Shown here: one piece after another, positions 1 through 64,000 of the stretch
How positions within the stretch are numbered: position 1 is the first letter of the stretch
Layout of the letters: every line of letters begins with the position of its first letter
IMG/VR virus record: IMGVR_UViG_3300033121_002154
Coordinates: 28,908 to 92,907 of that record
DNA length: 64,000 nt
Direction: 5' to 3' (one strand)
From: a virus
Lineage: Duplodnaviria; Caudoviricetes
Notes under the pieces: model-generated
What the model was told of the DNA's origin: nothing
Databases searched by the model: none
The model's input: only the letters and a program-made list of their open reading frames with translations
Position numbers and translations under genes: made by a program

Positions 1-165
1 TATGCTGGTAGAACTGCTGAAGAAATTAAATTATTTGAAATTACTCTTAAAAGAGGATTTTTTAATCTTGAAAAAGCTATTAAATATAGGAATTTACTAA
101 ATACAAAATATTTAAATGCTGAGTTTTTTGTTGTTGATAATTTAACAAATCAAACGATAGAATAA
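1..165 (+). CDS. 3' end of hypothetical protein (partial)
   Basis: Frame 1 open from window edge (YAGRTAEEIKLF...NQTIE) to TAA at 163-165. Confidence 0.6.
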   Translation, partial: YAGRTAEEIKLFEITLKRGFFNLEKAIKYRNLLNTKYLNAEFFVVDNLTNQTIE

Positions 166-168
166 AAT

Positions 169-1215
169 TTGAAAATTATTGGAAACCTACCTAATGTTGG
201 TAAATATCAAGTGGCTTATTTTGATAAAAACACTGATACTTTGATTACTTATAAAGGTACACATGCTGATCAAAATTTATTAAAAATTTTAAAAGATAAT
301 TCAATTTCTCGAGAATATTTTAATAAAGGTTTTATTGATCATTCTATTCAAGGTGGGTTTACGGATAATAAAGGAAAATTTTTTACTAATTCGGATAATA
401 CAAATTTGAAAAGAGAATCAAAAATAATCAAAGAAAGTCCTGATAAAATTTATAATACTGGTGCATTTTTAGTTGGTGCTTTTTCTCAGTCTAATTATTC
501 ATTTGGATATTTCCAAAATAAATTATTAATAGAAAAAGATTTAGTTCATTATCGAATATTTTATAAATATCTTACATCAAATTTAAAAAGCAATAAATTA
601 GATTTAATGAAAGCAAATCAATCATTTAATGTAAATGAGTATATTATAAATAAAAATGATTATTTTTTAATTGACAAAATTAAAACATTTATTTTAATTT
701 TTAATAATTTATCAAATAAATTTGATAAAAAAATAGAATTATCTGAGAAAAAAGGTTATGAAGTTTTTAAAAGCAGTACTGAAGTACCTAAAAGAATAAT
801 ATTCAAATTTTGTGGTAGATTTTGGCCAAAAGCAAAAGTAATTAGTTTTTGGATAAATCCAACAAAAACTGAATTAAAAAAATTAATTTTAGATATAAAA
901 AGAAAAGTTAATATAGAAATAACTGATGATTGGTTATTTGAATATGAAGAAGATAAATTAATTAAGCTTGGTGATTATCTTGGTCATGTAAGAAAAAATA
1001 CTGATATAGAAAAACAGCATACTGTTTCACCAATATTTAAAACAAAAAGAGATATTGAGGGGTTTGGTTCTGATAAATATAATAAACTTGCTAAAACAAT
1101 GAATTATGATAATACTGCTCAAATGAATTATTATCATAAAAATCAGTATTATAAATTTGAAGAAAAGAAATTAAAAAATTTTATTACAAAAATAATTATT
1201 GAATGTAAATTATGA
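169..1215 (+). CDS. hypothetical protein, probable virion protein
   Basis: 348 aa ORF; internal IIKE and C-terminal KLKNFITKIIIE motif resembling the leader of neighbouring genes. Confidence 0.6.
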   Translation: MKIIGNLPNVGKYQVAYFDKNTDTLITYKGTHADQNLLKILKDNSISREYFNKGFIDHSIQGGFTDNKGKFFTNSDNTNLKRESKIIKESPDKIYNTGAFLVGAFSQSNYSFGYFQNKLLIEKDLVHYRIFYKYLTSNLKSNKLDLMKANQSFNVNEYIINKNDYFLIDKIKTFILIFNNLSNKFDKKIELSEKKGYEVFKSSTEVPKRIIFKFCGRFWPKAKVISFWINPTKTELKKLILDIKRKVNIEITDDWLFEYEEDKLIKLGDYLGHVRKNTDIEKQHTVSPIFKTKRDIEGFGSDKYNKLAKTMNYDNTAQMNYYHKNQYYKFEEKKLKNFITKIIIECKL

Positions 1216-2204
1216 AATTAACTAAAATTATAAATGAATCAAATTTAATTAATATTCCAAGACAAATGCTTGGTGGAACTTTTGCATTTATTAAAGCCAG
1301 ATTTTTGACAATTTCTTATAAATATTCTATTGAATATCAAAAAGCTATTAATATAGAATATAAAAGAAAATCAAATTATGGAATTAAACAGATAAATCAA
1401 GAATTTAAAAAATTAGGTTTATTAACTTTAGAAAATAATAATGCAAAAGAATTTGAATTTTCTCATATGATATTTCCATTAAATTATCAAAAAAGATTAG
1501 AAAATATTAGCCCTTTAAAGTTACTTGTTATAACTTTTACAAAACTTTCACCAAAAGGGTATTATGTAAATGATAATATTGGTATTAAAATTGATCAAGT
1601 AATAAGAATAACTGTAGATAAAAATAAACATATTATGAGAAATCTTACTTATAGAGAATTTAATTTAAAAAAGACACATCAATATTCAATAAGTTTTTTT
1701 GAAAGAGATGCATTTACTTATTTAAAATCATTAAGTGAAACTCTTGAACATGAACTTACACATTTTATTGACTATAAATTAAGAAAAGCACAAAAAATTA
1801 GTAATATTGAAAAAGTTAGTGTTGACGCTAAAGATTTTATGGATTTTAATGTTGAAAAATATTTTCAATCAAAAACTGAATACAAAACTCAATTATTAAC
1901 ATCTTATAGAGGATTGATAAAATATTATGCTCATTATAAGATAACATATGAAAATTTATTTTCAGCATTTCAAGGTTTTCAGAATTCTATTATTTTACCA
2001 CATTGGAGTATATATTTAATATATAATGCCATATATCCACAGAAAATTGAAAAGATTTTAAAAACTATCTTAAATACTTTTTATAAGACCGGGAGATTAT
2101 TAAGAGATAATAAGAAAGAAAAAATTTACATGAAAAAATATATTAAAATTTTATTATCATATAATAAATTACTTAAAAAACAGAGAAATGACAAAACAAC
2201 TTAA
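1212..2204 (+). CDS. putative zincin metallopeptidase with N-terminal leader
   Basis: HELTH (HEXXH) followed by Y..S.TE; N-term MKLTKIINE. Confidence 0.6.
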   Translation: MKLTKIINESNLINIPRQMLGGTFAFIKARFLTISYKYSIEYQKAINIEYKRKSNYGIKQINQEFKKLGLLTLENNNAKEFEFSHMIFPLNYQKRLENISPLKLLVITFTKLSPKGYYVNDNIGIKIDQVIRITVDKNKHIMRNLTYREFNLKKTHQYSISFFERDAFTYLKSLSETLEHELTHFIDYKLRKAQKISNIEKVSVDAKDFMDFNVEKYFQSKTEYKTQLLTSYRGLIKYYAHYKITYENLFSAFQGFQNSIILPHWSIYLIYNAIYPQKIEKILKTILNTFYKTGRLLRDNKKEKIYMKKYIKILLSYNKLLKKQRNDKTT

Positions 2205-3384
2205 AAAATATATATTAGAAATTATCAATGAACAGTTTAATGAAAAAAGAATAATAAGTTCAACAGAAATTGCATATTTAAATAATTTCATTGATATAAT
2301 GAAAAGAATTTATGAATTAACTAAATCTTCTGATTTAAATGATTATAATCAATTTTTAATTTTTATTCAAAAAAATGTTCAAGCTTATCCATTTCTAAAC
2401 AAGGTAAAAAATATAATTAGTGATATTAAAAGAAAAGTTGCAAATTCTAAAACAGCTTCATCTAATTTAGATAAAAACGCAGAAATAATTATGAATTATC
2501 AGAGACAACTGGATTCATTTTTTGATAATTTAAAAAACAATAATTTAAGTCAATTAAATTCAGCATATGTAATAGCTCAAAAAATAAATCAAGTATTTAG
2601 TAAAGCAAAAATTGGAATGAGATATACTGACTTTGGTGAATATTCTAAATCAATTAAAGATATTTTTCAAATGAGCTCGATGGCAAATGCATTCTTTAGC
2701 GGTGGTAAAATTTCTCAATATATTGACGGATTTGATAAAAAAGATTGGGAAAATTTAATCAATTTAAAAATAAAATCCGGGAAAACAAATTTATCACAAC
2801 TTAAAAAATCAAGTGATTATACATATTACATTTATTTTATAAATTCATTAGATAAAGAAATTGAAGATTCTGAGATAGAAAGACAAATTAAGTTTAATTT
2901 TGAAGATGATCCACAATACAAAAATTTAGATAAATTAGTTAATGATTATCAACATTCAAATAATAAAAAATTAATTCCTGAAATATTAAAAGAAATGAAT
3001 AAATTTCCTCAATTAATTAAATATCATGAAAAACTAAAGAAACAACATACAGAATTATATAGAGGAATTCCTGTGAATGTTGATGAAAATGGTGTAAAAG
3101 AATATTCAATAGAACAAATAAAAAAGAAAGAAAAATCTCAACAATTTATTGCTACATCTAATTCTGATTATTCCGCTAAAAACTTTGCAAAATCAAAAGG
3201 GCATTTAGAATCTGTTGGCAGAACATCCGGATATCTTTTAACATATAATGTTACAAATCCAAAAGCTGTTGTATTAGATTTTAAAATTTTTGGTAGTTTA
3301 TTTTATGAAAATGAAATTTTAATTAATCCAAAATATGCAGTTCTTACAAACTATGAATATATTGATAAAGGGTATGAAGAATGA
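2188..3384 (+). CDS. putative R-S-E ADP-ribosyltransferase (Alt/ModA-like C-terminal domain)
   Basis: LYRG...ATSNS..SAKNFA...YENEILI motifs; N-term MTKQLKKYILEIINE. Confidence 0.65.
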   Translation: MTKQLKKYILEIINEQFNEKRIISSTEIAYLNNFIDIMKRIYELTKSSDLNDYNQFLIFIQKNVQAYPFLNKVKNIISDIKRKVANSKTASSNLDKNAEIIMNYQRQLDSFFDNLKNNNLSQLNSAYVIAQKINQVFSKAKIGMRYTDFGEYSKSIKDIFQMSSMANAFFSGGKISQYIDGFDKKDWENLINLKIKSGKTNLSQLKKSSDYTYYIYFINSLDKEIEDSEIERQIKFNFEDDPQYKNLDKLVNDYQHSNNKKLIPEILKEMNKFPQLIKYHEKLKKQHTELYRGIPVNVDENGVKEYSIEQIKKKEKSQQFIATSNSDYSAKNFAKSKGHLESVGRTSGYLLTYNVTNPKAVVLDFKIFGSLFYENEILINPKYAVLTNYEYIDKGYEE

Positions 3385-3709
3385 AAAATGAATTATATTT
3401 TTCCAGCAGAGCAATAAAAATTTACTCTGATGAACCTAATGAATATAGTATTAATAATTTTGATTTAAGAACTTTGATTATTGATAACAGTAATAATAGA
3501 AAAAAATGTATAGTAGAACTTGCAGAATTACAAAAAGAATTACAAAAAGAATTTAATAAAGTTTCTGAAATTTTTTCAAGTTATACAAAAACACTTGTTT
3601 CAAAATATGAAGTAGAAGCTGATAAAATTTTAAAAAAATATGAGTAAACAATCATTACAAGTTATGAATATATTGATAAAGGGTATGAAGAATGAAAAAT
3701 GAATTATAT
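3352..3709 (+). repeat. 47-bp exact direct repeat (3352-3398 and 3663-3709)
   Basis: tatgaatatattgataaagggtatgaagaatgaaaaatgaattatat occurs twice; a second 22-bp repeat at 3630-3651 and 3962-3983. Confidence 0.95.
3381..3647 (+). CDS. small helical protein, paralog of 3692-3979
   Basis: Shared MKNELY...KV.EIF..Y.KT...KILKKYE. Confidence 0.75.
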   Translation: MKNELYFSSRAIKIYSDEPNEYSINNFDLRTLIIDNSNNRKKCIVELAELQKELQKEFNKVSEIFSSYTKTLVSKYEVEADKILKKYE

Positions 3710-3979
3710 ATTTTTAATGGAATAATAAAATTTTATTTAGATGATGATAGCAGAGATAGCTATTTTGTTGGTTCATATGACAGTGATGATTTTCAAAAAA
3801 AAATCTGGAAAGAAATAAAAACTAATAATAAAGAAAAGGCTCTTTCTGAATATGACAGTTTGAAAAGCAGTTTACATAAAGAATATAGTAAAGTTGCAGA
3901 AATTTTTGCAAATTATATTAAAACAATTGTTATAAAGCATGATGTTGAAGGAAATAAAATCTTAAAAAAATATGAGTAA
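3692..3979 (+). CDS. small helical protein, paralog of 3381-3647
   Basis: Shared termini and C-terminal helix pattern. Confidence 0.75.
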   Translation: MKNELYIFNGIIKFYLDDDSRDSYFVGSYDSDDFQKKIWKEIKTNNKEKALSEYDSLKSSLHKEYSKVAEIFANYIKTIVIKHDVEGNKILKKYE

Positions 3980-4238
3980 ACAAACATTTGACGGATTAAT
4001 TATCAATGGGAGGTCTGATATAAAACTTGATTTTATTGATAAAAATATTAGAAATGTAATAAGAACAAGAAAATATAACATTTTAGATAATGATAGAAGA
4101 CATAAAATTGATGAAGAAATTTATAATATTGAAATCGAACTTGATAAAAAACTTCAAAAAATAGATTTTATATATGAATCTTATATTAAAACACTTTTTT
4201 CAGAATATAAATTAAGAATTGAACAAGCATTTAAATAA
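3972..4238 (+). CDS. small helical protein, paralog of 4259-4528
   Basis: F..LI.N.R.D...DF.D...E.Y.I...L..KL.K..FIY.S.IK.L..EYK. Confidence 0.75.
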   Translation: MSKQTFDGLIINGRSDIKLDFIDKNIRNVIRTRKYNILDNDRRHKIDEEIYNIEIELDKKLQKIDFIYESYIKTLFSEYKLRIEQAFK

Positions 4239-4258
4239 TAAATTTAAAAAATAAAAAT

Positions 4259-4528
4259 ATGAATGGAGCACAATTTAGAAGTTTAATAGTTAATAGAAGA
4301 CCAGATATGGATTTTGATTTTGTAGATACAAATTTAATAGATTCAATGCATGAAATGACTTGGGATATTGATGATAAAGTTAAAAAAGAAAAAATTCAAA
4401 ATGAATTATATGAAATTCAAAAGCAACTTTCAAATAAACTTGAAAAAGTAAATTTTATTTATCAGTCTTTTATAAAAGCATTAATTACTGAATATAAACA
4501 AAAGGGTGAAAAAGCTTTAAAACAATGA
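4259..4528 (+). CDS. small helical protein, paralog of 3972-4238
   Basis: Same pattern as 3972-4238. Confidence 0.75.
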   Translation: MNGAQFRSLIVNRRPDMDFDFVDTNLIDSMHEMTWDIDDKVKKEKIQNELYEIQKQLSNKLEKVNFIYQSFIKALITEYKQKGEKALKQ

Positions 4529-5985
4529 AAAAATTGAAAAAACTTCTTGATATAATTAATGAAAATAATGCAAAAAATGCTTATAATTTAATAAAAAATA
4601 TTATTAAAAATACTAAGTGGGATAATAGAATTTTTGCAGCAGGCGGATATGTTAGAGATGAACTTTTAAAAAATACATCAAAAGATTTAGATATTGTTGT
4701 AAATGCAGATAATGGCGGAATTGAATTTGCAGAATGGTTAGCAAAAAAACTTAAAATATATAAGGCAAATTCAAATCCAGTAGTCTTCAAAAATTTTGGA
4801 ACAGCTAAATTATCACTTAAAGGTATAAAATATAATGGTTATGATTTATCAGATTTTGAAGTAGAATTTGTTATGCCAAGAGGAGAAAAATATACGATTG
4901 GTTCAAGAAAACCAGAAGTTTATAAGAGTGATTTAAAACAAGATGCTTTACGAAGAGATTTAACTGTAAATTCTCTTTTTAAAAATTTGACAAATGATGA
5001 AATATTAGATTTAACAGGAAAAGGAATAACTGATTTAAAATTCGGTATAGCAAGAACTCCATTAAATAATCCCGATGAGACATTCAAAGACGACCCACTT
5101 AGGATGCTTAGGTTAATAAGATTTTCTTGTAAATACGGCTGGAAATTACCAAGATTTATGTTATTGGCTTTAAAGAAAAATGCACAAATGATTCAGCATA
5201 TTAGTAAAGAAAGAGTTAGAGATGAATTTGATAAAATTTTAATTTCACCCAATCCAGATAAAGGAATTAGATTGATTCAGTGGACGGGATTAAGTAAATG
5301 GATATTACCAGAATGGGATTCGTTAGTAGGATTAACTCAAAATAAATATCATAATCAAACTGTTGATAGACATATTTTAAGTGTTGTAAAAAATGTTCCA
5401 AGTCATTTAATAGCAAGATTAATTGCTGCATTTCATGATATTGGAAAAGCAGACACAAAAAGTGTTATTGATGGAGAAGTTCATTTTTATTTACATGAAG
5501 ACATTGGTGCTGATATTGCAGAAAAAATTATGAAAAGATTAAAATATCCTATTGATATAATTAATGCAGTCAAATTAGGAATTAAAAATCATATGAGATT
5601 AAAAGGCTCAGGAAATGAAGGTGAGATAATTTCTGATAAAGCTTTAAGAAAATTAAAATTTGAATTGGGAGAACATCTTGAAAATATTCTTGATGTCATG
5701 CATGCTGATAATATTTCTCATTCAGATGAACATAGTATGCCAAATCAGATTCCGGGTATAAGAAAAAGATTATCATCATTAAGTGATATACCAAAAAATC
5801 AGCATATTAAATTACCAGTGTCTGGAAATGATTTAATTATTATTTTTGGAGTAAGACCTGGGCCAATTATGAAAGAAATTTTGAAAGCAGTTGAAGATGA
5901 ATTCTTTAACAATCCAGATATGACAAGAGAAGAAGCATTACAAATAGTAAAAAATTTCATAGATGAATATAAATTTAAAAAATGA
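4525..5985 (+). CDS. cca: class II tRNA nucleotidyltransferase (CCA-adding enzyme) with HD domain
   Basis: GGYVRD..DLD, RRDLTVN, DDPLRMLR, SKERVRDE and HDIGK motifs; N-term MKKLKKLLDIINE. Confidence 0.92.
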   Translation: MKKLKKLLDIINENNAKNAYNLIKNIIKNTKWDNRIFAAGGYVRDELLKNTSKDLDIVVNADNGGIEFAEWLAKKLKIYKANSNPVVFKNFGTAKLSLKGIKYNGYDLSDFEVEFVMPRGEKYTIGSRKPEVYKSDLKQDALRRDLTVNSLFKNLTNDEILDLTGKGITDLKFGIARTPLNNPDETFKDDPLRMLRLIRFSCKYGWKLPRFMLLALKKNAQMIQHISKERVRDEFDKILISPNPDKGIRLIQWTGLSKWILPEWDSLVGLTQNKYHNQTVDRHILSVVKNVPSHLIARLIAAFHDIGKADTKSVIDGEVHFYLHEDIGADIAEKIMKRLKYPIDIINAVKLGIKNHMRLKGSGNEGEIISDKALRKLKFELGEHLENILDVMHADNISHSDEHSMPNQIPGIRKRLSSLSDIPKNQHIKLPVSGNDLIIIFGVRPGPIMKEILKAVEDEFFNNPDMTREEALQIVKNFIDEYKFKK

Positions 5986-6833
5986 AAAACTTAAAAAATT
6001 TAATTAAAGAATCATTTGCATTTTATGGTTCTTCAGAAAATCAAAAAAGTGCAATTAGAACCATTGAATCATGGCTTAAAAGAATAAATATGAAAATTAT
6101 AGGAGCATCACAATTTGGTGAACATGGAACAGTATCACTTGATTTAACAAAAAAGTATTCAGGAGAAATTTATGTTGGTGAAAATGGTTTTGGAGATAGC
6201 AAAGCCGATAGATCTTTCAAGGGTGGATATGGTCGTTTCGGGGGAAGCGTAGAAGTAAACGGAATCCCTATTCCAAATGAAAAAAGTTTTAATGAATTTA
6301 AAAAAGCTATTTTGGAATCTTTAGTAATTCAAAATGAATACAAAAAAATGAAATCATTATCATTAATACAAATATTAGAAACATATTATCATGGTCGAAG
6401 AGGAAAAATTATATTTGATGAAGATAAACCCATGTTTTTTGCCAAAGATAAAGAAACAGCTGATTGGTATTCTGATGCTCGGGGAAAAGGAGAATCAAAT
6501 ATTCTTGAAACTGATTTAGATATTAAAAAACCTTTTAAATTATACTCGAAGAAAGATGCCTTTAAATTTATAGAAATAATTAAAAGGGCAGGATTTGATA
6601 TAGTCATTGACTATAAAAAAGTAGGATGGGATATACCACAAAAATATACTCAACCTGTTAGAGATCATTCACCTTATGATGGAGAAAATTTAATTGATTG
6701 GATATATGTTCCTAAAGTAAAAGATCAATTAAAAAAAGAAGGATATGATGGGATATTAGCATATGATATTCTTGGAAATAAAGAAATTGAAATTGCCATT
6801 CCATTTTTTAAAAGACAAATAAAAAATTTATAA
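5982..6833 (+). CDS. two-module protein; C-terminal ART-PolyVal-like domain
   Basis: N-term MKNLKNLIKE; internal second leader MKSLSLIQILE followed by YYHG...FFA.DKE.A..Y...GYDGI. Confidence 0.55.
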   Translation: MKNLKNLIKESFAFYGSSENQKSAIRTIESWLKRINMKIIGASQFGEHGTVSLDLTKKYSGEIYVGENGFGDSKADRSFKGGYGRFGGSVEVNGIPIPNEKSFNEFKKAILESLVIQNEYKKMKSLSLIQILETYYHGRRGKIIFDEDKPMFFAKDKETADWYSDARGKGESNILETDLDIKKPFKLYSKKDAFKFIEIIKRAGFDIVIDYKKVGWDIPQKYTQPVRDHSPYDGENLIDWIYVPKVKDQLKKEGYDGILAYDILGNKEIEIAIPFFKRQIKNL

Positions 6834-6835
6834 AA

Positions 6836-7483
6836 ATGAAATTAAACATTATAATTGAGAATATTAATAAGCATAATTTATTTTTAGACATTATTTTAAA
6901 AAAAGCTAATGATTCTGGAATTAATATTAATAGTGCTAAATTAATATCAAAATCAAATAAAACATTTTCATTGGAGATTATTATCAGGAGAGAAATTGAT
7001 GCCAAACCTAATGAATTAAATAAAATTGAATTATTTAAAAAGTGGTTTTATGCACTTCTTAATAAAAACAAATATTTTATAGAAGATAATAATGAGTGGC
7101 TTACTGATACTGGTTTTCATGATGATTTATTTAGATTTGAAAAAAATAATGATGTTGCAATAAAAAAATTACCAAAATTTATTTATCATTTTACAACAGA
7201 AGAAAATTTAAAATCAATTCTTACTCATGGCTTAATTCCAAAAGCAAATAATAAAATTGAAAATCATCCGAAAAGAATTTTTTGTTTAACAACAAAAAAT
7301 AAAAAGTGGACATTTGAACAAAGTCTTTTATATCATTCTAAAACAAACTTCAATCATTTACGATTAATAAAAATTGATACATCAAAAATTAATAATAAAT
7401 TTTATTTAGACAATGATACAGTCGATGGAATATACACAAATACAAAAATTAATCCTATTGCATTGACATTAGCACATTTATAA
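6836..7483 (+). CDS. ART-fold (Tpt1/DUF952-like) protein
   Basis: IYHFT..ENLKSIL..GLIP...RIF...LIKID...Y...I.P. Confidence 0.55.
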   Translation: MKLNIIIENINKHNLFLDIILKKANDSGININSAKLISKSNKTFSLEIIIRREIDAKPNELNKIELFKKWFYALLNKNKYFIEDNNEWLTDTGFHDDLFRFEKNNDVAIKKLPKFIYHFTTEENLKSILTHGLIPKANNKIENHPKRIFCLTTKNKKWTFEQSLLYHSKTNFNHLRLIKIDTSKINNKFYLDNDTVDGIYTNTKINPIALTLAHL

Positions 7484-7496
7484 AAAGTTTTATAAA

Positions 7497-7916
7497 ATGA
7501 AATTAATCAAAATTCTTGAAAATTTAGATATTAGAGCTTATCCAAAGAAATTATATCACATTACTTTTGTAAATAATTGGAATAATGGAATTTTATGGGA
7601 TGGTTTAATTCCTCAGAAAACTACTAGAACAATTCATGATAAAAAACCAAAAATTTATTTTATTGACACTGATTTTAGTTGGCAATATTTAGCAGATGAT
7701 TTGGCGAAATATAATAAAGAAGATTATGCTTTATTATTAAAAGTTAATTTAAATAGTTTACCAAAAAATATTAAATTTTATGAAGATGAAGATTCAAATG
7801 GATATTATACTTATTCAAAAATTCCTAAGTCTGCAATATCTCATGTAGGTTCTTATAAAATTAATAGAGAATTTGATATCAATCCTTTTAATGGGAAAAA
7901 AACTTATTATAAATGA
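7497..7916 (+). CDS. ART-fold (Tpt1/DUF952-like) protein
   Basis: LYHIT...GL.P...KIYF...LLKV...YYT...IP..AI; N-term MKLIKILE. Confidence 0.55.
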   Translation: MKLIKILENLDIRAYPKKLYHITFVNNWNNGILWDGLIPQKTTRTIHDKKPKIYFIDTDFSWQYLADDLAKYNKEDYALLLKVNLNSLPKNIKFYEDEDSNGYYTYSKIPKSAISHVGSYKINREFDINPFNGKKTYYK

Positions 7917-8752
7917 ACATAAAAAAATTACGAAATACTGTATTAAAAAGAAATCATATATACATAAAGTCAAAAATTCCACTAAATATTAGTAAGCTTA
8001 AAAATATAGCATCTGATGGATTTGTCGGTAATAAAAAATATTTTGAATTATTTTCTACAAGTTTTAAATACAATAAAATTTTTATGATGCCTTATGATGA
8101 TGTATTTAAATTTGATGCACATGATAATTATGATAATTATTTATATGAAATTATACTTAAATCTGAAAAAGTAAAACAAGATTTAATAAGTCGTAATGAA
8201 AATGGAGAACCTGAAATTATATTATATTTTTCAGATATTGCACATTTATCATTAGTTATTAGTGAAAAACAATTTGATAGATACAACAAAAAAAAATACA
8301 ATAAAATTATAAATGATAAAATTTCTAGTGAACTTTTTCAAGTTCTGAAATCATATATGATGGGATATGGGGAAATGGAAAAGGAATATTATAATTCTTT
8401 TCAAAAATTTAAATTAAATCGTAAATTAATTTTATTTAGAGGATTATCAATAGATATATATCATAAAAATTTTAAAAATTTTAAAAAAAATAAAATTATT
8501 AATTTAAATCTTTTACACTCGTCAAGCTGGACTACCAATCTTGTGGTTGCAAATGACTTTGCAGTAACAATGAGTGATAGATGTATCGGGATGATTATCA
8601 CAGCGACAATCTTTCCAAAAGATATTATAATTGATACAAGATTATTGCCCTCAGAAACATTAGATTCTTTATACACAGGAAATCAAAGAGAAATTATTGT
8701 AAAACCAGGAAAATACAAAGGGAGAATTGTCTCAATAAATGAAAATTTATAA
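7913..8752 (+). CDS. putative R-S-E ADP-ribosyltransferase
   Basis: LFRGL...SSWTT...VANDFA...QREIIV. Confidence 0.65.
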   Translation: MNIKKLRNTVLKRNHIYIKSKIPLNISKLKNIASDGFVGNKKYFELFSTSFKYNKIFMMPYDDVFKFDAHDNYDNYLYEIILKSEKVKQDLISRNENGEPEIILYFSDIAHLSLVISEKQFDRYNKKKYNKIINDKISSELFQVLKSYMMGYGEMEKEYYNSFQKFKLNRKLILFRGLSIDIYHKNFKNFKKNKIINLNLLHSSSWTTNLVVANDFAVTMSDRCIGMIITATIFPKDIIIDTRLLPSETLDSLYTGNQREIIVKPGKYKGRIVSINENL

Positions 8753-9578
8753 ATCATTATATCACATATTAGATTATGATAGTTTAGTATATGCATTGAA
8801 ATGTAATTGCTTAAGGGGTAATCATTATGCCGGTCAGGTTTCATTGACAAAATCTAAAGATTTGAACTATTATATTGGCGCAAGATCTGGTTCATTTATT
8901 AAACTTGAATTAGATGGCGTTTTGCTTGCAAAAGATTATGATTTAAAAAATTTTACATTTGTATCACATACAGGTATAAGATTTAGCGGGGAAAAAGAAG
9001 TTTTAATACAAGGTGAATTAAAAAATTTATCAAAATATTTAAAAAGAATAATTTTAATAAAAAGTGAAATTGAATCATTAAAAAATACAAATTGGTTTAC
9101 TATCAAGGGTGTTAGAAATGGTGTTGGCCAAAGAAGTCTACCAAGTATAGTTAATTCTATATACAAAAAATTTAAAAATATTTTATATGTTCAAGATGAT
9201 TCTGAAATTAAAAAAGATAATATTTATATAAAAAACTTAATCAATTATTCATTGAAGTCTGTATTTGATGGATATGCAATTTATTATCGTGGTTTTGAAA
9301 GAAAATATTCAGATAATTGGCATGGAATTATTAATAAAGAAATATGTTTACCAAATGATATAGCAAATCCGATTATAAATCAACTTGTTATTGGTTATGA
9401 CTATGAAAATTTGAAATTATATAAAAATTTAGATGATTTAAATAAAAATATCAAATTAAAGAAAAATTTTAAAATATACTATTTTAAGTTTGAATATGAA
9501 TCAAAAGATATAAAAAAAGATTTTAAGAAATTTTGTTTAATTACTTCTGCAAGATTAATTGATATAGATTTATTATAA
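8739..9578 (+). CDS. possible ART-fold protein
   Basis: LYH...L...L...VSLTKS...IKLELDG..L...EKE. Confidence 0.4.
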   Translation: MKIYKSLYHILDYDSLVYALKCNCLRGNHYAGQVSLTKSKDLNYYIGARSGSFIKLELDGVLLAKDYDLKNFTFVSHTGIRFSGEKEVLIQGELKNLSKYLKRIILIKSEIESLKNTNWFTIKGVRNGVGQRSLPSIVNSIYKKFKNILYVQDDSEIKKDNIYIKNLINYSLKSVFDGYAIYYRGFERKYSDNWHGIINKEICLPNDIANPIINQLVIGYDYENLKLYKNLDDLNKNIKLKKNFKIYYFKFEYESKDIKKDFKKFCLITSARLIDIDLL

Positions 9579-9613
9579 AAAATTAGATTTTATTAAAATA
9601 AAAAAATAAAAAA

Positions 9614-10051
9614 ATGAAATTAAATCAATTAAAACTTTTAATTAAAAAAGTGATAAAAGAATCAAAAGCTTCTGATGAAGCTCATAAAAAGGGATTGGAA
9701 AGTGCTGGTTTTGGACATTGGAAAGACAAAAGTGGTAAGATAGTTGCCACAACTTCGGATGATAAACTTGTTTTTAATAAAAATAAAGATGATAAAAAAG
9801 AAAAAAGTGAACAAAAAAATGATGAGGATTTATTTAAAGTTGATAAAGAAGATAGATTATATAATGAAGATTTAGATGATAATGGTAATGAAATTTTAAA
9901 TTATGCTTCAAAAAAATATCCAAAAGTTGACACAAATATTTTAAAAAAGAGAGTTGAAAGAATGATGAATGATGATTATTATATTGATGATGATACTGGT
10001 TTTGTAGACAGAAAAAAGTTTAAAAATCGTTTAAATACTATATTTAAATAA
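9614..10051 (+). CDS. probable internal head protein
   Basis: N-term MKLNQLKLLIKKVIKE, then ASDEA.KKGL...GFG.W.D..G..VA motif recalled from T4-like phage proteins. Confidence 0.5.
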   Translation: MKLNQLKLLIKKVIKESKASDEAHKKGLESAGFGHWKDKSGKIVATTSDDKLVFNKNKDDKKEKSEQKNDEDLFKVDKEDRLYNEDLDDNGNEILNYASKKYPKVDTNILKKRVERMMNDDYYIDDDTGFVDRKKFKNRLNTIFK

Positions 10052-10052
10052 A

Positions 10053-10847
10053 ATGACATTAAAAAAAATATTAAATGAATTGATATATGCCGAAAAAATT
10101 CCAAATGATTTATCAAAAATTTATTGGAAAAATGGTAGAATTGCATTTAGCACAGATGACATGACAATGTTATTTGATTCTATAATTTTTGGAGTTAACA
10201 AAGAATCAAAAGAATTATTTTATTATACAATGGATGATTGGTCTGAAATTCGTTCAATCAAGCATATTCAGCAAGCTTTAAAAGATTTAATACGTGCAAA
10301 AATTATTGATTTAACATGGATTGTAACAATTGAAAGTAAAAAAAATACAATACGTTCTTTAAATTCAAATAAAGTCAAAGACATAATAAATATTGATACA
10401 AATTTTAGTAATAAAATTCCATTTTGTTTTCATGGAACTTCCACAGAATATCTACCAGATATTTTAAAAAATGGTATTATTAATAGAAAAAATTCAAAAA
10501 CAAAACCAAACTGGGATAAAGGATATGTTGAAATATCTAAATATAACATTTATCTTACAATTGATTATCAACGTGCAGTTTATTACGCAAACAAAACAGT
10601 AGAAGCAAATAAAAATCAAGGAATAATTTCAAAGCCAATAGTTATAATGATCAAAGATTTAGATACTAAATTTGCAATAACTGATGATGATTATTTGACA
10701 CATAAAAATTTATCATTACTACAATATTTAAGAACAGGTAAGAAAGCAAAAGATAATTATATTCAGGGAATTCGTAATACATCACAATTTGCATATACAA
10801 AAAATATTCCTGCAAATAAAATTTATAAAGTATTTAAACGACATTAA
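10053..10847 (+). CDS. ART-fold (H-Y type) protein
   Basis: FHGTS...L.DILKNGI...IYLT....A..YA...IP; N-term MTLKKILNE. Confidence 0.6.
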   Translation: MTLKKILNELIYAEKIPNDLSKIYWKNGRIAFSTDDMTMLFDSIIFGVNKESKELFYYTMDDWSEIRSIKHIQQALKDLIRAKIIDLTWIVTIESKKNTIRSLNSNKVKDIINIDTNFSNKIPFCFHGTSTEYLPDILKNGIINRKNSKTKPNWDKGYVEISKYNIYLTIDYQRAVYYANKTVEANKNQGIISKPIVIMIKDLDTKFAITDDDYLTHKNLSLLQYLRTGKKAKDNYIQGIRNTSQFAYTKNIPANKIYKVFKRH

Positions 10848-10858
10848 AAAAGGAAAAA

Positions 10859-11341
10859 ATGCCAACAATTAATTTAAGTATTAAAGTTATTCCACAAGGT
10901 TTATATGATAAAAATAATGACTCACTTATAACAGAAGTTTATCCAACTGTTAATTTGTGGTCACTTACATCTGGAACAAAACAATTGTCAGGTCAAAGTA
11001 CAGCAGTTTTAAATAGATATACATTTAAAACTCAAATGAGTTATTCATATGCTGGTTCGGCTTCTGCAGATCGTCCACTTTATATTCAAGTGACACTTCC
11101 AAACCATATTGAAATTTGGAGTAGTACATCAATAATATTCAATCAATCAGTTACATCAAATTATAATTATGATTTTACGATAGCTCAAACAAAAACATTA
11201 GGAGATAATTCAATTAATGTAAGTACTTCATCTTCAAGATTTGCAATGTTTGTTGGTGATTTAAATAATGATGGAATAATTGACACAACTGATTTAAGTA
11301 CTTTAGAAAATAATATGGATATTTATGCAATTACCCCTTAA
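10859..11341 (+). CDS. protein with dockerin-like Ca-binding domain (paralogous to the N-terminal part of 42549-44132)
   Basis: NHIEIWS...YDFT...FAMFVGDLNNDGIIDTTDLS..EN. Confidence 0.7.
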   Translation: MPTINLSIKVIPQGLYDKNNDSLITEVYPTVNLWSLTSGTKQLSGQSTAVLNRYTFKTQMSYSYAGSASADRPLYIQVTLPNHIEIWSSTSIIFNQSVTSNYNYDFTIAQTKTLGDNSINVSTSSSRFAMFVGDLNNDGIIDTTDLSTLENNMDIYAITP

Positions 11342-11349
11342 ATAAAAAT

Positions 11350-12513
11350 ATGGATATATTAGATAAAAAAATAGAGAACCCAGAAACACATAGACAGATA
11401 AAATTAAGTACTGCATTACATCATGATAAAGATGATACAGTATATAAAACAGCCAAAAATATTATTGATAAAAGTAAAAAAGAAAAAAAACCAAAAAAAG
11501 AACCAAGTATTTTTATTAAAAAATATGGCAATTTAAAATTAAATGCATTTCCACCTGAAGATGTGAAAGAGGAAGATGTAAAAGTTAATACAGAAGGTGA
11601 CATTCATAGTCATGCTGTGTTAACTTGGCGTGATCCAAAAACTGGTCGTGCTGTAAATAGTTACACTCAAAAATTTATGAAAAGAAATGCAAAAATTAAA
11701 TGGGCTAGAATAAAAAAATTAAATAGCCATAAAGTTGAATCTATAATAAAAGAATCAAATGATGAATTAAATTCAGATGATCCCGAAATAAGTGATAGTG
11801 CTGCAATCATTTCTATAATTGCACAAACTGGATTAAGAATAGGTGATCATACCAATTATAATAGAACTAAAAATCGTGGTGTAATGACACTTGGTCCTGA
11901 AAATATAAAAATTGAAGACAATATAATTAAATTAAATTTTGTAGGTAAAAGTTATAAAGAAAACAATGCATCGATAAAAGATGAAAAATTAGCAAATTAT
12001 TTACAAAAAAGATTAAATGAAAATAAAGATAAAAATTTTATATTTGATACTGGGTATAATGAAGTAAATAGTTTATTTGATAAATTTGCTGGAAATAAAT
12101 TTAAAATCAAAGATTTAAGAACATATACTGCAACAACTATGGCAAAAAATATTCTCTTAAAAGATAAAACTCCACCGCCACCTTTGCCTGAAAATGATAG
12201 ACAAATAAAAAAAGCAATTAAGAAAAAATTATTAAATGTATTTGAACAAGTTAGCCAGAGATTAAATAATACACCAGCAATGGCAAAATCAAGTTATATT
12301 CATCCTGAAATTATTAATAAATGGTTAGCAACATTAGGTGTAAGAGAAGAATTAACAAAAGAAGTATATTCAGAAGGAAAAATATTTGTTAATTTATTAA
12401 CAGAAGAAAAGAAAAGTTCAACATTTAAAGTCACAAATGATTTTGAAGATTGTGATGAATATGAATTACCAAAATGGTGGAATGATGAAAATGTTAAATT
12501 AATTAAAAAATGA
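11350..12513 (+). CDS. DNA topoisomerase IB (bacterial/pox-type)
   Basis: TGLRIG, F.GK, KDLRT, NTP..AK.SYIHP catalytic set (R,K,R,N,Y). Confidence 0.9.
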   Translation: MDILDKKIENPETHRQIKLSTALHHDKDDTVYKTAKNIIDKSKKEKKPKKEPSIFIKKYGNLKLNAFPPEDVKEEDVKVNTEGDIHSHAVLTWRDPKTGRAVNSYTQKFMKRNAKIKWARIKKLNSHKVESIIKESNDELNSDDPEISDSAAIISIIAQTGLRIGDHTNYNRTKNRGVMTLGPENIKIEDNIIKLNFVGKSYKENNASIKDEKLANYLQKRLNENKDKNFIFDTGYNEVNSLFDKFAGNKFKIKDLRTYTATTMAKNILLKDKTPPPPLPENDRQIKKAIKKKLLNVFEQVSQRLNNTPAMAKSSYIHPEIINKWLATLGVREELTKEVYSEGKIFVNLLTEEKKSSTFKVTNDFEDCDEYELPKWWNDENVKLIKK

Positions 12514-13454
12514 AATTAATAAATATTTTAAATGAATTACGATATTTAGATTATCAAAAAGATATTGCTAATAATAAAATTTTAAAAGATAATGAAACAA
12601 TTTCAGTATTTCACGGGTTTGCTCAATTAAATCAAGCATTGTTAGCAATAAAATTTGGATTATCTGGTAAAGAAAATGCTGATAGAAGATATAGTTATGA
12701 ATATGGTAATAATCCTAAAGGTTTATTTGTAAGTGCAGATATTCAAACAATAATTCGCTCACATTTTGCAGGTAGCGGTGTCATCATTCAATTTTCAACA
12801 AAAGTAAAAAATCTTGAATCACCTGTTTGGGTAGGTGGAAGAAGTTACTTTGTTCAAGGTGAATATACAAAAAGTTTTAAAGATGATAATGAAAGAGAAG
12901 AACAAAGATTAAAAAATAGAGAAAGAGATAGTGCAAATATATATCCAACAATTTCAAAAAGTGATAGGCCTGAATTGGCACAAACATTATTTGATAATAT
13001 GGAACATCAAGCTTTGTTTATTGGACATTTAAATCCAAATATGATTAAGTATGTTTGGGTACATAAAAATTTAATGATTAACAAAAGAACAAGTGGAATA
13101 TGGAAGAAAATGCAACCAAAAGTATTTTTAAAAAAATATTTTGAATCAAATGCTAAATCAAAAACACAATCTTATAATAGAAAAACTCAAAAATGGGAAT
13201 ATGGAGAAGAGGATTATTCTGATGAATATTATAAACATTTAGATAAAATTTTTAAACCAAATGATGATTTTAATTTAAATAAAGTTAATGAATATTTTAA
13301 AAAACATAAATTTACAATAAGTGGAAATGAATATACATCTTTTACTCTAAATACATTTTTAAAATCTTTTTATCAAAGTAGAATTTATGAAGATTATATA
13401 GACAAAATGTTTTGGCCAAAACAAATTGAGCAAATTGAGCAACTTTTAAAATAA
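12510..13454 (+). CDS. possible ART-fold protein with N-terminal leader
   Basis: VFHG......GL...GLFVS...EHQALF; N-term MKLINILNE. Confidence 0.45.
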   Translation: MKLINILNELRYLDYQKDIANNKILKDNETISVFHGFAQLNQALLAIKFGLSGKENADRRYSYEYGNNPKGLFVSADIQTIIRSHFAGSGVIIQFSTKVKNLESPVWVGGRSYFVQGEYTKSFKDDNEREEQRLKNRERDSANIYPTISKSDRPELAQTLFDNMEHQALFIGHLNPNMIKYVWVHKNLMINKRTSGIWKKMQPKVFLKKYFESNAKSKTQSYNRKTQKWEYGEEDYSDEYYKHLDKIFKPNDDFNLNKVNEYFKKHKFTISGNEYTSFTLNTFLKSFYQSRIYEDYIDKMFWPKQIEQIEQLLK

Positions 13455-13516
13455 TTTAAATATTAAATTATAATATTTATATAAAAGTTTTTATTTTTTT
13501 AAATAAATTTTTAAAT

Positions 13517-13732
13517 ATGCCAAAATCAACAACAACAGCAAATGATACTTTAGATGCTTTATTAAGATCAGTAGATCCATCATGGAGAAGTGGGGCAACA
13601 AGATATGTAGCATTACATACAGGTGATCCTGGCAATCCAGCAACAATTACTCCAAATAGCATTATTTCAGGAGATGTAGAGGTAGATATTTCAGGTAATG
13701 GTGAAACATTATCAATTTTAACTAGACAATAA
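13517..13732 (+). CDS. small structural-type protein
   Basis: YVALHTGDPG motif typical of phage tail-associated proteins. Confidence 0.45.
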   Translation: MPKSTTTANDTLDALLRSVDPSWRSGATRYVALHTGDPGNPATITPNSIISGDVEVDISGNGETLSILTRQ

Positions 13733-14139
13733 TGATTAATACTTTATCAGTTGCTACAAGAAGGAAGCTTTGTTCAACACTTAAAAAGACATTATCAATA
13801 GCGGCATTTGGTTTACTTATACAACAAGATATTACTGAGCCAATTATTCAACAGGATGTAGTAACAAAAACTCATTATGGTGGCGGTGGTAATTCTGAAG
13901 TTAGAATAAAAAATAAAAATCAAAACCAAAAAGCAAAATTTTTATCTTTTAAAATTAAACTTAAAGGAACAAATAAATGGCAACATGTTGTATATGATAA
14001 CAAAGAAAATAATGATATATTATTTTTATTAATGAACAATCCATTGATAACGAAAGAAAATATAAAATTAAAATTTAATTTGAAAACATATGAAAATGAA
14101 AAAAAGTTTACTTTTACATTAAATCAGGGAAAAATATGA
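13732..14139 (+). CDS. hypothetical protein
   Basis: ORF coupled to neighbours. Confidence 0.55.
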   Translation: MINTLSVATRRKLCSTLKKTLSIAAFGLLIQQDITEPIIQQDVVTKTHYGGGGNSEVRIKNKNQNQKAKFLSFKIKLKGTNKWQHVVYDNKENNDILFLLMNNPLITKENIKLKFNLKTYENEKKFTFTLNQGKI

Positions 14140-14606
14140 AATTAGACATAACTGAAAAACAAAATATAGAGTTTGATTTACAATTTTCTGGAGCAGATTC
14201 AGATGAATTGAAACCAAGACTGGTTTTACATGAAAACAATTATTCTTTAGTCTTTGAAGGTAAATTAAGTAAAGGGAAATGTAATTTTTCATTACCTATA
14301 TTATCAAAAGTAATTCAAAGCAAAAAAATGCTTGCTGAAATTGAGGTGATTGTAGAAAATAAAATATATAAACCGTGGTCATCAGATATTGATATTGAGA
14401 GTCCAATTAATTTCAATATCAAAGAAAGTAACAATCAATCCAAACTTGATGTTGTATTTGAAAACATAAATGTAAAAAATGTATCAAAGATGATTAAGGT
14501 TAAAACCCCAAGAGGATTAAAAGAATACAAATTACTTAAGCGAGGTGAAAAAGAAATTATTGTTGAAGATAATAGAGGCAAAGAAAAAACAATAAAAATA
14601 AAATAA
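14136..14606 (+). CDS. hypothetical virion-region protein
   Basis: ORF; beta-rich with EIEVIVE..Y.PW. Confidence 0.6.
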   Translation: MKLDITEKQNIEFDLQFSGADSDELKPRLVLHENNYSLVFEGKLSKGKCNFSLPILSKVIQSKKMLAEIEVIVENKIYKPWSSDIDIESPINFNIKESNNQSKLDVVFENINVKNVSKMIKVKTPRGLKEYKLLKRGEKEIIVEDNRGKEKTIKIK

Positions 14607-14609
14607 TTT

Positions 14610-15101
14610 ATGATAATATTACAAAATGACTCAGAAAACCTTGAACAAACATTTGTTCGTAAAGGTTTAATTGCACATATTCCTATATTAATAGATGGGG
14701 AAACATATTGGGCAACAGACACTCAAACACTCCATGTTGGTCAAGCAGACGGAAAGAATAAAGTATTTTATCCTGGACAAATAGGTTATACAATTATAGA
14801 TGCAGTTGGTGAACCTATTCAGGTTGATTGTTCATTTAATATAAATTTTTATATTCCATTTTACGGTGATGGTGTTAGTAACTCTCAAGTTATGTTAAAT
14901 AATATGCCAGAAGGAAAGTGGATAACTGTAGTATCTGATAATTATGTACCTGGGTATGGTGAATATGAATTTATAGATGTAATATGGCCAACGGATGAGC
15001 CGACAGCTGATGATACACAAACATTTTTTTATTCTTTCATTAAATTTAATGGCAAAATTTTTGGAACCAGTAGAAAAAAATACCCATATACAGTACTTTA
15101 G
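14610..15101 (+). CDS. tail-fibre-like protein (N-terminal attachment motif)
   Basis: L.DGE.YWATDT.TL.VG resembles fibre N-terminal domains. Confidence 0.5.
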   Translation: MIILQNDSENLEQTFVRKGLIAHIPILIDGETYWATDTQTLHVGQADGKNKVFYPGQIGYTIIDAVGEPIQVDCSFNINFYIPFYGDGVSNSQVMLNNMPEGKWITVVSDNYVPGYGEYEFIDVIWPTDEPTADDTQTFFYSFIKFNGKIFGTSRKKYPYTVL

Positions 15102-18100
15102 TTTAACAATAATATTATTTTTAGCTTTATTTGTCAATGGAGTTGCACAGCCAATTTTTACTCCTCCGCAGCCAAATAGAACTGTAAAGAAATATTTTGT
15201 TAGTAAATTAGGAAATGATGCAAATAGTGGACTAACAGCTGGTACATCTTGGCAGACATTAGATAGAGTAAATAGACAAAGATTGTTTAGTGGTGATTCT
15301 GTTGTATTTAATGGTGGTGATACTATTTTAGGTTCTTTAAATTTAAATTCACAAAAAAATTCTCAATTTAATAATATTGATGTTAGTTCAGTATTACCAA
15401 TAAGTTTTAATAGTTATGGAACCGGAAAAGCAACATTAAAATGTGCAGATACATTATCTTATGTTGTTAAAATTACTTATTTAGCTAAAACAAAAATTAC
15501 ATTTAAAAATTTAAATTTCTTAGGTATTTATGATGCAGTATCTTATTCAGGCGGTAATAATTCAATTGGATATGGAATTGTAATTGATAATTATACAAGA
15601 AATTTTTATGTTGATAAAAATGGCATTAATATTTATCCCGGTTCAGGAGGATTGTTTAGTGTTGATTCTTGTAGATTTTCAAGGTTTAAAACTGCAGGAA
15701 TAGGATTAATAGTTGTATCACCATTAAAACAGGAAGCAACATTTAATATAACCTCAAATGATTTTGATAGTATTGGATTTACTGGAATTTATGGAATTGG
15801 AATTTATAGCTGCAATGTTAATATTACAAATAATAGCATTACAAATATAATTGGAAAAAATTCAACAGATAATTATTCTTCAGCAGGAATATTTTTTAAT
15901 AGAGTAAACAATGCTTCAATTCAATATAATTACATAAATAAAATTGGCATGAATAATCTTCAGTCATTTGGTGGAGTTTATATTGCTGGTTCATCAAATT
16001 GTGAAATAAGAAGAAATGAAATTAAAAATGTAAGAAATAAAACCGGAAGTGATGGGGCAGGAATATATTTTAATTGTCAATCTGATTCAAATTCAGCTGA
16101 ATATAATTACATTGCAAATTGTGAAACAGGTATAATTTTAAGTAATGCTACAAATAATTCTTGTCCAGATTGGCACACACCAGAAGATGAATTTGTTCAA
16201 TCATCTTATAATGTTGCTGCTTATAATATTATAATGATGGATTCCGGTGCAACAACTGGAATATCTTTATATAATTATCCCTATAGATCTGTATATACAA
16301 GATATGATGGTAGATTTCCAAAAAGAAATTTTATTTATAATAATTTACTTTATATAAAAAGATCCAAAGATATTGGACAATCTAATATGGATGATACTGC
16401 ATATTTTACTTGTGGTATTAGACAATTTGGATATAATGATTCAACATACATTTATAATAATATACTTTATTTAAAAGATTCAACTTTAGCAATTTCTACA
16501 GCACTTACACATTCATCTGATATAAGTGATTCATTAACTAATCAATGGGGCAATTTATTTACAAATTCAAAAATTTTAAATAACAATTATTATTTTGAAA
16601 ATGAAGATAGTACTTATAGATTTTCAGAACAATTAGGAACATTTGGACCTGCACCAAATTATTATCCGCTTTCAAGAAAATTTTTATATCCAACATATTG
16701 GTCTGATTCCACAAGTTCAGAAAAAGATGTTGATTATTTATATTCATATTATAATACTGATCCTGGTATAAAAAACATAACTCAAAATTTATCAGTGAAA
16801 ATAAATCCATATGAATTTGATACATTAACATGCTTTCAGATAACCGATATTTATTCCAATGTGCTCGGAAATGGCACAGATTTTAATACTGATATTCAAA
16901 AAATTGCAAATGTTTTATCACTTGATATTTATGGTAATGCAATACCACAACAACCTTCATTAGGTGTTTATCAAGGATATATTAGAACAAGACATTATTA
17001 TGTATCTTCTGCTGGCGATGATAATAATAGCGGGCTTTTAACCACAAGAAGCTTTAAAACTTTAACAAAAATCAGTACAATTAATCTTCATTCTGGTGAC
17101 ACAGTTTCATTTAAAGGTGGTGATATAATTTATGGTCAATATAATAAAACAATTGTTTTAAAAAATGACTCAAGTAAAATTGTGTTTAATAGTTATGGTA
17201 CCGGAAAAGCAACAATTGAGGCAATTGTTGGACAAGATAAAATATTTAATTTAAATTATAGCAAACAAATAAAATATGAATTTAAAAATCTTATTTTTAA
17301 AGGAGATTATGATGCATATAATCGCTCTGGAGATACATTAAATCAATATGGAATAATGTTCACAAATTCAGACAAAACAATTACACCAGAATGCAGTAAC
17401 TTTTATTTTAATATAGATAGTTGTGAATTTACTGGATTTAAAGTATCAGGATTATGTTTAATAAATAATAATTATTATATTAGAGGATATTTAAGAATAC
17501 AAAATTCTAATTTTCATGATATTGGTGTCAAAGGATTTGAAATTTATCGTATATATTATTCTGATTTTAAAGTTACAAATAACTCTATAACGAATATTTA
17601 TGGTAAGTGGGGAGGAACAACACCACATAGTTCTAATACATATAATTTATATGCTTATGCTACATATATAATTCAATCGAGAGGTTTGATAATTGATTCC
17701 AATTATGTAAATAATATTGGGAATTATGCTGCTGGTTGTGGGTTGTATGTTTCTGCCAGTAAAAGTGTAAAATTTCAACATAATGAAGTTAGAAATATAA
17801 AGACTATGACTGGTGTTGAGGGTCATAGTTTATATCAAGATTGTGGTAGTGATTCGGTTTTATTTGAATATAATTATTCACAAAATTCTTATCACGGTCT
17901 TTCACTTGCAGGTGGTGGTACAATATCATCAGGATATGATCCGATTTATTTCCCTGATGGGGTTGTTGAAGATAATATTGGTTCAAATAATAATATTGCA
18001 AGATATAATATTTTTATTATGGATTCAACAAGTCATTCAGCTGCAACATTATATTCTGCTGATACAAATTATAGACATGGTGATTATTCATATGCAACTC

Positions 18101-18726
18101 ACAACAATATGTTTTATAATAATTTAGTTTATGCAGGAATAGTTGGAACTCCGGATACGGCTGATGCAAAAGTATATCCATCTGGTATTACATCATTTGG
18201 TGGGCATGATTCTTTATATGTTTTTAATAATATTTTTATTCTGGATTCTGGAAGAGCATTTAGATTAGAACCCACATATAAAAGTGAACATGGGCAGACA
18301 ATAAATGCATTTATTCATAATAATATATATTGGGATGTAGACGGAACTCAAGATAAAATAATTTCACAATGGAGAAAAACAGGATGGACTTTAGTGACAT
18401 GGTTTCACTGGTTTGATAAAACTTTTAGCTCACTTACTGAATGGGCTGACTCAACGGGTTATGAAAAAAATGGTATGAGTTATACATTTATAAATACAAA
18501 TCCTAATATTAAAAATATAATGGCTAGAATTTATGGCACATCTGCAAGAATAAAATTACTTGATACATTAAATAATTTTAAACCATTACCAGGTTCTGTA
18601 GCATTTAATAGTGGAACAAACTATAATAATATTGTAAGATATTTGGGCCACGATACTGCAACATATGATTTTTATGGAAATATAATTGATGCAACAGATG
18701 ATATTGGAATATATTCATCACCATAA
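15049..18726 (+). CDS. large parallel beta-helix (pectin-lyase fold) protein, two tandem modules, signal-peptide-like N-terminus
   Basis: Two YxVSxxGxDxNSGL...SYGTGKAT modules; Asn-rich IxNNxI repeats; hydrophobic LTIILFLALFVNGVAQ; start at ATG 15049 is my choice over 14995. Confidence 0.75.
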   Translation: MAKFLEPVEKNTHIQYFSLTIILFLALFVNGVAQPIFTPPQPNRTVKKYFVSKLGNDANSGLTAGTSWQTLDRVNRQRLFSGDSVVFNGGDTILGSLNLNSQKNSQFNNIDVSSVLPISFNSYGTGKATLKCADTLSYVVKITYLAKTKITFKNLNFLGIYDAVSYSGGNNSIGYGIVIDNYTRNFYVDKNGINIYPGSGGLFSVDSCRFSRFKTAGIGLIVVSPLKQEATFNITSNDFDSIGFTGIYGIGIYSCNVNITNNSITNIIGKNSTDNYSSAGIFFNRVNNASIQYNYINKIGMNNLQSFGGVYIAGSSNCEIRRNEIKNVRNKTGSDGAGIYFNCQSDSNSAEYNYIANCETGIILSNATNNSCPDWHTPEDEFVQSSYNVAAYNIIMMDSGATTGISLYNYPYRSVYTRYDGRFPKRNFIYNNLLYIKRSKDIGQSNMDDTAYFTCGIRQFGYNDSTYIYNNILYLKDSTLAISTALTHSSDISDSLTNQWGNLFTNSKILNNNYYFENEDSTYRFSEQLGTFGPAPNYYPLSRKFLYPTYWSDSTSSEKDVDYLYSYYNTDPGIKNITQNLSVKINPYEFDTLTCFQITDIYSNVLGNGTDFNTDIQKIANVLSLDIYGNAIPQQPSLGVYQGYIRTRHYYVSSAGDDNNSGLLTTRSFKTLTKISTINLHSGDTVSFKGGDIIYGQYNKTIVLKNDSSKIVFNSYGTGKATIEAIVGQDKIFNLNYSKQIKYEFKNLIFKGDYDAYNRSGDTLNQYGIMFTNSDKTITPECSNFYFNIDSCEFTGFKVSGLCLINNNYYIRGYLRIQNSNFHDIGVKGFEIYRIYYSDFKVTNNSITNIYGKWGGTTPHSSNTYNLYAYATYIIQSRGLIIDSNYVNNIGNYAAGCGLYVSASKSVKFQHNEVRNIKTMTGVEGHSLYQDCGSDSVLFEYNYSQNSYHGLSLAGGGTISSGYDPIYFPDGVVEDNIGSNNNIARYNIFIMDSTSHSAATLYSADTNYRHGDYSYATHNNMFYNNLVYAGIVGTPDTADAKVYPSGITSFGGHDSLYVFNNIFILDSGRAFRLEPTYKSEHGQTINAFIHNNIYWDVDGTQDKIISQWRKTGWTLVTWFHWFDKTFSSLTEWADSTGYEKNGMSYTFINTNPNIKNIMARIYGTSARIKLLDTLNNFKPLPGSVAFNSGTNYNNIVRYLGHDTATYDFYGNIIDATDDIGIYSSP

Positions 18727-18779
18727 TAAAATTTCAAAATAATTTTTTATTGATTAAAAAATATAAAATATTTATTAAA

Positions 18780-19409
18780 ATGATAACTATAAAAAAAATA
18801 TTAAATGAAATTCTTTTAAATGAAGGAATGGAAAAAGATGCATTAGTAGATAATGCAAGTAAGGCTTTATTCAAAGTTATGAATAAATATGCTACTAAAG
18901 AAAATAGATATCAAGCCATATTATTGGTAATAATGCAAGCTATAGATTATAGATTAAATTCTGTAGATGATAGCTTTAAATATCTTCAATATATTGCACA
19001 TAACATTCTTCGTGGGGAAAATTTTCAATTGAATAATAATGCTATGGATATATTATTAGATAAAGAAAAAGTAAATTTGGATAAAAATGAAGATTTTAAT
19101 GAACATGATGAAATTTCATTAGATGGAATTGTAATAAATAATAGAACAAAAACTGTTAATTTTGGTGACAACCCTTCTATACAAATGCCAAATATTCAAT
19201 TTAAAATTTTATATTTCTTAATGTCTCATCCGGATGTATTTTATTCAAGACAATCAATATTAAAAAATGTTTGGGGTGATAGAGGATATGATGTCAATGA
19301 TAGAAATGTTGATGTTAAAATTTCACAATTAAAAGGATTTATGCCTAATGAATTCAAATCAAAAATAATTGGTAAAAAGAATATTGGATATAAGTTTGAT
19401 TCTAAATAG
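18780..19409 (+). CDS. OmpR/PhoB-type winged-helix DNA-binding protein lacking a receiver domain
   Basis: FKILYFLMSHP..FYSRQSILKNVWG....DRNVDVKISQL...GYKF (Trans_reg_C pattern); start MITIKKILNE. Confidence 0.85.
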   Translation: MITIKKILNEILLNEGMEKDALVDNASKALFKVMNKYATKENRYQAILLVIMQAIDYRLNSVDDSFKYLQYIAHNILRGENFQLNNNAMDILLDKEKVNLDKNEDFNEHDEISLDGIVINNRTKTVNFGDNPSIQMPNIQFKILYFLMSHPDVFYSRQSILKNVWGDRGYDVNDRNVDVKISQLKGFMPNEFKSKIIGKKNIGYKFDSK

Positions 19410-19454
19410 TTTTTAATTGATAAATAACTAAAATAATATTTATTAAAAAAATAA

Positions 19455-19667
19455 ATGAATAAATGTAATGGTGTTTTTGTAAATCAAAGTTTTCCAGGTG
19501 AATCTGTAGATTCACTATTAAAAAAATTTAAGAAAAAAATTAAATTATCAAAAATTCTTCAATTAAAAACTGAATCAGATGTTTTTATAAAACCATCTGT
19601 AAAAAAGAGATTAAAAAAAATTGAACAAATTAGAAAAAATCAAAGTAATTTAAAATTAAATTTTTAA
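19455..19667 (+). CDS. rpsU: ribosomal protein bS21 homolog
   Basis: GESVDSLLKKFKKK......L.......F.KPS.KKR; position next to scaffold and capsid genes. Confidence 0.8.
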   Translation: MNKCNGVFVNQSFPGESVDSLLKKFKKKIKLSKILQLKTESDVFIKPSVKKRLKKIEQIRKNQSNLKLNF

Positions 19668-19706
19668 AATTTTTCATTTCAATTATAATTTAGAGGAGCG
19701 AGTTGC

Positions 19707-20807
19707 ATGAATAAGAGCAATTCAAATTTGGCTAAAGCAATTAATGAAGCAGATACAATCAAAGCAGGTGCACTTAGAAATGCTAATGATTTGCTTATTG
19801 AACAATTTAGACCAAAGATTAAAAATTTTATAAATAGTGCTTTAAATGAACAAGCTCTTGGGCTTGATGAAACTGTACCTTCTGATTTTGATCCGAGTGC
19901 AGGTGAAGACGGTGTTGAAAATCCACAAAACACTATAAATGTTGGTGGTGGTGGTATTCCATTAACTGAACAAGAAGAAGAAGATTTAGAAAATCCAGAA
20001 GACATTGTTGAACAAGACAATGTTGATTTTGATGATGAAGAAATTGTCGAACAAGAAGATATAAACCTTGACGATGAGAATATTTCTGAACAAGAAGATA
20101 TTGATCTTGATGATGAAGACATATCTGAACAAGATATTGATCTTGATGATGAAGATATTTCAGAGCAAGAAGATATTGATCTTGATGATGAAGATATATC
20201 TGAACAAGTAAATGATTTCAATGATCTTGACGATGATGCTATTATTGAAATTGATGATGAAGAATTAGATGATGATTCTATAAGTGAAGAAGATGATAAA
20301 GATGTTACTGATGATGAAGATGATATCGATGAAGATGTTGATGTAAATTCAGCATATAGCGATGAAATCTTGAATAGCACAAATGAATCAAGAAATTTCA
20401 GAAAATTAAAAATTGAATATAGAAATTTAAAAAGAGCAAATGCAAATCTTAAAAGAGAAAATGCAAAATATAATAAAGGCATTTTAATTTTAAGAAAAAG
20501 ATTGCAAGATGTAAATCTTTTTAATGAAAAATTATCTTATTCAATGAAAGTAATTAATAACAAACCAAATCTTTCTCAAAAACAAAAAAGATCAATTGTT
20601 GAACAATTTGATAATTGTAAAAACATAAGAGAAGTAAAGATTACATTTAATGCAATTAATAAATTTTCAAAGCCCTCTGTACAAAAAACAGTTCCACAAA
20701 GAGGATTAAATGAATCAACAAGAAGAATTTTCAGAAATATAAATGAAAACAGAACTAATAAAAATTCTGGAAATGATTCAAGAATGATGCAATTAGCAGG
20801 TTTATAA
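19707..20807 (+). CDS. prohead core scaffold protein (gp22-like)
   Basis: Acidic repeat centre, coiled-coil, VNLFNEKL.Y and MMQLAGL end; immediately upstream of the capsid gene. Confidence 0.75.
   Translation: MNKSNSNLAKAINEADTIKAGALRNANDLLIEQFRPKIKNFINSALNEQALGLDETVPSDFDPSAGEDGVENPQNTINVGGGGIPLTEQEEEDLENPEDIVEQDNVDFDDEEIVEQEDINLDDENISEQEDIDLDDEDISEQDIDLDDEDISEQEDIDLDDEDISEQVNDFNDLDDDAIIEIDDEELDDDSISEEDDKDVTDDEDDIDEDVDVNSAYSDEILNSTNESRNFRKLKIEYRNLKRANANLKRENAKYNKGILILRKRLQDVNLFNEKLSYSMKVINNKPNLSQKQKRSIVEQFDNCKNIREVKITFNAINKFSKPSVQKTVPQRGLNESTRRIFRNINENRTNKNSGNDSRMMQLAGL
20005..20210 (+). repeat. coding tandem repeat, about 39 bp (SEQEDIDLDDEDI)
   Basis: 5-6 imperfect copies within the scaffold gene. 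Confidence 0.85.
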
Positions 20808-20869
20808 ATTTTATATAAAAATAAAAAAATAAAAAGTATTCTTTTTAAATAACTTGGGAGAAATAAGAA

Positions 20870-22606
20870 ATGAATTATAATGAATTAGTAAAACTTACTC
20901 CGCAATTTAATGAAAGAAGTTTAGAACAAAGAGATAGACGAGCTAAACTTTTGGTTGAAAAGTGGAATAGAACTGGTCTTTTAAAGAAAATGTCATCTGT
21001 TGAAAACAGAAACAATATGGCTATGATTTTAGAAAATCAGGCTTTGGCGTTAAGACAATTAAATGAAAGCTCATCTGTAGCTGATATTGCATCTTTTAAC
21101 AAAGTTGCATTTCCGTTAGTAAGAAGAGTTTTCGGTTCTCTTTTAGCAAATGAAATTGTATCTGTACAACCAATGAATATGCCTTCTGGTTTATTATTCT
21201 ATTTGGATTTTGTATATGATAGAACAAAACCTGGATTCTCTTTCGAAAGTGGAAAATCCTTGTATGGTAACAGAAATGCCGTAGTATCTTCAAAATTGCA
21301 GGGGATTGGAGGTATGAACGCTACAGGAGGTTATTATAACCTTAATAGTTCATACTCAAAGCGAATGTTCAGAATATCTTCACAATTGGCATCTGCTTCT
21401 GCTTCATATGCAAGTATTACAGCAACATCACCAACTGTTACAGGAACTTTATCAGGATTTAATTTTACTTTAGCTGCTTCTGATGGAAGTATTGATATAT
21501 CTCAATTAAGAGTTATCAGACCTGTAAGATCTGGTGAAATCAGTTATGAAGGTGGATCTTTTAGAAGTTTATCAGCTATAAAATCCATAACGGCAGATTC
21601 ACTTGCTCCAACAATTGATCAAGGTTTAACACAGTTAGTTGATGCAAGTACAATTAGAATTTTTTCAAATATATATTTAAAAGGAAATAACTTAGAACTT
21701 GGTAATGCTACTGGTTCTATGTCAGCTGTTTTGGTTGGACCTGCAGCTACAAAAATTGATGATTTAACACCATCAACATTAGTTGGTGATTTTGAATCTG
21801 TATCAGAAATTCCACAAGTAAATATTCAAATTAAATCTGTTCCAGTTGTTGCAGTAACAAGAAAATTGAAAACTGTATGGACACCAGAATTATCACAAGA
21901 TATGAATGCTACTTTAACTTTGGATCCTGATGTTGAATTAACAAAAGTTCTTTCAGAGTCAATTGCACTTGAAATTGATAATGAAATTTTATCTGATTTA
22001 TTAGCTGGTGCGGAAGTAAAAGCTGTATGGTCAAGAAAAATCGGTAGATATTTGAAATTAAATGCTGACGGAACTGTTACTTTACAATCATTTGCAGATG
22101 CTTCAAACGGTACCTATCAGGCAAATTTTGGAACACAAAATGAATGGTATCAAACATTTATTGAAACAATCAATGCTTGTTCAAATGAAATCTATAAGAG
22201 AAATAAAAGATCTGGTGCAAACTGGATTATAGTTTCTCCTGAAATCGCTTCAATCATTGAATCACTTTCACAATTTCAAACTGATATTGTATCAGATTCA
22301 GCAAAATCTATATACTCCGTTGGAGTTACAAAAGTAGGTATGTTGAATAGCAGATATACAGTTTACAAAAATCCTCATATGCCGGTTAATAAAGTTCTTA
22401 TCGGTTACAGAGGAGATTCATTCTTGGAAACAGGTTATGTATATAGTCCTTATGTTCCTTTATTAATTACACCGACTATTTATGATCCTGAGAACTTCAC
22501 TCCAAGAAAAGCCGTTATGACAAGATATGCTACCCAAATGGTTAGACCAGAATATTATGGTGTTGTTACCGTATTTGATCTTGATATAATTGGTAACGGT
22601 TTATAA
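20870..22606 (+). CDS. gp23: major capsid protein (T4 gp23-like)
   Basis: ILENQ, PLVRR, VQPM..PSGL.F, RKLK..WT.E..QD, EID.EI, Y.PYVPL, F.P....TRY. Confidence 0.97.
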   Translation: MNYNELVKLTPQFNERSLEQRDRRAKLLVEKWNRTGLLKKMSSVENRNNMAMILENQALALRQLNESSSVADIASFNKVAFPLVRRVFGSLLANEIVSVQPMNMPSGLLFYLDFVYDRTKPGFSFESGKSLYGNRNAVVSSKLQGIGGMNATGGYYNLNSSYSKRMFRISSQLASASASYASITATSPTVTGTLSGFNFTLAASDGSIDISQLRVIRPVRSGEISYEGGSFRSLSAIKSITADSLAPTIDQGLTQLVDASTIRIFSNIYLKGNNLELGNATGSMSAVLVGPAATKIDDLTPSTLVGDFESVSEIPQVNIQIKSVPVVAVTRKLKTVWTPELSQDMNATLTLDPDVELTKVLSESIALEIDNEILSDLLAGAEVKAVWSRKIGRYLKLNADGTVTLQSFADASNGTYQANFGTQNEWYQTFIETINACSNEIYKRNKRSGANWIIVSPEIASIIESLSQFQTDIVSDSAKSIYSVGVTKVGMLNSRYTVYKNPHMPVNKVLIGYRGDSFLETGYVYSPYVPLLITPTIYDPENFTPRKAVMTRYATQMVRPEYYGVVTVFDLDIIGNGL

Positions 22607-22632
22607 AATAAAAGTAATATAAATATATAATT

Positions 22633-22667
22633 AATGGAACCAATAGAAATATTGGTTCCATTTTTTT
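22633..22667 (+). terminator. Rho-independent terminator after the capsid gene
   Basis: AATGGAACCAATA-GAAA-TATTGGTTCCATT hairpin followed by a T run, at the strand convergence. Confidence 0.9.
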
Positions 22668-22923
22668 ATTGTTAATATTCAAGTTTAGTTATTTCTGTTA
22701 CTTTTATATTTTTCTCTTTCTTCTATAACTTTTCTTGCATCATAATACCAAGTATGTTCACTTAAAAAATAATCATTATATGTTATATTTTTTTCTTCAT
22801 CATATATATATTGCAACTTTTGTATTTTTTCAACTACATCATATAATAAATTACGCAATTGTATTGGAGTTAATTTATTTAAATTCATAAGATTTATTAA
22901 TTTCTGTTAAATTTATTTAATTA

Positions 22924-23316
22924 TTATTTAATATGTTCTACAACTCCATTCTCATCAGGTTTACCCCATATTCTCTTTTTATTTATTTCAAGTTTTTCTT
23001 TCATAATATTTTTAATATCCTCAAAATCCAGACCATAAGCAAAAGCTGAACCAAAAAGTAAGAAAAAACAATCAGCATATTCTAAAAGAATATTTTCAAC
23101 TTCTTTCTGAGTCATATTAGCTTTTGTTTTTTCTAAATTATTTTCTAATTCTAATATCTCAAGTTTAAGATGTTTTATTTTAGATAATGAGGTTGAATCA
23201 GGAAATGTTTTTGTTTGCCACTTATCAATATTCTTTAATAATTTTTTAAAATTCATTTTATTTTTTTTATTTAATTTTTTCAATATATTGATATGGAATT
23301 TTTTCTTTAATTTCAA
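22924..23316 (-). CDS. dATP/dGTP pyrophosphohydrolase (DUF550, MazG-like)
   Basis: W...TF.....L.HL..E..E...EYAD...K..INK.R.W....G..EHIK; true start may be the internal Met. Confidence 0.8.
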   Translation of the reverse strand: MKLKKKFHINILKKLNKKNKMNFKKLLKNIDKWQTKTFPDSTSLSKIKHLKLEILELENNLEKTKANMTQKEVENILLEYADCFFLLFGSAFAYGLDFEDIKNIMKEKLEINKKRIWGKPDENGVVEHIK

Positions 23317-24805
23317 ATATATGATAAACAGATGAATTACCGTTTATTTTCACTGTCGAAATATATTTAAATTCACAAATATCCTGTTGCATGAAACCGT
23401 GTGTTTGATATATTTGTATAATTTTTGTTTCTTTTGAAATGCTATTTCGCGGTGTCAAGATCCAAATATAAAGTTTATCATATAGAACCTGAACAGTTAA
23501 TATTTCTGAACCTTTAGGTACAACTATATTTTGCGGTTCTCCTATTAGTTCTAATGGATATTCATTAATAGTGTTAAACATAATAATTTTAAATTTTTAT
23601 TTTTCAGAAATTGTACCATCAACTTTTTTAATTCTTTCTTCATCAATAACAACTGAAAATGGTGATTTTAAAAAATAATAAATACCTTTTACTTTTTTTA
23701 ATCTTCTACCTAAATAAATTATTCTTTCTACTAATGAATTTTCATTTTCAGATTTAATAATATCTATTAAAAGAAATTTTCCTTTATGTTTTATTATATC
23801 ACCAACATTAAATCTTGATATTGAATTTGCATATTTATTATTTAATTTTATTATTGCATCATGCAATTGCCAATATTTAGAAACATAATCTATTGTTTTT
23901 TTATTTTTCATTATTTTGTTTATTTACAAACTCTTCCACTAACATTTTAGCTGATTCTAATCCAGCTATTTTACCATTATGATAACTTAATTCTTATACA
24001 GATGAAAATCCATAATGTTGTTGATTTAAGAAATTTATATTAATTTGTAATTGTGTTAAAAGTTCTTCTGCTTCATTTTTCATAATTTTTATATCACCGA
24101 ATTTAAATATTTTACAATTCATTTTATTTTAAAATCAACTTAATATCTTTTAATAAATCTTCATCTACTATTAATATTCTAACTGTAGGGTTATCTAACA
24201 ATTCCCTAAAATCTGCTGGAGGTTTTGAACCGTGAAGAAAAGTTTCCAAATAATTACAAAACCATTTTCTTCTATAGTTATCATCATGAGTTGCACCATA
24301 ATTATTATCCAAATAGACTAATTTTAATTCATTTAAAAGTCTTTTATTGTTTGCCAAATCATGAAATTTTATATCAATAGTTCTTTCAGACAATTCAAGT
24401 TCAGTATTTGTAATACAATACTTATTATCTATGTAATAAAATTTTAGCATTGATTTTTTTTAAATTTTTTAAAAGAATTCATTTTTTTTTATTGTAAATA
24501 TTTTTTTATTCTTGCAATAATTTCTAATATATTCTTTTGCTTTTTCTTTATCATTTGTTAAATCTTCATCTGTCCACCATACTTCAATTTTGCCATTTAA
24601 CTTATCTATTATTTCACATACAAGTTCTTTTTGTTCTTTGGTTTCCTGTTCTGCTGTGCAACCTTCATTTATTTCATTGTATTTATCTAATGCAACTTGT
24701 GATTCAGGGCTATTAACAAAACACCAAGACTTAATTGTACCAAATTTTAGAAGTAAAAAATCTTCATTTTTCATAATATTTTTTTTATTAAATGTAATTA
24801 ATAAA

Positions 24806-24822
24806 CATTACTTTGATATTAC
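24806..24822 (-). promoter_or_regulatory. direct-repeat promoter box
   Basis: CATTAC-TTTGA-TATTAC (+), upstream of ATG 24774. Confidence 0.7.
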
Positions 24823-25562
24823 TTTTCAATAAACTTTTTCAACATATTTTCTATAAATAAATTTGCCAACCCTTTAGCATTTATATTTTTAGCATTTTCA
24901 TCTACTTCCCAAAATCTATCTTCCCATCCTGCTTTGTAAAGATCAATTAAATCTTTTTTTAAATTTTTTATCTGAAACATTAATTTTTTATTTAATTTTG
25001 AATAATCAATATTTTCAGCGGTATTGAATTTTGTAGGTTTTGATATTTCATATTTAAGATCAATAGCGGGATCATTAATCCAGTCATATGCTTGTTTTTT
25101 TGTATCAAACCACCAAACATATCTCCTGCTTGGTTTATGACCATTTGCCAAGTCAAATACTAACCAAATCGGGTTTTTAGGAAAATATTCTGTTGATGGA
25201 TTTTTATTTATTCTTTTTAATTTTTCTTTTTTCATTTGGCTTAGTTAATATTACAAAAAATAAAGTTCTTAATTTACATTTAAATTCTTCTGAGAAAATG
25301 CAATATGGTTCATAAATGTTCTTAAAAGATTCTATGTCTTCTTTAAAATCATATTCTTCTCCCGAAAGTATAATTTGCAATGAATCATTAACCCTATGCC
25401 AAAATTTTTTTATTAATTCATCAGAAAAACATCCTGATAAATTTAATGTGTCCATTAAATTAACAGCAGCTTCTAAATTATTTTTATATTTTGGTAAAAA
25501 TTTTGAATAATTTTCAATATAAATTTTAAGCATATTATTTTATTATTTAAGTTTTTAAATTG

Positions 25563-26123
25563 TTATGAACACATCCACCAGGGTTTATTTTCAAATACTA
25601 AAAATTTTACTTTTTTATTCATTTTTTCAGATAAAAATTTTTCTATTTCAATTATATCTCTTCCACATTTACCTATAAAAAATCCCGGTTTTCCCAAATA
25701 AATAGAAATAGTTATATTTTTTTGAAAATTAATTTCAAGTCTTGAAATTTCCAGAAAATTACTATCATAATTCTTATCAATATATTGTCTCATATTTCTC
25801 TTTAATTTTCTTTCCATAATTTTTTTTTCATCAGATGTTTCAATTAAATCAAGACCATCATTATTAAAAGATAAATAAGCTTGAGAATCTGATTTAAAAA
25901 AGAATGCAATCTTCTTTAAACCATCAAATAAATAATACCAATTTTCTTTATCGTAAGCAACAATTAAATTATCAGGTAATTCTACTTCTACTGTGAAATC
26001 ATTTTCTTTTAATATTTTTATACCAAGTTTATTATAAACATAAGTATAATCATATTCATCAAAAGGATAATAATTGTTTAATATACTCTTTGGTAAATTT
26101 TTTGTGATTATATCTATTTTCAT
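25563..26123 (-). CDS. protein with a C-terminal type II KH domain resembling ribosomal protein uS3
   Basis: ISRLEI...ITISIYLGKPGFFIGKCGRDI.EIEKFL....KKV; start taken at MKIDII. Confidence 0.7.
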   Translation of the reverse strand: MKIDIITKNLPKSILNNYYPFDEYDYTYVYNKLGIKILKENDFTVEVELPDNLIVAYDKENWYYLFDGLKKIAFFFKSDSQAYLSFNNDGLDLIETSDEKKIMERKLKRNMRQYIDKNYDSNFLEISRLEINFQKNITISIYLGKPGFFIGKCGRDIIEIEKFLSEKMNKKVKFLVFENKPWWMCS

Positions 26124-26953
26124 ATTTTTATGGTTTGAGTTTAAATTCATAATCTGGAAAATATTCAGAATTAGAAAAAGGTGCCAAAGATTCCTCTCCA
26201 TTTATTAAAAAAAATTCTTGAGTAATACCGAATACATTATTGTCTATAACTTTAATTTCACTATTAATAAATTTGAAAGAAATATTTAGCTCTTCCATTA
26301 GTTTTTTAACTTTTTCCAACTTTTTGTAAGTTGGATGATCAGAAGTTAACATTCTCGGTCTTAATTTCATTTAAATTATTTTAATTTTTAATAATAAAGA
26401 AATAAAATAAATTATATATGCTGGAATTGCAATTGTTGTAATTGCTATTTGTGCACAACATATAAAACGTGTAGTTTCTAAAAATTTATATTTATAAGTG
26501 AACATACCAATTATATTTAAAAATATGAAAAGTATAATTGGAATAATTTGCCAAGGTATTTCCATAATTAAATTCCATTTTTATAAATTTTATATAAAAA
26601 ATGCCAATATGATAATTTGAATATTCTTTTCCACTTTAAAGAAATAAAATAATCAAATTCTTTATTGAACTTTATTCTATCTTCTGTTGTCAAATTATTA
26701 AAATCTATTTTCATAACTTTCCCAATGGTTTATATTTCTTTGATATTCTTCAGGACTTTCAAGTTTTTCAATTTCTTTATCAATAAGAAATAATTTTTTA
26801 TAAAACATTTTTTGTTCCCAATGATTATTTACCATTGTATTTGCTAACAAATTATCTTTACATAATTTCAATTCTTTCAATTTTTTATTTAAATTTTTCA
26901 TTTTTATTAAATAAAATTATTTAAAGATTTATTTATTAAATATAATTATTGAT

Positions 26954-26970
26954 TATTACTTTAGTATTAC
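26954..26970 (-). promoter_or_regulatory. direct-repeat promoter box
   Basis: TATTAC-TTTAG-TATTAC. Confidence 0.7.
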
Positions 26971-27267
26971 TTTTCAATAATATTACCTTCTATTGTTTCA
27001 TTTAAATCACTATGAATTGCTTCATTTATAAACTCTGCAAATTCTTGAAATTTATTTCTGTATTTTACTAAAATTTCTTTTACATGTTCATTGCGAATAT
27101 CATCATCCGGATCATTTTCATAATAAAGATTTTCTAATAATTCAATGAAGTCATCTGAATGAATATTTGGAAATTTTTTATACATTTTTACTCCTTTTTA
27201 TTTTATTAAATTATTAATTACTAATTCATTTTATAAAATTTTATTTTAAGGTTTTTTAAATATTAAT

Positions 27268-27654
27268 TTATCTAGTTCCATTTTTCCAAATTCCAGCTTT
27301 CCATATTCCACTTAACCAAAATCCATTTTCCCATATACCATTCTCCCAAAGTCCATTTTCCCAAACTCCAGCTTTCCAAATTCCATTTTTCCAAACCCCA
27401 TGCTCCCAAATTCCGCCATACCATACTCCGTTTATCCAAGTTCCAGATTTCCAAAGCCCACCCAGTAAAACTCCAGATTCCCAAATTCCATCATACCAAA
27501 TAAGATTTCCAAGTGAACTAAGCCCCAATATTGCATTTTCAATTTTTGCCTCTAAAACCCATGTGAATTTTTCTTTTAAGATTTCTAAAGTTAAATTATC
27601 TTTTAATTTAATTATTCCATATTTTCTAAAATTATCTTCAAAAAAATATTTCAT
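27268..27654 (-). CDS. GxWxx pentapeptide-repeat protein
   Basis: About 14 G.W.. repeats; paralog of 63348-63731. Confidence 0.85.
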   Translation of the reverse strand: MKYFFEDNFRKYGIIKLKDNLTLEILKEKFTWVLEAKIENAILGLSSLGNLIWYDGIWESGVLLGGLWKSGTWINGVWYGGIWEHGVWKNGIWKAGVWENGLWENGIWENGFWLSGIWKAGIWKNGTR

Positions 27655-28196
27655 TTTATTTTTAAATTTATTGATATGCTACATCATCTTCATAAAATTC
27701 TATTTCCGCCAAAGTTAAATATCTTGCTTGTTTTTGAGTTATTCTATATTTATAATATCCAATCATAGCACCACTTTTAGAATCAGAATCTTTTATAATA
27801 TGTAACCATCCTTTTTCTTCTAAATTACTTACAGATTCATCTAAAATCATATCTGCATAAGTAATATGATTCTGATATTTACAATAATGCATAACACCAT
27901 CAGGTGATAACCATCCTATTTTTAATGTACTATCTTTTGAATCTTTTAATAAATTTTTATAAGTACTTGTTAAAGAAAAATCTAAATCCTGGAAAAATTC
28001 AGCTTTAGCCTTTTTTAATATCTTCATCCCTTTAATGGGTACATAATATGAAAATGAATCAGAATGATACAATTTTGATTGTTCCATAAGAGATTTTTTA
28101 GGATCTGATGGTCTTTTCCATTCTATTTCTTCTTCAAATTGAATTAACCAATAAATATTCTTTTTCATATTTGTTTTATTAAATATAATTACCAAA

Positions 28197-28213
28197 TATT
28201 ACCCTAATATTAC
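28197..28213 (-). promoter_or_regulatory. direct-repeat promoter box
   Basis: TATTAC-CCTAA-TATTAC upstream of ATG 28168. Confidence 0.65.
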
Positions 28214-28737
28214 TAATTCATTTTATTTAACATTTTACTTAATTCTTTTTCAGATATATTTTCTTTATGCCCAAGTTCTAATAAATATAATCTATAAAAA
28301 TACCATCTCATGTATGCTAAATCGCTCATTTTCCTCCCTTTCATTTATATTTTTTATAAATCATTTTTATCAAAATATTCCCAATTATTTTTTATTGCTC
28401 TCATCCATTCTTTACATTCAAATTTTATTCTTTGTCTATCATATTCTGTAGTTATGCCAAAATCATGTCTATAACTTAAACATACATTATTAATAAATTT
28501 TTCTGAATTAAAACGTTCTATAATATCAGCTAAACAAGATGATGTCACCTGTGACTTTGGTAATACTTTAACTGTATTTTTAATCTTACTCATTTTTTAT
28601 CCTGTTTATTTTTAATTTCAATTTCTAATTCTTTAATTGCTTTATTTTGTAGTGCTAATGCTATTAATATTAATATTAGAATTACACCAAAAATCATTAA
28701 TACAATTTCCATTTTTACTTCTTTTTTAGTTTTAAAA

Positions 28738-29031
28738 TTAATTTAGTAATCCACGTTCTTTAGAAAGTTTCATATATCTTTCAACTTTTTCCATTTTTAG
28801 TCTAATTTTCTCAGGATCTATAAGATCATCAATTTCTTTAAAAACTCCTTCAATTTTTAATAATTTTATAGTTGCTACTACATCATTATATTCATCTATG
28901 AGTCTTTTGTAATTCGGTTCATTATCTTTATATTTTTCATCATTACCAAAACAAATCATTTTAGTTGCTCGTTTTGTTAATTCTGAACATTCTTCTGCTA
29001 GTTTAACCAGCAGGTATTGTTGTTTTGTCAT
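28738..29031 (-). CDS. MazG-like nucleotide pyrophosphohydrolase
   Basis: LAEECSEL....K...FG...L.DE..D. Confidence 0.7.
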   Translation of the reverse strand: MTKQQYLLVKLAEECSELTKRATKMICFGNDEKYKDNEPNYKRLIDEYNDVVATIKLLKIEGVFKEIDDLIDPEKIRLKMEKVERYMKLSKERGLLN

Positions 29032-30633
29032 TTTAATTTTTTTAATTTTACCAAATAATTTTAAAGCTCATTGCTTTTATTAATGACATTGCTATTTTAT
29101 TTTCTTTAATGATTTTAATTAAATCTTCCTTGCTAATTTTTTCTTTTACCCAGAATACAGACTTACTACCAGATCTTTTATCCATTGGGCTTCCACAAAT
29201 AGCAATTACCGAATAATCATCACTTTGAAAAAATGAAATTTCACCTTTGTACAAATTATTTGTTAAATATTCAGGATGAAATGGTAAATCATTGAATTTT
29301 AAAGAATTATATTGTAATTCATCATTTATTATTTTCCATCTATAATGTCCATGTTCTTTTAAATTTGTACCAAAGTATTCTATTAAAATATCTGATTTTT
29401 TATTAAAAATATCTTCCCATGATTTTCGACATTCACAATATAGTTTATAAAGTTCGTCATCACTAAATTTCTCAAGATTATGTTCACTCCAACACCATAT
29501 ATCTGTAGAACCATTATAACTACCACATAATTTGACTATTGGATTTTCCAACATTGAATAATTTGGTTGTTGACCACAAACCAAACTTATTAGTGCTTTT
29601 TTATCTAAATCTACTTTCATTTTTATTTTTAAATAAATTTTTAAAAATTATTTTTATTATCCATATACTTTTTTTAATTTTTCATATAATTCCTTTTCTT
29701 TTTTTATCTTGTTTTCTTTTCTTTTCTCGGCTGATTTTTTTGTGCTTTTTTCTGATTTTCACTTTTTTCTATTCTCTTTTGAAATTCATTATCAGTTTCT
29801 AATCTTATACATTTGATTATTAATTCATCATAGATATCAGAATGCTCAATACCTAATTCAAAACGTATTAAATTTGGATAATCTGTTTTTAATTTATTTT
29901 CTATTTCAACAAGTTTATTATGAACATCTTGAAAATTTCCTTTAATTAATTGATCAAGTTCCATAATATTACACAAATAAGCAGTTATTTCTTTTTTTTC
30001 AGTTTTCATTTTGTACCTCAATTTCCACTTGATAATACTTTTTCATATTATCAAAAATTTTTAAAATATTTTTAATATCCATTGCTTCTTCTTGAGTTTT
30101 AAAAACATTTCCTATTGAAATTCTACGCCTATCTGATTTAGAGCAATTTGGCTGATATTTGGTTGTATAATTAGTATAATCATCAAAACTATAATACCAA
30201 TAATTTTCATTTTCTTCTGGCATCCACTCCTCTGCATAGTAAATTGGATATTTAAGTGTTGAGTCATCAATACTGTTACACCATTCTAAAAATCTATCAT
30301 TATTAAAATACCATTCACCATTTTTTATTTTCCTTATTACTTGTGTTCCATCTTCATTCAGCAATGGTTTAATTATTTTATCCATTTTAATTTTTTTCAT
30401 TTAATTTCCAATTGTTTTTCCATAAAATTGACAAGACATTTGTCCTTGTGGTGACCATTTTCCTCCTGATTCAAGAAAATAATGTCCACCATATTTACTA
30501 CATTCATCTTCCTGTTTATTCTGTTCTAATTCTTTTTGTTTATTATTTATAATAAATTCTTGTTCTAATTGTTGATTATATATGTCAACAATCTTTTTTG
30601 CTTCTAAATATTGTTTTTCTGTTATCATGATAT

Positions 30634-31041
30634 TTATTTCGATAAGTTAATATTTATCTCATTTTTATAACTGACTATTAAATCAGCTTTTCTAAAAATA
30701 GAAGTGCATAAACCTTTTCTTGTAAGTTCTGTAAATTCATCAATTTTTTCTTTTATTCCTTTTACATGTTTTAATATTTCTTTATATCTTGTTTTCCCAA
30801 TTTTTTCAATTGTACAGTCTGGAACATTATTATTTAAATGTTTAAAAAATACATTAATATCCATTATTAGCCATATAACTGTTTGATTGCTTTTTGACAT
30901 TTTATTAAAAACATTTTCATCTTTTTCATAATTTCTCCATACATTATCACCAAAACCCAGAATCAAAGCAATTTCTAATGGTTTTAATTTATAAACTTTG
31001 CGAATTGCTTTCATATCATTAAAAATAATATCATGTATCAT
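30634..31041 (-). CDS. HTH (XRE/MqsA-like) protein
   Basis: IRKVYKL...EIALILGFG.N.WRNYE. Confidence 0.6.
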   Translation of the reverse strand: MIHDIIFNDMKAIRKVYKLKPLEIALILGFGDNVWRNYEKDENVFNKMSKSNQTVIWLIMDINVFFKHLNNNVPDCTIEKIGKTRYKEILKHVKGIKEKIDEFTELTRKGLCTSIFRKADLIVSYKNEININLSK

Positions 31042-33485
31042 TTTATCTAAATAATTATAATTGACAAAAATTTTTTCGAATATCCTTTAAAGTATTTATA
31101 GTTAAAAATCTATCACCAACAATTTTATTATAAAATTTTTGTTCATATTCATCTTCATCTAATTCATCATCATAATTGTCTAAACCCCGTTCGTCAACTG
31201 GAATATCAATTGAACCACCAATAATATATTTATTATAATGTTCTATTAATTCTTGGATAATATCAAAAAACTGCCAATCTTTTAAACTACTTTTACAATA
31301 TTTAATACCAGTACAATAATTAATATAAGGATAATCTCCCTTGACAATACTATTTTTAACAAAATCTTCTATTTTAATTTCCCAATAAGTATTCTTTATT
31401 CTAAATGAACAAATGATACTCATATTTCCATTAATATTTAATAAAATATTTGCCCATACTCCTGAAGTTTCAATTAAATATTTATTATTAAAATCAGCAT
31501 ACATATTTTACTGCCTTTCCATTATTAAACATTTCAAGATGAATACAAACATTAATACTACAAAGGTAATCTGCTAAATCTCTATCAATTTTTGATAAAC
31601 CACGATTTAATGAACCATATTTATTCATAATATTCCATTCATCTGTTTCACCATCATAATACCAAAAAGTTATATCAGAACATTTTTTCATTTCACTTTC
31701 AGTTAATTGATCAGTTGATCTTAATTGCAATTGACACTCTGATATATTAGCTTCTTCATTAAAATATTTAACATCTTCAGCAACTAAAATATCATATTGA
31801 ACTTCTCTAAAAAGTTTAATATTTCCATCAACAAAATTTAATGAATGAATATCCCAAAGTTTATTTTTGTAAATAATTTTTGCATTAGGATAATGAAATA
31901 AATCATCAAATTCTAATTTTTCTATTTTTATTTTTTGTTTCAAAGTTTTGTTTAATATTTTTATTAATCCATTTTTTCGAAACTTCTTACAGTAATTTCC
32001 CTCATTTCAAAAAATTCAAGATGATAAAAACAATCTTCATATGTAGAATTATCTGAATATAAATTGGATATAAATTTTATTCCTAAGTATCTATTATCTA
32101 TATCATAGACATCAATAGATGTTTCATAATGTCGATATTTTTCAACTTCCAAATTCCATCCTACAAGTTTTGAATTATGTTCAAAATATTCAATCCATAT
32201 ATCTTCAGGTAGGCATTCTAACCAATCACATTCATTTTGTAAAATTTTTTTACTATTTAATTTTTCTAACAACTTATCAAATCTATCCATTCTTCTTTTA
32301 ATTTTTTTTTATTAAGTTCAATTTTTAATTCTTCTAAAAATTCATTAGCTAATTTTTCAGTCGCATATTGAGCATGTTGTTTTCCCAACCAAAATCCTGT
32401 CCAAAGAATATCATCTTTATATTGAGGATAATACATATCTTTAATATGTTTTACACGAAATTTTCTATTTTTATTATATTTCATTCTCTTCAAAATTTAT
32501 AAAAGCATCTCTGTCATAAAATGCAGCTTTATAAAAAATATTTGCTCTAATTTTACCTTCATCATCAATTAAATTGCTCCACATTGAATGGTCAGTTGCT
32601 GTTAATTTCCAATCTTTTGGTAATATAACATCATAAAACAATGCATCATCATCTTTCTTTCTGTCTAAAATTAATATCCCCATAGACTGATATTTTTCTC
32701 TAATATCTATTCCATATGGTGAATTTACTTTTATAGGAAGTTGAGAGGAATTTACTAATTCTCTTTGACCTGCTGTTTCTTGCGCCTCAATAGCTCCAGG
32801 ATTTCCACCACCTAACCATTCAGGATTAGGATTTTTTGTTGTATCTGTTATTTTATTCATTTTTATTTTTTTTAATAAATTGTTTAAAAATTGTTTAATA
32901 CTTTTAGATTTTTTTGGTATATTTTTTTTAATAATTAATATATCATTTTCTAATTCTATAACTTTTTTTTTATTTTCAATAATTAATTTTCTTGCTTCTT
33001 CTATATCATATACTGTTATTGGCTTAAAATCTTTTCTTGTAATATTCCAAATGTATATTGTGTCTTTATTAAAAACATTCATCATTATCATATCCTTCAA
33101 ATAAATGATAATCACGTTTTTCTCTATCTGTTAAATCTTCTTTTCTACCACATGGATCATTCCACGGTTTTCTTGGATCATCACCGTCAAATCCATTATG
33201 CGGTGCGAATGGATTATCTTTTTCCATTGGATCATTCCACGGTTGTGTTGGATCTGTATTTAATGGTTCACTCATTTTTATTCCTTTCATTTTTATTTTT
33301 TTGTAATATTTTTAATGGATATTTAGAAACAAATAAAATATTTTCTTCATATTTAATTCGACAATAGGCATAACCAACAAATTTATTCTGTATAAAATTT
33401 GTGACCAAAAAACCATTATCATTCATATAAACTTTATCTCCATCATGAATAACTTTAGGTTCAAAAATTTTAATTTTTTCCATTT

Positions 33486-34490
33486 TTAAACATTTAAATG
33501 TTTGCAATCATATTTACTGCAAATTATACATGGCATTTTTACTCTATTATCAGTCCTGTTTTCATTATTAAACATTTTTCTATACTGAATAAATCCCCTA
33601 AAATTTCCACACCAGCCATTCTCATATGCCATTTGATTTTCAAAAGCATATTTAGCATTACCATGTGAACCTTCATATTCAGATTCATTCATAACTTTTG
33701 CACAATGTTCAAAAGCACTCCAATGTCCTGATTCTAATAATCTATCATGAAGTTTTAAATCTGCATTATAATCATCTTTGCCTTCAAATGAATTATAACT
33801 TATTCTGGCACATCTGGCTGTTGATATTTCTATTTTAGTAAAAACTCTTATTTCTTTAGAAGATTCTTCTACACTTTCATTCATTGTTGCTTCTTTAACA
33901 TCCCTTTTTATACATTCCCATAATCTATCTTCATCAAATGTATCACCAAATGGTATATGCCATTGACCTTCTTTTAATTTTTCCGGAATTGATTTGTTAT
34001 ATTCAATTAACATTTTATTAGCTAAATCTTGTAAATGAATATCTGCTGCTTCATTGGCTCGTAAAGCAAAAAAGTTTTTAAATTCAGTAGCAGTTACTAA
34101 AACCGTGTGCCACATAAAAGGTTCTAATAGTCTATTACATAATTGTTTTGTAACCCCATATTCAGTTAAGTGTTCAGCCATTGTTATGGCTAAATCTCTT
34201 GCATCCAACCATTTTTGTTTACATTTATCCCATTCATGAGGGTGTTCAAAGTATTCTGTTCCCTGCATTCCTGTATGTTCTTTCATCCATTTAATTGGAA
34301 TAAATGGATTTGTTTTTACCATTTCTAACATTTTGTTAAATGGAATTGCTCTTGAACTTGCTGAATTACGTGAAAACATTCTATGAGTATTAAATTCCGC
34401 CAAAATATATCTGGGAAATGTTAATACAAATGTAGTAATTCTATTACCTCTTACATCTGCTGAATCTTTTATTATTTTTGCACTAATCAT
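33486..34490 (-). CDS. thyX: FAD-dependent thymidylate synthase
   Basis: AEFNTHR.FSRNSASSRAIP, NRLLEP, ARCARISY, H.SAFEH. Confidence 0.9.
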   Translation of the reverse strand: MISAKIIKDSADVRGNRITTFVLTFPRYILAEFNTHRMFSRNSASSRAIPFNKMLEMVKTNPFIPIKWMKEHTGMQGTEYFEHPHEWDKCKQKWLDARDLAITMAEHLTEYGVTKQLCNRLLEPFMWHTVLVTATEFKNFFALRANEAADIHLQDLANKMLIEYNKSIPEKLKEGQWHIPFGDTFDEDRLWECIKRDVKEATMNESVEESSKEIRVFTKIEISTARCARISYNSFEGKDDYNADLKLHDRLLESGHWSAFEHCAKVMNESEYEGSHGNAKYAFENQMAYENGWCGNFRGFIQYRKMFNNENRTDNRVKMPCIICSKYDCKHLNV

Positions 34491-35798
34491 ATTTTTTTAT
34501 TAAATTATTTTTATAATTCAGAATCAGAATCATATATACACTTAAATTTTAAAATTCTTTCTGTTTCTTTATTTTCAACTATTAATGTCATTTCTTTTGT
34601 TGCATCTGAATTATAGTCTACTATATCTACCATATTATTATTTTTCAAATAATTTTCCCATGCAATATCTGACATACCATCTTCAAATATATAGTTTAAA
34701 AATTTATTATAAGAAACATCTGGCAATTTATGTTCTGAACCATCATCAAATTTTATTTTTATTATTGTACTCATTTTTTAATTTTTAATTTTTATTTATT
34801 TGATCCGTTATGTATATTTGTTTACCCCAACAACTTAAGTATATAGGAACATTATTTTTATTAACATATACAGTAATGAACGTTTCTTTATTATTTAAAG
34901 ATTTAATAAATTTATTTAACTTGCGTTTTGACCATTTCTTTTTTAATCCTTTTAAATACTTGCTATATGAAAATTCAATATTCTTTTTCATTTCTTATTT
35001 TACTTTTATTTATAATCTTGTATTTTTTAACATTGCAACAAAATATGTATAATAATCTGCAAATTTACTAATTTCTTCAATAAATAATTTAGCTGACTTT
35101 TCTGATGTAAATTTTAATCCTTGATAATATGAGAATTTATAAGAATTTATCATTAATTTTTTAAAATTATCATTAAAATAAATTACATAAAACATTTCAT
35201 TTTCTTTTTCATATTGCTGATTACAAAATTCAGCTAATTTATTTAATTCTGAATTTATAAATGATTCTTCCCATAAATTAATATCTTTTGGCAATGCTAA
35301 AATAAATTTATTTGTATTTTTTGTCTCTGTTTCTATTTTAAACCGTTTTGGGCGAAGACGTATATAAGATTCATGATAATTTAAAATTAATTCATCATCT
35401 ATTTTCCACTGCCAATTTTGAAAATGTTTAGTTCCTGGTGTTCCAGCAGGAATAAAATCAAAACCTTTATAGAAATCTTTTTTTGTTTGAACTGATATTA
35501 TATCTGCTTGAGCTGTTAATGTATCTTCCATAATATTTTAAATTTTCTTTTATAAAATTTAAGTTAAATAATTTTTTTTATAATATTCTAAAAATTTTTT
35601 TATTAATTCAGCACTTGTTAAACCTTCATTACAATCACCATTTGCTCTATTATTCCACCAAATTCCATTATTTAATTTATAGCTATTCAATTCAAGCCAT
35701 TCAGTTAATTTTTCTAATATTTGTTTTTCTTCTTCCATTATACTTTTTAAAATTAATCTTTAAAGGTTTTCATTTTATAAATAAATATAAAAAATTAA

Positions 35799-35815
35799 TA
35801 TTACTTAAATATTAT
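35799..35815 (-). promoter_or_regulatory. direct-repeat promoter box (variant)
   Basis: TATTAC-TTAAA-TATTAT. Confidence 0.5.
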
Positions 35816-36390
35816 TTAATAAGCTTATAAAACATTTTTAAAAAATTTTTTTCTACTTGTTTATGTGATAATTTATTCTTACTTTTATTTAAAAATAAAT
35901 TATTATATTCCCAAATTAATACTTTATCATCTATCTTTTTTAAACATTTTTTCATAGGATAATTAAAATTAAACTTTTTTGCTATTAAAGACATTAATTT
36001 AATTTCTACAAGTTTATAATTACCAAGTTTATATTTTATTGGACGTGGCATATCAAGTACGTAGGCTTCACTTGCATCATGCATAAGAGCATCTAATTTA
36101 TCTTCTTTTTTAGCCATTTTAGCACACATCATTGAATGTTGTGCTACCGAATAAAAATTTGGTAATTGGCCTCCAAATCTACATTGATGAGAAAGTGAAT
36201 GTGCAATATCTTCTATGCAAATCATATCTTCTGTTGGTTCAAAAACATTTATATAAAGTCCTGTATATGTTCTTATGTGATCAGTTTTGAAAATATTTCT
36301 TTTTCTAGTTTTAAATTTAACAACTTTATCCCAATTTTTAGGTTTTTGTAATTGAAATTTTGTAATACTTATAATTTCTTTTTTATTCAT
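35812..36390 (-). CDS. HD-domain 5'-deoxynucleotidase (YfdR/YfbR-like)
   Basis: DIAHSLS..CRF.G...YSVAQHS...ALMHDASEAY..D.P.P.K. Confidence 0.85.
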   Translation of the reverse strand: MNKKEIISITKFQLQKPKNWDKVVKFKTRKRNIFKTDHIRTYTGLYINVFEPTEDMICIEDIAHSLSHQCRFGGQLPNFYSVAQHSMMCAKMAKKEDKLDALMHDASEAYVLDMPRPIKYKLGNYKLVEIKLMSLIAKKFNFNYPMKKCLKKIDDKVLIWEYNNLFLNKSKNKLSHKQVEKNFLKMFYKLIK

Positions 36391-36391
36391 T

Positions 36392-36667
36392 TTATTTTCT
36401 ATATTTAATTAATAATTCTTTATTTGAAATTAATTTTAAAATATTTTCATCATTAAAAATTTTTTGACCAGATTTTCTAATTAAATCAATATCTTTTTCA
36501 ACCCAATCTGCATATATACACCAATCATTATTATAACCTTTTACTGCAACCTATTTTAATAAATCACCTTCTCTATTATCAGTCAAATAAACCCCTTCAG
36601 ATGTATTTGGAATTAATCCAACTTCAAATATTCCGGGCTCCAATAATGTAAATTCTTCTAAAGTCAT
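36392..36667 (-). pseudogene. 91-codon ORF interrupted by one in-frame TAG (36551-36553)
   Basis: MTLEEF...LLK*VAVKGYNNDWCIY...KYRK fills the intergenic gap in one frame. Confidence 0.6.
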
Positions 36668-37405
36668 ATTTTAAATATTTATTTTTAAAAACCTAATTGT
36701 CTCATTCTATTGTCAAAATCTGGTATTGAAGATTTAAAATTAATTATATTATTTAATATTTGTATAATTTTCAATTCAAAATTATTAACAAATTTTTCAA
36801 GATAATTCTGATTTACAATGCCATATATTTTACATTTAAAGCCATATCGTAAGTCAATAATTTCTTTTTTGAAATAATTACAATATCCAAATAAACAAGA
36901 AAATAATTCTTCAATTTCGGGTATGTCTTTTTCATTAAGTTTTATTATTGTAGAAACTTCTATAAAAATTTCAAATTCAAAAGACGCTTTAACTTCTTTA
37001 CATTCACTAATATCCAATAAAAGACTTTTAATATTTCTAGAATTTAAAAAGCCAATTTTATTTCTGTAATTTTTTTTGAAAAATTTTATTTTTCATTTTT
37101 TAATTTTGTATTTTTTTAAAAAATTTCTTTTTTTATCTTTATAAATTATTAACATTATTCTTAACCAAGGATATATTTTTAAAGTCCAAACTGTCAAAAT
37201 AATCCCCAATGCGATTCCAAGAATTATACAAGCATACTGTTCTTTCATTTTTATTTAAAAATTTAATATTAAAAAATTTCTATGAATGATTTTTTCATTT
37301 CTTTTTCATCTAAATTTACCCAAATTCAATTGGCAAAATTTATGGCATTTGTTCTATTATTCATATTATAAAATTATTTTAATTTATATAATATAATAAA
37401 TTTAA

Positions 37406-37422
37406 TATTACTTCAATATTAC
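37406..37422 (-). promoter_or_regulatory. direct-repeat promoter box
   Basis: TATTAC-TTCAA-TATTAC. Confidence 0.7.
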
Positions 37423-38465
37423 TTCATAAAAATAGTCCAATGGCTCCCGGTATTCATTTCATAAGTTAATAATTTACTTTTTCTTGCTATTTTTAATTTT
37501 AATGCACCTGAATCATCATCAAATACTAATATTTCTTTTTTCTTTTTTACTTCTTTTTCTAAATTTTTAATCATTTTATCTGTTATTTTTATAGAATCTA
37601 TATCATCCATCGACCTCGACATATCATAATGTCCCATTTTAATTTTCCTTTATATTATTTTTTAAATTTTTTATAAAGTAAGAAACAGCTATTTTAAAAT
37701 CTTTATTAGAAACTTTTTTCTTATAAGAATCTCTAATAATTTTAAGCATTTTAATATGCTTTTCTAATTTATCCATTTAAATTATTTATTGTTTTGATTT
37801 ATTTTTACCCAAAATCAATTCTACTGTATGTGCTTTTTCATTTTTTTTATAATTTTTATATGCTTTTTTACATGAAGTTATTACTACTGGTTTGTCTTTA
37901 TCTCTATCTTCTTTATTTTTATAAATATAAAATGTTGTTTGTTCAACAAAATACATTCCATTTATTTCTTCCTCTTTTATCATGAATTATTAATTTTTAA
38001 AATATTCTTTATATTTTTTATAACATCATCAGATAATTGTTTTTTTGTATCTAATTGAAAATTTATTATATGCAACAATGATACATATTCATCACTATCT
38101 TTTATTGCATTCCACTTTCCGGTATAAAGTTTTTTCATTTTAAATAATAAAATGAATATTATTACGAGTAAAATAATTAATAATAATGTCATAATTTAGT
38201 TTTAATTTTTAAAATTAATTGATCTTTTTCAAATATATCAAATTCCAATTTTGGAACTTCACCTGTAAATACTATATCAACCTTACCTTCAGTTGTATCT
38301 ATTAACAAATGATTTCCAACTTGTTTAAATGATTTATATGTATATCTATCTTTAAAATTAATTATTATATCTTTTTGAAGATTTTTCCAATCATTGGAAT
38401 GACCTTTTGAAAATAATATTTCATGACCTTTTCTAATCTTTGCATTAATTTTAATTTTTTTAAAT

Positions 38466-38569
38466 AAATCATTGAGAAGAGCGTTAATACCAGGGGCCAA
38501 GCCCCCGGTGTAGAATCGAACTACTTAATAACTTTTACCAAACCTCCTATGGGACTCTCTCAATGATTT
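38466..38569 (-). ncRNA. putative structured RNA with a tRNA T-arm and closed GC-rich hairpin
   Basis: Terminal helix AAAUCAUUGAGAGAG/CUCUUCUCAAUGAUUU; GUAG-UUCGAUU-CUAC; ACCGGGGGC-UUG-GCCCCUGGU. Confidence 0.6.
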
Positions 38570-39382
38570 TAATTTTAAAATAAATTAATAAATCCCTTAT
38601 AATCTGGATATTTATTATTTATAATTATAAATGCTCTTTTATCAGCATCTTCTTCAAGGAAATCTTCAATAATAAATGATTCAAAAAATCTAACCGATGA
38701 TGACATCCCGCTGCGTAATAAAACACCATTTAAATTAGTATAAATAAATGGTTCATAATAAAATCTCTTTTTCTTTATTAAATGCAATTTATAAAGAAAT
38801 TTATAAAAAAATCTAAGAATTTTTAATTTCATATTTTATTTTTCATTATTAATGTCAATTTTTCCTATTATATAAAAATCTTTTAAAAGAGAATATTTAA
38901 TCTCCATTAATTCTAAAAGTTTCTTAACTTCAGGAGTATTATTAAGTTTAATGGTTGCTTCCCCTGTTTTCTCATCAATTTTAATAAGCGATCCAACAGT
39001 TATTCCCAAATACCTAACAATGGAATTTTCTTTATTTAATTTTTTAATAGCCAATTTCTTAATTTATATAAATTTTTAATAAAAAAATTATAATTATCTT
39101 CTATGGGCTGTTCTTTTGTAGCTATTTGTTCAACCATTTTATTTGGTTTTTGATTATAAAAACTCTTCCAAAAATCATGCATAGCTTCTCCAGGTGTATC
39201 ACCAAAACCAATTATTGCATTATTCGGAAGTTCACCATATATCCAACAATATTGATTTCCCTCTTGCATAAATTTTGCGCCAAGTGTACTTACAAGATCA
39301 ATTCGCTCTTTTTCATATACAGCATTTGACATATCACTAACTAAATTAGAGACATTATTTTGATTTATATCTAAATACATAA

Positions 39383-39874
39383 TTAATTTTTTATTTTTTT
39401 AATTGAGATTAATGCATTTGGTCTATCCAAAAGATTATCCTGGAATGTTTTATTATCCAAAATTTTTTGTTCATCCCACAACTTATGTAAATCATCATTA
39501 GACGGATATCCGTCAGGAAAGATATGACAAAATTGATCTATATCTATTGTATCAATATTATTTTTTGCAGACCAATATTGCAAATATGTAAGATACATTA
39601 CAGCAATTGCAGGATTTGCTGACAAATAACTTAACCATAATATTACATCATTAGTTAAATTATAATCATATAAAACAGACAATCTTTTTTCTATTAACTT
39701 AAATAAAAATGGTTTTTCTTCTTCTTCTAATTTTATATTTTTTAAACTATTAATTAATATTGATGCCAATAATTTTGTATGTACAAAATCCATCGGATGT
39801 TGCTGCAATTTTGAAAATTTTTCACAAAAAACATTTTCAATTGAATTTTCTTTTATTTCGGCTTCTTTTATCAT
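39383..39874 (-). CDS. hypothetical protein, paralog of 40328-40759
   Basis: Shared VILWL...YL.YLQ.WS..NN...I.I..FC.IFP.GYP...DL.K. Confidence 0.75.
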   Translation of the reverse strand: MIKEAEIKENSIENVFCEKFSKLQQHPMDFVHTKLLASILINSLKNIKLEEEEKPFLFKLIEKRLSVLYDYNLTNDVILWLSYLSANPAIAVMYLTYLQYWSAKNNIDTIDIDQFCHIFPDGYPSNDDLHKLWDEQKILDNKTFQDNLLDRPNALISIKKIKN

Positions 39875-40310
39875 TTAAATTAAAATTTTTTCAATATTGT
39901 AACATTTGAAACAATGTAAAATTTGATTTATATATACGCCCATAAATCCATCAGGTTCAGGTAAATTTCTATTACATTTTTGACAAAATGTTTTTGCTGG
40001 TAATTCCGGTAATTCTGGCAGTTGATATTCTAATTCAGAAATTATTTTTAACAAAGTTTTTTCAATCTTCATTTTTTTTAAATAACCAAGTAATGATAAT
40101 GTAAATTCTTTACGAAATTCTTCCGTTGCAACATTGGGAAATAAAAAAACATTTTGTGCATCTTCAATTTTATATTTTTCCATAAAATCTTCCATCATCA
40201 TCTCTTCTAAATTTCTATGTAAAATTCTTGAATCTAAATTTTTTATTCCAAGAAAATATCCAAATTTCATAATTTTTTATTTTTTTAATTATAATAATAT
40301 AAATAATATA

Positions 40311-40327
40311 TATTACTTAAATATTAC
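40311..40327 (-). promoter_or_regulatory. direct-repeat promoter box
   Basis: TATTAC-TTAAA-TATTAC upstream of ATG 40270. Confidence 0.75.
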
Positions 40328-40759
40328 TTAATTAATAGTCATTGAATAATATTGTGATGTTAAAATTTCATTTATTTTGAGTAAATCACTTTTTAATGGG
40401 TAACCTTTAGGAAAAATATTACAAAAATCTAAAATATTTATTACATCTTTATTATTTATTTTTGACCATTGCTGTAAATAATCCAAATAAATTTTTGCAT
40501 AAATTTCATTTTCACATATCCAACATAACCACAAAATTACACTATTTTCAAGTGTAAAACTATATTCATCTTTTAGTTTCTTTTCAATTATATAAAAAAG
40601 TGGTATTTTATTTTCTTCTTTTAGATATAAATCACCATCTTTCATATAACTTAAAACCAAATTTCCAAGTAGCTCAGAATCTTCCTCGGTTAATGGAATT
40701 TTTGTTGTGAAATCTTTTATTTCATTATAAATAATTTTTTTCAATTTTGCTTTATTCAT
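40328..40759 (-). CDS. hypothetical protein, paralog of 39383-39874
   Basis: Shared C-terminal pattern with 39383-39874. Confidence 0.75.
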   Translation of the reverse strand: MNKAKLKKIIYNEIKDFTTKIPLTEEDSELLGNLVLSYMKDGDLYLKEENKIPLFYIIEKKLKDEYSFTLENSVILWLCWICENEIYAKIYLDYLQQWSKINNKDVINILDFCNIFPKGYPLKSDLLKINEILTSQYYSMTIN

Positions 40760-41395
40760 AAACGTTTGGCCTCGCCTTCTTTAATTGTTATATCATGTTT
40801 TTCATATGTGCATATATCAATTTCATATTTTTTACGATATTCATCAAATATTTTATCAGCTTTTGCAGGTGTTTTTGCATTTACTATAACAATATTCATT
40901 TTGATGCCAACATTCCATATATAATAAAATATTCTTTTTTTCATTTATTTTTTAATTGGAAATTTTTGTGAATATGCTGTATTCAAATATACTGCTTTAT
41001 TTTTTTCAATACTATCAAGCACATAAATTTCATTATAATAAACATTATTTATATCATTTTTTTCAAAATATTCATCAAATATTTTTTTTGATTTTTCAAT
41101 ATTCTTTGCTTTAATAACAACAATATTTACACCGGCACTATTAAACCATTTGTAATAAAATGTTTTCATTTTTATTTTAATTTTAAAGTTTATAAAAAAT
41201 TGAATTTTCTTCTTCAAATTCTTTTAAAACTTTTGCTCTTTCTTCTTCTGTATTAAAAAAATCTCTTGTTCTCCCACCATCTTCCCATTCCCATTCAATT
41301 CCAAATTTTCCATTATCAGTTTCAAATATATCAGAAATATATTTTTCCATTTTAGTTCTTATTTAATTTTTTAATAATTTAATATAATAATAATA

Positions 41396-41412
41396 TGTTA
41401 CTTTAATATTAC
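41396..41412 (-). promoter_or_regulatory. direct-repeat promoter box
   Basis: TGTTAC-TTTAA-TATTAC. Confidence 0.75.
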
Positions 41413-41415
41413 TTT

Positions 41416-42150
41416 TTAAATAATACCTTCAAATATTAATGCAGGATTTAACCCTGCATTTAACTTCCAATTATCCCATTCTTCCTGAGTAATTATTTTA
41501 AAATCACGTTTTTTACAATCTGTTATAACTTCATCATAAGAACATTCAATTATTTGTCTACATATTTCGCCTGATTTATTGTAGGCAATGTACCCATATA
41601 CATAATTTCCAGTCGAATATTCAGATCCCCGTCTTCTTTCTCCGGCGGGTTTTGATATTGATGCTAATCGGGATTTTATTAATGCAATCCCTTTATAATG
41701 CCTGAATATGTCAAAATATTCCCTTTTCGGAGTTTCATACTCTCTGAATTTGCAGAACTCAAACTTTACAGTTTTTGTTCCGTCCACATTTTCCACTGCT
41801 TTTCGCTCTGTTGTTGAACAAATCACAGTATACCCCTCACCCTGTAGTAGATTTACAAGATAATGAGTATAACACATTTCACCCATTACCATAACCACAG
41901 TGTTCTGATTGTTATGATAAAGCGGAAAGTCTTTTAAAGACTTTTCCGAATCCCTTCTATTGAAAGGTTTTATCAAATCTTCCAAAGTGGATATATGGGA
42001 ATACTTTACAGTATCCCAATCAGGGTTTATATTTGGAAATGGAAGATCGATTATTTCTTCTGCCATTTCCAAAGCAGCTGTTTTTTGCTTTTCACCCCAT
42101 TTATCGGAGGGATGGTTGGAAATATTAAGAAAATATTTCATTTTATTCAT
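41416..42150 (-). CDS. Csx20/Csx15-like CRISPR-associated Rossmann (ring-nuclease-like) domain plus C-terminal extension
   Basis: N.SNHPS.KW...Q..AA...IIDLPFPNI.P...MGEM.....V..L...G.....STTER...E..DG.K...F.F..FREY. Confidence 0.65.
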   Translation of the reverse strand: MNKMKYFLNISNHPSDKWGEKQKTAALEMAEEIIDLPFPNINPDWDTVKYSHISTLEDLIKPFNRRDSEKSLKDFPLYHNNQNTVVMVMGEMCYTHYLVNLLQGEGYTVICSTTERKAVENVDGTKTVKFEFCKFREYETPKREYFDIFRHYKGIALIKSRLASISKPAGERRRGSEYSTGNYVYGYIAYNKSGEICRQIIECSYDEVITDCKKRDFKIITQEEWDNWKLNAGLNPALIFEGII

Positions 42151-42487
42151 TTTTATTTAATTTAATTATTAATTAAGCCCAATTTTCAAAAGCAATAGCT
42201 TCTTTATCTAATAATACTTTCATTGCAATTTTCCCGTAAAAAAATTTATCATCAGTATTTGCATTTATAAAAACATATTGCCCATTTTCTTTATCAATAT
42301 ATTGATACCGACTTATCCATTCACCATCATTTACTATACAATATCTATAACCATTTTTAAGTTGAGTAACTTTTGTTAATATTTTACCAACACAAACATC
42401 TTCATCATTTAACTGCAACCACGATTTACTATAAACTTTTGAGTTTCCCATTTTTATTTTTTTAATTATTATAATATAATAATAATA

Positions 42488-42504
42488 TGTTACTTTAATA
42501 TTAC
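42488..42504 (-). promoter_or_regulatory. direct-repeat promoter box with TATAAT 14 nt downstream
   Basis: TGTTAC-TTTAA-TATTAC; attata at 42468-42473; ATG 42451. Confidence 0.8.
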
Positions 42505-42548
42505 TTTTATATATCAATAATATTTATATAAATAAAGAGGAGTAAATA

Positions 42549-44132
42549 ATGAAGCAAATTTTAATATTAATTATGTTTTTTTGCAGTTTTTCTATTTTAA
42601 ATGCTAATCCTACAACTATAAAAATTAGTGCAATTTTTGAGGGCAGATATAATTCTCAAAATAATTCTATGATTGGTGATTCTGCAAAAGTTTATATAAG
42701 ACAAAACAACTATCCCTATTTAATAATAGATTCATCTGTAAATTTTATTGGAAATAATTTTGAGGGATATTTTAGTTTTAATAATATTATAACTGGCAAT
42801 TATTTTATTACATTAAAGCATAGAAATTCAATTCAAGTATGGAGTAATCCGGGAATTAAAATAACCAGAGGAATTTTAAATTATTATGATTTTACAAAAC
42901 CCGGAGCTGTTTATGCAAATAATGTAAAATTTCTGGATAATCAAGCAACAAAATTTGCACTATATTCTGGTGATATAAACCAAGATGGAATTATAGACGT
43001 TTGGGATATATCTTATGTCGAAAATCATCTCGGCAATGAAGGTTATGATATAGCAGATTTAAGTGGAGATGATTTTGTTGATGCATCAGATTTAAGTATT
43101 ATAGAAAATAATATTGACACAATTGTTATGATAAAAAATCCCCCAACAACATTAACATATCCAAAAATTATATATCCGCCTATTAAATCAAGTACAACTA
43201 ATGATATTTTATTATTGCCATATACTTCTGTCATTAAAGTTAATGATACATTTTTTATGTATTATTTAATTCCTGGGTTAGGTACAAAATTAGACACATC
43301 ATTAGATGGAATAAATTGGAAATTTAAAGCAAATGTTTCTGTAAATAGAAATAATGTTCCATCAAAAGGAGACTCATTATATTCAGTAATTTATAAAAAT
43401 GGCTTATGGTATAGTGGGTGGACATGTCATGCATATGTTGGTTCAGTTTACACAGAATTTATTAATATAGCTGTTAGTTCAAATGGAGTAAATTTTACTC
43501 AATATTCAGGAAATCCATTACCATTTAGAGTAGGTGAAGATTTATCATTTTTTAATAATATAGATTCATTTTATTGTTATATAAGACCTGCAATTCCAAT
43601 GTATGTTTATCCGCGTCAAATTGGTTTAATGAAAAGTCGTGATTTTATAAATTGGACAAAAATTGATACCATAATAAAATTTTCTAATTCTGATTATACT
43701 AATTCATTATCGCCGTTATATTTAAAGCAACCATATAATATGAATGTTATAAAAATTGGAAATGATTGGTGGGGCTTTATGCAAACATTGCGAATAGAAG
43801 ATGATGGTACAGAAGCCTGGAGATTTCCATATACTGAATTAGAAGAAACTGTTGAAACATTATTAATGTATAGCAATGATGGTAAAAATTGGAAATATAC
43901 AAATAATAAAAAACCGTTTATTCCGTTACATGATTCTATAAAACAAGTTTATGCATTACCAACAATAGTTAATGATTCTTTGTACATTTATTCCTTTGAA
44001 AGTTCTTTAAGGCATGCAGGTTATTCACTTGCATATGGCGGACAAGCAGCAGTTGACTTTGCAAAAGGTAAAAAATGGAAAATTTTTCTTTATAAATTTT
44101 CAATAAATGATTTAAATTTTTGGAAACCATAA
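42549..44132 (+). CDS. secreted protein: signal peptide, dockerin-like domain, beta-propeller glycoside hydrolase-like domain
   Basis: MKQILILIMFFCSFSILNA; GDINQDGIID / DLSGDDFVDASD; repeated S.DG.NW / S.DF.NW motifs; RBS AGAGGAG. Confidence 0.75.
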   Translation: MKQILILIMFFCSFSILNANPTTIKISAIFEGRYNSQNNSMIGDSAKVYIRQNNYPYLIIDSSVNFIGNNFEGYFSFNNIITGNYFITLKHRNSIQVWSNPGIKITRGILNYYDFTKPGAVYANNVKFLDNQATKFALYSGDINQDGIIDVWDISYVENHLGNEGYDIADLSGDDFVDASDLSIIENNIDTIVMIKNPPTTLTYPKIIYPPIKSSTTNDILLLPYTSVIKVNDTFFMYYLIPGLGTKLDTSLDGINWKFKANVSVNRNNVPSKGDSLYSVIYKNGLWYSGWTCHAYVGSVYTEFINIAVSSNGVNFTQYSGNPLPFRVGEDLSFFNNIDSFYCYIRPAIPMYVYPRQIGLMKSRDFINWTKIDTIIKFSNSDYTNSLSPLYLKQPYNMNVIKIGNDWWGFMQTLRIEDDGTEAWRFPYTELEETVETLLMYSNDGKNWKYTNNKKPFIPLHDSIKQVYALPTIVNDSLYIYSFESSLRHAGYSLAYGGQAAVDFAKGKKWKIFLYKFSINDLNFWKP

Positions 44133-44143
44133 TTATAAAAAAT

Positions 44144-44171
44144 AATCTGAGGAATTTTTATTCCTCAGATT
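44144..44171. terminator. probable bidirectional terminator
   Basis: AATCTGAGGAA / TTCCTCAGATT inverted repeat between convergent genes. Confidence 0.7.
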
Positions 44172-44581
44172 TCTTTTTATCACAATTACATACAAATTTT
44201 TTCAAATAATTATTTTTTAATATTTTATAATAATAATAATCAAAAGAATCATGTTTATTCTGATTTGATTTTTTATATTTTATAAAATATTTTCGCATAT
44301 GCTGCAATAATATTAAACGAAATGTTTTATCAATTTCTTTATTACGATGCAATTTTTTCCCACTTAAAATTTTGTGCCTTAGATAATTCATTTGCTAAAA
44401 ATGGATTAGCATTATCAATATCTCGTTCATCACCATAAATATATCTTAAAAATTCATCTAAAAGTTTATTATCTTCAGGCGAATTCATTTCAAGAATATC
44501 TGGAACAACTAACTCTAATTCTATTTTAATTTTCATATATTTATTTTTAAATTACTATAAAAAATTTAATTTTAAAATTTG

Positions 44582-44653
44582 TGATCGGCGGAGAATTCGA
44601 ATCTCCATTCTTGGGATGTAAACCCAGTTTTCTAACCGTTGAAATAGCCGACC
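44582..44653 (-). tRNA. tRNA-Val(TAC), no encoded CCA
   Basis: Cloverleaf GGTCGGC/GCCGATC; loop TT-TAC-AT; T-loop TTCGAAT. Confidence 0.85.
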
Positions 44654-44662
44654 AAACAATTG

Positions 44663-44735
44663 TAGTTGGTAGAGGAATCGAACCTCTATTCATCGGATAT
44701 AAGCCGATTTCTTTGCACCATTAAGATAACCAACC
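44663..44735 (-). tRNA. tRNA-Ile(TAT), no encoded CCA
   Basis: GGTTGGT/ACCAACT; ATCGG-CT-TAT-AT-CCGAT; T-loop TTCGATT. Confidence 0.88.
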
Positions 44736-44742
44736 AAAAATA

Positions 44743-44903
44743 GTCCCCGAAAGAGGAATCGAACCTCTACAAAAATAAATTTTCAATTTAATTAGATTAT
44801 ATAAATATCATCACTATCTATACAAAATTTAAATTTTATTCTGTTCTCACAAACCCGTGATGAAAGTTTCAGTGATAGCATCGCCAATTGTGCAGTTCGA
44901 GGA
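44743..44903 (-). ncRNA. 161-nt tRNA-like RNA with expanded anticodon and variable regions
   Basis: Acceptor TCCTCGAA/TTCGGGGA; D-like GCA..TGG..TGC; ATCACT/AGTGAT stem around about 55 nt; T-arm AGAGG-TTCGATT-CCTCT. Confidence 0.65.
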
Positions 44904-45315
44904 ATTTTATGTAAATATAATTTCTTCTTCTAATGCAAGTGCATCGGAACAACCATTTTTAAATTGAATAATTTGATCTAAAAAATATTCATCAATTGAT
45001 TTATTTTTCATATAAATTGCTTCATCTAATATCTTTCTTATTTTCTGAATTTCGGTTATAGAAAAACTTCCCTCAGAATCAGAATGATTTAAAAGTGGGA
45101 AAATATCTAAATTTTTAAGTTCATTTATAGATTTTTTTCTATACGATTTTCTATGTTCCAAAACTGCATCAGTATCATATTCAATATATTCATTTAAATT
45201 TATATTAAAAAGTTTAGCAAGTTTTATCCTAAATTCATTAAAACTGCCACAACTTCCATCATAACAATTATGTGATACTGTAACACCCATGATTTTTAAT
45301 TTTTAGGTTAATAAA

Positions 45316-45393
45316 TGGTGGACTTTCCCAGAGTCGAACTGGATTCTTATGTGCTTCAAACATACGCTGAATAACCCTACTAGCTCAAAGTCC
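45316..45393 (-). tRNA. tRNA-Phe(GAA), CCA encoded
   Basis: GGACTTT/AAAGTCC-A-CCA; TATGT-TT-GAA-GC-ACATA. Confidence 0.85.
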
Positions 45394-46051
45394 TTATTAA
45401 TTCTTGTTTTGTATAATTTTTAATTTCATTAAATAATTTTTTTTCAATTATGAAAATTTTATTTTTTAACCAAATATTTTGTTCTAAAACTAATCTCATT
45501 TTTTCTTTATCATCTCCCCACCAAAACCCTTTTATTTCAATAAATTTATCAAATATTGGTAAATAAAAATCTGGCGTATATCTTTTTTCTTTTTCATCTT
45601 TTTTATAAATAATTGGTTTACATCTTTCCCATTTTATATCAAATTCATTTAATTTTAGAGCAAAATCCCTCTCCCAGCTTCCCTGAACTTTTTTACCATT
45701 TACTTCATACCATTTACTTTTTCCGCCAGGATTATTTTGACTCATTTCTAATGAATGAAATTTTCTTTTTTCTTCAGTCCAAATAGCCCATCCATTTTTT
45801 TTATAAATACCTTCCTTTACTTGTTTTTTTAATTTATTTGAAAGATTTTTTGAGCTCTTTAAAATTCTTTCATCTATATTTTTATTCAAATTTTTATTCC
45901 AAGGAACCCGACCCTTAGGTGCACCTCCAAACTTTCTACCAAGATGCACTTTTAATATATGAGTTGAAATACCCTTATAAGAATATTTCTTTATACAATG
46001 TGGACATTGATAATTTCCATCAGAACATTTCCATTTATTTAAAATTTTCAT
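45380..46051 (-). CDS. putative homing endonuclease (C2H2 finger, NUMOD-like segment, PD-(D/E)XK domain)
   Basis: CPHC...H....H; PWNK; S.WE...YTPDFYLP....IEIKG; stop codon lies inside tRNA-Phe. Confidence 0.8.
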   Translation of the reverse strand: MKILNKWKCSDGNYQCPHCIKKYSYKGISTHILKVHLGRKFGGAPKGRVPWNKNLNKNIDERILKSSKNLSNKLKKQVKEGIYKKNGWAIWTEEKRKFHSLEMSQNNPGGKSKWYEVNGKKVQGSWERDFALKLNEFDIKWERCKPIIYKKDEKEKRYTPDFYLPIFDKFIEIKGFWWGDDKEKMRLVLEQNIWLKNKIFIIEKKLFNEIKNYTKQELIRTLS

Positions 46052-46097
46052 TTTAAATAAATATTACCGAAAATTATCTAATATTAAAAATCAACTG

Positions 46098-46128
46098 CTG
46101 GTGCATATGCCATATCTGCCAAAGCCCC
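46098..46128 (-). pseudogene. orphan tRNA 5' half
   Basis: GGGGCTT-TG-GCA-GATATGGCATA-TGC-A-CCAG: acceptor 5' strand, D-arm and start of anticodon stem with no 3' half. Confidence 0.55.
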
Positions 46129-46161
46129 ATTTATTTTTAATATATAAATGTAATAAACATT

Positions 46162-46178
46162 TATTACTTCAATATTAC
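46162..46178 (-). promoter_or_regulatory. direct-repeat promoter box
   Basis: TATTAC-TTCAA-TATTAC, 34 nt upstream of the tRNA half. Confidence 0.75.
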
Positions 46179-46684
46179 TTTTTCAATAAATTTTGTATCT
46201 GAATTTTTTTATCTCTAATAAATTTTAAAGTCTTATTATAACTTTGAATTCTTTTATTATCTTTTTGATTGTTATTTGCAGCTTTATCAGAACTAAAAAC
46301 TCCATACCATTTATATCCACTATACAACTTTTTCATATTGCTTTCTTAATTTAAATTATACTTTCTTTTTCTTATTTCATCTATAAATTTTTTATAGTTT
46401 AACAATCTTTTTTCATCTCTTTTTTTATGATTTTGATTTGCAACAACTGTTTCTGTTGAAAAATCACCATACCATGCGTAATTTTTATATAAAGATTTCC
46501 TCATTTTTGTAGTATTTGAAAAATTTTTTTTATTAACTTTTTTATAATATTTATTAACAATTATTTCTTTTTCATTAAAATCAATATAACTATCAATATA
46601 AATTTTTTCATCTAATAAAAAAATATCTTCCCCTAAAAAATTATTCATTTAAAAAATTATTCATTTAAAAAAAATTTTATGTTG

Positions 46685-46759
46685 GGTGTCTGATGGGTTA
46701 CGATCCCACACTCTTTCGAGTCACAATCGAATGTTTTAGCCAATTAAACTACAGACACC
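46685..46759 (-). tRNA. tRNA-His(GTG)
   Basis: G-1:C73; GTGTCTG/CAGACAC; TTCGA-TT-GTG-AC-TCGAA; atypical T-loop ATCGTAA. Confidence 0.85.
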
Positions 46760-47191
46760 ATAATATACTTTTTATTTTAACTTTGATTACCTATACATAT
46801 AAATTATCCATATAATAAAAATAAATCAGAATTAAAAAATTCTTTAAATTTTATATCTGGGTCAAAAATTTCTTTTAATTTTTTTTATTAAATTCAATTA
46901 AAAATTCTTTATTGCTTTTAAAAAAATATTTCATAAATTAATATTATCTTTTATAAAATTCAATATATAAATTCGGATATTTATATTAACAATTAGTTAT
47001 AACTCCAATATTTATTATACCTGAATTTTCTTTTCTATTTTATTTACTAATTATTGTAAATATTCAATTATCAAAAAGTTATCATCTTAATCATTAATTT
47101 CTATTGAAGATAAATCATCTTTTTGCAATGGTATTCCCCATCTTAAAAGAGTTTTTAGTTCCACTATTAATAATACCATAATTTATTTTTT

Positions 47192-47365
47192 TTAATTAAA
47201 ATAATCTTTATATAATTCATTTATAGTTGGGCCCATACAAAAATTTTTTGAATTAGGGTTAAAATAAGCATCAAAAAATTCTTTTATTGTAATATTGTTA
47301 TATTTAATTTTAGTTTCAGCTTTAATTAAGATTAAATCTTTATTAAGTTTAAAAAAATATTTCAT
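47192..47365 (-). CDS. 57-aa MKYFFKLNKDLI microprotein
   Basis: ATG-to-TAA ORF just after tRNA-Leu(CAA); 5' about 40 bp identical to 47563-47736. Confidence 0.55.
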   Translation of the reverse strand: MKYFFKLNKDLILIKAETKIKYNNITIKEFFDAYFNPNSKNFCMGPTINELYKDYFN

Positions 47366-47379
47366 AAATTAAAAATATG

Positions 47380-47460
47380 TGTTTCAAAAGAGATTCGAAC
47401 TCTTAAGTCTATTAAGGTGTATGCTTTTGAGGCATATATTTACCGTTTCATCATTTGACC
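47380..47460 (-). tRNA. tRNA-Leu(CAA), degenerate acceptor stem (possible pseudogene)
   Basis: TATGC-CT-CAA-AA-GCATA; long variable arm; T-arm intact; acceptor mismatched. Confidence 0.6.
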
Positions 47461-47467
47461 AAATTTA

Positions 47468-47552
47468 TGGTGACCCAGGAGAGATTTGAACTCTCATACC
47501 ATTTCTGGCACAGGTTTCTAAGACCTGCATGTATACATTCCATCACTGGGCC
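47468..47552 (-). tRNA. tRNA-Leu(TAG), CCA encoded
   Basis: GGCCCAG/CTGGGTC-A-CCA; CAGGT-CT-TAG-AA-ACCTG; long variable arm. Confidence 0.9.
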
Positions 47553-47562
47553 TGTCAAAAAT

Positions 47563-47736
47563 TTATACTTTCCATTGAGGATAACTTTCATCATCAAATT
47601 TATATTGTCTATAATTTGCATCTATAATTGATGAAATATCTGATGTAAGTTTTACCTCAAGAAATTGTATGGGTACAACTTTATTTTCAAATTTTAATTT
47701 AATTAAATCTTTATTAAGTTTAAAAAAATATTTCAT
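47563..47736 (-). CDS. 57-aa MKYFFKLNKDLI microprotein
   Basis: ORF just after tRNA-Pro; shared 5' repeat. Confidence 0.55.
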   Translation of the reverse strand: MKYFFKLNKDLIKLKFENKVVPIQFLEVKLTSDISSIIDANYRQYKFDDESYPQWKV

Positions 47737-47751
47737 AAATTTATTTAGTAG

Positions 47752-47826
47752 TCAAGGTGGCGGGCATCGAACCCGCGAACCCCCGGCTCCAAACCGGGCA
47801 CTAACATCCATCCTAGCTCCACCCTG
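47752..47826 (-). tRNA. tRNA-Pro(TGG)
   Basis: CAGGGTG/CACCTTG; CCCGG-TT-TGG-AG-CCGGG. Confidence 0.9.
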
Positions 47827-47849
47827 AAAATTTTATTAATATTACTTTG

Positions 47850-47930
47850 TTGCGGGAGGAGGAATCGAACCTCCGACTCCTTTCAGAAGGGGGTTATGAG
47901 CCCCCCGAACTACCACTATTCAATCCCGCA
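47850..47930 (-). tRNA. tRNA-Met(CAT), initiator-like, with long variable arm
   Basis: TGCGGGA/TCCCGCA; GGGGG-CT-CAT-AA-CCCCC; extra arm TTCT-GAA-AGGA. Confidence 0.85.
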
Positions 47931-47963
47931 AAAAACCATTTCTATATTTCTAAATTATAAAAG

Positions 47964-48048
47964 TACTCCTGGAGGGACTCGAACCCTCACCCCATTAAAG
48001 AGATATGAGCTTAAATCATATGTGTACTGCCAATTTCACCACAGGAGC
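47964..48048 (-). tRNA. tRNA-Leu(TAA)
   Basis: GCTCCTG/CAGGAGT; TATGA-TT-TAA-GC-TCATA; long variable arm. Confidence 0.9.
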
Positions 48049-48057
48049 ATCAAAAAT

Positions 48058-48113
48058 AAGGCGAATGGTATTTTTTATTCATCCATAAAGTTAATAGGAA
48101 CCATTTTTGCCTT
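48058..48113 (-). ncRNA. hairpin element downstream of the TerD-like gene
   Basis: AAGGC-AAAA-AUGG-UUCCUA...UA-CCAU-UC-GCCUU; related copy at 49952-49998. Confidence 0.55.
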
Positions 48114-48121
48114 AAGAATTT

Positions 48122-49936
48122 TTAATTCAGTAAAGAAATTAAAGAATCTTTTGAAAGAACTTTTAAATCAATATCTGGAGATTCATCAGTAAAAGTAAAT
48201 CCTGAATCTTTTAATAATTTATTTAATGATAAATAACATTCACTTGTATCTGCAGCATATTCAGTATATAAATCTGTTATTGACATTCTACTTATTCTGC
48301 CAGAACCTGTTCTAAAATTTGTTAATATAAATTTATTATTTACTAAAACTCCAAATGTTTTTTCTTGTGAATCCATTTCTAAATCAATTGAAAATAAAAT
48401 ATTATTTGGATCTACCATATAGTTGGGTTCCAGATTTGTTATTTTTTCTGTTGCAAAAAATAATTTTAATTTACTTCCAATCTCACCATTAAAAAGATTT
48501 GCTTTTATTAAACCCTTCATTTCAAATCCTTTTGTAGCATATATTAATTCTGTTGCCTCTGGATTTGCATTAGTCATATCACCCGAATAAATTATTGAAT
48601 TAGAATCATTATAATAACTTGAATTCCAACCAATTTTATAACCTGAAATATCATTAAGACTTAAATCAATATCTCTAGCACCATCAACATTTCTCCAATT
48701 TATACCTATTATGGCATCTTTATTTGATAAATCGAAACTTGTTCCAAGAGGAAAATTGCCTATAAATGATTTTTCACTTGTCGGTAAAGCCAAATTTACA
48801 TTTTTTGGTAAACTAATTGTACATGCTTTTTTCTTTAAAGATTCAACTAAACTTTCATATATTAAATAAAAACATCCCAATAATTCACCTGCACTTATCT
48901 TTGATTTTTTTTTTATTTCATTTTGTTTCATAAATAACTTTTGGTTTCTAATCACATAAGCATTCATATCAAGATTTAACAACCTGATATTAATAGTTTG
49001 CAATAATAATATTTTTTTGAAGTTAGAAATTTTTTCCAATTTTTCTAAAGTTAAATCATTCAAAAATTGTTTATTGCTTAATAAATTTTCAAAATATCCT
49101 ATTTTCATGGGTTCGTGAAACTTTTTCGCTAATTTTCTTAGTTTATTAATTATACTTGCATTTTTTTTATTTTTGAAACTTAAAAAAATTGGTTTAAATC
49201 TAAGAAATACTGATGCCAATTTTTCAATTCCGAAATCTTTTACATATTTTTCAAATGCAACATCATGAACGTTATCTTGAATTAATTGTAATGTTTGTTT
49301 GTCTTTTATTAATAGAGATTTTCCAGTTACAGAATATACTAAAAATCTTACCATTTCAACTGGATCTTTCGGCATAATATTTGTTGTTTTGCAAATAAAC
49401 ATTTTTGCCTCTCTATTTTTAACACTTTCAACATCTACAACATAATCAAAATAATTAAATATAGATAATATATTTTCAATGGTTTCTTGTTTTAGAGCAA
49501 TACCACTAAATAACATATTTTCACATTTTTCCAAAACTTCTTCTTTACTAATTATATTTATAACTTGAAATTTAGTAAATTCTATATTTTCAATTTTAGA
49601 AAGATTATGTGCATCATCTATTACTTTTGGAATATATGGTTCACCCTGAAAATCTGTGCCATATGTAGAAGCATAATGCTTCAACTGATCTATAAATAAT
49701 TCGAATCTTGATTTTTTAATAATTGAATTCCAGCTTTTATAAAAAGTTGAATTGTAGTCAAATGTTTTTGTTTTAATAAAATTTATCACTTCATCTGAAC
49801 AAGCATCGGGATGTATTAAATATCCCTTGGGTACTGTAATTTTATTCACATACTCAAAAGACAATTTTTTATCATCATCTACTTTCAAAGAGTTATTAAA
49901 TAACTCAATTACTAAATTGTTTATATTATTTTTCAT
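48122..49936 (-). CDS. large helical protein with C-terminal TerD-like domain
   Basis: GINW....RDIDLS...IGWN..Y......YSGD.TNA...ATE; start taken at ATG 49936. Confidence 0.6.
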   Translation of the reverse strand: MKNNINNLVIELFNNSLKVDDDKKLSFEYVNKITVPKGYLIHPDACSDEVINFIKTKTFDYNSTFYKSWNSIIKKSRFELFIDQLKHYASTYGTDFQGEPYIPKVIDDAHNLSKIENIEFTKFQVINIISKEEVLEKCENMLFSGIALKQETIENILSIFNYFDYVVDVESVKNREAKMFICKTTNIMPKDPVEMVRFLVYSVTGKSLLIKDKQTLQLIQDNVHDVAFEKYVKDFGIEKLASVFLRFKPIFLSFKNKKNASIINKLRKLAKKFHEPMKIGYFENLLSNKQFLNDLTLEKLEKISNFKKILLLQTINIRLLNLDMNAYVIRNQKLFMKQNEIKKKSKISAGELLGCFYLIYESLVESLKKKACTISLPKNVNLALPTSEKSFIGNFPLGTSFDLSNKDAIIGINWRNVDGARDIDLSLNDISGYKIGWNSSYYNDSNSIIYSGDMTNANPEATELIYATKGFEMKGLIKANLFNGEIGSKLKLFFATEKITNLEPNYMVDPNNILFSIDLEMDSQEKTFGVLVNNKFILTNFRTGSGRISRMSITDLYTEYAADTSECYLSLNKLLKDSGFTFTDESPDIDLKVLSKDSLISLLN

Positions 49937-49951
49937 AATTTTTTTAAAATC

Positions 49952-49998
49952 GGCGGATAGTACTTTAGTCAAATGAATTTTTAGGAACTATCTTTGCC
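49952..49998 (-). ncRNA. hairpin element in the 5' leader of the TerD-like gene
   Basis: GGC-AAAG-AUAG-UUCCUA...UA-CUAU-CC-GCC. Confidence 0.55.
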
Positions 49999-50063
49999 AA
50001 ATTTATACATTTATAATATTTTCTAATTTTTGCTATATTGTATATTAAATTAATTCTTTTTAA

Positions 50064-50124
50064 AATTATTTAATAAAAAGTAATATTTCAATGTTACTTA
50101 AATATTACTTTTTATTAAATAATT
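50064..50124. repeat. perfect 25-bp inverted repeat overlapping a promoter box (50092-50108)
   Basis: AATTATTTAATAAAAAGTAATATTT-11 nt-AAATATTACTTTTTATTAAATAATT. Confidence 0.85.
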
Positions 50125-50149
50125 AAATTTATTTTTTTATTATTTAAAG

Positions 50150-50223
50150 TGGAGATAGTGAGAATCGAACTCACCGCAAATTGCTTGCAAAGCATTTTCG
50201 CCGCCATTGGAACATGTACCCCC
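50150..50223 (-). tRNA. tRNA-Ala(TGC)
   Basis: GGGGGTA/TATCTCC with G3:U70; TT-TGC-AA loop. Confidence 0.85.
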
Positions 50224-50547
50224 AGATTTATGAATTGTTATGCGGAACTGCATTTTGCCCCAAATCAGCTATATCGGCATTCACCTTTGATAATTCATAT
50301 TCTATACAATCAGAAGTAATTGTATAAAAATTATCATTATCAATTTTAATTATTAATATATTAGAATAATCATTTATAACTGTTGCTATTTTATCAGCGA
50401 GATTTATTGATTTTTCAACTGGATTTGATAGTCTATTTTCAAAAAATATTTTTTGTAATTCATTAACAGGTTTTAATTTTACTAATCGCATTTTTTTAAA
50501 CTTTTAAAAATAAAAAAATATTTAATTATAAAAATTTTATAATTTTG

Positions 50548-50621
50548 TACAGGTAACCGGGATCGAACCGGTTCTATTCAGGTTTGGAAGACCCGTGCAC
50601 CACCAATTATGCGTTACCTGC
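50548..50621 (-). tRNA. tRNA-Gly(TCC)
   Basis: GCAGGTA/TACCTGT; CGGGT-CT-TCC-AA-ACCTG. Confidence 0.88.
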
Positions 50622-51117
50622 TTTTATTTAAAATCTTAAATTCTTCTTTTGTCTAATTATTAAATTCCGTAACCAAATCTTTTAATATTGAAATGCACTA
50701 TCACCAGGTTCTTTTCTTATTACATTTCCCAACTCAATTTTAGCAGATGTCATTTGCGTATATTTTTGATAAATTGGTAAAAATTTACTATTTTTTAATC
50801 CAAACTCATCTTCATCTTCTTTAGTAGAAAAATAAAATTTAACTTCTTTTATCTCAATATTAGAAGGAAGAATCATATTAGAAGATATAAAAGAATTTTT
50901 TATTTTATAATTTTTTATTTTTTTACTTATTTCTAAATTTAGAATTTCCGATGCAAAAGATTCCAAATTTTTTTGAGAAACATTATAAAAACGAAAAAAT
51001 ATAGAATAATTCATTATTTTTATATTTATTTTTAAAAAACACTATCGCAACAAACTGAACAATTCCAAAATAATGCTTCTCGGGTACCATTACAAAATTC
51101 ACAAACTTCTTCCTTGG

Positions 51118-51162
51118 ATTCTTTATCATTTAATTCTTTATCATTTAATTCTTTATCATTTA
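51118..51162. repeat. 3 x 15-bp tandem repeat
   Basis: attctttatcattta x3 (NDKEL on minus strand). Confidence 0.9.
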
Positions 51163-51414
51163 TATTTTTACTCTTTGAAGTTGATTTATTTAATTTCAGT
51201 TTTTTTCTTTTTTTTGTGTTCAGTAATCTTGTCTTCCATAAAATTATTTATTTTCTTTAACATATTTGATAATATTTTTTGTTTTTCTTTTTGAATCTCA
51301 ACTAAAATATCATAATAATCATAGATAAGTTCAAAATAATCTCTAAATATTTTAATTTCTTCTATTTCTTTTAATGTTAAATTAATTTTTTCCATTTTTA
51401 CATAAAAATTTTTG

Positions 51415-51503
51415 CGGAAGAGAAGAGATTTGAACTCTTGATACAATTTAATTTATATGACTATTTAGCAAACAGTTGGTTTAGACCACTCACCCACCCT
51501 TCC
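51415..51503 (-). tRNA. tRNA-Ser(GCT)
   Basis: GGAAGGG/CTCTTCC-G; ACTGT-TT-GCT-AA-ATAGT; long variable arm. Confidence 0.88.
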
Positions 51504-52267
51504 ATATTTATTAATATATAATATATATATTATCTAATTATTAAACATTTAAAATCTATCCATAATAACAATTTTTATTATTCATTAATAAATCTTTTAT
51601 AATTATAGCTTTTGTATTATATAATTTTTCTTCAGTCAAATTAAATTTCTTAAGTCTTAAATTGAGGTAATCATTTAATTTTTTATTTGCAAGTTCTTTT
51701 ATATCATCAAATCTACCAAATTTTTTAGCAATATTTAAATTAGAATTCCAAGCCCTTGCGGCAGCTAACCATTGTTTAATTTCTAATATTTGATTTTCAA
51801 TAATATTTGGGAAATATTTTTTATAACATAATTCACATAATGATTCACCATTATGACAAATAAATGAATTATTTTTTTTACAAAGAAAACATTTTTTTTT
51901 CATATTTTATTTGTTTAATTTGATTTTCACTTGCATAAAGCTGATTTACAAATTGTAAATATTCAGGTTCTTCTTCAAATGTCCAGCAAGGAATAATTAA
52001 TGTATCACTATTTAAAATATTTTTAATATTTTCTATTCCATATTTTTTATCAATTAAAACAAATGTTTCAATATTTTTTTGATATAATTCATCAAAAATA
52101 TTTACATCAAATTTATAATCTTTATTTTCAGAATTATAAAATTTCTTATAATAACGAAAATATGCTTCTTTAATATTTTTAATCCCCATAAGATCATCAC
52201 TATTCAAATTTTTAATTTGAATTTTCGAATCACAATAAATTGCAAATTTCATTTTGGTTTTTTAATT

Positions 52268-52741
52268 TTATTTATACCAAAATGGTTTTTCTCTATTTCT
52301 ATTCCACTTGGCAAATAATTTTTGTTTGATATAATAATTTCTATATGATTCAACTACATCATTATTTATTTTACAATTTTCAGGCATACATAAAGAAAAT
52401 TCTGTAAGAGTATAATGTTTTATATTTTTTGGTAAATTTGAAAGTATTTGCAATAATTTACTTTCAGTTAAATGAATTTTATTGTAACGATATTGATATT
52501 CTTTACATAAATAATAAAATAAACTATATAACCATTTATAATTTTCGGAACTTTCTCTAACCCATTTATTACAAGGATGATTTATATGTGTACTTTTATA
52601 AAAGATGTCGTTTTTTCCATCAAGAATCTGATGGCATGTACTTAAAAGTTGTGCAGATTCTAAAATCATTTTTACTACATGCTTATCACAATGAAACTGC
52701 GCAGCAATTTCAGGATTAATATCTAATACAAAAATATTCAA
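52268..52741 (-). CDS. pyrimidine-dimer DNA glycosylase / endonuclease V-like protein
   Basis: MNIFVLD..P..AA..HCDKHVVKMILESAQLLST...H.NHPC..W. Confidence 0.85.
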   Translation of the reverse strand: MNIFVLDINPEIAAQFHCDKHVVKMILESAQLLSTCHQILDGKNDIFYKSTHINHPCNKWVRESSENYKWLYSLFYYLCKEYQYRYNKIHLTESKLLQILSNLPKNIKHYTLTEFSLCMPENCKINNDVVESYRNYYIKQKLFAKWNRNREKPFWYK

Positions 52742-53468
52742 AAATTTTTATATCTGTTTTGATTTTAAAATATTTACAATAATATCTAATTTTTTTAAAA
52801 TAGAATTTAATTTAAAAATATAACTTTCAATAAAATCTTCAGAATAATTTGCAGATTTTTTATTTTGAAAATCAAATAATTTATTTGATAAATTATTTGA
52901 TATTTCTAAAAAAATTTCATAAATTTTTGAAAGTTTTTCTGATTTTATTTCTATTTTATATTCATTAACAAAATATTCAAATAAATCCAATTGTTCATCT
53001 GAAAAATTAATTTCACATTCTGAATCATCATATACTTCTAAAAAATTTTGTATATTTAATATTTCTATTGAAGTAAATTTCATAATCTTTTTTAATTTAA
53101 TTTAAAAAATTTATAAATTTTTTATAATACTATTTATAAAAAATTTATAATTTGAATCTTTAATTAACTTTTTAACTCTTTCATCTTTTAAATCATTTTT
53201 AAAATTTTCAAGTCTATCAGAAAATGAACCTTTTAAATCTGAATGATATTTTATTTTATTTCTTATATTTGTTTTTTCAAGTTCAAAACCAAATTCATAA
53301 ATATCATATCTACCTGGTACGGCATATCTAAAAAAAAATATTTCATTATCAATTATATTTATTGCAAAATATTCATTATGCTCATTGTCAGATAGAATAT
53401 TTACATTATCTGAAAATATATAATTTTTATTCATATTAAAAATTTATTTATATAAAGTAAATAATAAA

Positions 53469-53485
53469 TGTTACTTTAATATTAC
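53469..53485 (-). promoter_or_regulatory. direct-repeat promoter box
   Basis: TGTTAC-TTTAA-TATTAC upstream of ATG 53434. Confidence 0.75.
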
Positions 53486-53915
53486 TTTTAAAATTTAATT
53501 TCAAATCTTAAAGTCATATTCAGGAAATAATTTTTTAAATCTTTTCCATGCCCCTTTTCTTTTCTTCTTTGGAATTCTTATTCTATTTGAAGAACCACTA
53601 CTTCCTGAACCATAATTAATTACATTTTTATTATCTTTTCTTTCTCTTTTATGTGAATAAGAATATACATTTTTAATAATCAGTCTATTTCTATGAATAT
53701 TTTGAATATAAATTTGTCTATCTTCAGCGGAAATTTTTAATTTATTAAATAAACTAAAAATCATTTGTATATCATTATATTCTTTTAATGAAGAGTTTAA
53801 AATTTTTTTTACATCACAATTTAAAACTTGTATAAAATAATTATAACTAAAAATATATTTTCCGATTAAATGATTTAATTTTCTAATTGTCTTCTTTTTA
53901 TTCATATTTACTAAT

Positions 53916-54326
53916 CTAATTTTCTGATAATTCTTTTAGCTTTTGTATACCATCAACAAAATTTTTACTTTTAAATTTAAAATAAAAAATCCATTCTTTT
54001 TTTTCTTTATCAAAAAAATGTTTTCCTACAATATCCTTTGGTAATTTGATTAAATTATTTTTTTGGCAATTTAATCCATTATTATCTAAAAAAAATACTA
54101 ATTCTGATTTATCTGCATTCATAATTTCTCTATGCAAAAATAATCCAAATTTTCCGCATTTCCTTGAATTGTCATTAATATTTGTTCTTGCATATTCACG
54201 ATTATTTTTTTTATCTGCATACCAATTATAATTCTTTAATCTAAAATAATCATCATCATCTAAAATTACAGAAAATTTACCTGAATTTTTACATTTATTA
54301 TTATTGCTAAGTTTTATTGTTTTCAT
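53916..54326 (-). CDS. degenerate HNH endonuclease-like protein
   Basis: LDDDDY..L....W...YA...LHR.IM...V...D.NGL.CQK.NL; catalytic His appears lost. Confidence 0.6.
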   Translation of the reverse strand: MKTIKLSNNNKCKNSGKFSVILDDDDYFRLKNYNWYADKKNNREYARTNINDNSRKCGKFGLFLHREIMNADKSELVFFLDNNGLNCQKNNLIKLPKDIVGKHFFDKEKKEWIFYFKFKSKNFVDGIQKLKELSEN

Positions 54327-54951
54327 ATTCTTTAATTAAAAATATATTTTCTAAATTAAATGATTTAATTTTCTGATTGCCTATCCTACCACCATAACCC
54401 TAAAAACATTTTATTGAACAATCTCATCCCACTATCAAATTTCTTTTTCTCTTCTTCTGTAAGAATAAAAATTCCATTATTTCTCGTTAGTAATTCAAAA
54501 GCATTTATTATTTTCAACAAATTTCTTAAATATACTTTTTCATTTTTTATTTTACACATTATTTCATAATATAACTTCAATCTTGGTAAAATAAAATTTC
54601 CAATTGTACCAGTTAAATCCCAAGTTTCTGATTCATCAAACCCATTTTTAATTCTTTGTTTAGAAAATTCAATTTCTCTTTCATCATTTTTGTCAGTCAA
54701 TGAAAAACAAATATTAGGAATTCCCAAATACTTTATATCAATTTTTTTCATATTTTTTCATATTTTTCAAATCTTTGAAGAAATTCATTTAAAGGTAACC
54801 TCCAAATATATCCATCACAAATACTAGAAAAACTAATATACTTAATATTATTGATAGGCCAAAAGCTAATTACTTTAACTTCAAATTCAAAATCAACTTT
54901 ACTAATCCATATTTCATCTTGAATTATTTTTAATGGGAAAAAATATTTCAT

Positions 54952-55197
54952 TTATAAATTAATTAATAAAAATTTTTCTTTTCTGGTAAGATTTTTAATT
55001 CTATATTCTTCTTTTGAAGCAATAGAACGATTTTTATATCTTTGAAAATAAATCATTTTTACAGGTAATCTACAACGTGTATATTTTGCTCCCTTGCCAA
55101 TATTATGAGTATTTAATCTTTTTGATAAATTATTTGTAATTCCAGTATATAAGGTGTCATCATTACATTTTAAAATATACACATACCAACTATTCAT
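54952..55197 (-). CDS. GIY-YIG nuclease (YhbQ/UPF0213-like)
   Basis: WYVYIL.C.D..LYTGIT..L..R...HN.GKGAKYTR...P. Confidence 0.9.
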   Translation of the reverse strand: MNSWYVYILKCNDDTLYTGITNNLSKRLNTHNIGKGAKYTRCRLPVKMIYFQRYKNRSIASKEEYRIKNLTRKEKFLLINL

Positions 55198-56134
55198 TAA
55201 ATAAATTTATTTTAAATTTTTTTCCTTTCATACTTTTTAAAAATTTCCCTGATGAAACAGTTTTACCAAATTTTTCGGTAAAATCTGCATCGAATAATTC
55301 GAAAATCATTGCCTGCCCTTCACCACGTGTATACACTTCAGGAAGATAAGGATTATCAGAAAAAGATATTACTGGGTAAACTACTGGATTAATTTCTAAA
55401 ACTATAAATAATTTTTTTGAGTTTTTCATTTTTATTTTTTTATTAATTCTAAAAATTCACTTAATATAATATATTTAATATTATAATCACCACCATTGCC
55501 ATAATAATCTCTATCTTCTTCTTCTTCCTCATGTATTATCTTTTCAATTTCTTCATATTTTATACATGAAAAATAATCATATTTTAATTGTCTTAAAATT
55601 AAATCTATTACAGTAAATTTTGGACTTTCACCCCATTCCCAAATTTCCTCATAAGTTAATCCTGGTAAATTATCTTGCCAACCATTACCCCACCAATATC
55701 CTTTTTTCCATCTCATATAAATTACAGGTTCTTTAATATCAACAGGTATACCTGAAGGTTCTGTCAATATACCTTCAAAATTTTCATATAAATCTTTAAA
55801 TTCACATTTAGAATTAATTTCATCAATATCTTCTTTAGTTAATTCATTCATTTATAGACTTATTTAATTGTTTTTCAATTAATTTAATTGACGTTTTCTT
55901 ATCTTTCAAAATTTTTATTTTTTCTTTAAGGTTTTCACTTTCATAATCTTCCAATAATCCTCTTGTAATCAAGAACCCTTTCTTAATAAGAAATTCTTCC
56001 AACAATAATAATATAGTAGTTTTCCCTGTACCGACTAATCCTGATATTTCAATATTTATTTTGTTTTTCATTAAAATTATCTAAATTAAATTTTTCCATT
56101 TTTATATTTTAATTATTATAATATAAAAATCAAA

Positions 56135-56151
56135 TATTACTTTGATATTAC
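56135..56151 (-). promoter_or_regulatory. direct-repeat promoter box with TATAAT 14 nt downstream
   Basis: TATTAC-TTTGA-TATTAC; attata at 56115-56120. Confidence 0.8.
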
Positions 56152-57338
56152 TTTTAAAATTTTTAAATCTATAAGATGTTCAAAATCTTTTAAATTAATA
56201 TCTTCTTTAATAAGCTCCCAACCATATTGTGTTTTTCCATAATAAAGATCATTAAGTTCAACATCATCATCATTAATTTCACCTTTTAATCTTATCATTC
56301 TATTTTTAAAAGTCTCTGATTTATTATTTTCATCAAACCAATTTTCATATTCAATTTCTTCATTATCTTTCCAGCTACAATATATAGATTTACCATCCGG
56401 AAATTCTCCCTCATTTACTAAAAATTCATAAACTTCATCATCATTATTTGCAATTACAAGACATTTCATTCCTTCTTCGGAATCTTTTGGGGAATAGTGC
56501 GCAAAAATTATTTTATATAAATTCATTTTTTAATTAATTTTTAAATTTTATCTTTAGATTCATTTTCATTCTCCCATAATTCTTTTGTTTCTATAATAAT
56601 TCTATCAATAAATTGATTTATATCTTCTCTTTTTGGTTCAAATGGGACAAATTCATCAAATAAAAGATTTATACTTTTTTTAAATTAATCATACTTGCAA
56701 TATATCCATCTTTTTTACTTTCTTTTATTAAAAAAATTAAATCAGCTGCTTTCATTTTTATTTAATTAAAGTTTTGGAAAAATCTGCATAAAAAATCGAA
56801 TTATGCTAAATTCTAAAAGAAATTATTGATGTTTCTTACAAAATTTTATTTTTAAAGGAAATTGCAATGTCCCATGTCCAATTATTTCACAACCACAAGG
56901 TGAATTAGTTGTTACACAATTCATAAAATACGGTATTCCCTCATCTGACATCATAAGTTGTTTGTAACTTGGAAATTTAACTAAAGACTCTTGGTAACGT
57001 TTAATGTTAATTACTTTATCTTCTTCTGTTTTGACTGTCTTTTGCATTTTTATTTATTTAAGTTTTAGAAAAATCTGCATAAAAATTAGTTCATCATTAT
57101 CCAACTCAATAAAAATTATTCTTTATTTTTTAATGAAAATGTAAAATCAAATAATTTTCTATTACTTTCAAGATAACCTAACCCCTCAAGTTCTTGATAT
57201 GTTTTAAGTTCTTCTGCAGATTGACCTACACATACTGAACCACTGTTTGTTACAATTTGTAAAATTTTTTCTTGTTCATTTGTTAATTTTTCTTTGTTGT
57301 TTTCCATTATTTTTTTATTTTAAATTTTATAAAAAATT

Positions 57339-57917
57339 TTATTTTAAAGTATATGTTTCTAATTCATTTAAACATATAAAATTTGTATCTTCTATTTTTA
57401 TTTTAATACTTCTATGATAATGTCCAAAAATCCATAATTTTGGTTTATGTGAATATAAACATTCATTTAATAACTTTTGAGTTGAAGTATATTCATCAAG
57501 AAAAGGAAATAATTTATTTCTAATTGAGCTTGGACAATCATGACTAATTACAATATCAGGTTTATATCTTTTATATTCCAATAAACATTTTCTTTGCTGT
57601 AAATAATTCATTTCTTCTTCCCTGAAATAATCCCATCCCTCTAATCTGTTATTTTTATCTATTGAAGTTGCACCTCTTATTGTCATCAATTTATATTCAT
57701 CAAAAAATTTCCAATCACCGCAACTATATTCTTTATTTATATATGGATAAAAATCATGATTACCAAAAAGAATTTTATGATTTTCATAATTTTCTGGTTT
57801 TATTTGATCATATTCTATTTGAAATCCAAAATCACCAATTTGAATTGTTTTTAAATGGTTTTTAATTATTTCATGATATTCATCAACATAACCGTGAACA
57901 TCACCTATAATCGTCAT
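57339..57917 (-). CDS. calcineurin-like metallophosphoesterase
   Basis: GDVHG, GDFG, GNHD, SHDCP, FGHYH. Confidence 0.92.
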   Translation of the reverse strand: MTIIGDVHGYVDEYHEIIKNHLKTIQIGDFGFQIEYDQIKPENYENHKILFGNHDFYPYINKEYSCGDWKFFDEYKLMTIRGATSIDKNNRLEGWDYFREEEMNYLQQRKCLLEYKRYKPDIVISHDCPSSIRNKLFPFLDEYTSTQKLLNECLYSHKPKLWIFGHYHRSIKIKIEDTNFICLNELETYTLK

Positions 57918-58921
57918 ATTAAATCCTCTATAAATTCTCTTTTTTTATTATCTAAAAACTTTTTACAAATAGCATTTACACTTAAAATAAATTCATATTC
58001 ATTAATTAAAAATTCAGTTTTTGATTCAAATTCAAGATATAATTTTCTTTGTAATTTAAAAAAATCATTTAATTCATCTTTTGATAATGTTTTTTCAATA
58101 ATTGATCTAGCTTTTAAATAATTACCATCTGAAATTTTGAATAAATCAGTTTTTGACCAAATTGAATTAATATATACTAATTTTTCATCATTATAAAAAC
58201 CAGGCTTTATATTAATTAATTCATATTTTTTTTCTGATACATCTTTAATAGAAACAAGTTCATTATCAACAGTTGGAAGTGATGAAAAATCCCAATCATC
58301 ATTACTCATATTTTTATTTTTATCTTATATAAAATATTATTTATAAATTTTATAAATTTTTTGATTAAATCTCAATTCTTGCAATGTTTGAATATTAATA
58401 TTTCTTAAAGCTTTTTTAGGATTTTTTCTTGCAGCTTTACCTTCTCTAACAAGAACATATCCTAATTCTTTATATGGTTGAATTTCGGTTCTTTGACCAT
58501 TAATTACTCTTAATACATTTTTCTTTGTTTTAAAAACCGCTGTAAAAAATTTTCCTTTTGTACTTTCCATTATTTTAAGAGCCGCCGCTTTACCAATATT
58601 AATAACATCTTTCTCACCAGAAATTGAAAATATTTTGTGTTTTTTTTTAGTAACCTTTGAATTATTTTTTGCAATAGTATTTTTAATCATACTATATGTT
58701 CTATAAGTTCCATTATCTGTATATGTACATTTTTCATCAATATTAAATTCATTCATAACATTGCTTATTTCTGCTTGAAACCACTTCTGATCAGGAAATT
58801 TTTGTCTCAATTCATTTTTTATTTCCAATGTTGTTACTGTTCCATTTGGTTTTACCAGTCTGTTGGCCATTGCCAATACTTTTGCTTTATTCTTTTTATT
58901 CATAATATTTTATTTTTTAAT

Positions 58922-60097
58922 TTATTTTTTTAACCAAATAATATATTTTATTCTATTTTGCTTTTCATTATAAGTAATTATTTCACTATTTAATAAACCA
59001 TTTCCGGCTTTTACATAAGTGCTATCATAACCTCTTTTATTTAAATTTGAATAATCTAAATTAAAAGAATTGCCCCTATACCAACCATCATAAACAAAAG
59101 GATTTCCAGTATGAACTTCATATACCAAAAGTATTTTATCATTATCATATCCAGTATAACCTAATGACTTACTAACAACTTCACTAAAATAATTTCCTTC
59201 TCCATAAGCCTTACCACTATATTGATAATTTCCGGTTGGTCTAATTTTTAATCCCTGTTTTAAAATTGATAAAACAGAGGAGCATCTTGTTCCGTGAATA
59301 AGAAATTTTGTTTGAGAATTTTTTTGTTTTTTTAACCAATCTTCAAAAATTTGTTCTTCTTTTGAATTTTTAATTTTAAAAATTGAACCAATTTTATTTG
59401 TAATTTGTTTTTCCAAAAAACTAATTTCTTTAGGAAATTTGCATTCTTCCATTTCAACGCCAATTTCTTCAAGTATATTTTTTCTTTTTGAATTATTATT
59501 ACTTATATTATTTTTAAATCTCATTGAAATTTGTGAAGACATAGCATCCAAATTATCTTGTTCCTGAGTAAGTGTATCTTTTAAATCTATTTCAGGTAAA
59601 ATATGATTTTGCACTTTTTTCATTTTTCTTGGAATCAAAGTGTATAAATCAATGAGATTTTCATTAATTTTATCCTGATCTTTTTTATTATTAAGTGAAT
59701 TTAAAACATTTAAAATTCTTTGTGCTTCATCAATTTGATTCTGAGTTACATTTTCAGATTTAACAGAATATGTTTTGCTTACCAAATTATCTCTGTATAA
59801 CTTCATAAGGTTCATAAATTCACTAACCTTTTTGTCTTTAATTTCATTTGAATCCAATAATACATCTGAATCATTTTTAACCTCAGTTACAAACTGTGTA
59901 ACATCTTTATAGCCCTTTTTTATCTTTTCATTATACTTTTTAGACCAATCAGAATAATTATATGAATGTTGAATTGACGTTAATTCAACCCTACCATAAT
60001 TTACTGTAAAAGTATTGCCACCGTCATATTTCATTTCATAAAACTTATTATTATTATCTTTCGTAATCATAATAAGTTTATTATAATTTTGATTCAT
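58922..60097 (-). CDS. poly(ADP-ribose) polymerase-like protein (WGR + regulatory + catalytic)
   Basis: NNNKFYEM..YGRV..K.KKGY (WGR); LYT.IP (regulatory); HGT...G.G.YF...S..Y...L..SE...Y (H-Y-E). Confidence 0.88.
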   Translation of the reverse strand: MNQNYNKLIMITKDNNNKFYEMKYDGGNTFTVNYGRVELTSIQHSYNYSDWSKKYNEKIKKGYKDVTQFVTEVKNDSDVLLDSNEIKDKKVSEFMNLMKLYRDNLVSKTYSVKSENVTQNQIDEAQRILNVLNSLNNKKDQDKINENLIDLYTLIPRKMKKVQNHILPEIDLKDTLTQEQDNLDAMSSQISMRFKNNISNNNSKRKNILEEIGVEMEECKFPKEISFLEKQITNKIGSIFKIKNSKEEQIFEDWLKKQKNSQTKFLIHGTRCSSVLSILKQGLKIRPTGNYQYSGKAYGEGNYFSEVVSKSLGYTGYDNDKILLVYEVHTGNPFVYDGWYRGNSFNLDYSNLNKRGYDSTYVKAGNGLLNSEIITYNEKQNRIKYIIWLKK

Positions 60098-60134
60098 TTT
60101 TTTATAATTAATTTATTATAATATATAAATATAA

Positions 60135-60151
60135 TATTACTTTAATATTAC
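60135..60151 (-). promoter_or_regulatory. direct-repeat promoter box with TATAAT 14 nt downstream
   Basis: TATTAC-TTTAA-TATTAC; attata at 60115-60120; upstream of PARP. Confidence 0.8.
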
Positions 60152-62148
60152 TTTTAAATTAAATTTATATTTCATAATTTTACCTTCTTTTTTAAATCTT
60201 TTATTACTTCTTTAAGAATTATGATTCTTAATTTGCTATCAGATTTATCGAACCAATATCCATTATAATAACTAATAATGGTTCGGTGCGGTTTATATTT
60301 TTTTAGTTCTGGCAAAATTTTTAACATATCTCCACTATTTGCATAGACTTCATTAACAGAAAATGCGGCACAAAAACCCATTTCCCAAAAACCTAAAGTA
60401 TTAACACTTTCTAACTTGCAAATCATTTTTCTACATAAACTTATTTTCTGTTTATTGGTTAAATTATTCATTTTTATTTTTATTTTAAAAAATATTTATA
60501 TGACATGGCATATACATAACCTATATAATATGGTACATTAGGTATCTGTATTATGGGTTTATTTGATTCTGGTATTATATTCCATTTATCATCATATATA
60601 AAATTAATCTTTGGATATACCAATTGATTATTTTTTATCATATGTGGTGTATTATTGATTAATGTGTACATACCATTAATTCTATCTTTTACAATCCATT
60701 CACCATCTTGATATTCAGGTAGACTTACAGAATCTATAAATAATTCACCATCTATATACACTGGCATACGATTGTACTTTTCTATTGGATCTTCAATTAA
60801 ATCATGCTTATAGGTAAATCTTTTTATTATATATTTTGTAACCTTATCTAACCAGCTTATTATATAATCTAACTTAAATGTTATATATCCAATTATAAAA
60901 CCAATTGCAATTAATTCCATTAAAGTTGGATTTATTAGTGCATCCATATTTTTTTAAACTTAATTATTTCTTTAACTAAAAAATATTTTTCTGTTAAATC
61001 ATTATGTCAAATTTTTATATAAGTTACCTAAATTAAAAGTTCTTCTGGTTTTACTGGGATAGGTATTCTTAATAATTTTTAGCCAAGTATTAAAAATTCT
61101 TTTATCTTCATCATTTAGTTTTTCATTTAGAAATTTTTCCACTAAACGAGTAATTTCAGAATTATTGGATAATTCTACTAATGAATTTAATTTAATCATT
61201 TTATTATTTAATCTAATTTTTTAATTATATTGGTTATTTCTTTTATCATCCTATATATCCATATCACATAAAATCCCATAGGAATACAAAACCTGAGAAG
61301 TTCTTTCTTACTCTTAATATTACCAATGCCTAACATTATAAGAACAGCAATATACTGAACTATGCAAAAACTTATTAGAAGAGCAATTTCATTCATAATA
61401 TTTTTTTATAATTTAATTTTATAAAAATAATTGGAAAATTCTTGAGAGCTACTCAATGCCATAGCATTTTCACAATTAACAAAAATGTTAGCACATGTTA
61501 ATGAACCAAATCTAAACTAACATAGAATTTTCCTAATTAAATAGTGGCCTTACGCAAGGCTTAACTTGCTTCTTTATTAAATAGAAAATAAATAAATTTA
61601 TTTTTACAAACAATTTAATTAAAATTACCGTACGTATTAATTTTAATTATCTCTTTAACTATTTAAGAATGTTTTATTCTGTTAAACTATCAGGCCGGAG
61701 ATTTTTATTTTACAAATTGCTTAATGAAATCCGGTGAGGTACAACCATCTTTACCACCAGATAAAGATTTTATAAGAATATTATTTTTTCTTCTTTTTTG
61801 CAACATACCATCAATTCTATATCTTTTTCCTTGATATGTAAATTCCTTATGAAGTAATTTTGGATCTAAATCATACCAATGTGCTTGCTTTTTAAATGTG
61901 TCTTCATTTATATTAAATGCTTCACCATTTACTTGAGATGCTGTACAAGTATATTTTGATGTGAATTGATTATCAGTATATCTGCCAGGTGTTGTAACAA
62001 AATCAAATTTTACATTATATTTTTCTTCAAGGGCCTTTGTTGCTTCCTGAAGCTCTTTTCTGAAATTACTAAAATTAAAATTTTTATCAAACATTTTATT
62101 TTTTGTTTAATTAGTAAATTAATTATTTAATATAATATAATAATATTA

Positions 62149-62165
62149 TGTTACTTATATATTAC
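62149..62165 (-). promoter_or_regulatory. direct-repeat promoter box
   Basis: TGTTAC-TTATA-TATTAC upstream of ATG 62094. Confidence 0.75.
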
Positions 62166-62555
62166 TTAATATACTTTTTGTTCCTGTAAACCATCAATCA
62201 TATTTGTATATATAATTTTCTTATCAGCAGAATTTTCAGAATTGAAATAAGTATGGAGATTTTCTTCAAGTGTTTTCATTGTGAAATCCATATCATCATC
62301 TTCATTTATAATTCCATAACTCAGATCAACATCATATTTTATTCCAACAATCTTTCTATAATATTTTTTTGATATTGCTTTTAACAATATAAATTTATAG
62401 AGAATACGCTTATTTTTTATAGAATTTATATAACATTGTATTTTTTTAAATATATTTTTTAAGAATATAAAAATACGTTTTGTTTTTATAAATTCTACAA
62501 TGGGTTGTAACTTTTTAGTAATTGTTTTCATATTTTTTTTATTTTTTAAATTACC

Positions 62556-63029
62556 TTATTTTTTTCTACAAAGCATATCTGCGGCATAACTCGCTATAAA
62601 TGCATCTGGTTTTGTTCTAAATTCAAAACCCATTCCACTTACATAACCTGTTGCAGCAGAATAAATTTTGTTTGATTGATATTTCTTATTGGTATTAATA
62701 TCTATATGGATAGCATTGATTCTGTCATTTGTAAGAATTTCATTATCTCTTAAATATTGGGCAACTTGTACTGAATATTCAACTTCCCACCACAATCTAT
62801 CTTGCATATTGAAAACATTTTTTCTCTTTTCTTTTTTGTAAATTAAATGTACACCTCTGCCTTTTCTAACAACTGCTACAACTATTGCATAATTTGCAAC
62901 ATTATTTCTTGTATATGTTGAATCAGAACCTATATAAATTTCATATTCAAAATCTTTATTTTTTAAATATTCTTTTAAATATTCTGCTAAATTTTCAATA
63001 ATGTTACCATTTACATGTTTAAATTTCAT
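62556..63029 (-). CDS. RNase H-like YkuK family protein
   Basis: IYIGSDS...GRG...RL..EV..S...IHIDIN...KP.A..AS.AAD. Confidence 0.85.
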   Translation of the reverse strand: MKFKHVNGNIIENLAEYLKEYLKNKDFEYEIYIGSDSTYTRNNVANYAIVVAVVRKGRGVHLIYKKEKRKNVFNMQDRLWWEVEYSVQVAQYLRDNEILTNDRINAIHIDINTNKKYQSNKIYSAATGYVSGMGFEFRTKPDAFIASYAADMLCRKK

Positions 63030-63347
63030 TTTTTTTATTAGTTTAAAAACTTATGAAAATAATTTTTATCTGTTTCATACAATCTTTTTATACATCTGTT
63101 AATAGTGTAGCTAATAATCTATATCTTCCTGTTAAATCAATTCTTTTAAAATATTTATCAAGTGATGATGTTTTTCCAATTAAATCAAAAGGCCTATCAT
63201 GTTCAATTGTTTCACAGGCCCTATTAATAATTGAAATTACAGTTCTTTTTTGCGTTTTTGGTAAAATTTCTTTTACAAACTCATAAGTTTTTTGTTTTCT
63301 TTCAGCAGAGACTACTTTACCAAATGCTGTAAATCCTGAATATTTTT

Positions 63348-63731
63348 TCATTTTTTAATGTCTATTAAATAATTTCTTTTTTTAAGTTTATTTCTCCAAT
63401 CTCCTTCAATCCAAGTTCCTTTTTCCCAAATTCCGCTATACCATATTCCATTAATCCAAGTTCCATCTTTCCAAATTCCATTATACCAATATCCACCTCC
63501 CCAAGTTCCATCTTCCCAAGTTCCATTTAACCATGTTCCATTATGCCAAATACCGTCTTTCCAAATACCATCAAGCCAAATTAATTGTTCTGAAATATCA
63601 AGTCCTAAAATAACATGCTTTATTTTTGCCTTCAAAATCCAGGGAAACTTTTCTTTTAAAATTTCTAAAGTCAAATCACCTTTCAGTTCTTTGATTCCAT
63701 ATTTTCTAAAATTATTAAAAAAATATTTCAA
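63348..63731 (-). CDS. GxWxx pentapeptide-repeat protein
   Basis: KYFF.NFRKYGI..LK..LTLEILKEKF.W shared with 27268-27654. Confidence 0.85.
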   Translation of the reverse strand: MKYFFNNFRKYGIKELKGDLTLEILKEKFPWILKAKIKHVILGLDISEQLIWLDGIWKDGIWHNGTWLNGTWEDGTWGGGYWYNGIWKDGTWINGIWYSGIWEKGTWIEGDWRNKLKKRNYLIDIKK

Positions 63732-63776
63732 AATCTTATATTTTATATTTATGATTTATATGTTGGAATTTCATGA

Positions 63777-64000
63777 TTAAGGGATTGCTTCCCGACCGAC
63801 CCCACTTTTCCAAGTTCCATTCACCCACAATCCATTATGCCAAATTCCACCACACCAAATTCCATTTCTCCAAGTCCCATTCTCCCATTTTCCATTATAC
63901 CATCTTCCATCAACCCAGGTTCCATTATACCAAATACCATCTTCCCAAAATCCGTCTCCCCAAAACCCAGTTTCCCACACCCCATTTCCCCATACTCCAT
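63777..64000 (-). CDS. GxWxx pentapeptide-repeat protein (5' partial)
   Basis: Frame open to window edge; G.W.. repeats. Confidence 0.75.
   Translation of the reverse strand, partial: GVWGNGVWETGFWGDGFWEDGIWYNGTWVDGRWYNGKWENGTWRNGIWCGGIWHNGLWVNGTWKSGVGREAIP

Follow-up and report, generated by a model that had tools for sequence, protein, structure and literature searches.

A shared N-terminal leader, probably a capsid-targeting propeptide, on about 30 proteins of an uncultured T4-like phage

Background

The capsid-targeting sequence (CTS) of bacteriophage T4 comprises 10 to 20 residues; Alt is cut at ITE-6, and the propeptide of gp23 is 65 residues long (PMC5694885, PMC3012670, PMC8442874). 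The internal proteins of T-even phages are diverse, with the CTS as their sole common part (PMC3012670). In giant phages of the phiKZ/SPN3US type, N-terminal conservation among diverged paralogues has been read as targeting (PMC5694885), and for the domains of polyvalent proteins, found in phages and conjugative elements, packaging and injection along with the DNA have been predicted (Iyer et al. 2017, PMC5512222).

Here we analyze an uncultured T4-like phage represented by a 92.9-kb contig, ~44% of a genome. A first-pass annotation of a 64,000-nucleotide window of this contig (positions 28,908 to 92,907) had proposed that at least ten unrelated genes share a leader acting as a portable tag for loading into the head. 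Our analysis covers the whole contig, and coordinates are those of the window unless stated otherwise. We consider it likely that the leader is a capsid-targeting propeptide like that carried by T4's internal proteins and by Alt.

Results and discussion

Enrichment and conservation of the leader

About 30 late-strand proteins of the contig, otherwise unrelated, are headed by a common leader of 8 to 19 residues, which is basic (net charge +1 to +4) and weakly amphipathic, always ends in (I/L)-x-Glu, and falls into two length classes. The ten N-termini quoted in the first-pass annotation are all present at their claimed starts (10/10), in the following genes, where a slash follows the terminal Glu and scores are leave-one-out scores:

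1212..2204, plus strand: tagged gene, 330 aa; leader MKLTKIINE/S (nt 1212-1238), score 12.7
2188..3384, plus strand: tagged gene, candidate ADP-ribosyltransferase (ART), 398 aa; leader MTKQLKKYILEIINE/QF (nt 2188-2232)
4525..5985, plus strand: tagged CCA/HD gene (Pfam), 486 aa; leader MKKLKKLLDIINE/N (nt 4525-4563)
5982..6833, plus strand: tagged two-module gene, 283 aa; leader MKNLKNLIKE/S (nt 5982-6011)
6836..7483, plus strand: tagged gene, 215 aa; leader MKLNIIIE/N (nt 6836-6859), score 10.1
7497..7916, plus strand: tagged gene, 139 aa; leader MKLIKILE/N (nt 7497-7520), score 8.9
9614..10051, plus strand: tagged gene, 145 aa; leader MKLNQLKLLIKKVIKE/S (nt 9614-9661), score 13.1
10053..10847, plus strand: tagged gene, 264 aa; leader MTLKKILNE/L (nt 10053-10079), score 12.7
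12510..13454, plus strand: tagged gene, 314 aa; leader MKLINILNE/L (nt 12510-12536), score 11.3
18780..19409, plus strand: tagged gene, 209 aa; leader MITIKKILNE/I (nt 18780-18809), score 10.1

The window coordinates of this first finding span part of the feature only: about 20 further tagged genes lie upstream of the window (2.8-27 kb of the contig) and have a stronger consensus, MKITKKQLIKLIKE/Q.

Scoring was leave-one-out, by a position matrix aligned at the terminal Glu, and the 99th percentile reached by internal windows of 18 residues served as the threshold. Across the contig, leaders above threshold occur in 28 of 76 plus-strand (late) genes versus 1 of 93 minus-strand (early) genes (Fisher p = 1.3e-10), so the motif is not equally frequent on the minus strand; the ten window ORFs all pass (10/10), with scores of 8.9 to 14.1. 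A start-independent six-frame scan agrees, giving a single Met-preceded leader-like match on the minus strand. The description of the protein bodies as unrelated was borne out as well, since BLASTP at 1e-3 joins just two pairs, both paralogues, among 30 leader-trimmed proteins.

The phage genome has a G+C content of 21-27% and MK starts are frequent on both strands, which could favor a leader arising as a by-product of extreme A+T content, through codons for Lys, Ile, Asn, and Leu, of initiation context, or of a DNA repeat spread by recombination. Such an origin can hardly be right: the leader is missing from minus-strand genes (1 of 93) although their composition is the same, the loose motif has a background of 5-8% in internal windows, and orthologues retain the tag in phages whose G+C content is 29-49%. 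As regards a DNA repeat, 13 long leaders share 71% protein identity, but where their residues agree the codons are identical in 62% of cases versus 65% expected from codon usage, and the DNA upstream of the leaders differs, without conservation. These comparisons indicate that the leader is conserved at the amino-acid level only, with selection acting on protein rather than DNA. A non-protein origin of the shared start is already contradicted by the strand, codon, and orthologue evidence.

The residue after the leader Glu is usually Gln, Ser, or Asn, with Leu or Ile in three window leaders, and helical amphipathicity is modest (mean z = 1.15 vs shuffles); these two features count against a capsid-targeting role.

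The tag in other phages

Neighboring genes in other phages bear their own lineage's leader, either MIKLKxLLxE or MKYTDYYxxLLxE, the latter similar to T4 MKTYQEFIAE. Within genomes, leader identity is 0.27, reached in 0 of 500 permutations, versus 0.19 between genomes. Four records were checked for MIKL[KR] starts: three have 7 to 11 each, and the fourth, a fragment of 32.5 kb, has 2, versus 0 to 1 in the control. The CCA gene provides the deepest sample, with 2635 homologues: hydrophobic-hydrophobic-x-E is kept in 104 of the best 119, in 80 of these 104 the catalytic GGxxRD follows the motif at a distance of 27 residues, and Glu13 of the leader is invariant in a 23-sequence alignment.

Head machinery and its predicted cleavage motif

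The sequence places this phage among the T4-like ones: the contig encodes a gp23 capsid protein, a gp20 portal, and a gp21-type S77 protease (E 6e-28, 32% identity to T4 gp21) whose GELDHP and SSRGVGS align with GELNHP and SSRGLGS of T4 gp21. The following features lie at the 3' end of the tagged region:

19707..20807, plus strand: scaffold (gp22 analogue), 366 aa, starting MNKSNSNLAKAINE/A; 3' boundary of the cargo island
20870..22606, plus strand: major capsid protein, gp23 family, 578 aa (Pfam Gp23 3.3e-71)
20870-21067, plus strand: predicted capsid propeptide, residues 1-66, ending LNE/S (from alignment to T4 gp23)

The capsid protein is 24% identical to those of T-even-type phages and 43% identical to that of a cultured relative, Flavobacterium phage immuto. 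The first-pass annotation had pointed to a QLNE about 66 residues into this protein and to recurrence of the motif in the scaffold, and both observations stand. The capsid motif ends at Glu66, and LNE-66/S aligns column for column with LTE-65/A of T4 gp23 and with VSE/A and VTE/T or VTE/S of relatives. The scaffold, which is homologous to the immuto gene between the protease and capsid genes (E 1e-11), has acidic repeats (DIDLDDEDISE/Q) and contains 18 [LIVM]xE motifs in 366 aa, that is, 4.9 per 100 aa versus 1.87 genome-wide (2.6-fold), and here, as in the long leaders, Glu is followed by Gln.

These features bear on the idea that the leader serves a partner other than the capsid, whether it is recognized by a modifying enzyme or chaperone or acts as a signal for localization to the membrane or elsewhere. 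Short basic amphipathic helices are able to bind membranes, which lends some appeal to the membrane variant. However, no radical-SAM domain was found on the contig (~44% of the genome), the motif of the S77 protease forms the end of the tag and also occurs at the capsid maturation site, the tagged genes are placed between protease and scaffold, and an S77 protease is encoded in all three long records checked that have a tagged CCA gene (3/3). We therefore regard a non-capsid partner as very unlikely, and favor capsid targeting.

Candidate ADP-ribosyltransferases

Moderate evidence indicates that the cargo includes two ART clades. The C-terminal ~120 aa of the 2188 ORF form a candidate R-S-ExE ART of the Alt/Mod type, likewise with moderate evidence: R292, T323-S324, and E374-x-E376 are invariant in an alignment with two orthologues, structural matches of residues 280-398 are all to ART folds (Z 4.9-7.1), and the nearest Atlas clusters are ADPrib_exo_Tox at 0.90. 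Both orthologues begin MKKISE/QF, matching EIINE/QF in the alignment.

The 5982 ORF consists of an N-terminal module, an internal leader, and an ART-PolyVal-like domain (residues ~134-283), in this order:

6348-6380, plus strand: complete internal leader MKSLSLIQILE/T, residues 123-133 of the 5982 ORF

It has 184 homologues, and its two modules are found apart in other proteins; standalone ART-PolyVal homologues have their own short leaders before YHG. The AlphaFold2 model (mean pLDDT = 92) gave a cyanophage A4 pre-ejectosome as the best Foldseek match, followed by ART folds, and the Pfam ART-PolyVal match is below cut-off.

The 6836 ORF is a weakly supported candidate for a Tpt1/KptA-like ART fold (Pfam PTS_2-RNA, E 0.0038, below cut-off), and the 7497 ORF is paralogous to its C-terminal half (BLASTP, 30% identity, E 1.4e-6).

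Other tagged genes

Pfam matches of the 4525 ORF, all over cut-off (PolyA_pol 3.4e-20, PolyA_pol_RNAbd, HD, tRNA_NucTran2_2), support its prediction as a class II CCA-adding/poly(A) polymerase-type nucleotidyltransferase with an HD domain. The 18780 ORF, whose ATG lies 30 nt within a longer TTG-started frame, is supported as a putative winged-helix factor: its C-terminal part is a winged-helix DNA-binding domain of the OmpR/PhoB type (Pfam Trans_reg_C 3e-13, over cut-off; phrog_731), there is no receiver domain, and a word-indexed search gave no homologue. Of the cargo identities named in the first-pass annotation, these two are thus upheld by Pfam and the ARTs moderately so, but the proposed peptidase, the 1212 ORF, is not: its case consists of a HELTH (HExxH) motif in the body and weak leads. 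This ORF has no match in Pfam or PHROG, and viral proteins without a name make up its nearest Atlas clusters, SprT/LPD coming up only at values under 0.9.

The 9614 ORF (phrog_3561, 1.1e-9) has, after its leader, a conserved module of ~30 aa, EAHKKGLESAGFGHWKDKSG. This module also stands behind leaders in another gene of the contig and, in other phages, in CCA homologues. The 10053 ORF has an FHGTS motif and matches solely PHROGs of unknown function; the 12510 ORF has no match in Pfam or PHROG.

The putative cargo island

The interval between the protease and scaffold genes is a 32.7-kb island of 47 genes, 24 to 25 of them tagged. In T4, the scaffold gene comes straight after the protease gene, and the IP and alt genes lie elsewhere in the genome. 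The corresponding interval holds two tiny ORFs in immuto and none to five ORFs, some tagged, in other relatives; the cargo site is thus expanded in the studied phage. About half of the island genes are untagged, including those for a type IB topoisomerase and a NUDIX enzyme, an observation that runs against capsid targeting as the role of the leader.

The leader might instead be a cleavable propeptide or an element of prohead-core assembly on proteins that are not delivered effectors; the tagged proteins would then be prohead-core components degraded or expelled at maturation, or zymogens inactive in the producer, with no role in the next host. T4 gp67, gp68, and gp22 likewise carry gp21 sites and are destroyed (PMC5694885), many of the long-leader proteins are small (55-162 aa) and grouped beside the protease, and two tagged genes lie directly upstream of it, at the position of T4 genes 67 and 68. 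Against this, the larger tagged proteins are predicted enzymes or a DNA-binding factor with targets in the host cell (CCA/HD, ARTs), T4 Alt provides a direct precedent for a packaged and injected ART (PMC5512222), and strong internal leader-like sites (by matrix scan, not the minimal (I/L)-x-E) occur at only two places in the tagged bodies, namely the 5982 junction and near the C-terminus of a 72-aa protein at contig position 25998. As a general explanation we find this unlikely, although for some of the small tagged proteins a role as degradable core components, and not as effectors for delivery, is conceivable.

A model for cargo loading

Sequence-level tests favor the core proposal of the first-pass annotation, a portable T4-style tag with a gp21-type protease and a modular cargo, through the S77 protease, the (I/L)-x-E end, the capsid site, scaffold enrichment, strand bias, protein-level conservation, and orthologues. 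Activation of the cargo by the protease, likewise proposed there, is not supported. Since a common tag ending in the head-protease motif is found on ~30 proteins, a large enzyme kit is probably loaded into the capsid. By analogy to T4, the tag would bind each protein to the very acidic scaffold core during prohead assembly, and the capsid shell would then close round this core. The gp21-type serine protease would cut the tag after Glu, act on this motif in the capsid propeptide too, and chop the scaffold into small peptides, so that the mature cargo proteins would remain inside the capsid with the DNA. The proposed load comprises the CCA-adding/HD enzyme for tRNA 3'-end repair, the two ART clades, the winged-helix DNA-binding factor, and many small basic proteins. 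We further infer that these proteins may enter the host together with the DNA; if capsid targeting is correct, an unusually large enzyme kit would do so, whereas in T4 it is a few proteins.

Comparison with known systems

The system resembles that of T4 in having a short leader ending in (L/I)-x-Glu on unrelated proteins (PMC5694885, PMC8442874), a gp21-type S77 protease, a gp22-like scaffold, a gp23 capsid propeptide ending at the homologous site, and probably an ART in the cargo (T4 Alt; here, candidate ARTs). In contrast to T4, the leader is basic, comes in two length classes, and is unrelated to MKTYQEFIAE, which weighs against the T4 parallel, the Met-Lys start and hydrophobic-x-Glu end being all that is common. 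About 30 genes are tagged, versus four (IPI-III and Alt) named in the T4 papers cited here, the predicted cargo has a CCA/HD enzyme and a winged-helix factor, and the tagged genes lie in one island. The T-even internal-protein repertoire, read as counter-defence, similarly combines one conserved targeting peptide with exchangeable, lineage-variable cargo (PMC3012670), but the present phage is of a distant lineage, and its set is far larger in scale and includes predicted enzymes, where the T-even cargo consists mostly of small inhibitor proteins.

Giant phages of the phiKZ/SPN3US type also have many head-internal proteins, including enzymes, processed after Glu (PMC5694885). Their motif is (S/A/G)-x-Glu, however, with propeptides often of >100 residues and an S80 prohead protease, whereas the studied phage has leaders of 8-19 residues and a protease of the T4 S77 type. 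Finally, the same kinds of domains, notably the H-Y-D ART clade, are found in polyvalent proteins (Iyer et al. 2017, PMC5512222). The comparison to a polyvalent protein split into tagged genes proved apt, because the 5982 ART domain is homologous to domains within polyvalent proteins of up to ~5000 aa. Unlike in those giant polypeptides, the domains are mostly encoded by separate, individually tagged genes, and the sole two-module chain, the 5982 ORF, has kept a complete leader at its joint.

Genomic setting of the tagged genes

The contig (92,907 bp; G+C 21–27%) is estimated to cover ~44% of a genome, and the window is its final 64 kb. The first ~50 kb of the contig form a single plus-strand block of head genes, and small early-type genes on the minus strand make up the remainder. 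Within the head block, many genes encode proteins that begin with a short leader ending in (I/L)-x-E. These tagged genes (named by their start where they lie in the window; ↓ marks a predicted cut) are, by position, co-oriented with and adjacent to the genes for terminase, portal, protease, scaffold, and capsid.

Head genes of the contig
Contig head block, plus strand: terminase fragment, T4-type
Contig head block, plus strand: gp20 portal
Contig 15319–15963, plus strand: Peptidase_S77 prohead protease, gp21-type (PF03420, 6e-28, over cut-off)
Window 19707–20807, plus strand: scaffold, 366 residues
Window 20870–22606, plus strand: gp23-family capsid protein

The capsid protein is 43.5% identical to that of Flavobacterium phage vB_FspM_immuto (immuto; MW353176), the closest cultured relative, and 24% identical to those of T-even-type phages, which makes the present phage a distant, uncultured T4-like one. 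A megablast search of window 1–20000 against cultured phages gave zero matches, and the protease, used as a single-sequence query against viral contigs, gave zero relatives.

The corresponding genes of T4 are ordered 20-67-68-21-22-23. Here, 32,654 bp separate the protease gene from the scaffold gene, and this stretch, which we call the island, holds 47 plus-strand ORFs; 24 carry the tag, or 25 if a gene at contig 23947 is counted. The same gap contains two ORFs (75 and 30 aa) in immuto and zero to five in metagenomic relatives, some of which have a leader such as MIKFVDILNE↓L or MKLLSILKNIILE↓A. The gap is thus a conserved insertion site for variable cargo that has been greatly expanded in the present phage. 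Gene starts in immuto include MKKSQLRQIIKE↓A, MKKLIRIVE↓A, and MKKSQIVKAVQE↓V.

The island also contains genes without a leader. These include a eukaryotic-type topoisomerase IB (window 11350–12513; Pfam 2.1e-20), a NUDIX hydrolase in an upstream stretch of the same contig (L087:1187–1720, contig 19187; 7e-18), and a 1243-aa ORF (window 14995–18726) for which Pfam and PHROG gave no match. Four small untagged ORFs of 88–95 aa (window 3381–4528), flanked by tagged genes, resemble two pairs of paralogues judging from their starts (MKNELY... in one pair, M..Q(T)F..LI(I/V)N(G/R)R..D... in the other). In immuto, the protein immuto35A_203 (MW353176, L005:18728–19969), encoded between the protease and capsid genes and annotated as a 'DNA polymerase phi-like protein', is, judging from its position and similarity (E 1e-11), the scaffold protein.

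A leader shared by otherwise unrelated proteins

The first-pass annotation had listed ten window ORFs with such a leader (1212, 2188, 4525, 5982, 6836, 7497, 9614, 10053, 12510, and 18780) and a second, internal copy, MKSLSLIQILE, in the 5982 ORF. All ten N-termini are present at these starts, and the internal copy occupies residues 123–133. Leaders were scored leave-one-out per gene with a matrix of nine columns for which the terminal Glu served as anchor, the pass threshold being the 99th percentile of internal 18-residue windows; all ten ORFs lie above it. Some 20 further tagged genes are found upstream of the window, where the consensus is tighter (MKITKKQLIKLIKE↓Q). The 30 leaders listed are 8–19 aa long, follow the consensus MKITKKQLIKLIKE or MKLxKILNE, and without exception end in I/L-x-E, the next residue being mostly Gln, Ser, or Asn. 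The contrast between the strands is pronounced: 28 of 76 genes pass on the plus strand, but only 1 of 93 on the minus strand (Fisher p = 1.3e-10).

A six-frame scan, which is independent of start-codon choice, recovered the same set together with three additional sites. One is the tagged gene at contig 23947 (L087:5947 onward; MKITKSHLIRLIKE↓Q), which lies under a spurious minus-strand ORF. Another is a detached leader before the window, MKKLIQIINE↓MK followed by a stop (contig ~28334–28369, L087:~10334–10369), situated just upstream of a 233-aa ORF at contig 28371. The last is MKAADLIFLIKE↓SKKDG, which heads a small minus-strand ORF at window ~56722–56760; no other start on the early strand resembles a leader.

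Simpler origins of the shared start were considered and rejected. The loose motif [ILV][ILV]xE occurs in 5–8% of internal windows on either strand, so that A+T richness does not explain the pattern; this background, together with the difference between plus and minus strands in the matrix scores, disposes of a composition artefact. Paralogy was rejected because BLASTP at 1e-3 joins only two pairs (paralogues) among the 30 proteins once the leaders are trimmed off. As for a DNA-level repeat or gene conversion, the 13 long leaders share 71% mutual protein identity, but their codon identity at identical residues is 62%, compared to 65% expected from genome codon usage, and the DNA ahead of their start codons shows no conservation. 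The likeness has therefore arisen without homogenization at the nucleotide level, and selection acts on the peptide.

The leaders are basic and fall into two length classes: long ones mostly have a net charge of +3 to +4, short ones a net charge of ~+1. Amphipathicity is weak in general. Leaders of at least 12 residues head small proteins (mature median ~100 aa) and are mainly found at contig 2.8–27 kb (the upstream stretches L086 and L087), while leaders of at most 10 residues head larger proteins (median ~207 aa), mostly at window 1212–18809; the size difference is significant (Mann–Whitney p = 0.006). The mature tagged proteins are mostly basic (pI ~9).

Relation to the head protease, capsid, and scaffold

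The cleavage motif of T4 gp21 is (L/I)-x-Glu (PMC5694885), and the enzyme trims N-terminal propeptides of 10–20 residues off internal proteins and six residues (ITE-6) off Alt (PMC5694885; PMC8442874). The S77 protease of the present phage shares 32% identity with T4 gp21; its GELDHP stretch lines up with GELNHP of the T4 enzyme, and its SSRGVGS stretch with SSRGLGS. These His- and Ser-containing stretches hold the catalytic residues.

That the leader's terminal motif recurs in the scaffold and near residue 66 of the capsid protein, as initially remarked, holds on closer analysis. When T4 and relatives are aligned, LNE-66↓S of the capsid protein falls in the same column as LTE-65↓A of T4 gp23, the known maturation cut. 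The scaffold has 18 [LIVM]xE motifs in its 366 residues, that is, 4.9 per 100 aa compared to 1.87 genome-wide, and these are mostly ISE↓Q or IVE↓Q, so that the residue after the Glu is the same as in the long leaders. The scaffold is also extremely acidic. The basic charge of the leaders fits a putative binding to such an acidic core.

Alternatively, the leader could be the recognition sequence for a different enzyme, for example, a radical-SAM protein. We find no support for this: the contig, at ~44% of the genome, has no radical-SAM domain, and the leader is tightly linked to the S77 motif. A T4-style capsid-targeting tag is the best-supported explanation, and we consider it probable; under it, the tagged proteins would be packaged, cleaved, and injected, and might conceivably be activated by the cleavage. 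The central idea of the first-pass annotation, a portable tag of this type on a modular set of cargo proteins, is accordingly retained, and the underlying observation is confirmed and reaches well beyond the stretch for which it was made.

Identities of the tagged proteins

Most tagged proteins lack annotation, with no match in Pfam or PHROG, but several could be assigned. The 4525 ORF has four Pfam domains over cut-off, spanning a PolyA_pol head, an RNA-binding region, and an HD domain. It contains GGYVRD (the GGxxRD motif) and DLD, and its nearest structures are solved CCA enzymes (8e-36). These features firmly identify it, at the sequence level, as a class II CCA-adding/poly(A) polymerase-type nucleotidyltransferase with an HD domain, for which either CCA or poly(A) addition would be compatible. 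Equally firm from its sequence is the assignment of the 18780 ORF (209 aa) as an OmpR/PhoB-type winged-helix protein: residues 134–206 match PF00486 (Trans_reg_C) at 3e-13, over cut-off, and no receiver domain was found. A word-indexed search gave no homologues of this protein. The CCA enzyme and the transcription factor originally named among the cargo are both borne out by these matches.

The ADP-ribosyltransferases (ARTs) named alongside them receive moderate support. The C-terminal domain of the 5982 ORF scores 25.3 bits against PF18760 (ART-PolyVal), below the cut-off of 31.2, and only 7 of 25 homologues match this family at E < 0.001. Its AF2 model (pLDDT 92) adopts an ART fold in which strand 1 contains a His and a late strand contains an acidic residue; His15, Asp134, and Asp140 are invariant. 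Foldseek places the cyanophage A4 pre-ejectosome first, followed by AcrIF11, tankyrases, ParT, MbcT, and diphtheria toxin, all of them ART folds (TM ~0.4). The domain has 184 homologues, many of them inside polyvalent proteins of up to ~5000 aa. With moderate confidence, based on the model, we regard it as ART-PolyVal-like and comparable to the Tox-ART-HYD2 clade. For the 2188 ORF, a Pfam search gave no match, and Atlas relates it to ADPrib_exo_Tox clusters at 0.90. YRG (R292), TS (323–324), and ExE (374, 376), in the order expected of the Arg, Ser-Thr-Ser, and Glu-x-Glu catalytic motifs, are invariant in three sequences (39–42% identical), and the C-terminal 120 residues match only ART folds (Z 4.9–7.1). 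The AF2 model was built from these three sequences, has a pLDDT of 70–87 in this region, and is unusable for residues 1–230, where the helical part matched only generic helices. The C-terminal domain is thus a candidate R-S-E ART of the Alt/Mod/VIP2 type, an assignment of moderate strength.

The peptidase proposed for the 1212 ORF fared less well: it comes down to a HELTH (HExxH) motif, as Pfam and PHROG searches gave no match and the SprT-like Atlas score of 0.83 is below lead level. The 6836 ORF has a weak Tpt1-like match (E 0.004).

The 5982 ORF is a two-module chain whose modules are found as separate genes elsewhere. At the joint (nt 6348–6380), the ART domain is directly preceded by MKSLSLIQILE↓T, a complete leader that has retained its Met. 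This arrangement suggests that two neighboring tagged genes were fused, and the joint is likely still an internal protease cut site.

Two genes of the present phage have a conserved module of ~30 aa, EEAHKKGLESAGFG(H/N)WKDKSG..VA, immediately behind the predicted cut: window 9614–10051 (residues ~20–50) and the contig 24786 ORF (L087:6786–7991; residues ~100–135), where it stands behind an internal leader-like IRKFLLQE↓S. In other phages, CCA homologues that bear an insertion (P0031, P0035, P0037, P0079, P0090) have a related module behind the leader. At the mature N-terminus, the module could serve for retention or binding.

The leader in other phages

The CCA enzyme has 2635 homologues at E ≤ 1e-10, and the family is encoded on at least 283 viral contigs, several of them 200–365 kb long. 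The top 120 homologues are 50–79% identical, and their N-termini read MIKLKxLLxE[G/S/A] or variants thereof. A hydrophobic-hydrophobic-x-Glu motif precedes GGxxRD in 104 of 119 top homologues, exactly 27 residues ahead of it in 80, and the leader Glu is invariant in an alignment of 23 sequences. It had been asked whether cellular homologues lack the leader. The comparison bears on this only in part: solved cellular enzymes align only from query residue 18–35, which places the leader outside the conserved core, and the top 120 homologues all look phage-borne and tagged.

At CCA-bearing loci, the motif occurs in the first 24 residues of 15.6% of genes, compared to 2.8% of internal windows. Runs of adjacent genes carry their own lineage's leader, for example, MIKLK... 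in three other-phage loci (L096, L102, and L168), and MKYTDYYxxLLxE, which is closer to MKTYQEFIAE of T4, in a fourth (L131). With the CCA gene excluded, similarity over leader residues 2–8 is 0.27 within and 0.19 between genomes, a difference that none of 500 label permutations reached but that near-duplicate loci and local paralogues may inflate. MIKL[KR] starts number 7–11 per record in three of four records (2 in a 32.5-kb fragment), as opposed to 0–1 for a control pattern. The S77 protease is present in all three sufficiently long records checked, and the two records without it are fragments of 14% and 22% completeness.

Other cargo families show the same feature. Both orthologues of the 2188 ORF begin with MKKISE↓QF, which aligns with its EIINE↓QF, and standalone homologues of the 5982 ART domain mostly have a short leader with a hydrophobic-x-Glu end just before YHG. 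A degenerate DNA pattern for the long leader matched only three other contigs, indicating that the exact long consensus is rare elsewhere and that the MIKLK form is the common one. Around the capsid genes of 80 relatives, the raw motif frequency is 26% versus 9%, a figure that is inflated by conserved core head genes and is not counted as independent evidence. Our literature search found no phage paper that mentions MIKLK or MKITK leaders, nor any proteomic study of immuto virions.

Implications and comparison with known systems

Proteins carried in the head and delivered together with the DNA are known for only a handful of cultured phages, and they decide how infection proceeds in its first minutes. 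A tag and a protease that are both recognizable in sequence would, provided that the tag rule is valid, make it possible to predict the injected repertoire of uncultured T4-like phages. The predicted repertoires look large and rich in enzymes, including tRNA-end repair, several ARTs, and a DNA-binding factor. The tags would also be a source of new packaging signals, short and natural, with which foreign proteins could be loaded into phage capsids, a purpose for which the T4 capsid-targeting sequence already serves.

A serious residual alternative is that some of the tagged proteins, especially the small ones near the protease, belong to the core and are broken down instead of being delivered. 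More ambitiously, the tagging reading may be extended to propose that at least 30 proteins from the 32.7-kb hot spot make up the largest separately tagged capsid cargo so far found in a T4-type phage, mostly packaged and delivered, and that the two tag classes, the long basic one of small proteins and the short one of enzymes, set copy number or loading order. On this proposal, should the CCA/HD enzyme indeed be packaged, virion-delivered repair of tRNA 3' ends would be a widespread counter-defense, one that is not described in the literature searched. Taken as a whole, this is a tentative proposal that we would currently bet against rather than for.

The mechanism itself is already known from the T4 capsid-targeting sequence. 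T-even internal proteins are a diverse set with only this conserved sequence in common (PMC3012670). Packaged ARTs (Alt) and predicted packaged polyvalent proteins have likewise been described (PMC5512222), and CCA-adding enzymes are known to be encoded by jumbo phages, with packaging unmentioned (PMC7824862). By analogy, the tag described here would function like the T4 sequence, but it belongs to another sequence family and has no more in common with it than a Met-Lys start and a hydrophobic-x-Glu end. Beyond the leader family, what differs here is the number of tagged genes in one protease–scaffold island, the two leader length classes, and a very large, almost uniformly tagged family of CCA enzymes.

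Follow-up and report, generated by a model that had tools for sequence, protein, structure and literature searches.

Eight Candidate ADP-Ribosyltransferase-Superfamily Genes in the Head Gene Block of an Uncultured T4-Like Giant Phage

Eight open reading frames in the head gene block of a T4-like giant phage that has not been cultured are contiguous plus-strand genes spanning about 11 kb and encode motifs of the ADP-ribosyltransferase (ART) superfamily. They lie in a stretch of 64,000 nucleotides (positions 28,908 to 92,907 of IMG/VR record IMGVR_UViG_3300033121_002154; hereafter, the window). We favor, with moderate confidence, the reading that the eight products are separate, mutually very divergent ART-superfamily enzymes, falling into three groups, that would be packaged in the head, trimmed of a leader, injected, and directed against the host at the expense of NAD+. 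The R-S-E and H-initiated motifs listed in a first-pass annotation of this DNA were all found in the eight translations, which confirms the observation, and a diversified ART-superfamily gene set is really present; the interpretation placed on it, a host-directed battery acting at injection, was partly supported.

Support for the fold differs from gene to gene (Table 1). No ART family reached its curated Pfam cut-off on any of the eight cluster proteins. For 12510 and 8739, predicted structures together with an unbiased fold search show an ART fold, profile searches tie 6836 and 7497 to 8739, and family links were established for three proteins beyond the two with a modeled fold. Motifs and language-model leads suggest that 2188 and 7913 form an R-S-E group of the Alt/Mod/DRAT-like, protein-modifying type, and a sub-threshold family match points to 5982 as the only ART-PolyVal-type member. 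The H-type group has five members: 12510, which founds its own conserved family, and 8739, 6836, 7497, and probably 10053, which appear nearest to the nucleic-acid-directed Tpt1/DarT/HYD branch. The first-pass annotation had mentioned Tpt1 and DarT folds in passing, and four of the eight proteins indeed look most like that branch. Two further ART-superfamily genes are on the record, a 7913 paralogue and a gene for a bona fide WGR-PARP; added to the eight cluster genes, they make ten on 93 kb.

Table 1. Features of the ART-like cluster and its surroundings. Positions are those of the window unless marked G000; a slash marks the end of the leader.
Feature	Position	Strand	Length	Leader	Domains and remarks
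Prohead protease, gp21-type	G000 15319-15963				Peptidase_S77; upstream end of head block
2188	2188..3384	+	398 aa	MTKQLKKYILEIINE/Q	Helical N-terminal part; C-terminal R-S-E ART-like domain, ~aa 275-398
CCA-adding tRNA nucleotidyltransferase	4525..5985	+		MKKLKKLLDIINE/N	Inside cluster; leader of the same kind as ART genes
5982	5982..6833	+	283 aa	MKNLKNLIKE/S	C-terminal ART-PolyVal-like domain, aa 134-281
6836	6836..7483	+	215 aa	MKLNIIIE/N	C-terminal minimal H-type ART-like domain, aa 103-214
7497	7497..7916	+	139 aa	MKLIKILE/N	Paralogue of 6836 domain, aa 6-118
7913	7913..8752	+	279 aa	No leader motif	C-terminal R-S-E ART-like domain, ~aa 170-279
8739	8739..9578	+	279 aa		Two domains: predicted N-terminal Tpt1/DarT-like ART fold, aa 1-~156; beta-rich C-terminal domain, 175-279
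10053	10053..10847	+	264 aa	MTLKKILNE/L	N-terminal domain; probable C-terminal H-type ART-like domain, ~aa 115-264
Type IB topoisomerase	11350..12513	+			Between 10053 and 12510; Pfam Topoisom_I, 2.1e-20
12510	12510..13454	+	314 aa	MKLINILNE/L	Predicted ART fold, ~aa 25-207
Major capsid protein, gp23-type	20870..22606	+			Pfam Gp23, 3.3e-71; downstream end of cluster-holding head block
WGR-PARP	58922..60097	-			Among leftward genes; Pfam PARP, 2.4e-20 (73.3 bits, cut-off 26.7); WGR, 22.5 bits (cut-off 22)

The gene order is TerL, gp20 portal, S77 protease, ART cluster, and gp23, and six of the eight ART-like genes begin with a leader ending in L/I-x-E, those without it being 7913 and 8739. Within residues 4 to 15, the motif [LI]-x-E is present in 36 of 70 plus-strand head-block genes and in 11 of the 75 genes that run leftward, a difference with Fisher p 2.7e-6; of the 47 genes from the protease to the capsid gene, 27 have it. 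The same leader stands on unrelated enzymes, the CCA-adding enzyme and a PhoB-type regulator, and its Glu is invariant in all 44 members of the 12510 family. By our reading, eight of nine fused proteins in which the 12510-like domain is internal have an L-x-E-[VIL]-[RK] junction ahead of it; a leader matrix built from the window phage found tag-like sites in only two of the nine, only one of them at a domain junction. Passages of PMC9026906 describe cleavage by T4 gp21 behind L/I-X-E, a capsid targeting sequence of 10 residues, and the loss from T4 Alt of a 7-residue N-terminal propeptide cut at this motif, Alt being delivered with the DNA. ARTs encoded near head genes of jumbo phages are predicted in parts of PMC9503650 to be packaged in the head.

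Because six of the eight ART-like genes carry leaders and the cluster is placed between the genes for the prohead protease and the gp23-type capsid protein, delivery at injection, as the first-pass annotation proposed, is plausible, and the proteins are probably packaged in the head. The ART genes would be transcribed together with the head genes, and the short leader would carry their products into the prohead core, where the phage's own gp21-type protease would remove it. The trimmed proteins would then enter the host along with the DNA and use NAD+ to ADP-ribosylate host proteins, possibly also nucleic acids, during take-over.

It is unlikely, in our view, that the ARTs are real but unpackaged, with phage components as their substrates or with a late role in the producing cell, as T4 ModA and ModB have after injection, the shared N terminus then serving translation or assembly and not delivery. 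The packaging case consists of gene position and a short motif, two members are leaderless, and the Glu-Val-Arg-Tyr that follows the leader in the 12510 family could belong to the fold (residues 11 to 20, pLDDT 78). However, the leader enrichment is confined to the head block, the leader ends in the exact cut motif of the T4-type protease (passages of PMC9026906), such a protease is encoded here, and unrelated enzymes share the leader.

For the two R-S-E proteins, HMM searches gave no support. The translation of 2188 reads LYRG...ATS...ENE, and Pfam and PDB sequence searches with it returned no match; it is 35% identical over 147 aa to ORF-066 (160 aa) of Tenacibaculum phage PTm1, in which R, TS, and the final E are retained. 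Its nearest ESM-Atlas clusters bear ADPrib_exo_Tox or Mod_ADP_RT (0.94-0.95), a likeness to T4 Mod, and its Atlas structure has a TM score of ~0.6 to ART clusters. R-S-E-type ARTs in a T4-like phage recall Alt, ModA, and ModB, but BLAST and Pfam detected no Alt/Mod sequence homology in the window phage. The motifs of 7913 are LFRG...SSSW (SSSWT)...QRE. It found neither Pfam nor PDB sequence support and no homologue across 30 related records or GenBank phages; its paralogue lies upstream of the window (G000 21484-22944, 486 aa; blastp 8e-27), with RG, SWTT, and NQRE identical and the domain 40% identical. The Atlas search placed 7913 with DRAT clusters (0.94), with a structural TM of 0.62, which "meets the bar for a name," on models that are poor overall (pLDDT 0.55 for 2188 and 0.47 for 7913); by the tool's own note, up to ~4 to 10 of 100 shuffled proteins reach scores of 0.94-0.95. 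A composite R/S/[QE]xE pattern, devised post hoc with 2188 and 7913 already known, matched 2 of the 222 ORFs of the record and none of the 1,384 from related loci; over 200 shuffles it matched 0 per proteome, and on these counts a chance origin of the R-S-E pair is unlikely.

In 5982 the C-terminal motifs are YYHG...GYDG...EIEI. The match to Pfam PF18760 (ART-PolyVal) scores 23.3 bits (E 1.2e-4), the cut-off being 31.2; in an own-genome search with ART-PolyVal it was the sole place matched (25.3 bits, E 1.1e-6), and a clade-specific profile, made from the ART-PolyVal domains of related phages, found it alone among the 222 ORFs (E 2e-7). The weakest of the H-type calls is 10053 (CFHGTS, IYLTIDY). 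A profile of seven sequences matched only two entries among 177,635 PDB sequences, Tpt1 7kw8 (E 0.0086) and DarT1 (0.17), and two of the seven members matched Pfam Tpt1 at 0.017-0.026. H127-G128-T129 is invariant in the family; hhalign against the 6836 family aligned the H motif only, over 28 to 30 columns (E 4e-4 to 9e-3), and only ~30 to 60 residues around that motif were alignable to anything.

We consider it unlikely that 2188, 7913, and 10053 are not ARTs, their motifs having arisen by chance in AT-rich, fast-evolving orphan genes, in which case the cluster would hold five ART genes instead of eight. Neither HMMs, PDB sequences, nor homologues lent support to 2188 and 7913, which, together with the behavior of shuffled proteins in the Atlas search, speaks for this view. 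Against it, 7913 and its paralogue share R, S/T, and [QE]xE, as do 2188 and the PTm1 protein, the composite motif never appeared in shuffles, Atlas feature and structure searches agree on the clan for both proteins, and the sole PDB matches of 10053 are ART-fold enzymes.

As to the H-type proteins, the fold search on predicted structures of 8739 and 12510 gave ART-superfamily chains as the best PDB matches of both. The AlphaFold2 model of 8739 (70 sequences; pLDDT 95.0) matched yeast Tpt1 best among 48,161 PDB chains (Z 9.1; rmsd 2.8, 107/120), followed by KptA (Z 7.7) and DarT (Z 7.5, 7.4, 6.9, and 6.7), and Foldseek probabilities to Tpt1 and DarT were 0.95-1.00. All 15 chains with a Z of 5 or more were ART superfamily or ART-like, except BC2332, which matched the second domain. 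The 8739 family counts 580 proteins. The only Pfam families recurring in 49 members of the N-domain family were Tox-ART-HYD1 (10), DarT (4), and Tpt1 (2), and its only PDB profile matches were Tpt1/KptA and DarT. The motifs are LYHIL and YH, S-x-T, and E-K-E, with H conserved in 66 of 70 sequences, S in 67, T in 66, and two Glu in 67 and 68. At these Glu columns the window protein has G and K and could therefore be impaired, unless the alignment is off by one residue; it reads G-E-K-E there, and a one-residue shift would remove both differences.

The 6836 protein (IYHFT [YHFT]...FYLD) has sub-threshold Pfam matches at a single spot, to three families of the ART clan (Tpt1, 0.0038; Tox-ART-HYD1, 0.025; DUF7002, 0.026), with sub-threshold ART-clan matches also in own-genome searches. 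The A4 profile matches it at E 1.2e-4, and hhalign links its family to the 8739 N-domain family (82-89%, E 1e-5 to 2e-6). On its own, 7497 (LYHIT...FYED) had no Pfam match; it is 30% identical to 6836 over 105 aa (blastp E 4e-8), and the profile of the 6836 family includes it as a member (E 1e-33 to 1e-40). The natural fusions P0136 and P0171 combine 6836-type and 8739-type domains.

Tpt1/KptA is an RNA 2'-phosphotransferase and DarT an ssDNA ADP-ribosyltransferase, the window proteins falling under the Pfam cut-offs of both. It is unlikely that 6836, 7497, 8739, and 10053 are Tpt1/KptA-like RNA repair enzymes that, with the CCA-adding enzyme and ten tRNA genes, restore tRNAs damaged by host defenses and do not attack the host. 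Tpt1 is the top structural match of 8739 and the top PDB profile match of 10053, the CCA-adding enzyme (Pfam PolyA_pol, 3.4e-20, with HD and RNA-binding domains also present; phrog_2244, 1.2e-53) lies within the cluster, ten tRNA genes are in the window, and KptA-based repair in jumbo phages is on record in parts of PMC9503650. Yet every one of the proteins missed the Pfam Tpt1 cut-off (15-17.7 bits versus 26), 8739 lacks the Tpt1 N-terminal lobe, since its ART fold begins at residue 1, and DarT nearly equals Tpt1 on 8739. Moreover, four to five divergent copies, and five- to six-copy repeats in giant relatives, better fit fast-evolving conflict proteins than housekeeping ones. A DarG-type partner did not come to light.

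The freshest element of the cluster is the 12510 family, which has more than 300 metagenomic members and lacks a Pfam model. The 324 homologues found at E <= 0.01 are 45-52% identical. The AlphaFold2 model of 12510 (VFHGF; H35, S75, Q116-G117-E118) has a pLDDT of 82.9 and matched TreX best among the 48,161 chains (Z 7.1); the 12 chains with a Z of 5 or more were ART toxins, DarT1, Tpt1/KptA, PARP16, and CNFy domains 4 and 5, at values within the tool's "middling" range. H is conserved in 43 of 44 members and S/T in all 44, along with Q-G-E; the E shared by 42 of 44 relatives at position 94 is replaced by Q in the window copy, which could therefore be impaired. It is nevertheless unlikely that the cluster includes several catalytically dead ART folds, 12510 in particular and perhaps 8739, with structural or scaffolding roles in the head core or ejection apparatus: 12510 is the sole member present in all related records, at an identity expected of a structural core gene, and Q94 and the two deviating Glu columns of 8739 would agree with such a role, but H, S/T, and Glu, typical of active ARTs, are the most conserved residues in both families, Q-G-E is intact in 12510, and the 8739 differences vanish with the shift described above.

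Multi-ART giant phages and head-packaged ARTs have already been published. The first-pass annotation called the battery unusually large, which holds against the phage's own relatives (30 records) but not against the literature, in which Bacillus phage G has at least ten ARTs (PMC9503650, section 3.3.1). Like phage G and other jumbo phages (Iyer et al. 2022, parts of PMC9503650; Iyer et al. 2021, PMC7824862), the window phage is a giant phage of myovirus type whose divergent ART genes number about ten, one of them PARP-like, and eight phage G proteins, among the best 21 BFVD rows, are the best viral structural matches of the 12510 model. Unlike phage G, it packs eight ART genes into 11 kb between prohead protease and capsid gene, most with a T4-type leader; unlike T4, with three ARTs of one clade, it draws its ten on several clades, and half are closest to Tpt1/DarT. 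Of the 30 related records, 6 have 8739-type domains, 10 have ART-PolyVal, and none has the type of 10053, 7913, or 5982; 12510, 7913, and 5982 have no sequence-level homologue among 50,697 GenBank phage records.

The domain repertoire is that of polyvalent proteins with ART-PolyVal, as described in parts of Iyer et al. 2017 (PMC5512222). Relatives fuse such domains: P0022 joins a 12510-like domain to ART-PolyVal, P0168 and P0207 bring together DUF5661, NUDIX, and HYD-like ART stretches that are repeated, and in related locus L010 one 2,521-aa ORF unites a 12510-like domain with that of a CCA enzyme. Unlike polyvalent proteins, the window domains are separate genes with their own leaders, a "split" arsenal. 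The WGR-PARP gene is the sole ART-superfamily gene of the record above a Pfam cut-off; it surfaced first as a sub-threshold Tpt1 match.

The window forms the final 64 kb of a viral record of 92,907 bases, estimated to be 44% complete; GC content is ~22%. Upstream of the window come genes for a large terminase of T4 type, a portal protein of gp20 type (Pfam E 2.3e-64) and a prohead protease of the Peptidase_S77 family (E 1.2e-26), together with NUDIX and DUF5661 genes. The portal protein shares no more than 35% identity with its counterpart in any GenBank phage (Microcystis and Flavobacterium phages), and the record is therefore assigned to a giant phage of T4 type that is distant and uncultured. 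The eight ADP-ribosyltransferase (ART)-like genes, named here by their start coordinates, lie in a run of contiguous plus-strand ORFs within the rightward head block, with the protease on one side and the capsid gene on the other. The whole 11-kb DNA of the cluster had no megablast match among 50,697 GenBank phage records, and PHROGs supplied a named function for none of the eight genes.

Other genes of the head block and elsewhere in the window
Feature	Position	Strand	Evidence
330-aa protein	1212-2204	+	leader MKLTKIINE with predicted cut before S; HExxH motif (LEHELTHF); no Pfam match
Two pairs of small paralogues (four genes, 88-95 aa)	3381-4528	+	C-terminal [IF][FY]-x-[SN][YF]-x-K-[TA]-L
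CCA-adding tRNA nucleotidyltransferase	4525-5985	+	leader MKKLKKLLDIINE with predicted cut before N, same as in ART-like genes
Dockerin-type calcium-binding repeat protein	10859-11341	+	weak
Eukaryote/poxvirus-type topoisomerase IB	11350-12513	+	Pfam 2.1e-20; head block, flanked by ART-like genes
gp23-type major capsid protein	20870-22606	+	Pfam 3.3e-71
Dockerin-type calcium-binding repeat protein	42549-44132	+	26.1 bits
WGR-PARP protein	58922-60097	-	Pfam PARP 73.3 bits (cut-off 26.7), E 2.4e-20; WGR 22.5 bits (cut-off 22)

Every motif named in the first-pass annotation was recovered in the translations of the eight ORFs, and the order and spacing of these residues could be read as NAD-site signatures: R/TS/ExE in 2188, R/S-x-T/QxE in 7913, H/F/E in 5982, H/S-x-T/E-K-E in 8739, H/S/Q-G-E in 12510 and H...D in both 6836 and 7497. 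In 10053, H-G-T was the sole clear part of such a signature. None of the eight reached a curated Pfam ART cut-off, and a Pfam scan of the isolated domains of 2188, 7913, the 7913 paralogue, PTm1 ORF-066, 7497 and 12510 retrieved no ART family. The ART fold claimed for all eight on first reading was borne out in the predicted structures of 8739 and 12510, the two that were modelled and searched against the PDB; for the other six the assignment is putative and comes from profile links or Atlas models. Apart from the link between 6836 and the N-terminal domain of 8739, hhalign matches between families were all weak (E 4e-4 to 0.7, covering at most the H motif), so the set did not arise by recent duplication of a single gene. 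A lenient search with all family profiles detected no further ART candidates in the record. The record total is ten ART-superfamily genes: the eight, a paralogue of 7913 upstream of the window (21484-22944 in the whole record) and the WGR-PARP gene, a member of the PARP family (PF00644) that lacks a leader and lies outside the flagged region, among the leftward genes.

Gene 8739 is of the H type. Two homologues of it came from a word-based search, and 580 from a profile search covering 1.84 billion representatives. Its model, built from 70 sequences, had a pLDDT of 95.0, and the best match among 48,161 chains was yeast Tpt1 (Z 9.1, rmsd 2.8, 107 of 120 residues), followed by KptA (Z 7.7) and four DarT entries (Z 6.7-7.5), with Foldseek probabilities of 0.95-1.00 for Tpt1, KptA and DarT. 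The predicted structure thus contains the split beta-sheet core of the ART superfamily. Six of seven matches of the N-domain family in a PDB profile search were to DarT1 or Tpt1 (E 0.067-1.5), and among 49 N-domain proteins the only Pfam families with more than two matching members at E<=0.1 were Tox-ART-HYD1 (10) and DarT (4); Tpt1 and one unrelated family matched two each. Membership of Tpt1/KptA proper (PF01885) was rejected at scores of 13-17.7 bits vs a cut-off of 26, the ART lobe of 8739 beginning at residue 1 without an N-lobe. The catalytic tetrad of Tpt1/KptA is Arg-His-Arg-Arg. In the window copy, G84 and K86 (residues 84-86, window 8988-8996) replace a glutamate found in 67/70 and 68/70 sequences, respectively, a difference that may reflect a one-residue alignment shift. 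The beta-rich C-terminal domain (residues 175-279; window 9261-9578) resembled BC2332 (Z 6.1); weaker matches were to MbcT (Z 4.0) and ParT (Z 3.6), NAD toxins of the RES type, a hint in the model of a second NAD-type domain.

The N-terminal 125 residues of 8739 also occur alone, as proteins of ~150 aa, and are repeated five to six times in giant proteins of 1200-1829 aa with DUF5661, NUDIX or a PARP-like stretch. Two such metagenomic giants, P0168 and P0207 (1260-1829 aa), join DUF5661 and NUDIX to five repeats of the 8739-type domain; in this phage, DUF5661 and NUDIX are separate genes (L007:5768-6628 and L008:5188-5721). The domain was present in 6 of 30 related phage records.

Genes 6836 and 7497 are paralogues (blastp 4e-8). 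The 6836 family profile aligned with the 8739 N-domain family at an hhalign probability of 82-89%, iterative searching merged the two, and the A4 profile matched 6836 at E 1.2e-4. Two natural proteins, P0136 and P0171, combine an 8739-like protein with a 6836-like domain. The 6836 family keeps YH-T...GL-P and then a later [FW][YW]-x-D, which together form its H...D signature, and sub-threshold matches of 6836 to Tpt1, Tox-ART-HYD1, DUF7002 and DarT all fell at one spot. Neither named family could be assigned: 6836 scored 15.7-15.8 bits against Tox-ART-HYD1 (PF15633; cut-off 25), which 7497 and 8739 did not match, and 13.5 bits over 23 profile positions against DarT (PF14487; cut-off 22.5). The giant relatives P0168 (31.6 bits) and P0207 (39.9 bits) passed the Tox-ART-HYD1 cut-off only as summed partial stretches. 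Pfam scans of the region revealed no DarG-type macrodomain partner.

The 12510 family is the most widely conserved of the set. At E<=0.01 it has 324 homologues, with full-length identities of 45-52%; among the matches listed, 1 of 120 carried a Pfam domain, and in this protein (P0022) a separate ART-PolyVal domain occupies residues 334-491, outside the part in common with 12510. The AlphaFold2 model of 12510 (44 sequences) had a pLDDT of 82.9. Foldseek returned nothing at E<=0.001, although the list nonetheless consisted almost entirely of ART toxins, and the family profile found no PDB sequence at E<=10. In an unbiased alignment to 48,161 PDB chains, 12 reached Z>=5, the best being the ART TreX (Z 7.1, rmsd 3.6, 109 residues). 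The others were Scabin, EcPltA (two entries), DarT1, CARDS toxin, pertussis toxin S1 (two entries), Tpt1, KptA, PARP16 and CNFy domains 4-5. The Z scores are modest and the list is one-sided, covering residues 25-207; since all 12 chains are of ART type, the model points to the split beta-sheet core here too. In a comparison with predicted viral structures, the best 21 matches included eight proteins of Bacillus phage G. The window copy has Q94 (window 12789-12791) vs glutamate in 42/44 relatives, and active-site changes are possible in the window copies of both 12510 and 8739.

The remaining genes were assessed by sequence comparison. Gene 5982 matched the Pfam ART-PolyVal family at E 1.2e-4, which nothing else in the record did, in an alignment spanning profile positions 28-137 of 140. 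A profile built from the ART-PolyVal domains of related phages matched 5982 alone (E 2e-7, 140 of 163 positions). The protein is like the ART-PolyVal family (PF18760), though its 23.3 and 25.3 bits are under the family's cut-off of 31.2 and it is not a filed member. ART-PolyVal occurred in 10/30 related records and passed the cut-off in six. For 10053 six homologues were found, and the family profile had two PDB matches only, to Tpt1 (E 0.0086) and DarT1 (0.17). Its links to other families span the H motif only, and an N-terminal domain of no assigned fold precedes the ART-like part; we regard it as a probable ART. Each of the R-S-E genes has a sole relative, PTm1 ORF-066 for 2188 and the upstream paralogue for 7913, and in both pairs R, S/T and [QE]-x-E are kept. 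Their ESM-Atlas neighbours were ADPrib_exo_Tox/Mod_ADP_RT clusters for 2188 and DRAT clusters for 7913. These placements are leads, and neither gene gained support from any HMM. At E<=1, neither DRAT (PF07357) nor ADPrib_exo_Tox (PF03496) matched any part of the record, domain-only scans of 7913 and 2188 were negative as well, and for the 2188 domain, as for the 7913 pair, PDB sequences yielded only unrelated weak matches. Pattern scans of viral contigs found no close relatives of 8739, 6836, the 10053 family, the 7913 pair or the 2188 domain, and for the last two none in metagenome contigs either; searches of the 30 related phage records for 7913, 5982 and the 10053 family were also negative.

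T4 gp21 cuts after L/I-X-E, and a 10-residue leader is enough for head loading (PMC9026906). Six of the eight ART-like genes encode an N-terminal leader of the form MKL..IL.E, in a genome that also encodes the Peptidase_S77 protease, a pairing that marks these products as putative T4-type head proteins, targeted to the capsid and trimmed by protease. Near-identical leaders are common among rightward genes, the MKITKKQLIKLIKEQ type occurring in eleven. The motif [LI]-x-E fell within residues 4-15 in 36/70 head-block genes vs 11/75 leftward genes (p 2.7e-6), and a stricter leader pattern gave 32/70 vs 6/75. The leader glutamate is invariant in the 12510 (44/44) and 10053 (7/7) families. By our own reading, E-[VIL]-[RK] directly precedes the domain in 19/23 12510-type proteins. 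These include 8 of the 9 that carry the domain inside a longer chain, where the more specific junction L-x-E-[VIL]-[RK] held up. This phage's own leader at internal junctions of fused relatives was rejected as a general rule, with 2/9 proteins matching, one of them at a junction (L037, residue 431). Upstream of the window, eleven proteins of 72-303 aa (15960-26216 in the whole record; L008) carry a near-identical 14-residue leader, MKI[ST]K..L[IV][KR]LI[KR]E, and may form a family of small proteins internal to the head.

Multiple ARTs have already been described in jumbo phages, at least 10 in phage G, and ARTs near head genes have been interpreted as packaged; polyvalent effectors are also in print (PMC9503650, PMC7824862). 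The general idea is thus published, and the value of the present case lies in its particulars, not in the principle. If the main interpretation, a set of ARTs packaged in the head and delivered with the DNA, is right, the phage would bring together ten ART variants in one compact natural collection, a legible leader marking six for delivery, and would provide defined candidates in the search for new bacterial ADP-ribosylation targets (protein, DNA or RNA). The leader with L/I-x-E would also give a simple sequence rule by which injected proteins of uncultured T4-like giant phages could be predicted. Polyvalent proteins carry several effector domains per polypeptide, whereas the window genes are separate ORFs and fusion is seen only in relatives. 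This phage is ART-rich within its own clade: the 12510 type is present in 30/30 related loci, by construction of that set, and in 6-7 loci a second gene of ART-like type lies within 10 kb. The 12510 family is a conserved ART-fold family with no Pfam model, and a tblastn search of 50,697 GenBank phages found no match to it, to 7913 or to 5982.

A more far-reaching model, which we consider improbable, is that nucleic-acid-directed ARTs (the DarT/Tpt1-like 8739, 6836, 7497 and 10053) would be loaded into the head and injected together with the CCA-adding enzyme and the type IB topoisomerase, so that take-over would begin with the ADP-ribosylation of host DNA or tRNA ends instead of RNA polymerase, and the conserved 12510 family would represent a new core enzyme in the virions of a large clade of uncultured jumbo phages. 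If this were true, a bacterial anti-phage weapon, DarT-type DNA ADP-ribosylation, would have been turned into an offensive tool of the phage.

The 330-aa protein is possibly a packaged metallopeptidase. The four small paralogous genes lack a leader and sit between the ART-like 2188 and the CCA enzyme. In a related phage (L010:3851-11416) a CCA-enzyme domain and a 12510-like domain share one 2521-aa ORF. Dockerin-type repeats are unexpected for a phage head block. The leaderless genes 7913 and 8739 overlap by 14 bases (window 8739-8752, ATGAAAATTTATAA), and the C-terminal end of 7913, ...SINENL, resembles the end of a leader.

Follow-up and report, generated by a model that had tools for sequence, protein, structure and literature searches.

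Fifteen boxes, each made of two 11-bp direct repeats, lie between the genes of this record of an uncultured T4-like phage in a single orientation, and we infer that they serve as upstream elements in a class of promoters specific to the phage, which drive its leftward (early-type) operons. The best single explanation, in our judgment, is that the boxes would be read by the phage's own receiver-less PhoB-type protein, which would be packaged, injected, and put to activating early genes; we give this reading a probability of about 0.38. The fuller claim that a tailed phage head carries a sequence-specific, phosphorylation-independent activator, which is co-injected and switches on some 15 immediate-early promoters, is somewhat unlikely. 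Positions below refer to the window, the whole 64,000-nt stretch of DNA that was analyzed, unless they carry the prefix of the complete 92.9-kb record (G000).

Within the window, the pattern YRTTAC-N5-TATTAC has 13 exact matches, all on the plus strand and each at the position given for it in the original prediction, where chance would yield 0.06 (maximum of 1; dinucleotide shuffle). A weight-matrix scan of the whole record returned exactly 15 boxes, namely these 13, a variant at 35799, and one copy outside the window (G000:235-251), which scored 31 to 50 against 14.6 for the next-best position. All 14 boxes originally proposed for the window, with their 11-bp period, were recovered in this way, and their promoters are as follows.

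24791 to 24822, minus strand: box promoter 1, with the box at 24806-24822 and TACATT 9 nt downstream
26939 to 26970, minus strand: box promoter 2, with TATATT 9 nt downstream
28182 to 28213, minus strand: box promoter 3
35784 to 35815, minus strand: box promoter 4, the variant, whose first half-site is ATAATA
37390 to 37422, minus strand: box promoter 5, the sole site with a 10-nt spacer
40296 to 40327, minus strand: box promoter 6
41381 to 41412, minus strand: box promoter 7, sharing its 37-nt core with the 42488 and G000:235 sites
42473 to 42504, minus strand: box promoter 8, in a divergent intergenic region beside a plus-strand dockerin gene, with a second element, TATAAT, at 14 nt
46147 to 46178, minus strand: box promoter 9
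50077 to 50108, minus strand: box promoter 10, with TACTTT, upstream of a 604-aa gene and a tRNA cluster
53454 to 53485, minus strand: box promoter 11
56120 to 56151, minus strand: box promoter 12
60120 to 60151, minus strand: box promoter 13, preceding a WGR-PARP gene by 37 nt
62134 to 62165, minus strand: box promoter 14

Every box is intergenic and, read in the direction of the minus-strand genes, has the form GTAATA-N5-GTAAYA, with the copy beyond the window oriented like the other 14. At 11 of the 14 window sites, the box ends 28 to 63 nt before the next minus-strand ATG, while the weight-matrix scan found none in the plus-strand block; a common orientation, a position mostly just upstream of minus-strand starts, and absence from the late block had all been predicted and all hold. 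The repeat unit is (A/T)AAGTAAYAT(T/A), and the two units of a site agree at 8 to 11 of 11 positions (mean of 9.5 over 15 sites).

It is very improbable that the boxes, rather than being promoters, mark junctions of recombination or of mobile cassettes or serve as replication iterons or RNA elements. Such an origin would fit the identical 37-nt core at the 41396, 42488, and G000:235 sites, which suggests duplication or gene conversion, and the six sites at which the upstream gene takes its stop codon from the TAA within GTAATA. It fits poorly with the strict orientation with genes, the fixed spacing to a −10-like element, the short distances to start codons, and the dispersal of the sites over 41 kb rather than in iteron-like clusters. 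RNA structure at the boxes did not exceed that of shuffled controls (z of −0.9 to +0.5), and the folds differed between sites, so we dropped an RNA-element or terminator reading. The record yielded no other long recurrent noncoding motif.

Downstream of the box, TAYATT follows at 9 nt in 14 of the 15 sites and at 10 nt in one. Its fixed position aside, the hexamer carries little information in a genome of 23% GC. The original prediction had pointed to TATAAT exactly 14 nt downstream in three copies; TATAAT does stand there in the copies at 42488, 56135, and 60135, and also in the copy outside the window, but the conserved element is TAYATT at 9 nt. Since this spacing is nearly invariant, the box appears to replace the −35 region, as E. 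coli pho boxes do (PMC4971064). Counted from TAYATT as a −10/−7-like element (for the −7 consensus, see PMC7641319), the box would extend from about −38 to −22 relative to the predicted start. On reading the sequence of the box sites, we found no TTGACA- or TTTG-like element at the proper spacing from TAYATT, as an activator-free promoter of the sigma-70 family (−35 TTGACA or Bacteroidota −33 TTTG) would have; the positions 16 to 21 nt upstream of TAYATT fall within the box, where the sequence is ATATTA or close to it. Sigma-70-like sites were likewise not enriched (151 observed versus 186 expected). All 15 sites have two 11-bp direct repeats that combine a conserved core with an A/T-rich remainder, as expected of a PhoB-type (class II) promoter. 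The PHO box also consists of two 11-nt direct repeats, on which the effector domain is bound head-to-tail (PMC4415409), and the geometry of our boxes appears to match class II activation by PhoB.

The candidate reader is a protein of the late block, whose gene and parts are as follows.

18780 to 19409, plus strand: gene for a 209-aa OmpR/PhoB-type protein with no receiver (Trans_reg_C, AF2 model, Foldseek)
18780 to 18824, plus strand: N-terminal leader MITIKKILNE-ILLNE, with [LI]xE sites after E10 and E15
19107 to 19406, plus strand: winged-helix DNA-binding/transactivation domain, from alignment to PhoB

Residues 1 to 15 of this protein form the leader, 16 to ~108 a helical N-domain, and ~110 to 209 the winged-helix effector domain. 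Pfam Trans_reg_C matches residues 134 to 206 with 50.1 bits (cutoff of 26.2; E value of 3e-13), and the same Pfam search gave no Response_reg match and hence none of the receiver expected of a response regulator. A six-frame search again found Trans_reg_C (E value of 6.8e-15), the only such domain in the record, and the family profile matched ArlR/PhoB in the PDB at 1e-18. AlphaFold (AF2) modeled residues 110 to 209 at a pLDDT of ~90 as elements E-E-E, H-H-H, E-E, with the four-stranded N-terminal sheet, three helices, and C-terminal hairpin wing of the OmpR/PhoB effector fold, and the top Foldseek matches of this domain were the PhoB effector structures 1gxq and 1gxp (TM of 0.85 to 0.88, rmsd of 1.5 to 1.7 Å, 31 to 32% identity). 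An OmpR/PhoB winged helix without a receiver is thus encoded in the late block, in agreement with the original prediction; receiver-free effector domains bind DNA constitutively (PMC4415409). The predicted recognition helix is R175-N-V-D-V-K-I-S-Q-L-K185. Alignment of W165, G166, V172, and D174 with PhoB W184, G185, V190, and D192 supports the view that residues implicated in sigma contact are retained, while the positions that we take to be the base contacts of PhoB differ. Residues 1 to 108 are predicted to be all-helical (AF2) and have no known fold, with no PDB sequence relative at an E value of ≤10 and no look-alike in the Atlas, so dimerization through them is only putative.

Tandem direct repeats of 11 bp are characteristic of OmpR/PhoB-family operators, and exactly one domain of that family is encoded in the record, which argues against reading of the boxes by another factor, such as an orphan ORF product or a sigma- or MotA-like protein from the 56% of the genome that is missing. 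The winged-helix protein would then have some other target, either a host regulon, as a constitutive mimic or competitor, or DNA bound inside the head. We regard this as rather unlikely, though it has substance: with ~44% of the genome in hand and most ORFs orphans that match no family, another reader may exist; T4 places an unrelated fold, MotA, at the equivalent promoter position; and jumbo and other large phages commonly have more than one transcription factor gene (PMC7824862). Against it, a Pfam search of 155 ORFs (85 minus strand and 70 plus strand, ~44% of the genome) found no sigma, MotA, AsiA, or HTH family, and so no MotA/AsiA system as in T4, and Trans_reg_C is accompanied by neither a sigma factor nor any further transcription factor domain across the 93 kb of the record. 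An early-block gene labeled "DNA binding protein" by PHROG was considered as a rival regulator and rejected, as it is a Pyr_excise-type repair gene.

The original prediction had itself named a host regulator as an alternative. If a host response regulator of the OmpR family read the boxes, much as host PhoB does the pho boxes of cyanophage genes, the phage protein would be a competitor or unrelated, and to this we give a small chance. The box resembles CpxR/WalR-type sites, and Bacteroidota encode many OmpR-family regulators (the control match was in Bacteroides). However, none of 401 sampled genomes from the phylum to which G001 (a Chitinophagaceae MAG) belongs has more than two copies of AGTAATA-N4-AGTAAYA, not above the reversed control, compared with 14 occurrences in the 93-kb phage record, and tying all early operons to the phosphorylation state of the host would be risky. 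The host is probably Bacteroidota-like. The phage genes are poor in Shine-Dalgarno sequences and encode an S21 whose closest counterparts are those of Bacteroidota/Ignavibacteria, which makes a Firmicute host unlikely and weakens the case for a reader of the Firmicute-specific WalR type.

Relatives of the PhoB-type protein are few. Searches found none in IMG/VR or in GTDB genomes and, among 50,697 phage records, none beyond likely bacterial regulators; an exhaustive HMMER search recovered no more than four homologues of full length, namely P0003, P0004, and P0005 on Logan/ENA contigs and P0006 on a JGI contig of 40.9 kb, and scans with P0006 returned only bacterial regulators or nothing. The box motif gave only single chance matches in two scans of other viral contigs, and tblastn detected no regulator homologue in the 80 loci to which the capsid protein led (35 to 38% identity). 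Flavobacterium phage immuto, the nearest cultured phage, has no exact box (7 one-mismatch matches versus 2 in the control) and no tblastn match to the regulator.

The regulator gene is flanked on one side by a beta-helix spike-like gene and on the other by the genes for S21, scaffold, and capsid, the last two of which are as follows.

19707 to 20807, plus strand: scaffold-like protein with a leader ending in AINE, immediately preceding the major capsid gene; a head scaffolding family is among those that PHROG assigns to the plus-strand block
20870 to 22606, plus strand: T4 gp23-type major capsid protein (Pfam Gp23, 3e-71), marking the late block that holds the regulator gene

A 1,243-aa neighbor had been considered as a virion RNA polymerase, a reading dropped because it looks like a beta-helix spike. 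The regulator itself begins with the leader MITIKKILNEILLNE, which ends in LNE. As expected of capsid targeting, a short leader ending in [LI]xE is common to otherwise unrelated proteins: the pattern is found in 29 of 71 plus-strand proteins (28 besides the regulator) compared with 5 of 86 minus-strand proteins, which upholds the original prediction of such a leader on a late-block regulator. It is kept in all four of the full-length homologues P0003-P0006, and E15 is invariant in their alignment. A cognate protease is encoded as well, in a T4 gp21-type prohead protease gene at G000:15319-15963 (Peptidase_S77, 6e-28, at G000:15409-15852; PHROG head maturation protease, 7e-49). The leader resembles T4 capsid-targeting sequences, for which there is precedent (PMC3012670), and on this resemblance the protein is a candidate for packaging and ejection.

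A location among late structural genes would also suit a late repressor that occludes the −35 region of the boxes and leaves early activation to something else, and OmpR-family proteins both repress and activate when they overlap core promoter elements. We think this improbable. With no recognizable −35/−33 element, the boxes would require an activator, and none other was found; conservation of the leader in homologues points to packaging rather than to a purely intracellular late role; and PhoB residues tied to sigma contact are kept.

Under the injected-activator model, the PhoB-type protein would be made late, loaded onto the scaffolding core by its leader, and trimmed after Glu15 by the T4-type prohead protease. 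The trimmed protein would be packaged and delivered, together with the DNA, into the next host cell, where a head-to-tail pair of molecules would bind each box, in place of the host −35/−33 element and ahead of the −10/−7-like TAYATT. So bound, it would recruit host RNA polymerase without phosphorylation, in a PhoB-like, class II manner. The original prediction had proposed such an injected, phosphorylation-independent activator; the repeats, their apparent −35 placement, the sole effector domain, the leader, and the protease speak for it, while binding, packaging, injection, activation, and timing are the steps that the model would supply.

To our knowledge, phages are known to start their programs from host-type promoters, with an injected RNA polymerase, or with an injected polymerase-modifying enzyme, and in the literature searched we found no description of a phage with a packaged OmpR-type activator. 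If the model is true, delivery of a sequence-specific activator in the virion would be a third strategy next to injected polymerases and Alt-type enzymes, would parallel herpesvirus VP16 in a bacterial setting, and would show that the effector domain of a two-component system can lose its receiver and serve as a constitutive viral switch. It might also provide an orthogonal expression switch for Bacteroidota-type hosts, whose promoters are unusual. The system is compact (a 194-residue mature protein and a 32-bp promoter) and thus directly testable. Should the boxes turn out to have another reader, they still chart cleanly the transcription units of this T4-like but very divergent phage.

Among known systems, E. 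coli PhoB shares the winged-helix fold, an operator of two 11-bp repeats that in the phage, too, appears to replace the −35 element, and the W/G/V/D residues of the transactivation loop. It differs in that the phage protein has no receiver or kinase and carries a novel helical N-domain and a putatively cleavable leader, in the recognition-helix equivalents (T194N, H198K, R200S, and R201Q in the phage protein), and in the half-site, which is AGTAAYA in the phage and CTGTCAT for PhoB. In addition, the phage carries its regulator gene within a late structural block, and its host is probably a member of the Bacteroidota with a −33/−7 type sigma factor. The consensus of WalR sites is TGTWAH-N5-TGTWAH. 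CpxR sites read GTAAA-N4-8-GTAAA (PMC5063474), and both resemble our boxes in having tandem half-sites that contain GTAA and are spaced by roughly one turn of the helix, but they serve host stress and cell wall regulons of Proteobacteria and Firmicutes, none of which was seen in the sampled Bacteroidota.

The T4 MotA/AsiA system is similar to the proposed arrangement in that a phage-specified box near −30, present in many copies ahead of prereplicative genes, replaces the −35 element before a normal −10 element; MotA, however, has an unrelated double-wing fold, recognizes a single 9-bp box, needs AsiA, and is made early. T4 internal proteins IPI-III and Alt share the short [LI]xE leader, the T4-type prohead protease, and genes in or near the head module, and Alt is injected and biases early transcription. 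Yet Alt is an RNA polymerase-modifying enzyme and the internal proteins are anti-restriction factors, so that none is a sequence-specific activator, and the leader in our phage is longer and occurs on about 30 genes. If the model is true, it would share a premade factor and an immediate-early motif with the virion RNA polymerases of N4, phiKZ, and crAss-like phages and with herpesvirus VP16; those phages deliver a polymerase rather than an activator of the host enzyme, and VP16 is eukaryotic and reaches DNA through host partners.

A weight matrix made from the tandem-repeat boxes and run over the whole viral record returned exactly 15 sites (scores of 31 to 50; next best position in the record, 14.6), 14 of them in the window and one elsewhere in the record, at G000:235-251. 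All 15 point the same way, and the + strand block is free of them, as had been claimed for the late genes; the boxes stand where the original prediction placed them, its pattern having 13 exact matches versus 0.06 expected. Read in the direction of the genes, the consensus is aaaa-GTAATA-ttaaa-GTAAYA, followed by 9 nt (10 nt in one site) and then TAYATT; the box itself comprises two 11-bp units, (A/T)AAGTAAYAT(T/A), which within one site are identical at 8 to 11 of 11 positions (mean, 9.5). The TATAAT reported 14 nt downstream is present in three window copies but is less general than TAYATT, which lies at 9 nt in 14/15 sites. Every box is intergenic, 11/14 end 28 to 63 nt ahead of the next minus-strand start codon, and at six sites the TAA within GTAATA is the stop codon of the upstream gene.

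We are highly confident (roughly 0.85 to 0.9) that the boxes represent a class of promoter specific to the phage. Taking TAYATT as the -10/-7 element (Bacteroidota -7 consensus taken from PMC7641319) would put the box at about -38 to -22. At usable spacing there is neither a TTGACA-like nor a Bacteroidota TTTG-like element, sigma-70-type sites were not enriched in the minus-strand block, and RNA folding of the box region was no better than in shuffled controls. A k-mer census of the record gave no further long recurrent noncoding motif, and scans of viral contigs found no other contig with more than one box. An identical 37-nt core, nonconserved spacer included, occurs at window 41381-41416, window 42473-42508, and G000:220-255, suggesting that promoter cassettes were recently duplicated or underwent gene conversion. 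In 4/15 sites, TAC(A/T)TT stands as the -10-like hexamer (window 24791-24800, 46147-46156, 50077-50086, and 53454-53463), where ATTAC forms an inverted GTAAT half-site that extends to a longer palindrome at window 50080-50108; this could be a third binding site or mere tolerance at that position.

The 92.9-kb IMG/VR record, of which the window is bases 28908-92907, is 44% complete (CheckV), has a GC content of ~23%, and consists in the majority of orphan ORFs. Its + strand block, starting at 2.5 kb in G000 and ending at 22.6 kb in the window, holds a T4-type portal, large terminase, prohead protease (Peptidase_S77), and gp23-type major capsid protein, the last with only 35 to 44% identity to any other sequence (nearest named relatives: Flavobacterium phage immuto, a Microcystis phage, and Rhodothermus phage RM378). 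The minus-strand block (window 22.7 to 64 kb; ~85 ORFs, small for the most part) carries ten tRNA genes, ThyX, a WGR-PARP protein, nucleotide pyrophosphohydrolases, and nucleases, content expected for pre-replicative genes of T4-like phages. Features bearing on the two blocks are as follows.

Window 11350-12513, + strand: topoisomerase IB catalytic core, eukaryotic/poxvirus type (Pfam 2e-20), late block
Window 14995-18726, + strand: 1243-aa protein, directly upstream of the regulator gene
Window 19455-19667, + strand: ribosomal protein S21 (Pfam 3.7e-10), between the regulator and scaffold genes
Window 42549-44132, + strand: dockerin-domain gene (dockerin 1e-5; signal peptide)
Window 58922-60097, minus strand: WGR plus PARP catalytic domain protein

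Because it lies 37 nt downstream of box 60135, the WGR-PARP protein is a candidate box-driven early ADP-ribosyltransferase. The dockerin gene, a lone + strand gene within the minus block and divergent from box 42488, has a strong Shine-Dalgarno-like AGAGGAG and is followed by a bidirectional terminator with a 12-bp stem (44144-44171). The 1243-aa protein has no Pfam or PHROG match and is probably a tail spike or depolymerase, since language-model features group it with right-handed beta-helix proteins. CCAA(A/G)TTCCA units, encoding MELGK/MEFGK-type peptide repeats, recur in small minus-strand ORFs at window 63365-64000 and 27270-27490 (-).

Given Shine-Dalgarno-like cores in only ~10/160 genes and an S21 protein nearest to those of Ignavibacteria, Chitinophagaceae, Tannerella, Prevotella, and Bacteroides, we infer that the host probably belongs to the Bacteroidota/FCB group. 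The alternative first offered, that a host regulator reads the boxes, is weakened: across 401 genomes sampled from the phylum to which G001 (a Chitinophagaceae MAG) belongs, no genome has more than two copies of the extended box, which is no commoner than its reversed control.

The phage's own regulator (209 aa; window 18780-19409, + strand) has a C-terminal OmpR/PhoB effector domain (Pfam 3e-13), the only Trans_reg_C in the record, and a profile from five family members matches the ArlR and PhoB DNA-binding domains at 1e-18. Its AlphaFold model is confident over residues 110 to 209, whose closest superposition is with the effector domain of PhoB, both unbound and bound to pho-box DNA (TM 0.85 to 0.88; rmsd, 1.5 to 1.7 Å). 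Since residues 16 to 108 are predicted, with low confidence, to be helical and have no relative in Pfam, PDB, or Atlas, the protein has no receiver domain, in agreement with the original prediction of a receiverless winged-helix protein in the late block. W165, G166, V172, and D174 align with PhoB W184, G185, V190, and D192, transactivation-loop residues needed for sigma contact, and the regulator differs at the PhoB base contacts (T194N, H198K, R200S, and R201Q). Only four other proteins among 1.8 billion representatives share the full architecture (25 to 45% identity); a similar leader opens all four, and Glu15, which ends it, is invariant. Viral, metagenome, and genome scans for relatives with DNA context gave nothing useful, and both the boxes and the regulator gene are missing from the nearest cultured phage, a weak co-absence.

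The leader (MKITKKQLIKLIKE-Q and variants, ending [LI][LI]xE) occurs on ~29 otherwise unrelated + strand proteins. Our count, which bears out its claimed presence on the regulator, found this basic amphipathic stretch, closed by a pair of hydrophobic residues, then any residue and Glu, on 29/71 + strand versus 5/86 minus-strand proteins, the latter all unconvincing.

G000:2816-29072 and window 1212-20807, + strand: proteins with the N-terminal leader
4525-5985, + strand: CCA-adding/poly(A) polymerase-type enzyme, leader bearing

Elsewhere in the + block are genes for a NUDIX hydrolase and an ART-PolyVal ADP-ribosyltransferase. Leader-type sites lie, too, on a scaffold-like protein beside the capsid gene and on the prohead protease itself. 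The T4 prohead protease cuts at [LI]xE sites, and its family (Peptidase_S77) is encoded here. In T4, a short capsid-targeting sequence brings both internal proteins and foreign ones into the head (PMC3012670). The leader-bearing proteins resemble a very large set of capsid-targeted cargo, and, from the leader and the T4-type protease family, packaging of the regulator in the head is a reasonable inference.

No sigma factor, MotA, AsiA, or other HTH family was detectable among 155 ORFs. The lone PHROG match labeled DNA-binding was rejected as a rival regulator, being a pyrimidine-dimer glycosylase-type gene (window 51878-52741, minus strand); this Pyr_excise/phrog_624 match extends over a pair of ORFs and is interrupted by two TAA stops, and the repair-type gene is either split or broken. 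We give the regulator an even chance of being the reader of the boxes. Because of its late-block gene and leader, it could activate the early box promoters only as a premade protein injected into the next cell. Geometry, domain identity, and leader favor such an injected activator, as originally proposed, yet the model as a whole is tentative, and we lean somewhat against it. The regulator might conceivably be a late repressor or act on a host target instead.

The case for linking the regulator to the boxes draws on known OmpR-family systems. CpxR sites read GTAAA-N4-8-GTAAA (PMC5063474). PHO boxes, like the phage boxes, are two 11-nt direct repeats; the effector domain binds them head to tail, and its DNA binding is constitutive when the receiver is absent (PMC4415409). 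By this comparison, the phage appears to have an operator of OmpR-family design in a class II position, together with one OmpR-family effector.

Follow-up and report, generated by a model that had tools for sequence, protein, structure and literature searches.

A phage-borne Csx20-domain protein with a conserved C-terminal fusion, a candidate anti-type III CRISPR ring nuclease

What does a gene for a Csx20-like protein do in a phage record that holds no CRISPR-Cas locus? The gene lies on the minus strand of the window, the whole 64,000-nt stretch of DNA analysed here (positions 28,908 to 92,907 of IMG/VR record IMGVR_UViG_3300033121_002154). An initial annotation proposed a host ring nuclease captured as an anti-CRISPR, with an extra domain of about 100 aa. 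The analysis described below suggests that the gene probably encodes a divergent phage-borne Csx20 ring nuclease and is a candidate anti-type III CRISPR protein. The annotation took this idea to be new, but in outline it is already in print (PMC12409355, PMC13551039). The presence of Csx20 in phages is thus known; what is new is the conserved C-terminal fusion. The features of the locus are as follows.

41416..42150, minus strand: csx20-like gene, 244 aa with an ATG start, from the ORF list; stop codon at 41416-41418
41731..42150, minus strand: putative Csx20 (CARF-like) ring-nuclease domain, residues 1-140, from the PADLOC profile, conserved columns and predicted dimer
41419..41730, minus strand: orphan C-terminal domain (C-domain), residues 141-244, from alignment, exhaustive phmmer search and AF2 model
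42173..42451, minus strand: upstream 92-aa ORF, from the sequence; 22 nt from the csx20-like start
42459..42508, minus strand: promoter-like box upstream of the putative two-gene unit, one of nine window copies
41367..41416, minus strand: second box copy, 92% identical over 50 nt, 37 nt of them exact

The N-terminal part of the protein belongs to the Csx20 family by profile comparison. Residues 7-138 align with positions 2-114 of the 114-position PADLOC Csx20 model PDLC01397 (E = 6.6e-29), which bears out the Csx20-like identity annotated for the N-terminal ~140 aa. The second-best match is to PDLC01843, CARF2--CARF_HEPN_CSX20 (E = 1.3e-18), and three more Csx20 or Csx15/20 models of PADLOC are also matched. 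The NCBIfam model NF040559 (CAS_Csx20) is matched partially, over positions 49-124 of 124, with an E value of 1.3e-9 and 38.5 bits. Since the equivalog cut-off of that model is 70 bits, the window protein is to be regarded as a divergent Csx20-domain protein or subfamily, not as an equivalog. PF27247 (MJ1673) appears in the precomputed annotation of the relatives, and the Pfam-A version searched here holds no model of this family. Homology to DUF1874 (AcrIII-1/Crn2) was sought by Pfam, PDB sequence and structure, and none was found.

The conserved residues of the family were located in an alignment of 55 Csx20 domains, composed of the window protein, seven close relatives, six other viral copies and 41 cellular copies. 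Conservation reaches at least 85% in 26 columns, and the window protein keeps the consensus residue in all 26 of them; the invariant residues N12, H13, W18, Q22, F38, P39, G90 and R116 are all present. So is the family-conserved pattern, which consists of SNHPS..W...Q, FP, GE, T..R and G.K...F.F..FR.Y. The five motifs quoted in the initial annotation can all be read in the translation, as NHPSDKWGEKQ, PFPNINP, MGEM, STTER and FCKFREY, and they fall on family-wide conserved columns. Judged by these columns, the Csx20 domain of the window protein is intact.

Modelled whole with AF2, the protein is composed of two domains and has a mean pLDDT of 74. The best structural matches of residues 1-141 are cOA-binding CARF/SAVED proteins, with Z-scores of 4.7-6.4. 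They include SAVED-CHAT (Z = 5.9-6.4, rmsd 3.5 over 104 aligned residues), Cam1 with cA6 (Z = 5.5), Can2 with cA4 (Z = 5.2), Cdn1 with cA3 (Z = 5.1) and TtCsm6 with cA4 (Z = 4.7). These matches are interleaved with generic Rossmann-like folds. Given this interleaving and the modest Z-scores, the predicted structure is consistent with the sequence assignment without establishing it. The Crn1-family protein Sso2081 (7YGH), which Csx20 has been reported to match best, is absent from the structural match lists of the N-domain. Foldseek had been suggested as a check of the annotation; with the full model it returned no PDB match at E <= 0.001, and it is the separate comparison of the N-domain that brings CARF/SAVED proteins to the top. 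In BFVD, one 128-aa viral protein matches (E = 6e-4). No PDB chain matches the window protein by sequence.

The protein is predicted to form a symmetric homodimer. The prediction scores 0.63, against 0.00 for the best of three controls. Of 30 proteins solved as same-chain pairs, 20 attained the mark for a dimer, compared with 1 of 23 known as single chains. Contact agreement between runs is at least 49%, and the pLDDT of the partner is at least 73. The predicted interface involves residues 43-49, 89-100, 111-115 and 133-139. The conserved GEM, STTE and FREY motifs are among them, and residues 209-231 of the C-domain also take part. CARF dimers have already been solved, and part of the success of the prediction may come from likeness to them.

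The best reading, held with moderate confidence, is that the protein is a phage cA4 ring nuclease that serves as an anti-type III CRISPR protein. It would act as a phage-borne homodimeric enzyme of the Csx20 family, in which two Csx20 domains, related by a two-fold axis, build a composite pocket from the SNHPS..W...Q, GEM, STTER and F..FR.Y motifs. The pocket would bind cA4, the second messenger of type III Cas10, and the bound cA4 would be cut to linear products. Host effectors activated by cA4 (Csm6/Csx1, Can2, Cam1 and the like) would then stay silent or be switched off. This would be the strategy of AcrIII-1, an unrelated viral ring nuclease, which is to our knowledge the only viral ring nuclease family proven to act against type III CRISPR.

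The proposal builds on published work on the family. Csx20 is a biochemically proven ring nuclease with specificity for cA4 and weak activity on cA3, predicted first and then shown biochemically (Hoikkala et al. 2025, PMC12409355). In the published model it is a dimer whose conserved face lies where the ligand binds (PMC12409355). It was found in 4 of 28,114 phage genomes, five according to the bioRxiv version (PMC12409355). Homologues of csx20 are also known from acr-aca operons, and their co-option for counter-defence has been proposed (PMC13551039). Several points count against the best reading. The score of 38.5 bits against the NF040559 cut-off of 70 points to a divergent subfamily, and the Z-scores of the model are too low to identify the fold on their own. 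The record is 44% complete, and a phage cOA system elsewhere in the genome is conceivable. In addition, there is no Aca regulator or known acr gene nearby, and the neighbours are not conserved.

The window protein has ten full-length relatives of 242-255 aa from metagenome assemblies, with 56-86% identity; two further, shorter matches are Csx20-only. In both halves of the protein dN/dS is ~0.04-0.21, values that are rough because dS is saturated. The Csx20 domain and the C-domain are both under purifying selection. The flanks of the close relatives contain small ORFs of no assigned function that differ between contigs. A conserved partner gene was considered and discarded on this ground, and the lack of conservation in the flanks indicates that the gene moves on its own. 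Eight other IMG/VR contigs encode distant Csx20 proteins with 31-41% identity, nearly all of them single-domain proteins of ~125-155 aa; the completeness of four of these viral genomes is at least 98%. Among deposited phages, neither a tblastn search of 50,697 records with the window protein and two other Csx20 domains nor a megablast search with the 12 kb around the gene gave a match.

Cellular Csx20 was examined at 45 loci, mostly from Bacteroidota. It occurs either as a stand-alone protein of ~120 aa or as the C-terminal module of a CARF-HEPN (Csm6-like) protein of ~560 aa. In Palleniella intestinalis, a CARF-HEPN-Csx20 fusion lies 5.6 kb from Cas10/Csm1 (E = 1e-138) on the same contig. In Algoriphagus formosus, csx20 lies ~9 kb from a weak Cas10-like match on the same contig (E = 2.1e-8), one that falls short of the family cut-off.

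The extra domain of about 100 aa noted in the initial annotation corresponds to residues 141-244, and it is both separate and conserved. Eight sequences share 44 invariant columns in this domain, which is as conserved as the Csx20 domain. Folded alone, the C-domain has a β-β-β-α-β-α topology (AF2 pLDDT 69), and a conserved loop, SKPAGE.R.GSEYS, connects β1 and β2. An exhaustive phmmer search of 1.84 billion representative proteins finds the domain only in ~11 near relatives. It is absent from all 45 cellular and all 8 other viral Csx20 genes examined. By these searches the C-domain appears specific to a small phage clade of two-domain proteins. Apparent similarity beyond the Csx20 domain at two loci (L028 and L029) arose where tblastn alignments ran on beyond the stop codon; the ORFs there are Csx20-only. 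Two candidate relatives of the C-domain (P0014 and P0015) are fragments of its own family, and a third (P0016) is a translated tandem repeat and spurious.

Comparisons of the C-domain with known domains gave little. In searches of PDB sequences, whether the query was the single protein or a profile, no E value was better than 0.75. BFVD yielded nothing, the ESM Atlas no usable match, and Pfam no match apart from a sub-threshold one to RNase_H_2 (E = 0.087). The best structural match by VIA-align is the ASKHA protein TsaB (2a6a; Z = 4.3, 57 residues, rmsd 2.6), followed by RuvC, RuvX, the RuvC domain of Cas12 and the PIWI domain of Argonaute at Z of ~3. As a side observation, the structural matches of the domain are enriched in RNase H-like and ASKHA folds, with all scores below threshold, which makes this a lead rather than an identification. 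An RNase H-like nuclease needs an acidic residue in the first strand; a conserved one was sought in the alignment of the first strand of the C-domain, and none was found. The topology of the C-domain fits an RNase H-like or ASKHA fold, but the assignment as an RNase H-like nuclease was not adopted, in view of the sub-threshold scores and of the catalytic acidic residues that were not found. As residues 209-231 lie at the dimer interface in the model, the simplest guess is that the C-domain reinforces the dimer or caps the cA4 site.

It is unlikely that the C-domain confers a second, unprecedented activity on the ring nuclease. Such an activity might be the binding or breakdown of a further immune signal or of the linear products, docking onto a host type III component, or the action of a viral effector triggered by cA4.

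CARF-type domains usually act as sensors and are fused to an effector domain. The window protein could likewise be a cOA-sensing viral effector, in which the Csx20/CARF-like domain senses host cA4 and the C-domain serves as output module, nuclease-like or protein-binding. This arrangement would let the phage respond to the alarm of its host. It would fit the conservation of the C-domain, which is as strong as that of the Csx20 domain, and the weak matches to RNase H-like and ASKHA proteins given above. This reading is nonetheless improbable. All structural matches of the C-domain are below the meaningful threshold, BFVD and the ESM Atlas have nothing to offer, and the first strand is without a conserved acidic residue. 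Moreover, the residues conserved in the catalytically proven Csx20 relatives are all kept, and the single Csx20 tested acts as a ring nuclease rather than purely as a sensor (PMC12409355).

The contribution of the extra domain to the predicted self-interface would also suit a cOA sponge, which would bind cA4 tightly and turn it over slowly while the C-domain promotes oligomerisation around the ligand. Sponges are common in phage counter-defence. The related protein Csx15, also small and CARF-like, works well as a cA4 sponge, is a very slow nuclease and oligomerises on binding (PMC13148439). The chance that the window protein is a sponge is just as small as that of a sensor. The tested Csx20 degrades cA4 fully (PMC12409355), and the conserved residues are intact in the window protein. 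Furthermore, the large cOA output of type III systems has been argued to defeat sponging, and Csx15 is not seen in phages (PMC13148439).

A ring nuclease could alternatively be directed at non-CRISPR signalling, mainly at cA3 or another CBASS-type cyclic oligonucleotide, with the C-domain possibly widening specificity. Csx20 does cleave cA3 at high enzyme concentration (PMC12409355). However, cellular Csx20 co-occurs in type III loci with effectors that depend on cA4 (PMC12409355), and the sequence shows no sign of an altered binding pocket. This target is therefore a little less probable still than a sponge or a sensor.

The record has 92,907 bp and a CheckV completeness of 44%. Besides ten tRNA genes, it carries genes for a T4-type major head protein (phrog_138, E = 9e-68), for a tRNA nucleotidyltransferase, for a polymerase and for a thymidylate synthase. 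Judged by its gene content, it is a large T4-like phage. The closest cultured major head proteins are those of Flavobacterium phages, with 43.5% identity, and Microcystis phage Mel-JY01 and Rhodothermus phage RM378 are also among the nearest. The likeness to Flavobacterium phages is a weak hint to the host. Of the sequencing runs listed for the stretch, one contains it and probably comes from the source sample, the others contain small shares of it, and none is an RNA run.

The initial annotation had seen no cas genes or array in the window, and had pointed out that a phage-encoded type III system elsewhere would change the interpretation. The absence extends to the whole 92.9 kb record, which represents 44% of the genome. 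Two Cas10 models, both of which match in control genomes, find nothing in the record, and no CRISPR-like array is present in it. Among the 110 ORFs of at least 100 aa, the csx20-like gene is the only CRISPR- or cOA-related match of PADLOC; the remaining matches are homing endonucleases and one candidate family, PDC-S07. The record contains no CARF, SAVED or other cas gene besides the csx20-like gene, nor any other gene of defence type. The protein is thus an orphan Csx20 within the 44% of the genome covered. There is no Aca-type regulator or known acr gene nearby, where the flanking ORFs have no Pfam or PHROG function.

It is very improbable that the phage encodes a type III or other cOA system in the remaining 56% of its genome and has this gene as the housekeeping ring nuclease of that system, even though the record is only ~44% complete and some huge phages carry CRISPR-Cas systems: the 92.9 kb at hand are free of any such component, Cas10 is absent from all four viral genomes of at least 98% completeness that carry a stand-alone Csx20, and cellular csx20 lies within ~10 kb of cas10, whereas the neighbours here are small uncharacterised minus-strand ORFs.

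The base composition sets the gene apart from its surroundings, as the initial annotation had remarked. Its GC content of 33.5% is in the top 0.5% of same-size windows in the genome, whose mean is 24.0%. Its GC3 is 0.269, compared with 0.128 ± 0.024 for 23 other genes, which places it ~6 SD above the genome. Since the excess of GC sits at synonymous sites, it points to horizontal acquisition rather than to amino-acid composition, and the csx20-like gene looks horizontally acquired. The upstream 92-aa ORF (42173-42451) has a native GC3 of 0.138. A single foreign cassette comprising both genes between the box copies was rejected on account of this value. The 92-aa ORF has no Pfam or PHROG match and is not kept beside the csx20-like gene in the relatives.

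The annotated capture is supported by the foreign GC3, but a host origin does not follow. In a maximum-likelihood tree, where 31 of the 41 cellular rows are Bacteroidota, the two-domain proteins form one clade (SH-aLRT 98). The clade is placed in a poorly supported region dominated by Bacteroidota, and the tree names no donor. Transfer from phage to phage is therefore equally possible.

The box upstream of the gene, which the initial annotation had placed at 42488, is a recurrent element. The 20-mer GTAATATTAAAGTAACATAT occurs in nine copies with at most three mismatches in the window, all on the minus strand, compared with a chance expectation of 0.12. At its core, two AAGTAAYAT half-sites stand in tandem. 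Of the nine copies, seven are located 31-60 nt upstream of a minus-strand ORF with an ATG start. In a scan with the sigma-70 consensus, promoter-like sites were exactly as frequent as chance predicts, and no terminators were found; the box is thus supported by its recurrence and position, not by a consensus. The first box, at 42485-42504 within the feature listed above, precedes by 33 nt the ATG (42451) that starts the 92-aa ORF. The csx20-like gene has no box of its own and starts 22 nt past the stop codon of that ORF. With the box in front of the 92-aa ORF and a gap of 22 nt, the simplest view is that the csx20-like gene comes second in a unit of two cistrons, and the two are probably co-transcribed. 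The second box copy starts at the stop codon of the csx20-like gene, 42 nt upstream of the next ORF (41183-41350).

The window protein shares features with several known systems. Cellular Csx20 (PDLC01397, NF040559, PF27247/MJ1673) resembles it over the whole model and in all conserved residues, and for the window protein a two-fold dimer is predicted and modest structural matches suggest a CARF-like fold. However, cellular Csx20 resides in type III CRISPR loci, whereas the window gene resides in a phage and, within the 92.9 kb record, is neither in nor next to a type III CRISPR-Cas locus. Csx20 has ~115-150 aa, compared with 244 aa for the window protein because of the C-terminal domain. The window protein also falls below the NF040559 cut-off and belongs to a clade of its own.

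Closer in setting are the stand-alone Csx20 proteins of phages, namely those of the Millard database (n = 4; PMC12409355), those encoded by csx20-aca14 (PMC13551039) and those at our loci L002-L007. They are also viral, lack cas genes and have the same proposed role. They differ in being single-domain proteins of ~125-155 aa, some of which are accompanied by the RHH protein Aca14, while the window gene encodes the extra domain and has no neighbour recognisable as an Aca. Like the anti-CRISPR ring nucleases, the window gene is encoded by a virus without a cognate CRISPR system in the 92.9 kb record.

AcrIII-1/Crn2 is reportedly a DUF1874 viral ring nuclease (Athukoralage et al. 2020). The action proposed for the window protein is the same, that of a dimeric viral enzyme destroying cA4 and disarming type III effectors, but the fold and the family are unrelated. 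As there is no sequence or structural match between them, the likeness is one of function and not of family membership.

Two systems resemble the window protein in domain organisation. In the Csm6/Csx1-Csx20 fusions of Bacteroidota (PDLC01843; loci L030, L032 and L053), Csx20 is likewise one module of a multidomain protein. There it is C-terminal, behind a CARF-HEPN RNase, which makes for a self-limiting effector; in the window protein it is N-terminal and its partner is an orphan domain. The Crn4b orthologues of phages and plasmids have extensions of 60-80 aa with no assigned function (Chi et al. 2025, PMC12830947), and they provide a precedent for a ring nuclease with an added segment on a mobile element. 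They have another ring-nuclease fold, the extension is N-terminal, and the extensions are unrelated to each other.

Phage Csx20 genes have been counted, and an AcrIII-1-like role has been proposed for them in the literature. The present locus is a clean test case of that role, as it combines an intact domain, an acquired gene and purifying selection in a large T4-like phage. A comparison set is on hand in the ten near relatives and in at least eight other viral contigs with a stand-alone Csx20. If active, the protein would be a compact tool to turn off cA4-dependent effectors. The added domain could reveal how viruses adjust an enzyme borrowed from a host, be it towards faster turnover, broader specificity or a second target. 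Should the C-domain confer a second activity, the two-domain proteins would represent a new bifunctional class of counter-defence with a previously unseen fold.

The box, a 20-nt element built from two AAGTAAYAT half-sites, recurs as follows.

Window 40308-62165, minus strand: nine box sites
Genome 219-255 (numbered over the whole 92.9 kb record): a further box site

The nine copies, compared with 0.12 expected, all lie on the minus strand, and most are located 31-60 nt upstream of ORF starts. Three copies have an exact 37-nt core in common. The box is likely a phage-specific promoter or activator site.

Two pairs of small paralogous genes lie directly downstream of the csx20-like gene, and a dockerin-containing ORF is transcribed divergently from its unit.

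Window 39383-39874 and 40328-40759, minus strand: first pair, proteins of 163 and 143 aa
Window 40756-40944 and 40945-41217, minus strand: second pair, ORFs of 62 and 90 aa
Window 42549-44132, plus strand: 527-aa ORF with a dockerin domain match

The first pair shares the region ...ILWL...YL.YLQ.WS..NN.D.I.I..FC.IFP.GYP (phrog_28318, unknown function). The second pair consists of tandem duplicates with a period of 231 nt (repeat families D1, D3, and D4). The 527-aa protein begins with a signal-peptide-like N terminus and contains a type I dockerin at residues 141-189 (Pfam PF00404, E 9.9e-6), outside which it has no match in Pfam or PHROG. A secreted protein with a dockerin is unusual in phages.

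Other features of the window comprise a tRNA region and repeats within coding sequence.

Window 44581-51503, minus strand: ten tRNA genes (Val, Ile, Phe, His, two Leu, Pro, Met, Gly, and Ser)
Window 45380-46051, minus strand: 223-aa ORF with a C2H2 zinc finger and a Phage_endo_I-like region
Window 27277-27460 and 63408-63940, minus strand: long runs of 15-nt-period repeats
Window 19998-20236, plus strand: acidic (E/D-rich) 39/75-nt tandem repeat, ~5.5 copies

Small ORFs are interspersed among the tRNA genes, and the 3' end of the 223-aa ORF overlaps tRNA-Phe (45316-45393). The 15-nt-period repeats, composed of the consensus CCAAATTCCATTTTT and its variants, reside within coding regions, pointing to putative pentapeptide-repeat-like proteins. 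The acidic repeat is part of a 366-aa ORF that directly precedes the major head protein gene.

The Csx20 domain also occurs in other architectures. A viral contig from IMG/VR (L008, 52,972 bp) carries a partial form.

L008:9914-10621: ORF of ~235 aa, partial Csx20

Of the Csx20 domain, this ORF has the N-terminal half, without the STTER motif; it then continues into a Cys-rich C-terminal region (CPGC...CLVC). The protein is possibly a Csx20 that has degenerated or been repurposed. Three cellular proteins of ~560 aa, from Paludibacteraceae (L030), Hallella (L032), and Palleniella (L053), are composed of CARF, HEPN, and a C-terminal Csx20 domain, an architecture already covered by PADLOC model PDLC01843. 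Their HEPN motif is R-N-x-x-N-H. Given this domain combination, each would be a predicted Csm6-like RNase that carries its own ring nuclease.

Follow-up and report, generated by a model that had tools for sequence, protein, structure and literature searches.

An oversized tRNA-shaped RNA gene within the tRNA cluster of an uncultivated phage

Within the tRNA cluster of a large, uncultivated phage lies a 161-nt stretch that begins and ends like a tRNA gene but encloses an interior far too long for one. Is this element a tRNA carrying an insert that is removed, a tRNA gene broken by insertions and now decaying, or an RNA that uses the tRNA shape for a purpose other than decoding? An initial annotation, made from the letters of the sequence, proposed either a new tRNA-mimic RNA, with nuclease decoy and ribosome binder as putative roles, or a tRNA with a small protein-spliced intron. 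We analyzed the locus in a window of 64,000 nt, corresponding to positions 28,908 to 92,907 of the IMG/VR virus record IMGVR_UViG_3300033121_002154, and compared it with its one detectable relative and with known phage RNAs of similar layout.

Genomic setting

The full record has a length of 92.9 kb, is ~44% complete and has a GC content of 24%. Its genes include those for a major head protein, a thymidylate synthase and a CCA-adding tRNA nucleotidyltransferase, among other phage genes. The standard code suits this genome: with TAG read as sense, ORF lengths and coverage were hardly altered, and ORFs re-read in this way gave no sign of TAG recoding either in the phage record or in the pieces of G001, its closest large relative. 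ARAGORN and Rfam together delimited a cluster of ten tRNAs on the minus strand at 44.5–51.5 kb of the window, and the stems of these bona fide phage tRNAs are GC-rich (38–56% GC). The element is on the same strand as the ten tRNAs and keeps tandem tRNA spacing, the 8-nt gap that separates it from tRNA-Ile(UAU) being the same as that between the Ile and Val genes; its placement inside the tRNA cluster was correctly recognized at the outset. A mobile endonuclease gene, found in the window but missing from the relative described below, is reshaping the cluster. Coordinates of the element, its parts and the relevant neighboring genes are collected in Table 1, in which RNA position p equals 44904 minus the window coordinate (transcript 44903 to 44743).

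Table 1 Features of the tRNA-shaped element and of associated genes in the window
Feature	RNA positions	Window coordinates	Strand	Evidence or remark
Whole tRNA-shaped RNA gene, 161 nt	1–161	44743..44903	-	Sequence; 162 nt in the relative (L118:3475-3636)
Acceptor 5' strand CCUCGAA	2–8	44896..44902	-	Pair probability 0.7–0.99
D-like hairpin GCA / CAAUUGGCGA / UGC, with G19 and G20	11–26	44878..44893	-	Seen directly
Linker U AUCACU GAAACUU, 14 nt	27–40	44864..44877	-	Unpaired in the consensus fold; invariant in the relative
Hairpin A, 7 bp, one bulge, loop GGUU	41–59	44845..44863	-	Predicted by alifold
AU-rich imperfect rod, 76 nt, 27 bp, three helices	60–135	44769..44844	-	Predicted by MFE and alifold, both sequences
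Rod apical loop GUGAUGA	90–96	44808..44814	-	Predicted by folding and pair probabilities
T arm AGAGG UUCGAUU CCUCU	136–152	44752..44768	-	Pair probability 0.83–0.98
Acceptor 3' strand UUCGGGG plus discriminator A160	153–160	44744..44751	-	Sequence and pair probabilities
tRNA-Ile(UAU)		44662..44735	-	ARAGORN and Rfam; begins 8 nt past the element
127-aa ORF, upstream of the element		44907..45290	-	Stop codon 3 nt before U1 of the element
Phage CCA-adding tRNA nucleotidyltransferase		4525..5985	+	PHROG 2244, 1e-53; NCBIfam CCA tRNA nucleotidyltransferase, 1e-62

A tRNA frame around an oversized interior

The termini of the element pair as UCCUCGAA/UUCGGGGA, giving 7 bp between C2–A8 and U153–G159, with U1:A160 in addition. 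The initial annotation had counted an 8-bp acceptor; the paired termini stand, but U1 (44903):A160 is better read as U(-1) facing the discriminator A73, which leaves a 7-bp stem. Behind the 5' acceptor strand, C9 and U10 lead into the D-like hairpin, which has a low ViennaRNA probability, as is usual for D arms. This hairpin and the perfect T arm, both noted earlier, were found in the minus-strand sequence of 44743–44903, and the T arm is identical to that of the neighboring tRNA-Ile. No CCA is encoded. Of the canonical tRNA features (RF00005), the 7-bp acceptor and a T arm with a UUCRANY loop are present, and single- and two-sequence folding agree on both, with pair probabilities of ~0.99 for the acceptor stem built on the distal 5' strand and ~0.98 for the T arm. 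Absent are the canonical 5-bp anticodon stem with its 7-nt loop and a variable region of 4–21 nt; a mostly A/U stretch of 109 nt (RNA 27–135) separates the D arm from the T arm.

Could such a frame arise by accident in AT-rich DNA? Among shuffles of the 400 nt upstream, a partner 7-mer for the 3' acceptor strand had P=0.015, and a partner 7-mer combined with a D arm at the right spacing had P=0.00065. A descriptor scan for long tRNA frames in ~2 Mb of control sequence, either reversed or complement-only, returned none. We conclude that the tRNA frame is real, beyond chance, and that it is maintained.

Standard tools and single excisions

ARAGORN and Infernal, the programs initially suggested for checking the locus, recognized the element only in part. 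ARAGORN left it uncalled at default settings, with the intron option -i and in tmRNA mode. Rfam returned nothing there at gathering thresholds, and its best signal at E<=10 was a partial tRNA match of 15.9 bits at 44751–44802 (gathering score 29). At the same E-value limit, no match to a group I intron (Intron_gpI), tmRNA or YrlA fell on the element. With any insert measuring at most ~85 nt, the earlier statement that it is too short for a group I intron holds, since such introns bring ~200 nt or more into the anticodon loop. For an ordinary tmRNA, which the element had likewise been called too short to be, both ARAGORN -m and the Rfam model remained without a match.

These results also bear on a reduced tmRNA-like or Y-RNA-like molecule, in which the tRNA-like domain would be joined to a ribosome-rescue module or to a module for a Ro60-type partner. 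A tRNA-like acceptor and T arm around a large internal domain would suit such an RNA, some huge phages encode tmRNAs, and in some jumbo phages Ro/TROVE proteins occur with tRNA-like partners (PMC7824862). Apart from the empty tmRNA and YrlA searches, however, the acceptor contains U3.G70 and not the alanine determinant G3:U70, a plausible tag frame is absent, the record holds no TROVE gene, and the termini of Y RNAs form the Ro-binding stem whereas those of the element form an acceptor stem. We regard a molecule of this type as extremely improbable.

At a lowered threshold (-ps90), ARAGORN called the 3' 85 nt of the element as a tRNA(CUA), using an acceptor with four U.G pairs and one U.U; in the relative, tRNA(cta) was called for the 3' 86 nt at the default threshold. 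We then removed each segment of 30–109 nt in a deletion scan and re-ran ARAGORN. Three mutually exclusive tRNAs were "restored": CUA, after deletion of 75 nt behind the 5' acceptor strand, as a clean ARAGORN cloverleaf; GAA, after deletion of 84 nt behind the D arm; and UAU. No single excision is therefore compelling. Phe(GAA) and two-insert models were rejected, since U126>C in the relative disrupts the GAA arm at 112–130, and use of the GAA loop at 32–38 requires a 37-nt variable region.

The CUA solution corresponds to an interrupted amber-suppressor tRNA, with the 3' 85 nt forming a class-II-like tRNA(CUA) once ~75 nt are removed or looped out. Its parts would be a D arm GAUA/UAUU, an anticodon arm AUAUA-AUCUAAU-UAAAU, a variable arm of 17 nt and the T arm shared with the full element, and the insert would separate the tRNA(CUA) body from the distal 5' acceptor strand (or from the first D arm). 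The ARAGORN calls in both phages and the clean cloverleaf speak for it, as do the position of the CUA arm within a stretch invariant between the two phages (RNA 69–125), a normal 72-nt tRNA(CUA) in G001 and an AAUCUAA heptamer that both long tRNA-like genes of G001 carry at a similar distance from the T arm; the 'enigmatic' tRNA introns of Lak megaphages (PMC6784885) are a precedent. The proposed D and anticodon stems, however, contain A-U pairs only, with an A.A mismatch and an ensemble probability near 0, whereas all real tRNAs of the phage have GC-rich stems, and the 85-nt form with the proximal acceptor reaches just -1 kcal/mol. An insert at position 7/8 or 26/27, as required here, lies outside the anticodon loop, and the two G001 paralogs do not share the strand proposed as the 3' side of the anticodon stem. 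No sign of TAG recoding was seen in the phage or in the G001 pieces. The protein-spliced intron of the initial annotation is not supported either: ARAGORN -i yielded no model, no single deletion was convincing, and the putative exons change faster than the putative intron. Besides the missing group I signal, no EndA (PF01974), RtcB (PF01139) or Rnl2 (PF09414) was found in the 92.9-kb record, itself ~44% complete. Taken together, an interrupted suppressor tRNA appears improbable.

The idea can be widened to treat the element and the other over-long frames described below as intervening-sequence tRNAs, in which excision or structural bypass of 75 nt outside the anticodon loop, by a route that is neither group I nor EndA, would yield a regulated tRNA(CUA) in a phage that uses the standard code. 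This wider version we consider very improbable.

Other features within the element were also rejected. A consensus scan for promoters found fewer promoter-like sites than in shuffles, and the TATAAT at RNA 103–108 is unremarkable in DNA of 24% GC. A repeat or mobile mini-element does not fit an interior that is single-copy in the window and for which BLAST found no second copy in the record. Small ORFs amount to TTG or GTG frames of 21–36 aa.

Predicted fold of the interior

The interior had initially been drawn as an extended anticodon stem, AUCACU (28–33)/AGUGAU (89–94), enclosing 55 nt with sub-hairpins and followed by a variable region of about 40 nt. At the level of sequence this description was accurate: both stem motifs are present, the sub-hairpin sequences UCAC-GGGUUU-GUGA and AAAAUUUAAAUUUU were found, and AGUGAU is separated from the T stem by 41 nt. 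The AUCACU/AGUGAU helix itself, like the CUA arm, has an ensemble probability near 0. Folding models favor a different arrangement, a hairpin (41–59) and an AU-rich rod (60–135) in place of an extended anticodon stem, which also fits the substitutions in the relative; the fold as first drawn was not confirmed. The rod abuts the T stem, at the position of a variable arm, and its pair probabilities of 0.44–0.88 are to be read with the caveat that nearly all of its pairs are A-U, for which alternative folds are cheap. The linker sequence AUCAC (28–32) is complementary to the GUGAU (90–94) of the rod tip loop, and both are invariant in the relative; the two may form a tertiary contact.

A single relative with the same layout

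Exact-pattern searches of IMG/VR and JGI metagenomes with the T arm plus acceptor, the central part, the 5' region and tRNA-Ile revealed no homologs. BLAST of the element against 50,697 GenBank phages gave just AT-rich fragments (E>=0.04), and against the closest large relatives nothing. A covariance model of the element (R1) run against 29 related phage records produced best matches of E=0.3–0.7, which were a normal tRNA and a non-tRNA stretch. Neither of two protein anchors, the 127-aa ORF upstream of the element and a 527-aa ORF, had relatives in IMG/VR. A 20-mer of the element that occurs in two Woesearchaeota MAGs lies inside a coding gene with no tRNA context and was dismissed because about one such match is expected by chance.

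With the 127-aa ORF as anchor, one relative was located. The only homolog of this ORF, P0002 (86% identical), is encoded on Logan contigs L118–L122 from five samples, with the same gene order of Phe, the 127-aa ORF, the element, Ile and Val. A variant about 93% identical, covering the whole element, was also seen in runs from two studies; the DNA contigs aligned there showed no joints, and no RNA run was among those listed as containing the stretch. At 162 nt, the element of the relative keeps the full oversized layout, which is therefore older than the split of the two phages. The initial annotation had named a normal tRNA in relatives as evidence against its proposal; the single relative found has the oversized form.

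Divergence and compensatory changes

Neutral divergence of the two phages, from third codon positions and the intergenic spacer, is ~14%. Against 2.7% for the flanking tRNAs, the element has diverged by 8.1%, the same as the surrounding DNA. Divergence is uneven along the RNA: the tRNA-like ends have changed at close to the neutral rate (13% for RNA 1–68, 11% for 126–161), and RNA 69–125 shows 0%. In sum, the element has 13 changes in 161 positions, compared with a neutral expectation of ~22. We do not take the invariant 57-nt center (RNA 69–125) as proof of selection, as longer identical runs occur in nearby coding DNA.

Mapped onto the consensus fold, 10 of the 13 substitutions hit paired columns, and every affected pair is still able to form. 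Compensatory changes in the relative are seen at two of these pairs, 5:156 (C-G>U-A) and, in the rod, 68:126 (A-U>G-C). Together with C5>U, changes at positions 4 (U.G>C-G) and 8 (A-U>G.U) make three in the 5' acceptor strand, all with pairing kept. In hairpin A, G48>A turns a G.U into an A-U pair and U51>C is in the loop; in the rod, G.U became A-U at position 63 and A-U became G.U at 128; and in the T arm, A138>G replaced A-U by G.U. The D-like arm has an invariant stem and a C21>A change in its loop.

Because the consensus fold was fitted to the same two sequences whose substitutions it scores, we ran mutation controls. Alifold refitted to randomly mutated copies gave at least 10 preserved changes in 10 of 400 trials and at least two compensatory pairs in 28 of 400. 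For fixed structures, the probability of observing no broken pair was 0.08 with the model of the initial annotation and 0.28 with the tRNA core alone. In light of these refitted and fixed-structure controls, we rate the comparative signal as suggestive, not decisive. The homolog-covariation check proposed at the outset thus delivered two compensatory pairs, with a signal that is weak because the single relative is ~92% identical. The stronger argument is a qualitative one: GC-rich stems have stayed perfectly paired in both lineages of a genome with 24% GC, and total change is well under the neutral expectation.

The same numbers can be read as the signature of a young pseudogene, namely an ordinary tRNA gene that lost its function to one or two insertions of AT-rich DNA not long before the two phages split and has drifted since. 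Overall divergence equal to that of the surroundings, ends near the neutral rate and neighboring tRNAs at 2.7% speak for such drift; the interior resembles AT-rich spacer and is accepted by no tRNA model, the cluster is under reshaping by the mobile endonuclease gene, and searches found no homologs beyond one close relative. Against drift, the stems of both lineages are free of mismatches. Each of the six stem substitutions in the tRNA-like and rod-base helices preserves pairing, two pairs being compensatory, the 13 changes stay below the ~22 expected, and the GC-rich stems persist against the base composition of the genome. No relative with an uninterrupted tRNA at the site was found, and other phages keep similar oversized frames, G001 even as two paralogs. 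On this evidence, we consider a pseudogene unlikely.

Comparison with known phage RNAs

Stable RNAs with a tRNA shape have been known from the tRNA clusters of phages T4 and T5 since the 1970s. To our knowledge, they have no assigned function and no Rfam family; our own search found none for T4 rnaC and rnaD.

In the T5 record (GenBank AY543070.1), the label 'tRNA-like stable RNA with unknown functions' is given to RNA1 (144 nt) and RNA2 (125 nt); the fold of each is a tRNA frame whose central arm is enlarged. Like the element, they are located within a tRNA cluster, on the tRNA strand and butted against tRNAs, and they are of similar size. They have an acceptor, a D arm, a T arm of the GGUUCGAAUCC type and a much enlarged arm in place of the anticodon arm, and the T5 tRNA cluster is likewise peppered with homing-endonuclease genes. 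T5 belongs to a phage lineage unrelated to that of the window, and the likeness considered here is one of layout and fold. The rod of the element, by contrast, is next to the T arm, at the variable-arm position, and is almost pure A-U; and whereas the T5 RNAs are known stable transcripts, the element is known from its gene sequence.

In the T4 record (AF158101.6), the species 1 and 2 RNAs, rnaC (139 nt) and rnaD (119 nt), are small stable RNAs. As non-tRNA stable RNAs they lie among tRNAs, beside tRNA-Arg and the homing endonuclease gene segB, and in rnaC a canonical T arm (CCGGGUUCGAAUCCCGG) is combined with long internal hairpins and with termini that pair like an acceptor. The acceptor of rnaC is imperfect, however, its D arm unclear, and it is shorter and far more GC-rich than the element. 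Run against T4, model R1 matched neither rnaC nor rnaD and hit solely tRNA-Arg, weakly (12.7 bits). Common to the element, T4 rnaC and T5 RNA1 and RNA2 are a position inside the cluster, the same strand, tRNA-like spacing, a tRNA-like acceptor and T arm around an enlarged non-anticodon center, and a length of about 120–160 nt.

A second group for comparison are over-long tRNA genes. Devoto et al. (2019, PMC6784885) described Lak megaphage tRNA genes that contain highly conserved introns, termed 'enigmatic'. There, too, over-long tRNA genes occur in very large phages with roughly 26% GC, and the inserts fall short of group I intron size, are nearly invariant between genomes and have no known splicing route (PMC6784885). 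Lak inserts interrupt recognizable tRNAs with assignable anticodons, however, and the frames L016 and L026 of related large phages appear to be of this sort, with inserts of 48 and 42 nt in the anticodon loop for which ARAGORN -i gives intron models. For the element, no single excision leaves an acceptable anticodon arm. Moreover, Lak phages are TAG-recoded, whereas the phage studied here has no sign of recoding. G001 adds two paralogous over-long tRNA frames of 154 and 135 nt.

Class-II (Leu/Ser/Tyr) and amber-suppressor tRNAs share with the element a 7-bp acceptor, A73, the D-loop GG and the T loop UUCGAUU, as well as an extra arm just 5' of the T stem, and the element can be drawn with a CUA triplet in a loop of 7 nt. 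They differ in the length of the extra arm (13–21 nt, versus 76 nt in the element) and in having a stable 5-bp anticodon stem, which the element lacks. The element also has C8 in place of the near-universal U8, and its score with the Rfam tRNA model is 15.9 bits versus a threshold of 29.

A probable non-decoding tRNA-shaped stable RNA

On balance, we consider it probable that the element encodes a non-decoding, tRNA-shaped stable RNA of ~160 nt that is matured by the tRNA pathway and presents its rod module to a partner. A tRNA mimic is the best-supported reading because the top half is intact in two diverged phages, a usable anticodon arm is missing and the gene keeps tandem tRNA spacing. By analogy, it is most likely of the same kind as T4 rnaC and T5 RNA1 and RNA2, meaning a kind and not a homologous family. 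The mimic of the initial annotation is thereby retained, but not its novelty: the element is not new in kind, since rnaC and rnaD of T4 and RNA1 and RNA2 of T5 are already annotated in tRNA clusters.

In this model, the element would be transcribed together with the neighboring tRNAs. Stacking of the acceptor on the T arm and contact of the D-loop GG with the T loop would allow the ordinary tRNA maturation machinery to handle the RNA. RNase P would cut before C2, and maturation of the next tRNA, which starts 8 nt further on, would release the 3' end. Addition of CCA would follow, possibly by the phage's own CCA-adding enzyme, which could complete the 3' ends of both the element RNA and those phage tRNAs that lack an encoded CCA. 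A 109-nt AU-rich module, comprising the 14-nt linker, the 7-bp hairpin and the 76-nt rod, would replace the anticodon and variable regions, with the rod leaving the body where a class-II variable arm would and its tip loop GUGAU possibly pairing with the linker AUCAC. As it has no real anticodon arm, such an RNA could not read codons. The tRNA body would most likely be a handle for processing, stability and recognition, and the rod and hairpin would be the working part. We infer that the RNA may imitate a tRNA for a tRNA-binding factor of host or phage origin, a role matching what is presumed for T4 rnaC and T5 RNA1 and RNA2.

Implications

The element is a well-delimited further example of tRNA-shaped RNA genes, with a testable fold based on two sequences. 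Annotation pipelines miss such genes or mislabel them as suppressor tRNAs, as ARAGORN did with the relative, and inferences of stop-codon recoding can therefore go astray. Together, the element and four further over-long tRNA frames from related large phages show this layout returning in uncultivated jumbo phages with inserts that are unrelated. This recurrence with unrelated inserts suggests that phages may use the tRNA body as a reusable chassis for processing, stability or recognition.

Acceptor pairing in the element and over-long tRNA frames in related phages

A terminator-like hairpin was scored within the 161-nt tRNA-shaped element at window positions 44744-44757 (minus strand), where the 3' strand of the T stem and the acceptor strand (UCCUC UUUC GGGGA) are followed by CUAUUUUU. 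In the relative's copy, carried by Logan contig L118, G156>A weakens this hairpin while C5>U restores acceptor pairing; judged from these two substitutions, the acceptor stem, rather than the terminator-like hairpin, is favored as the selected structure. The element lacks an encoded CCA, as do most tRNAs of the phage, and a CCA-adding enzyme with an HD domain is phage encoded.

Two over-long tRNA frames were located in the 501-kb contig G001, a large relative phage. They are paralogs with a common acceptor (GGAGAAA/UUUCUCC), a canonical D arm, a T arm and AAAAUCUAAGCA; an 18-nt indel at the apex of an inner hairpin sets them apart. Neither was called by ARAGORN with default settings. Contigs of related large phages contain tRNA genes with inserts in the anticodon loop that resemble the ‘enigmatic introns’ of Lak phages (PMC6784885); the Rfam tRNA model scored 54.5 bits over 114 nt on the gene in L026.

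Coordinates of features in the window and in contigs of related phages
Feature	Location	Strand	Remark
CCA-adding enzyme, HD domain	window 4525-5985	+	
Endonuclease-like ORF (Phage_endo_I / PHROG 15137)	window 45380-46051	-	between tRNA-His and tRNA-Phe
Repeated intergenic element, ~55 nt	window 47686-47743, 46888-46942, 47321-47370		in tRNA cluster
tRNA-Met(CAU), 82 nt	window 47849-47930	-	class-II-like extra arm
616-aa ORF	window 48122-49972	-	
Over-long tRNA frame, 154 nt	L126:5975-6128		in G001
Over-long tRNA frame, 135 nt	L009:347-481		in G001
tRNA gene, 48-nt anticodon-loop insert	L016:13637-13768		ARAGORN -i: Ser(GCU)
tRNA gene, 42-nt anticodon-loop insert	L026:9541-9653		ARAGORN -i: Pro(AGG)

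Composition of the tRNA cluster

The endonuclease-like ORF is missing from the 92%-identical relative (compared at L118:2440-2980), which instead has an extra tRNA-Leu(CAA) at L118:1675-1758. From this difference, the tRNA cluster appears to have undergone recent turnover of mobile endonucleases. Repeats of the ~55-nt intergenic element occur in the relative as well; the element is a possible promoter or processing signal. With its 82 nt and class-II-like extra arm, tRNA-Met(CAU) is unusual for a Met tRNA.

No match to the 616-aa ORF was found in Pfam, PHROG or NCBIfam. Homologs with 30-55% identity occur in at least 19 large-phage contigs, in many of them within or adjoining a tRNA cluster, and the ORF may encode a tRNA-related protein.

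Consequences for automatic annotation

With default settings, ARAGORN assigned the label ‘tRNA-Pyl(cta)’ to the 86 nt at the 3' end of the element in the relative (L118:3551-3636). Automatic annotation would report a suppressor tRNA for this RNA, a label from which stop-codon recoding could be wrongly inferred.
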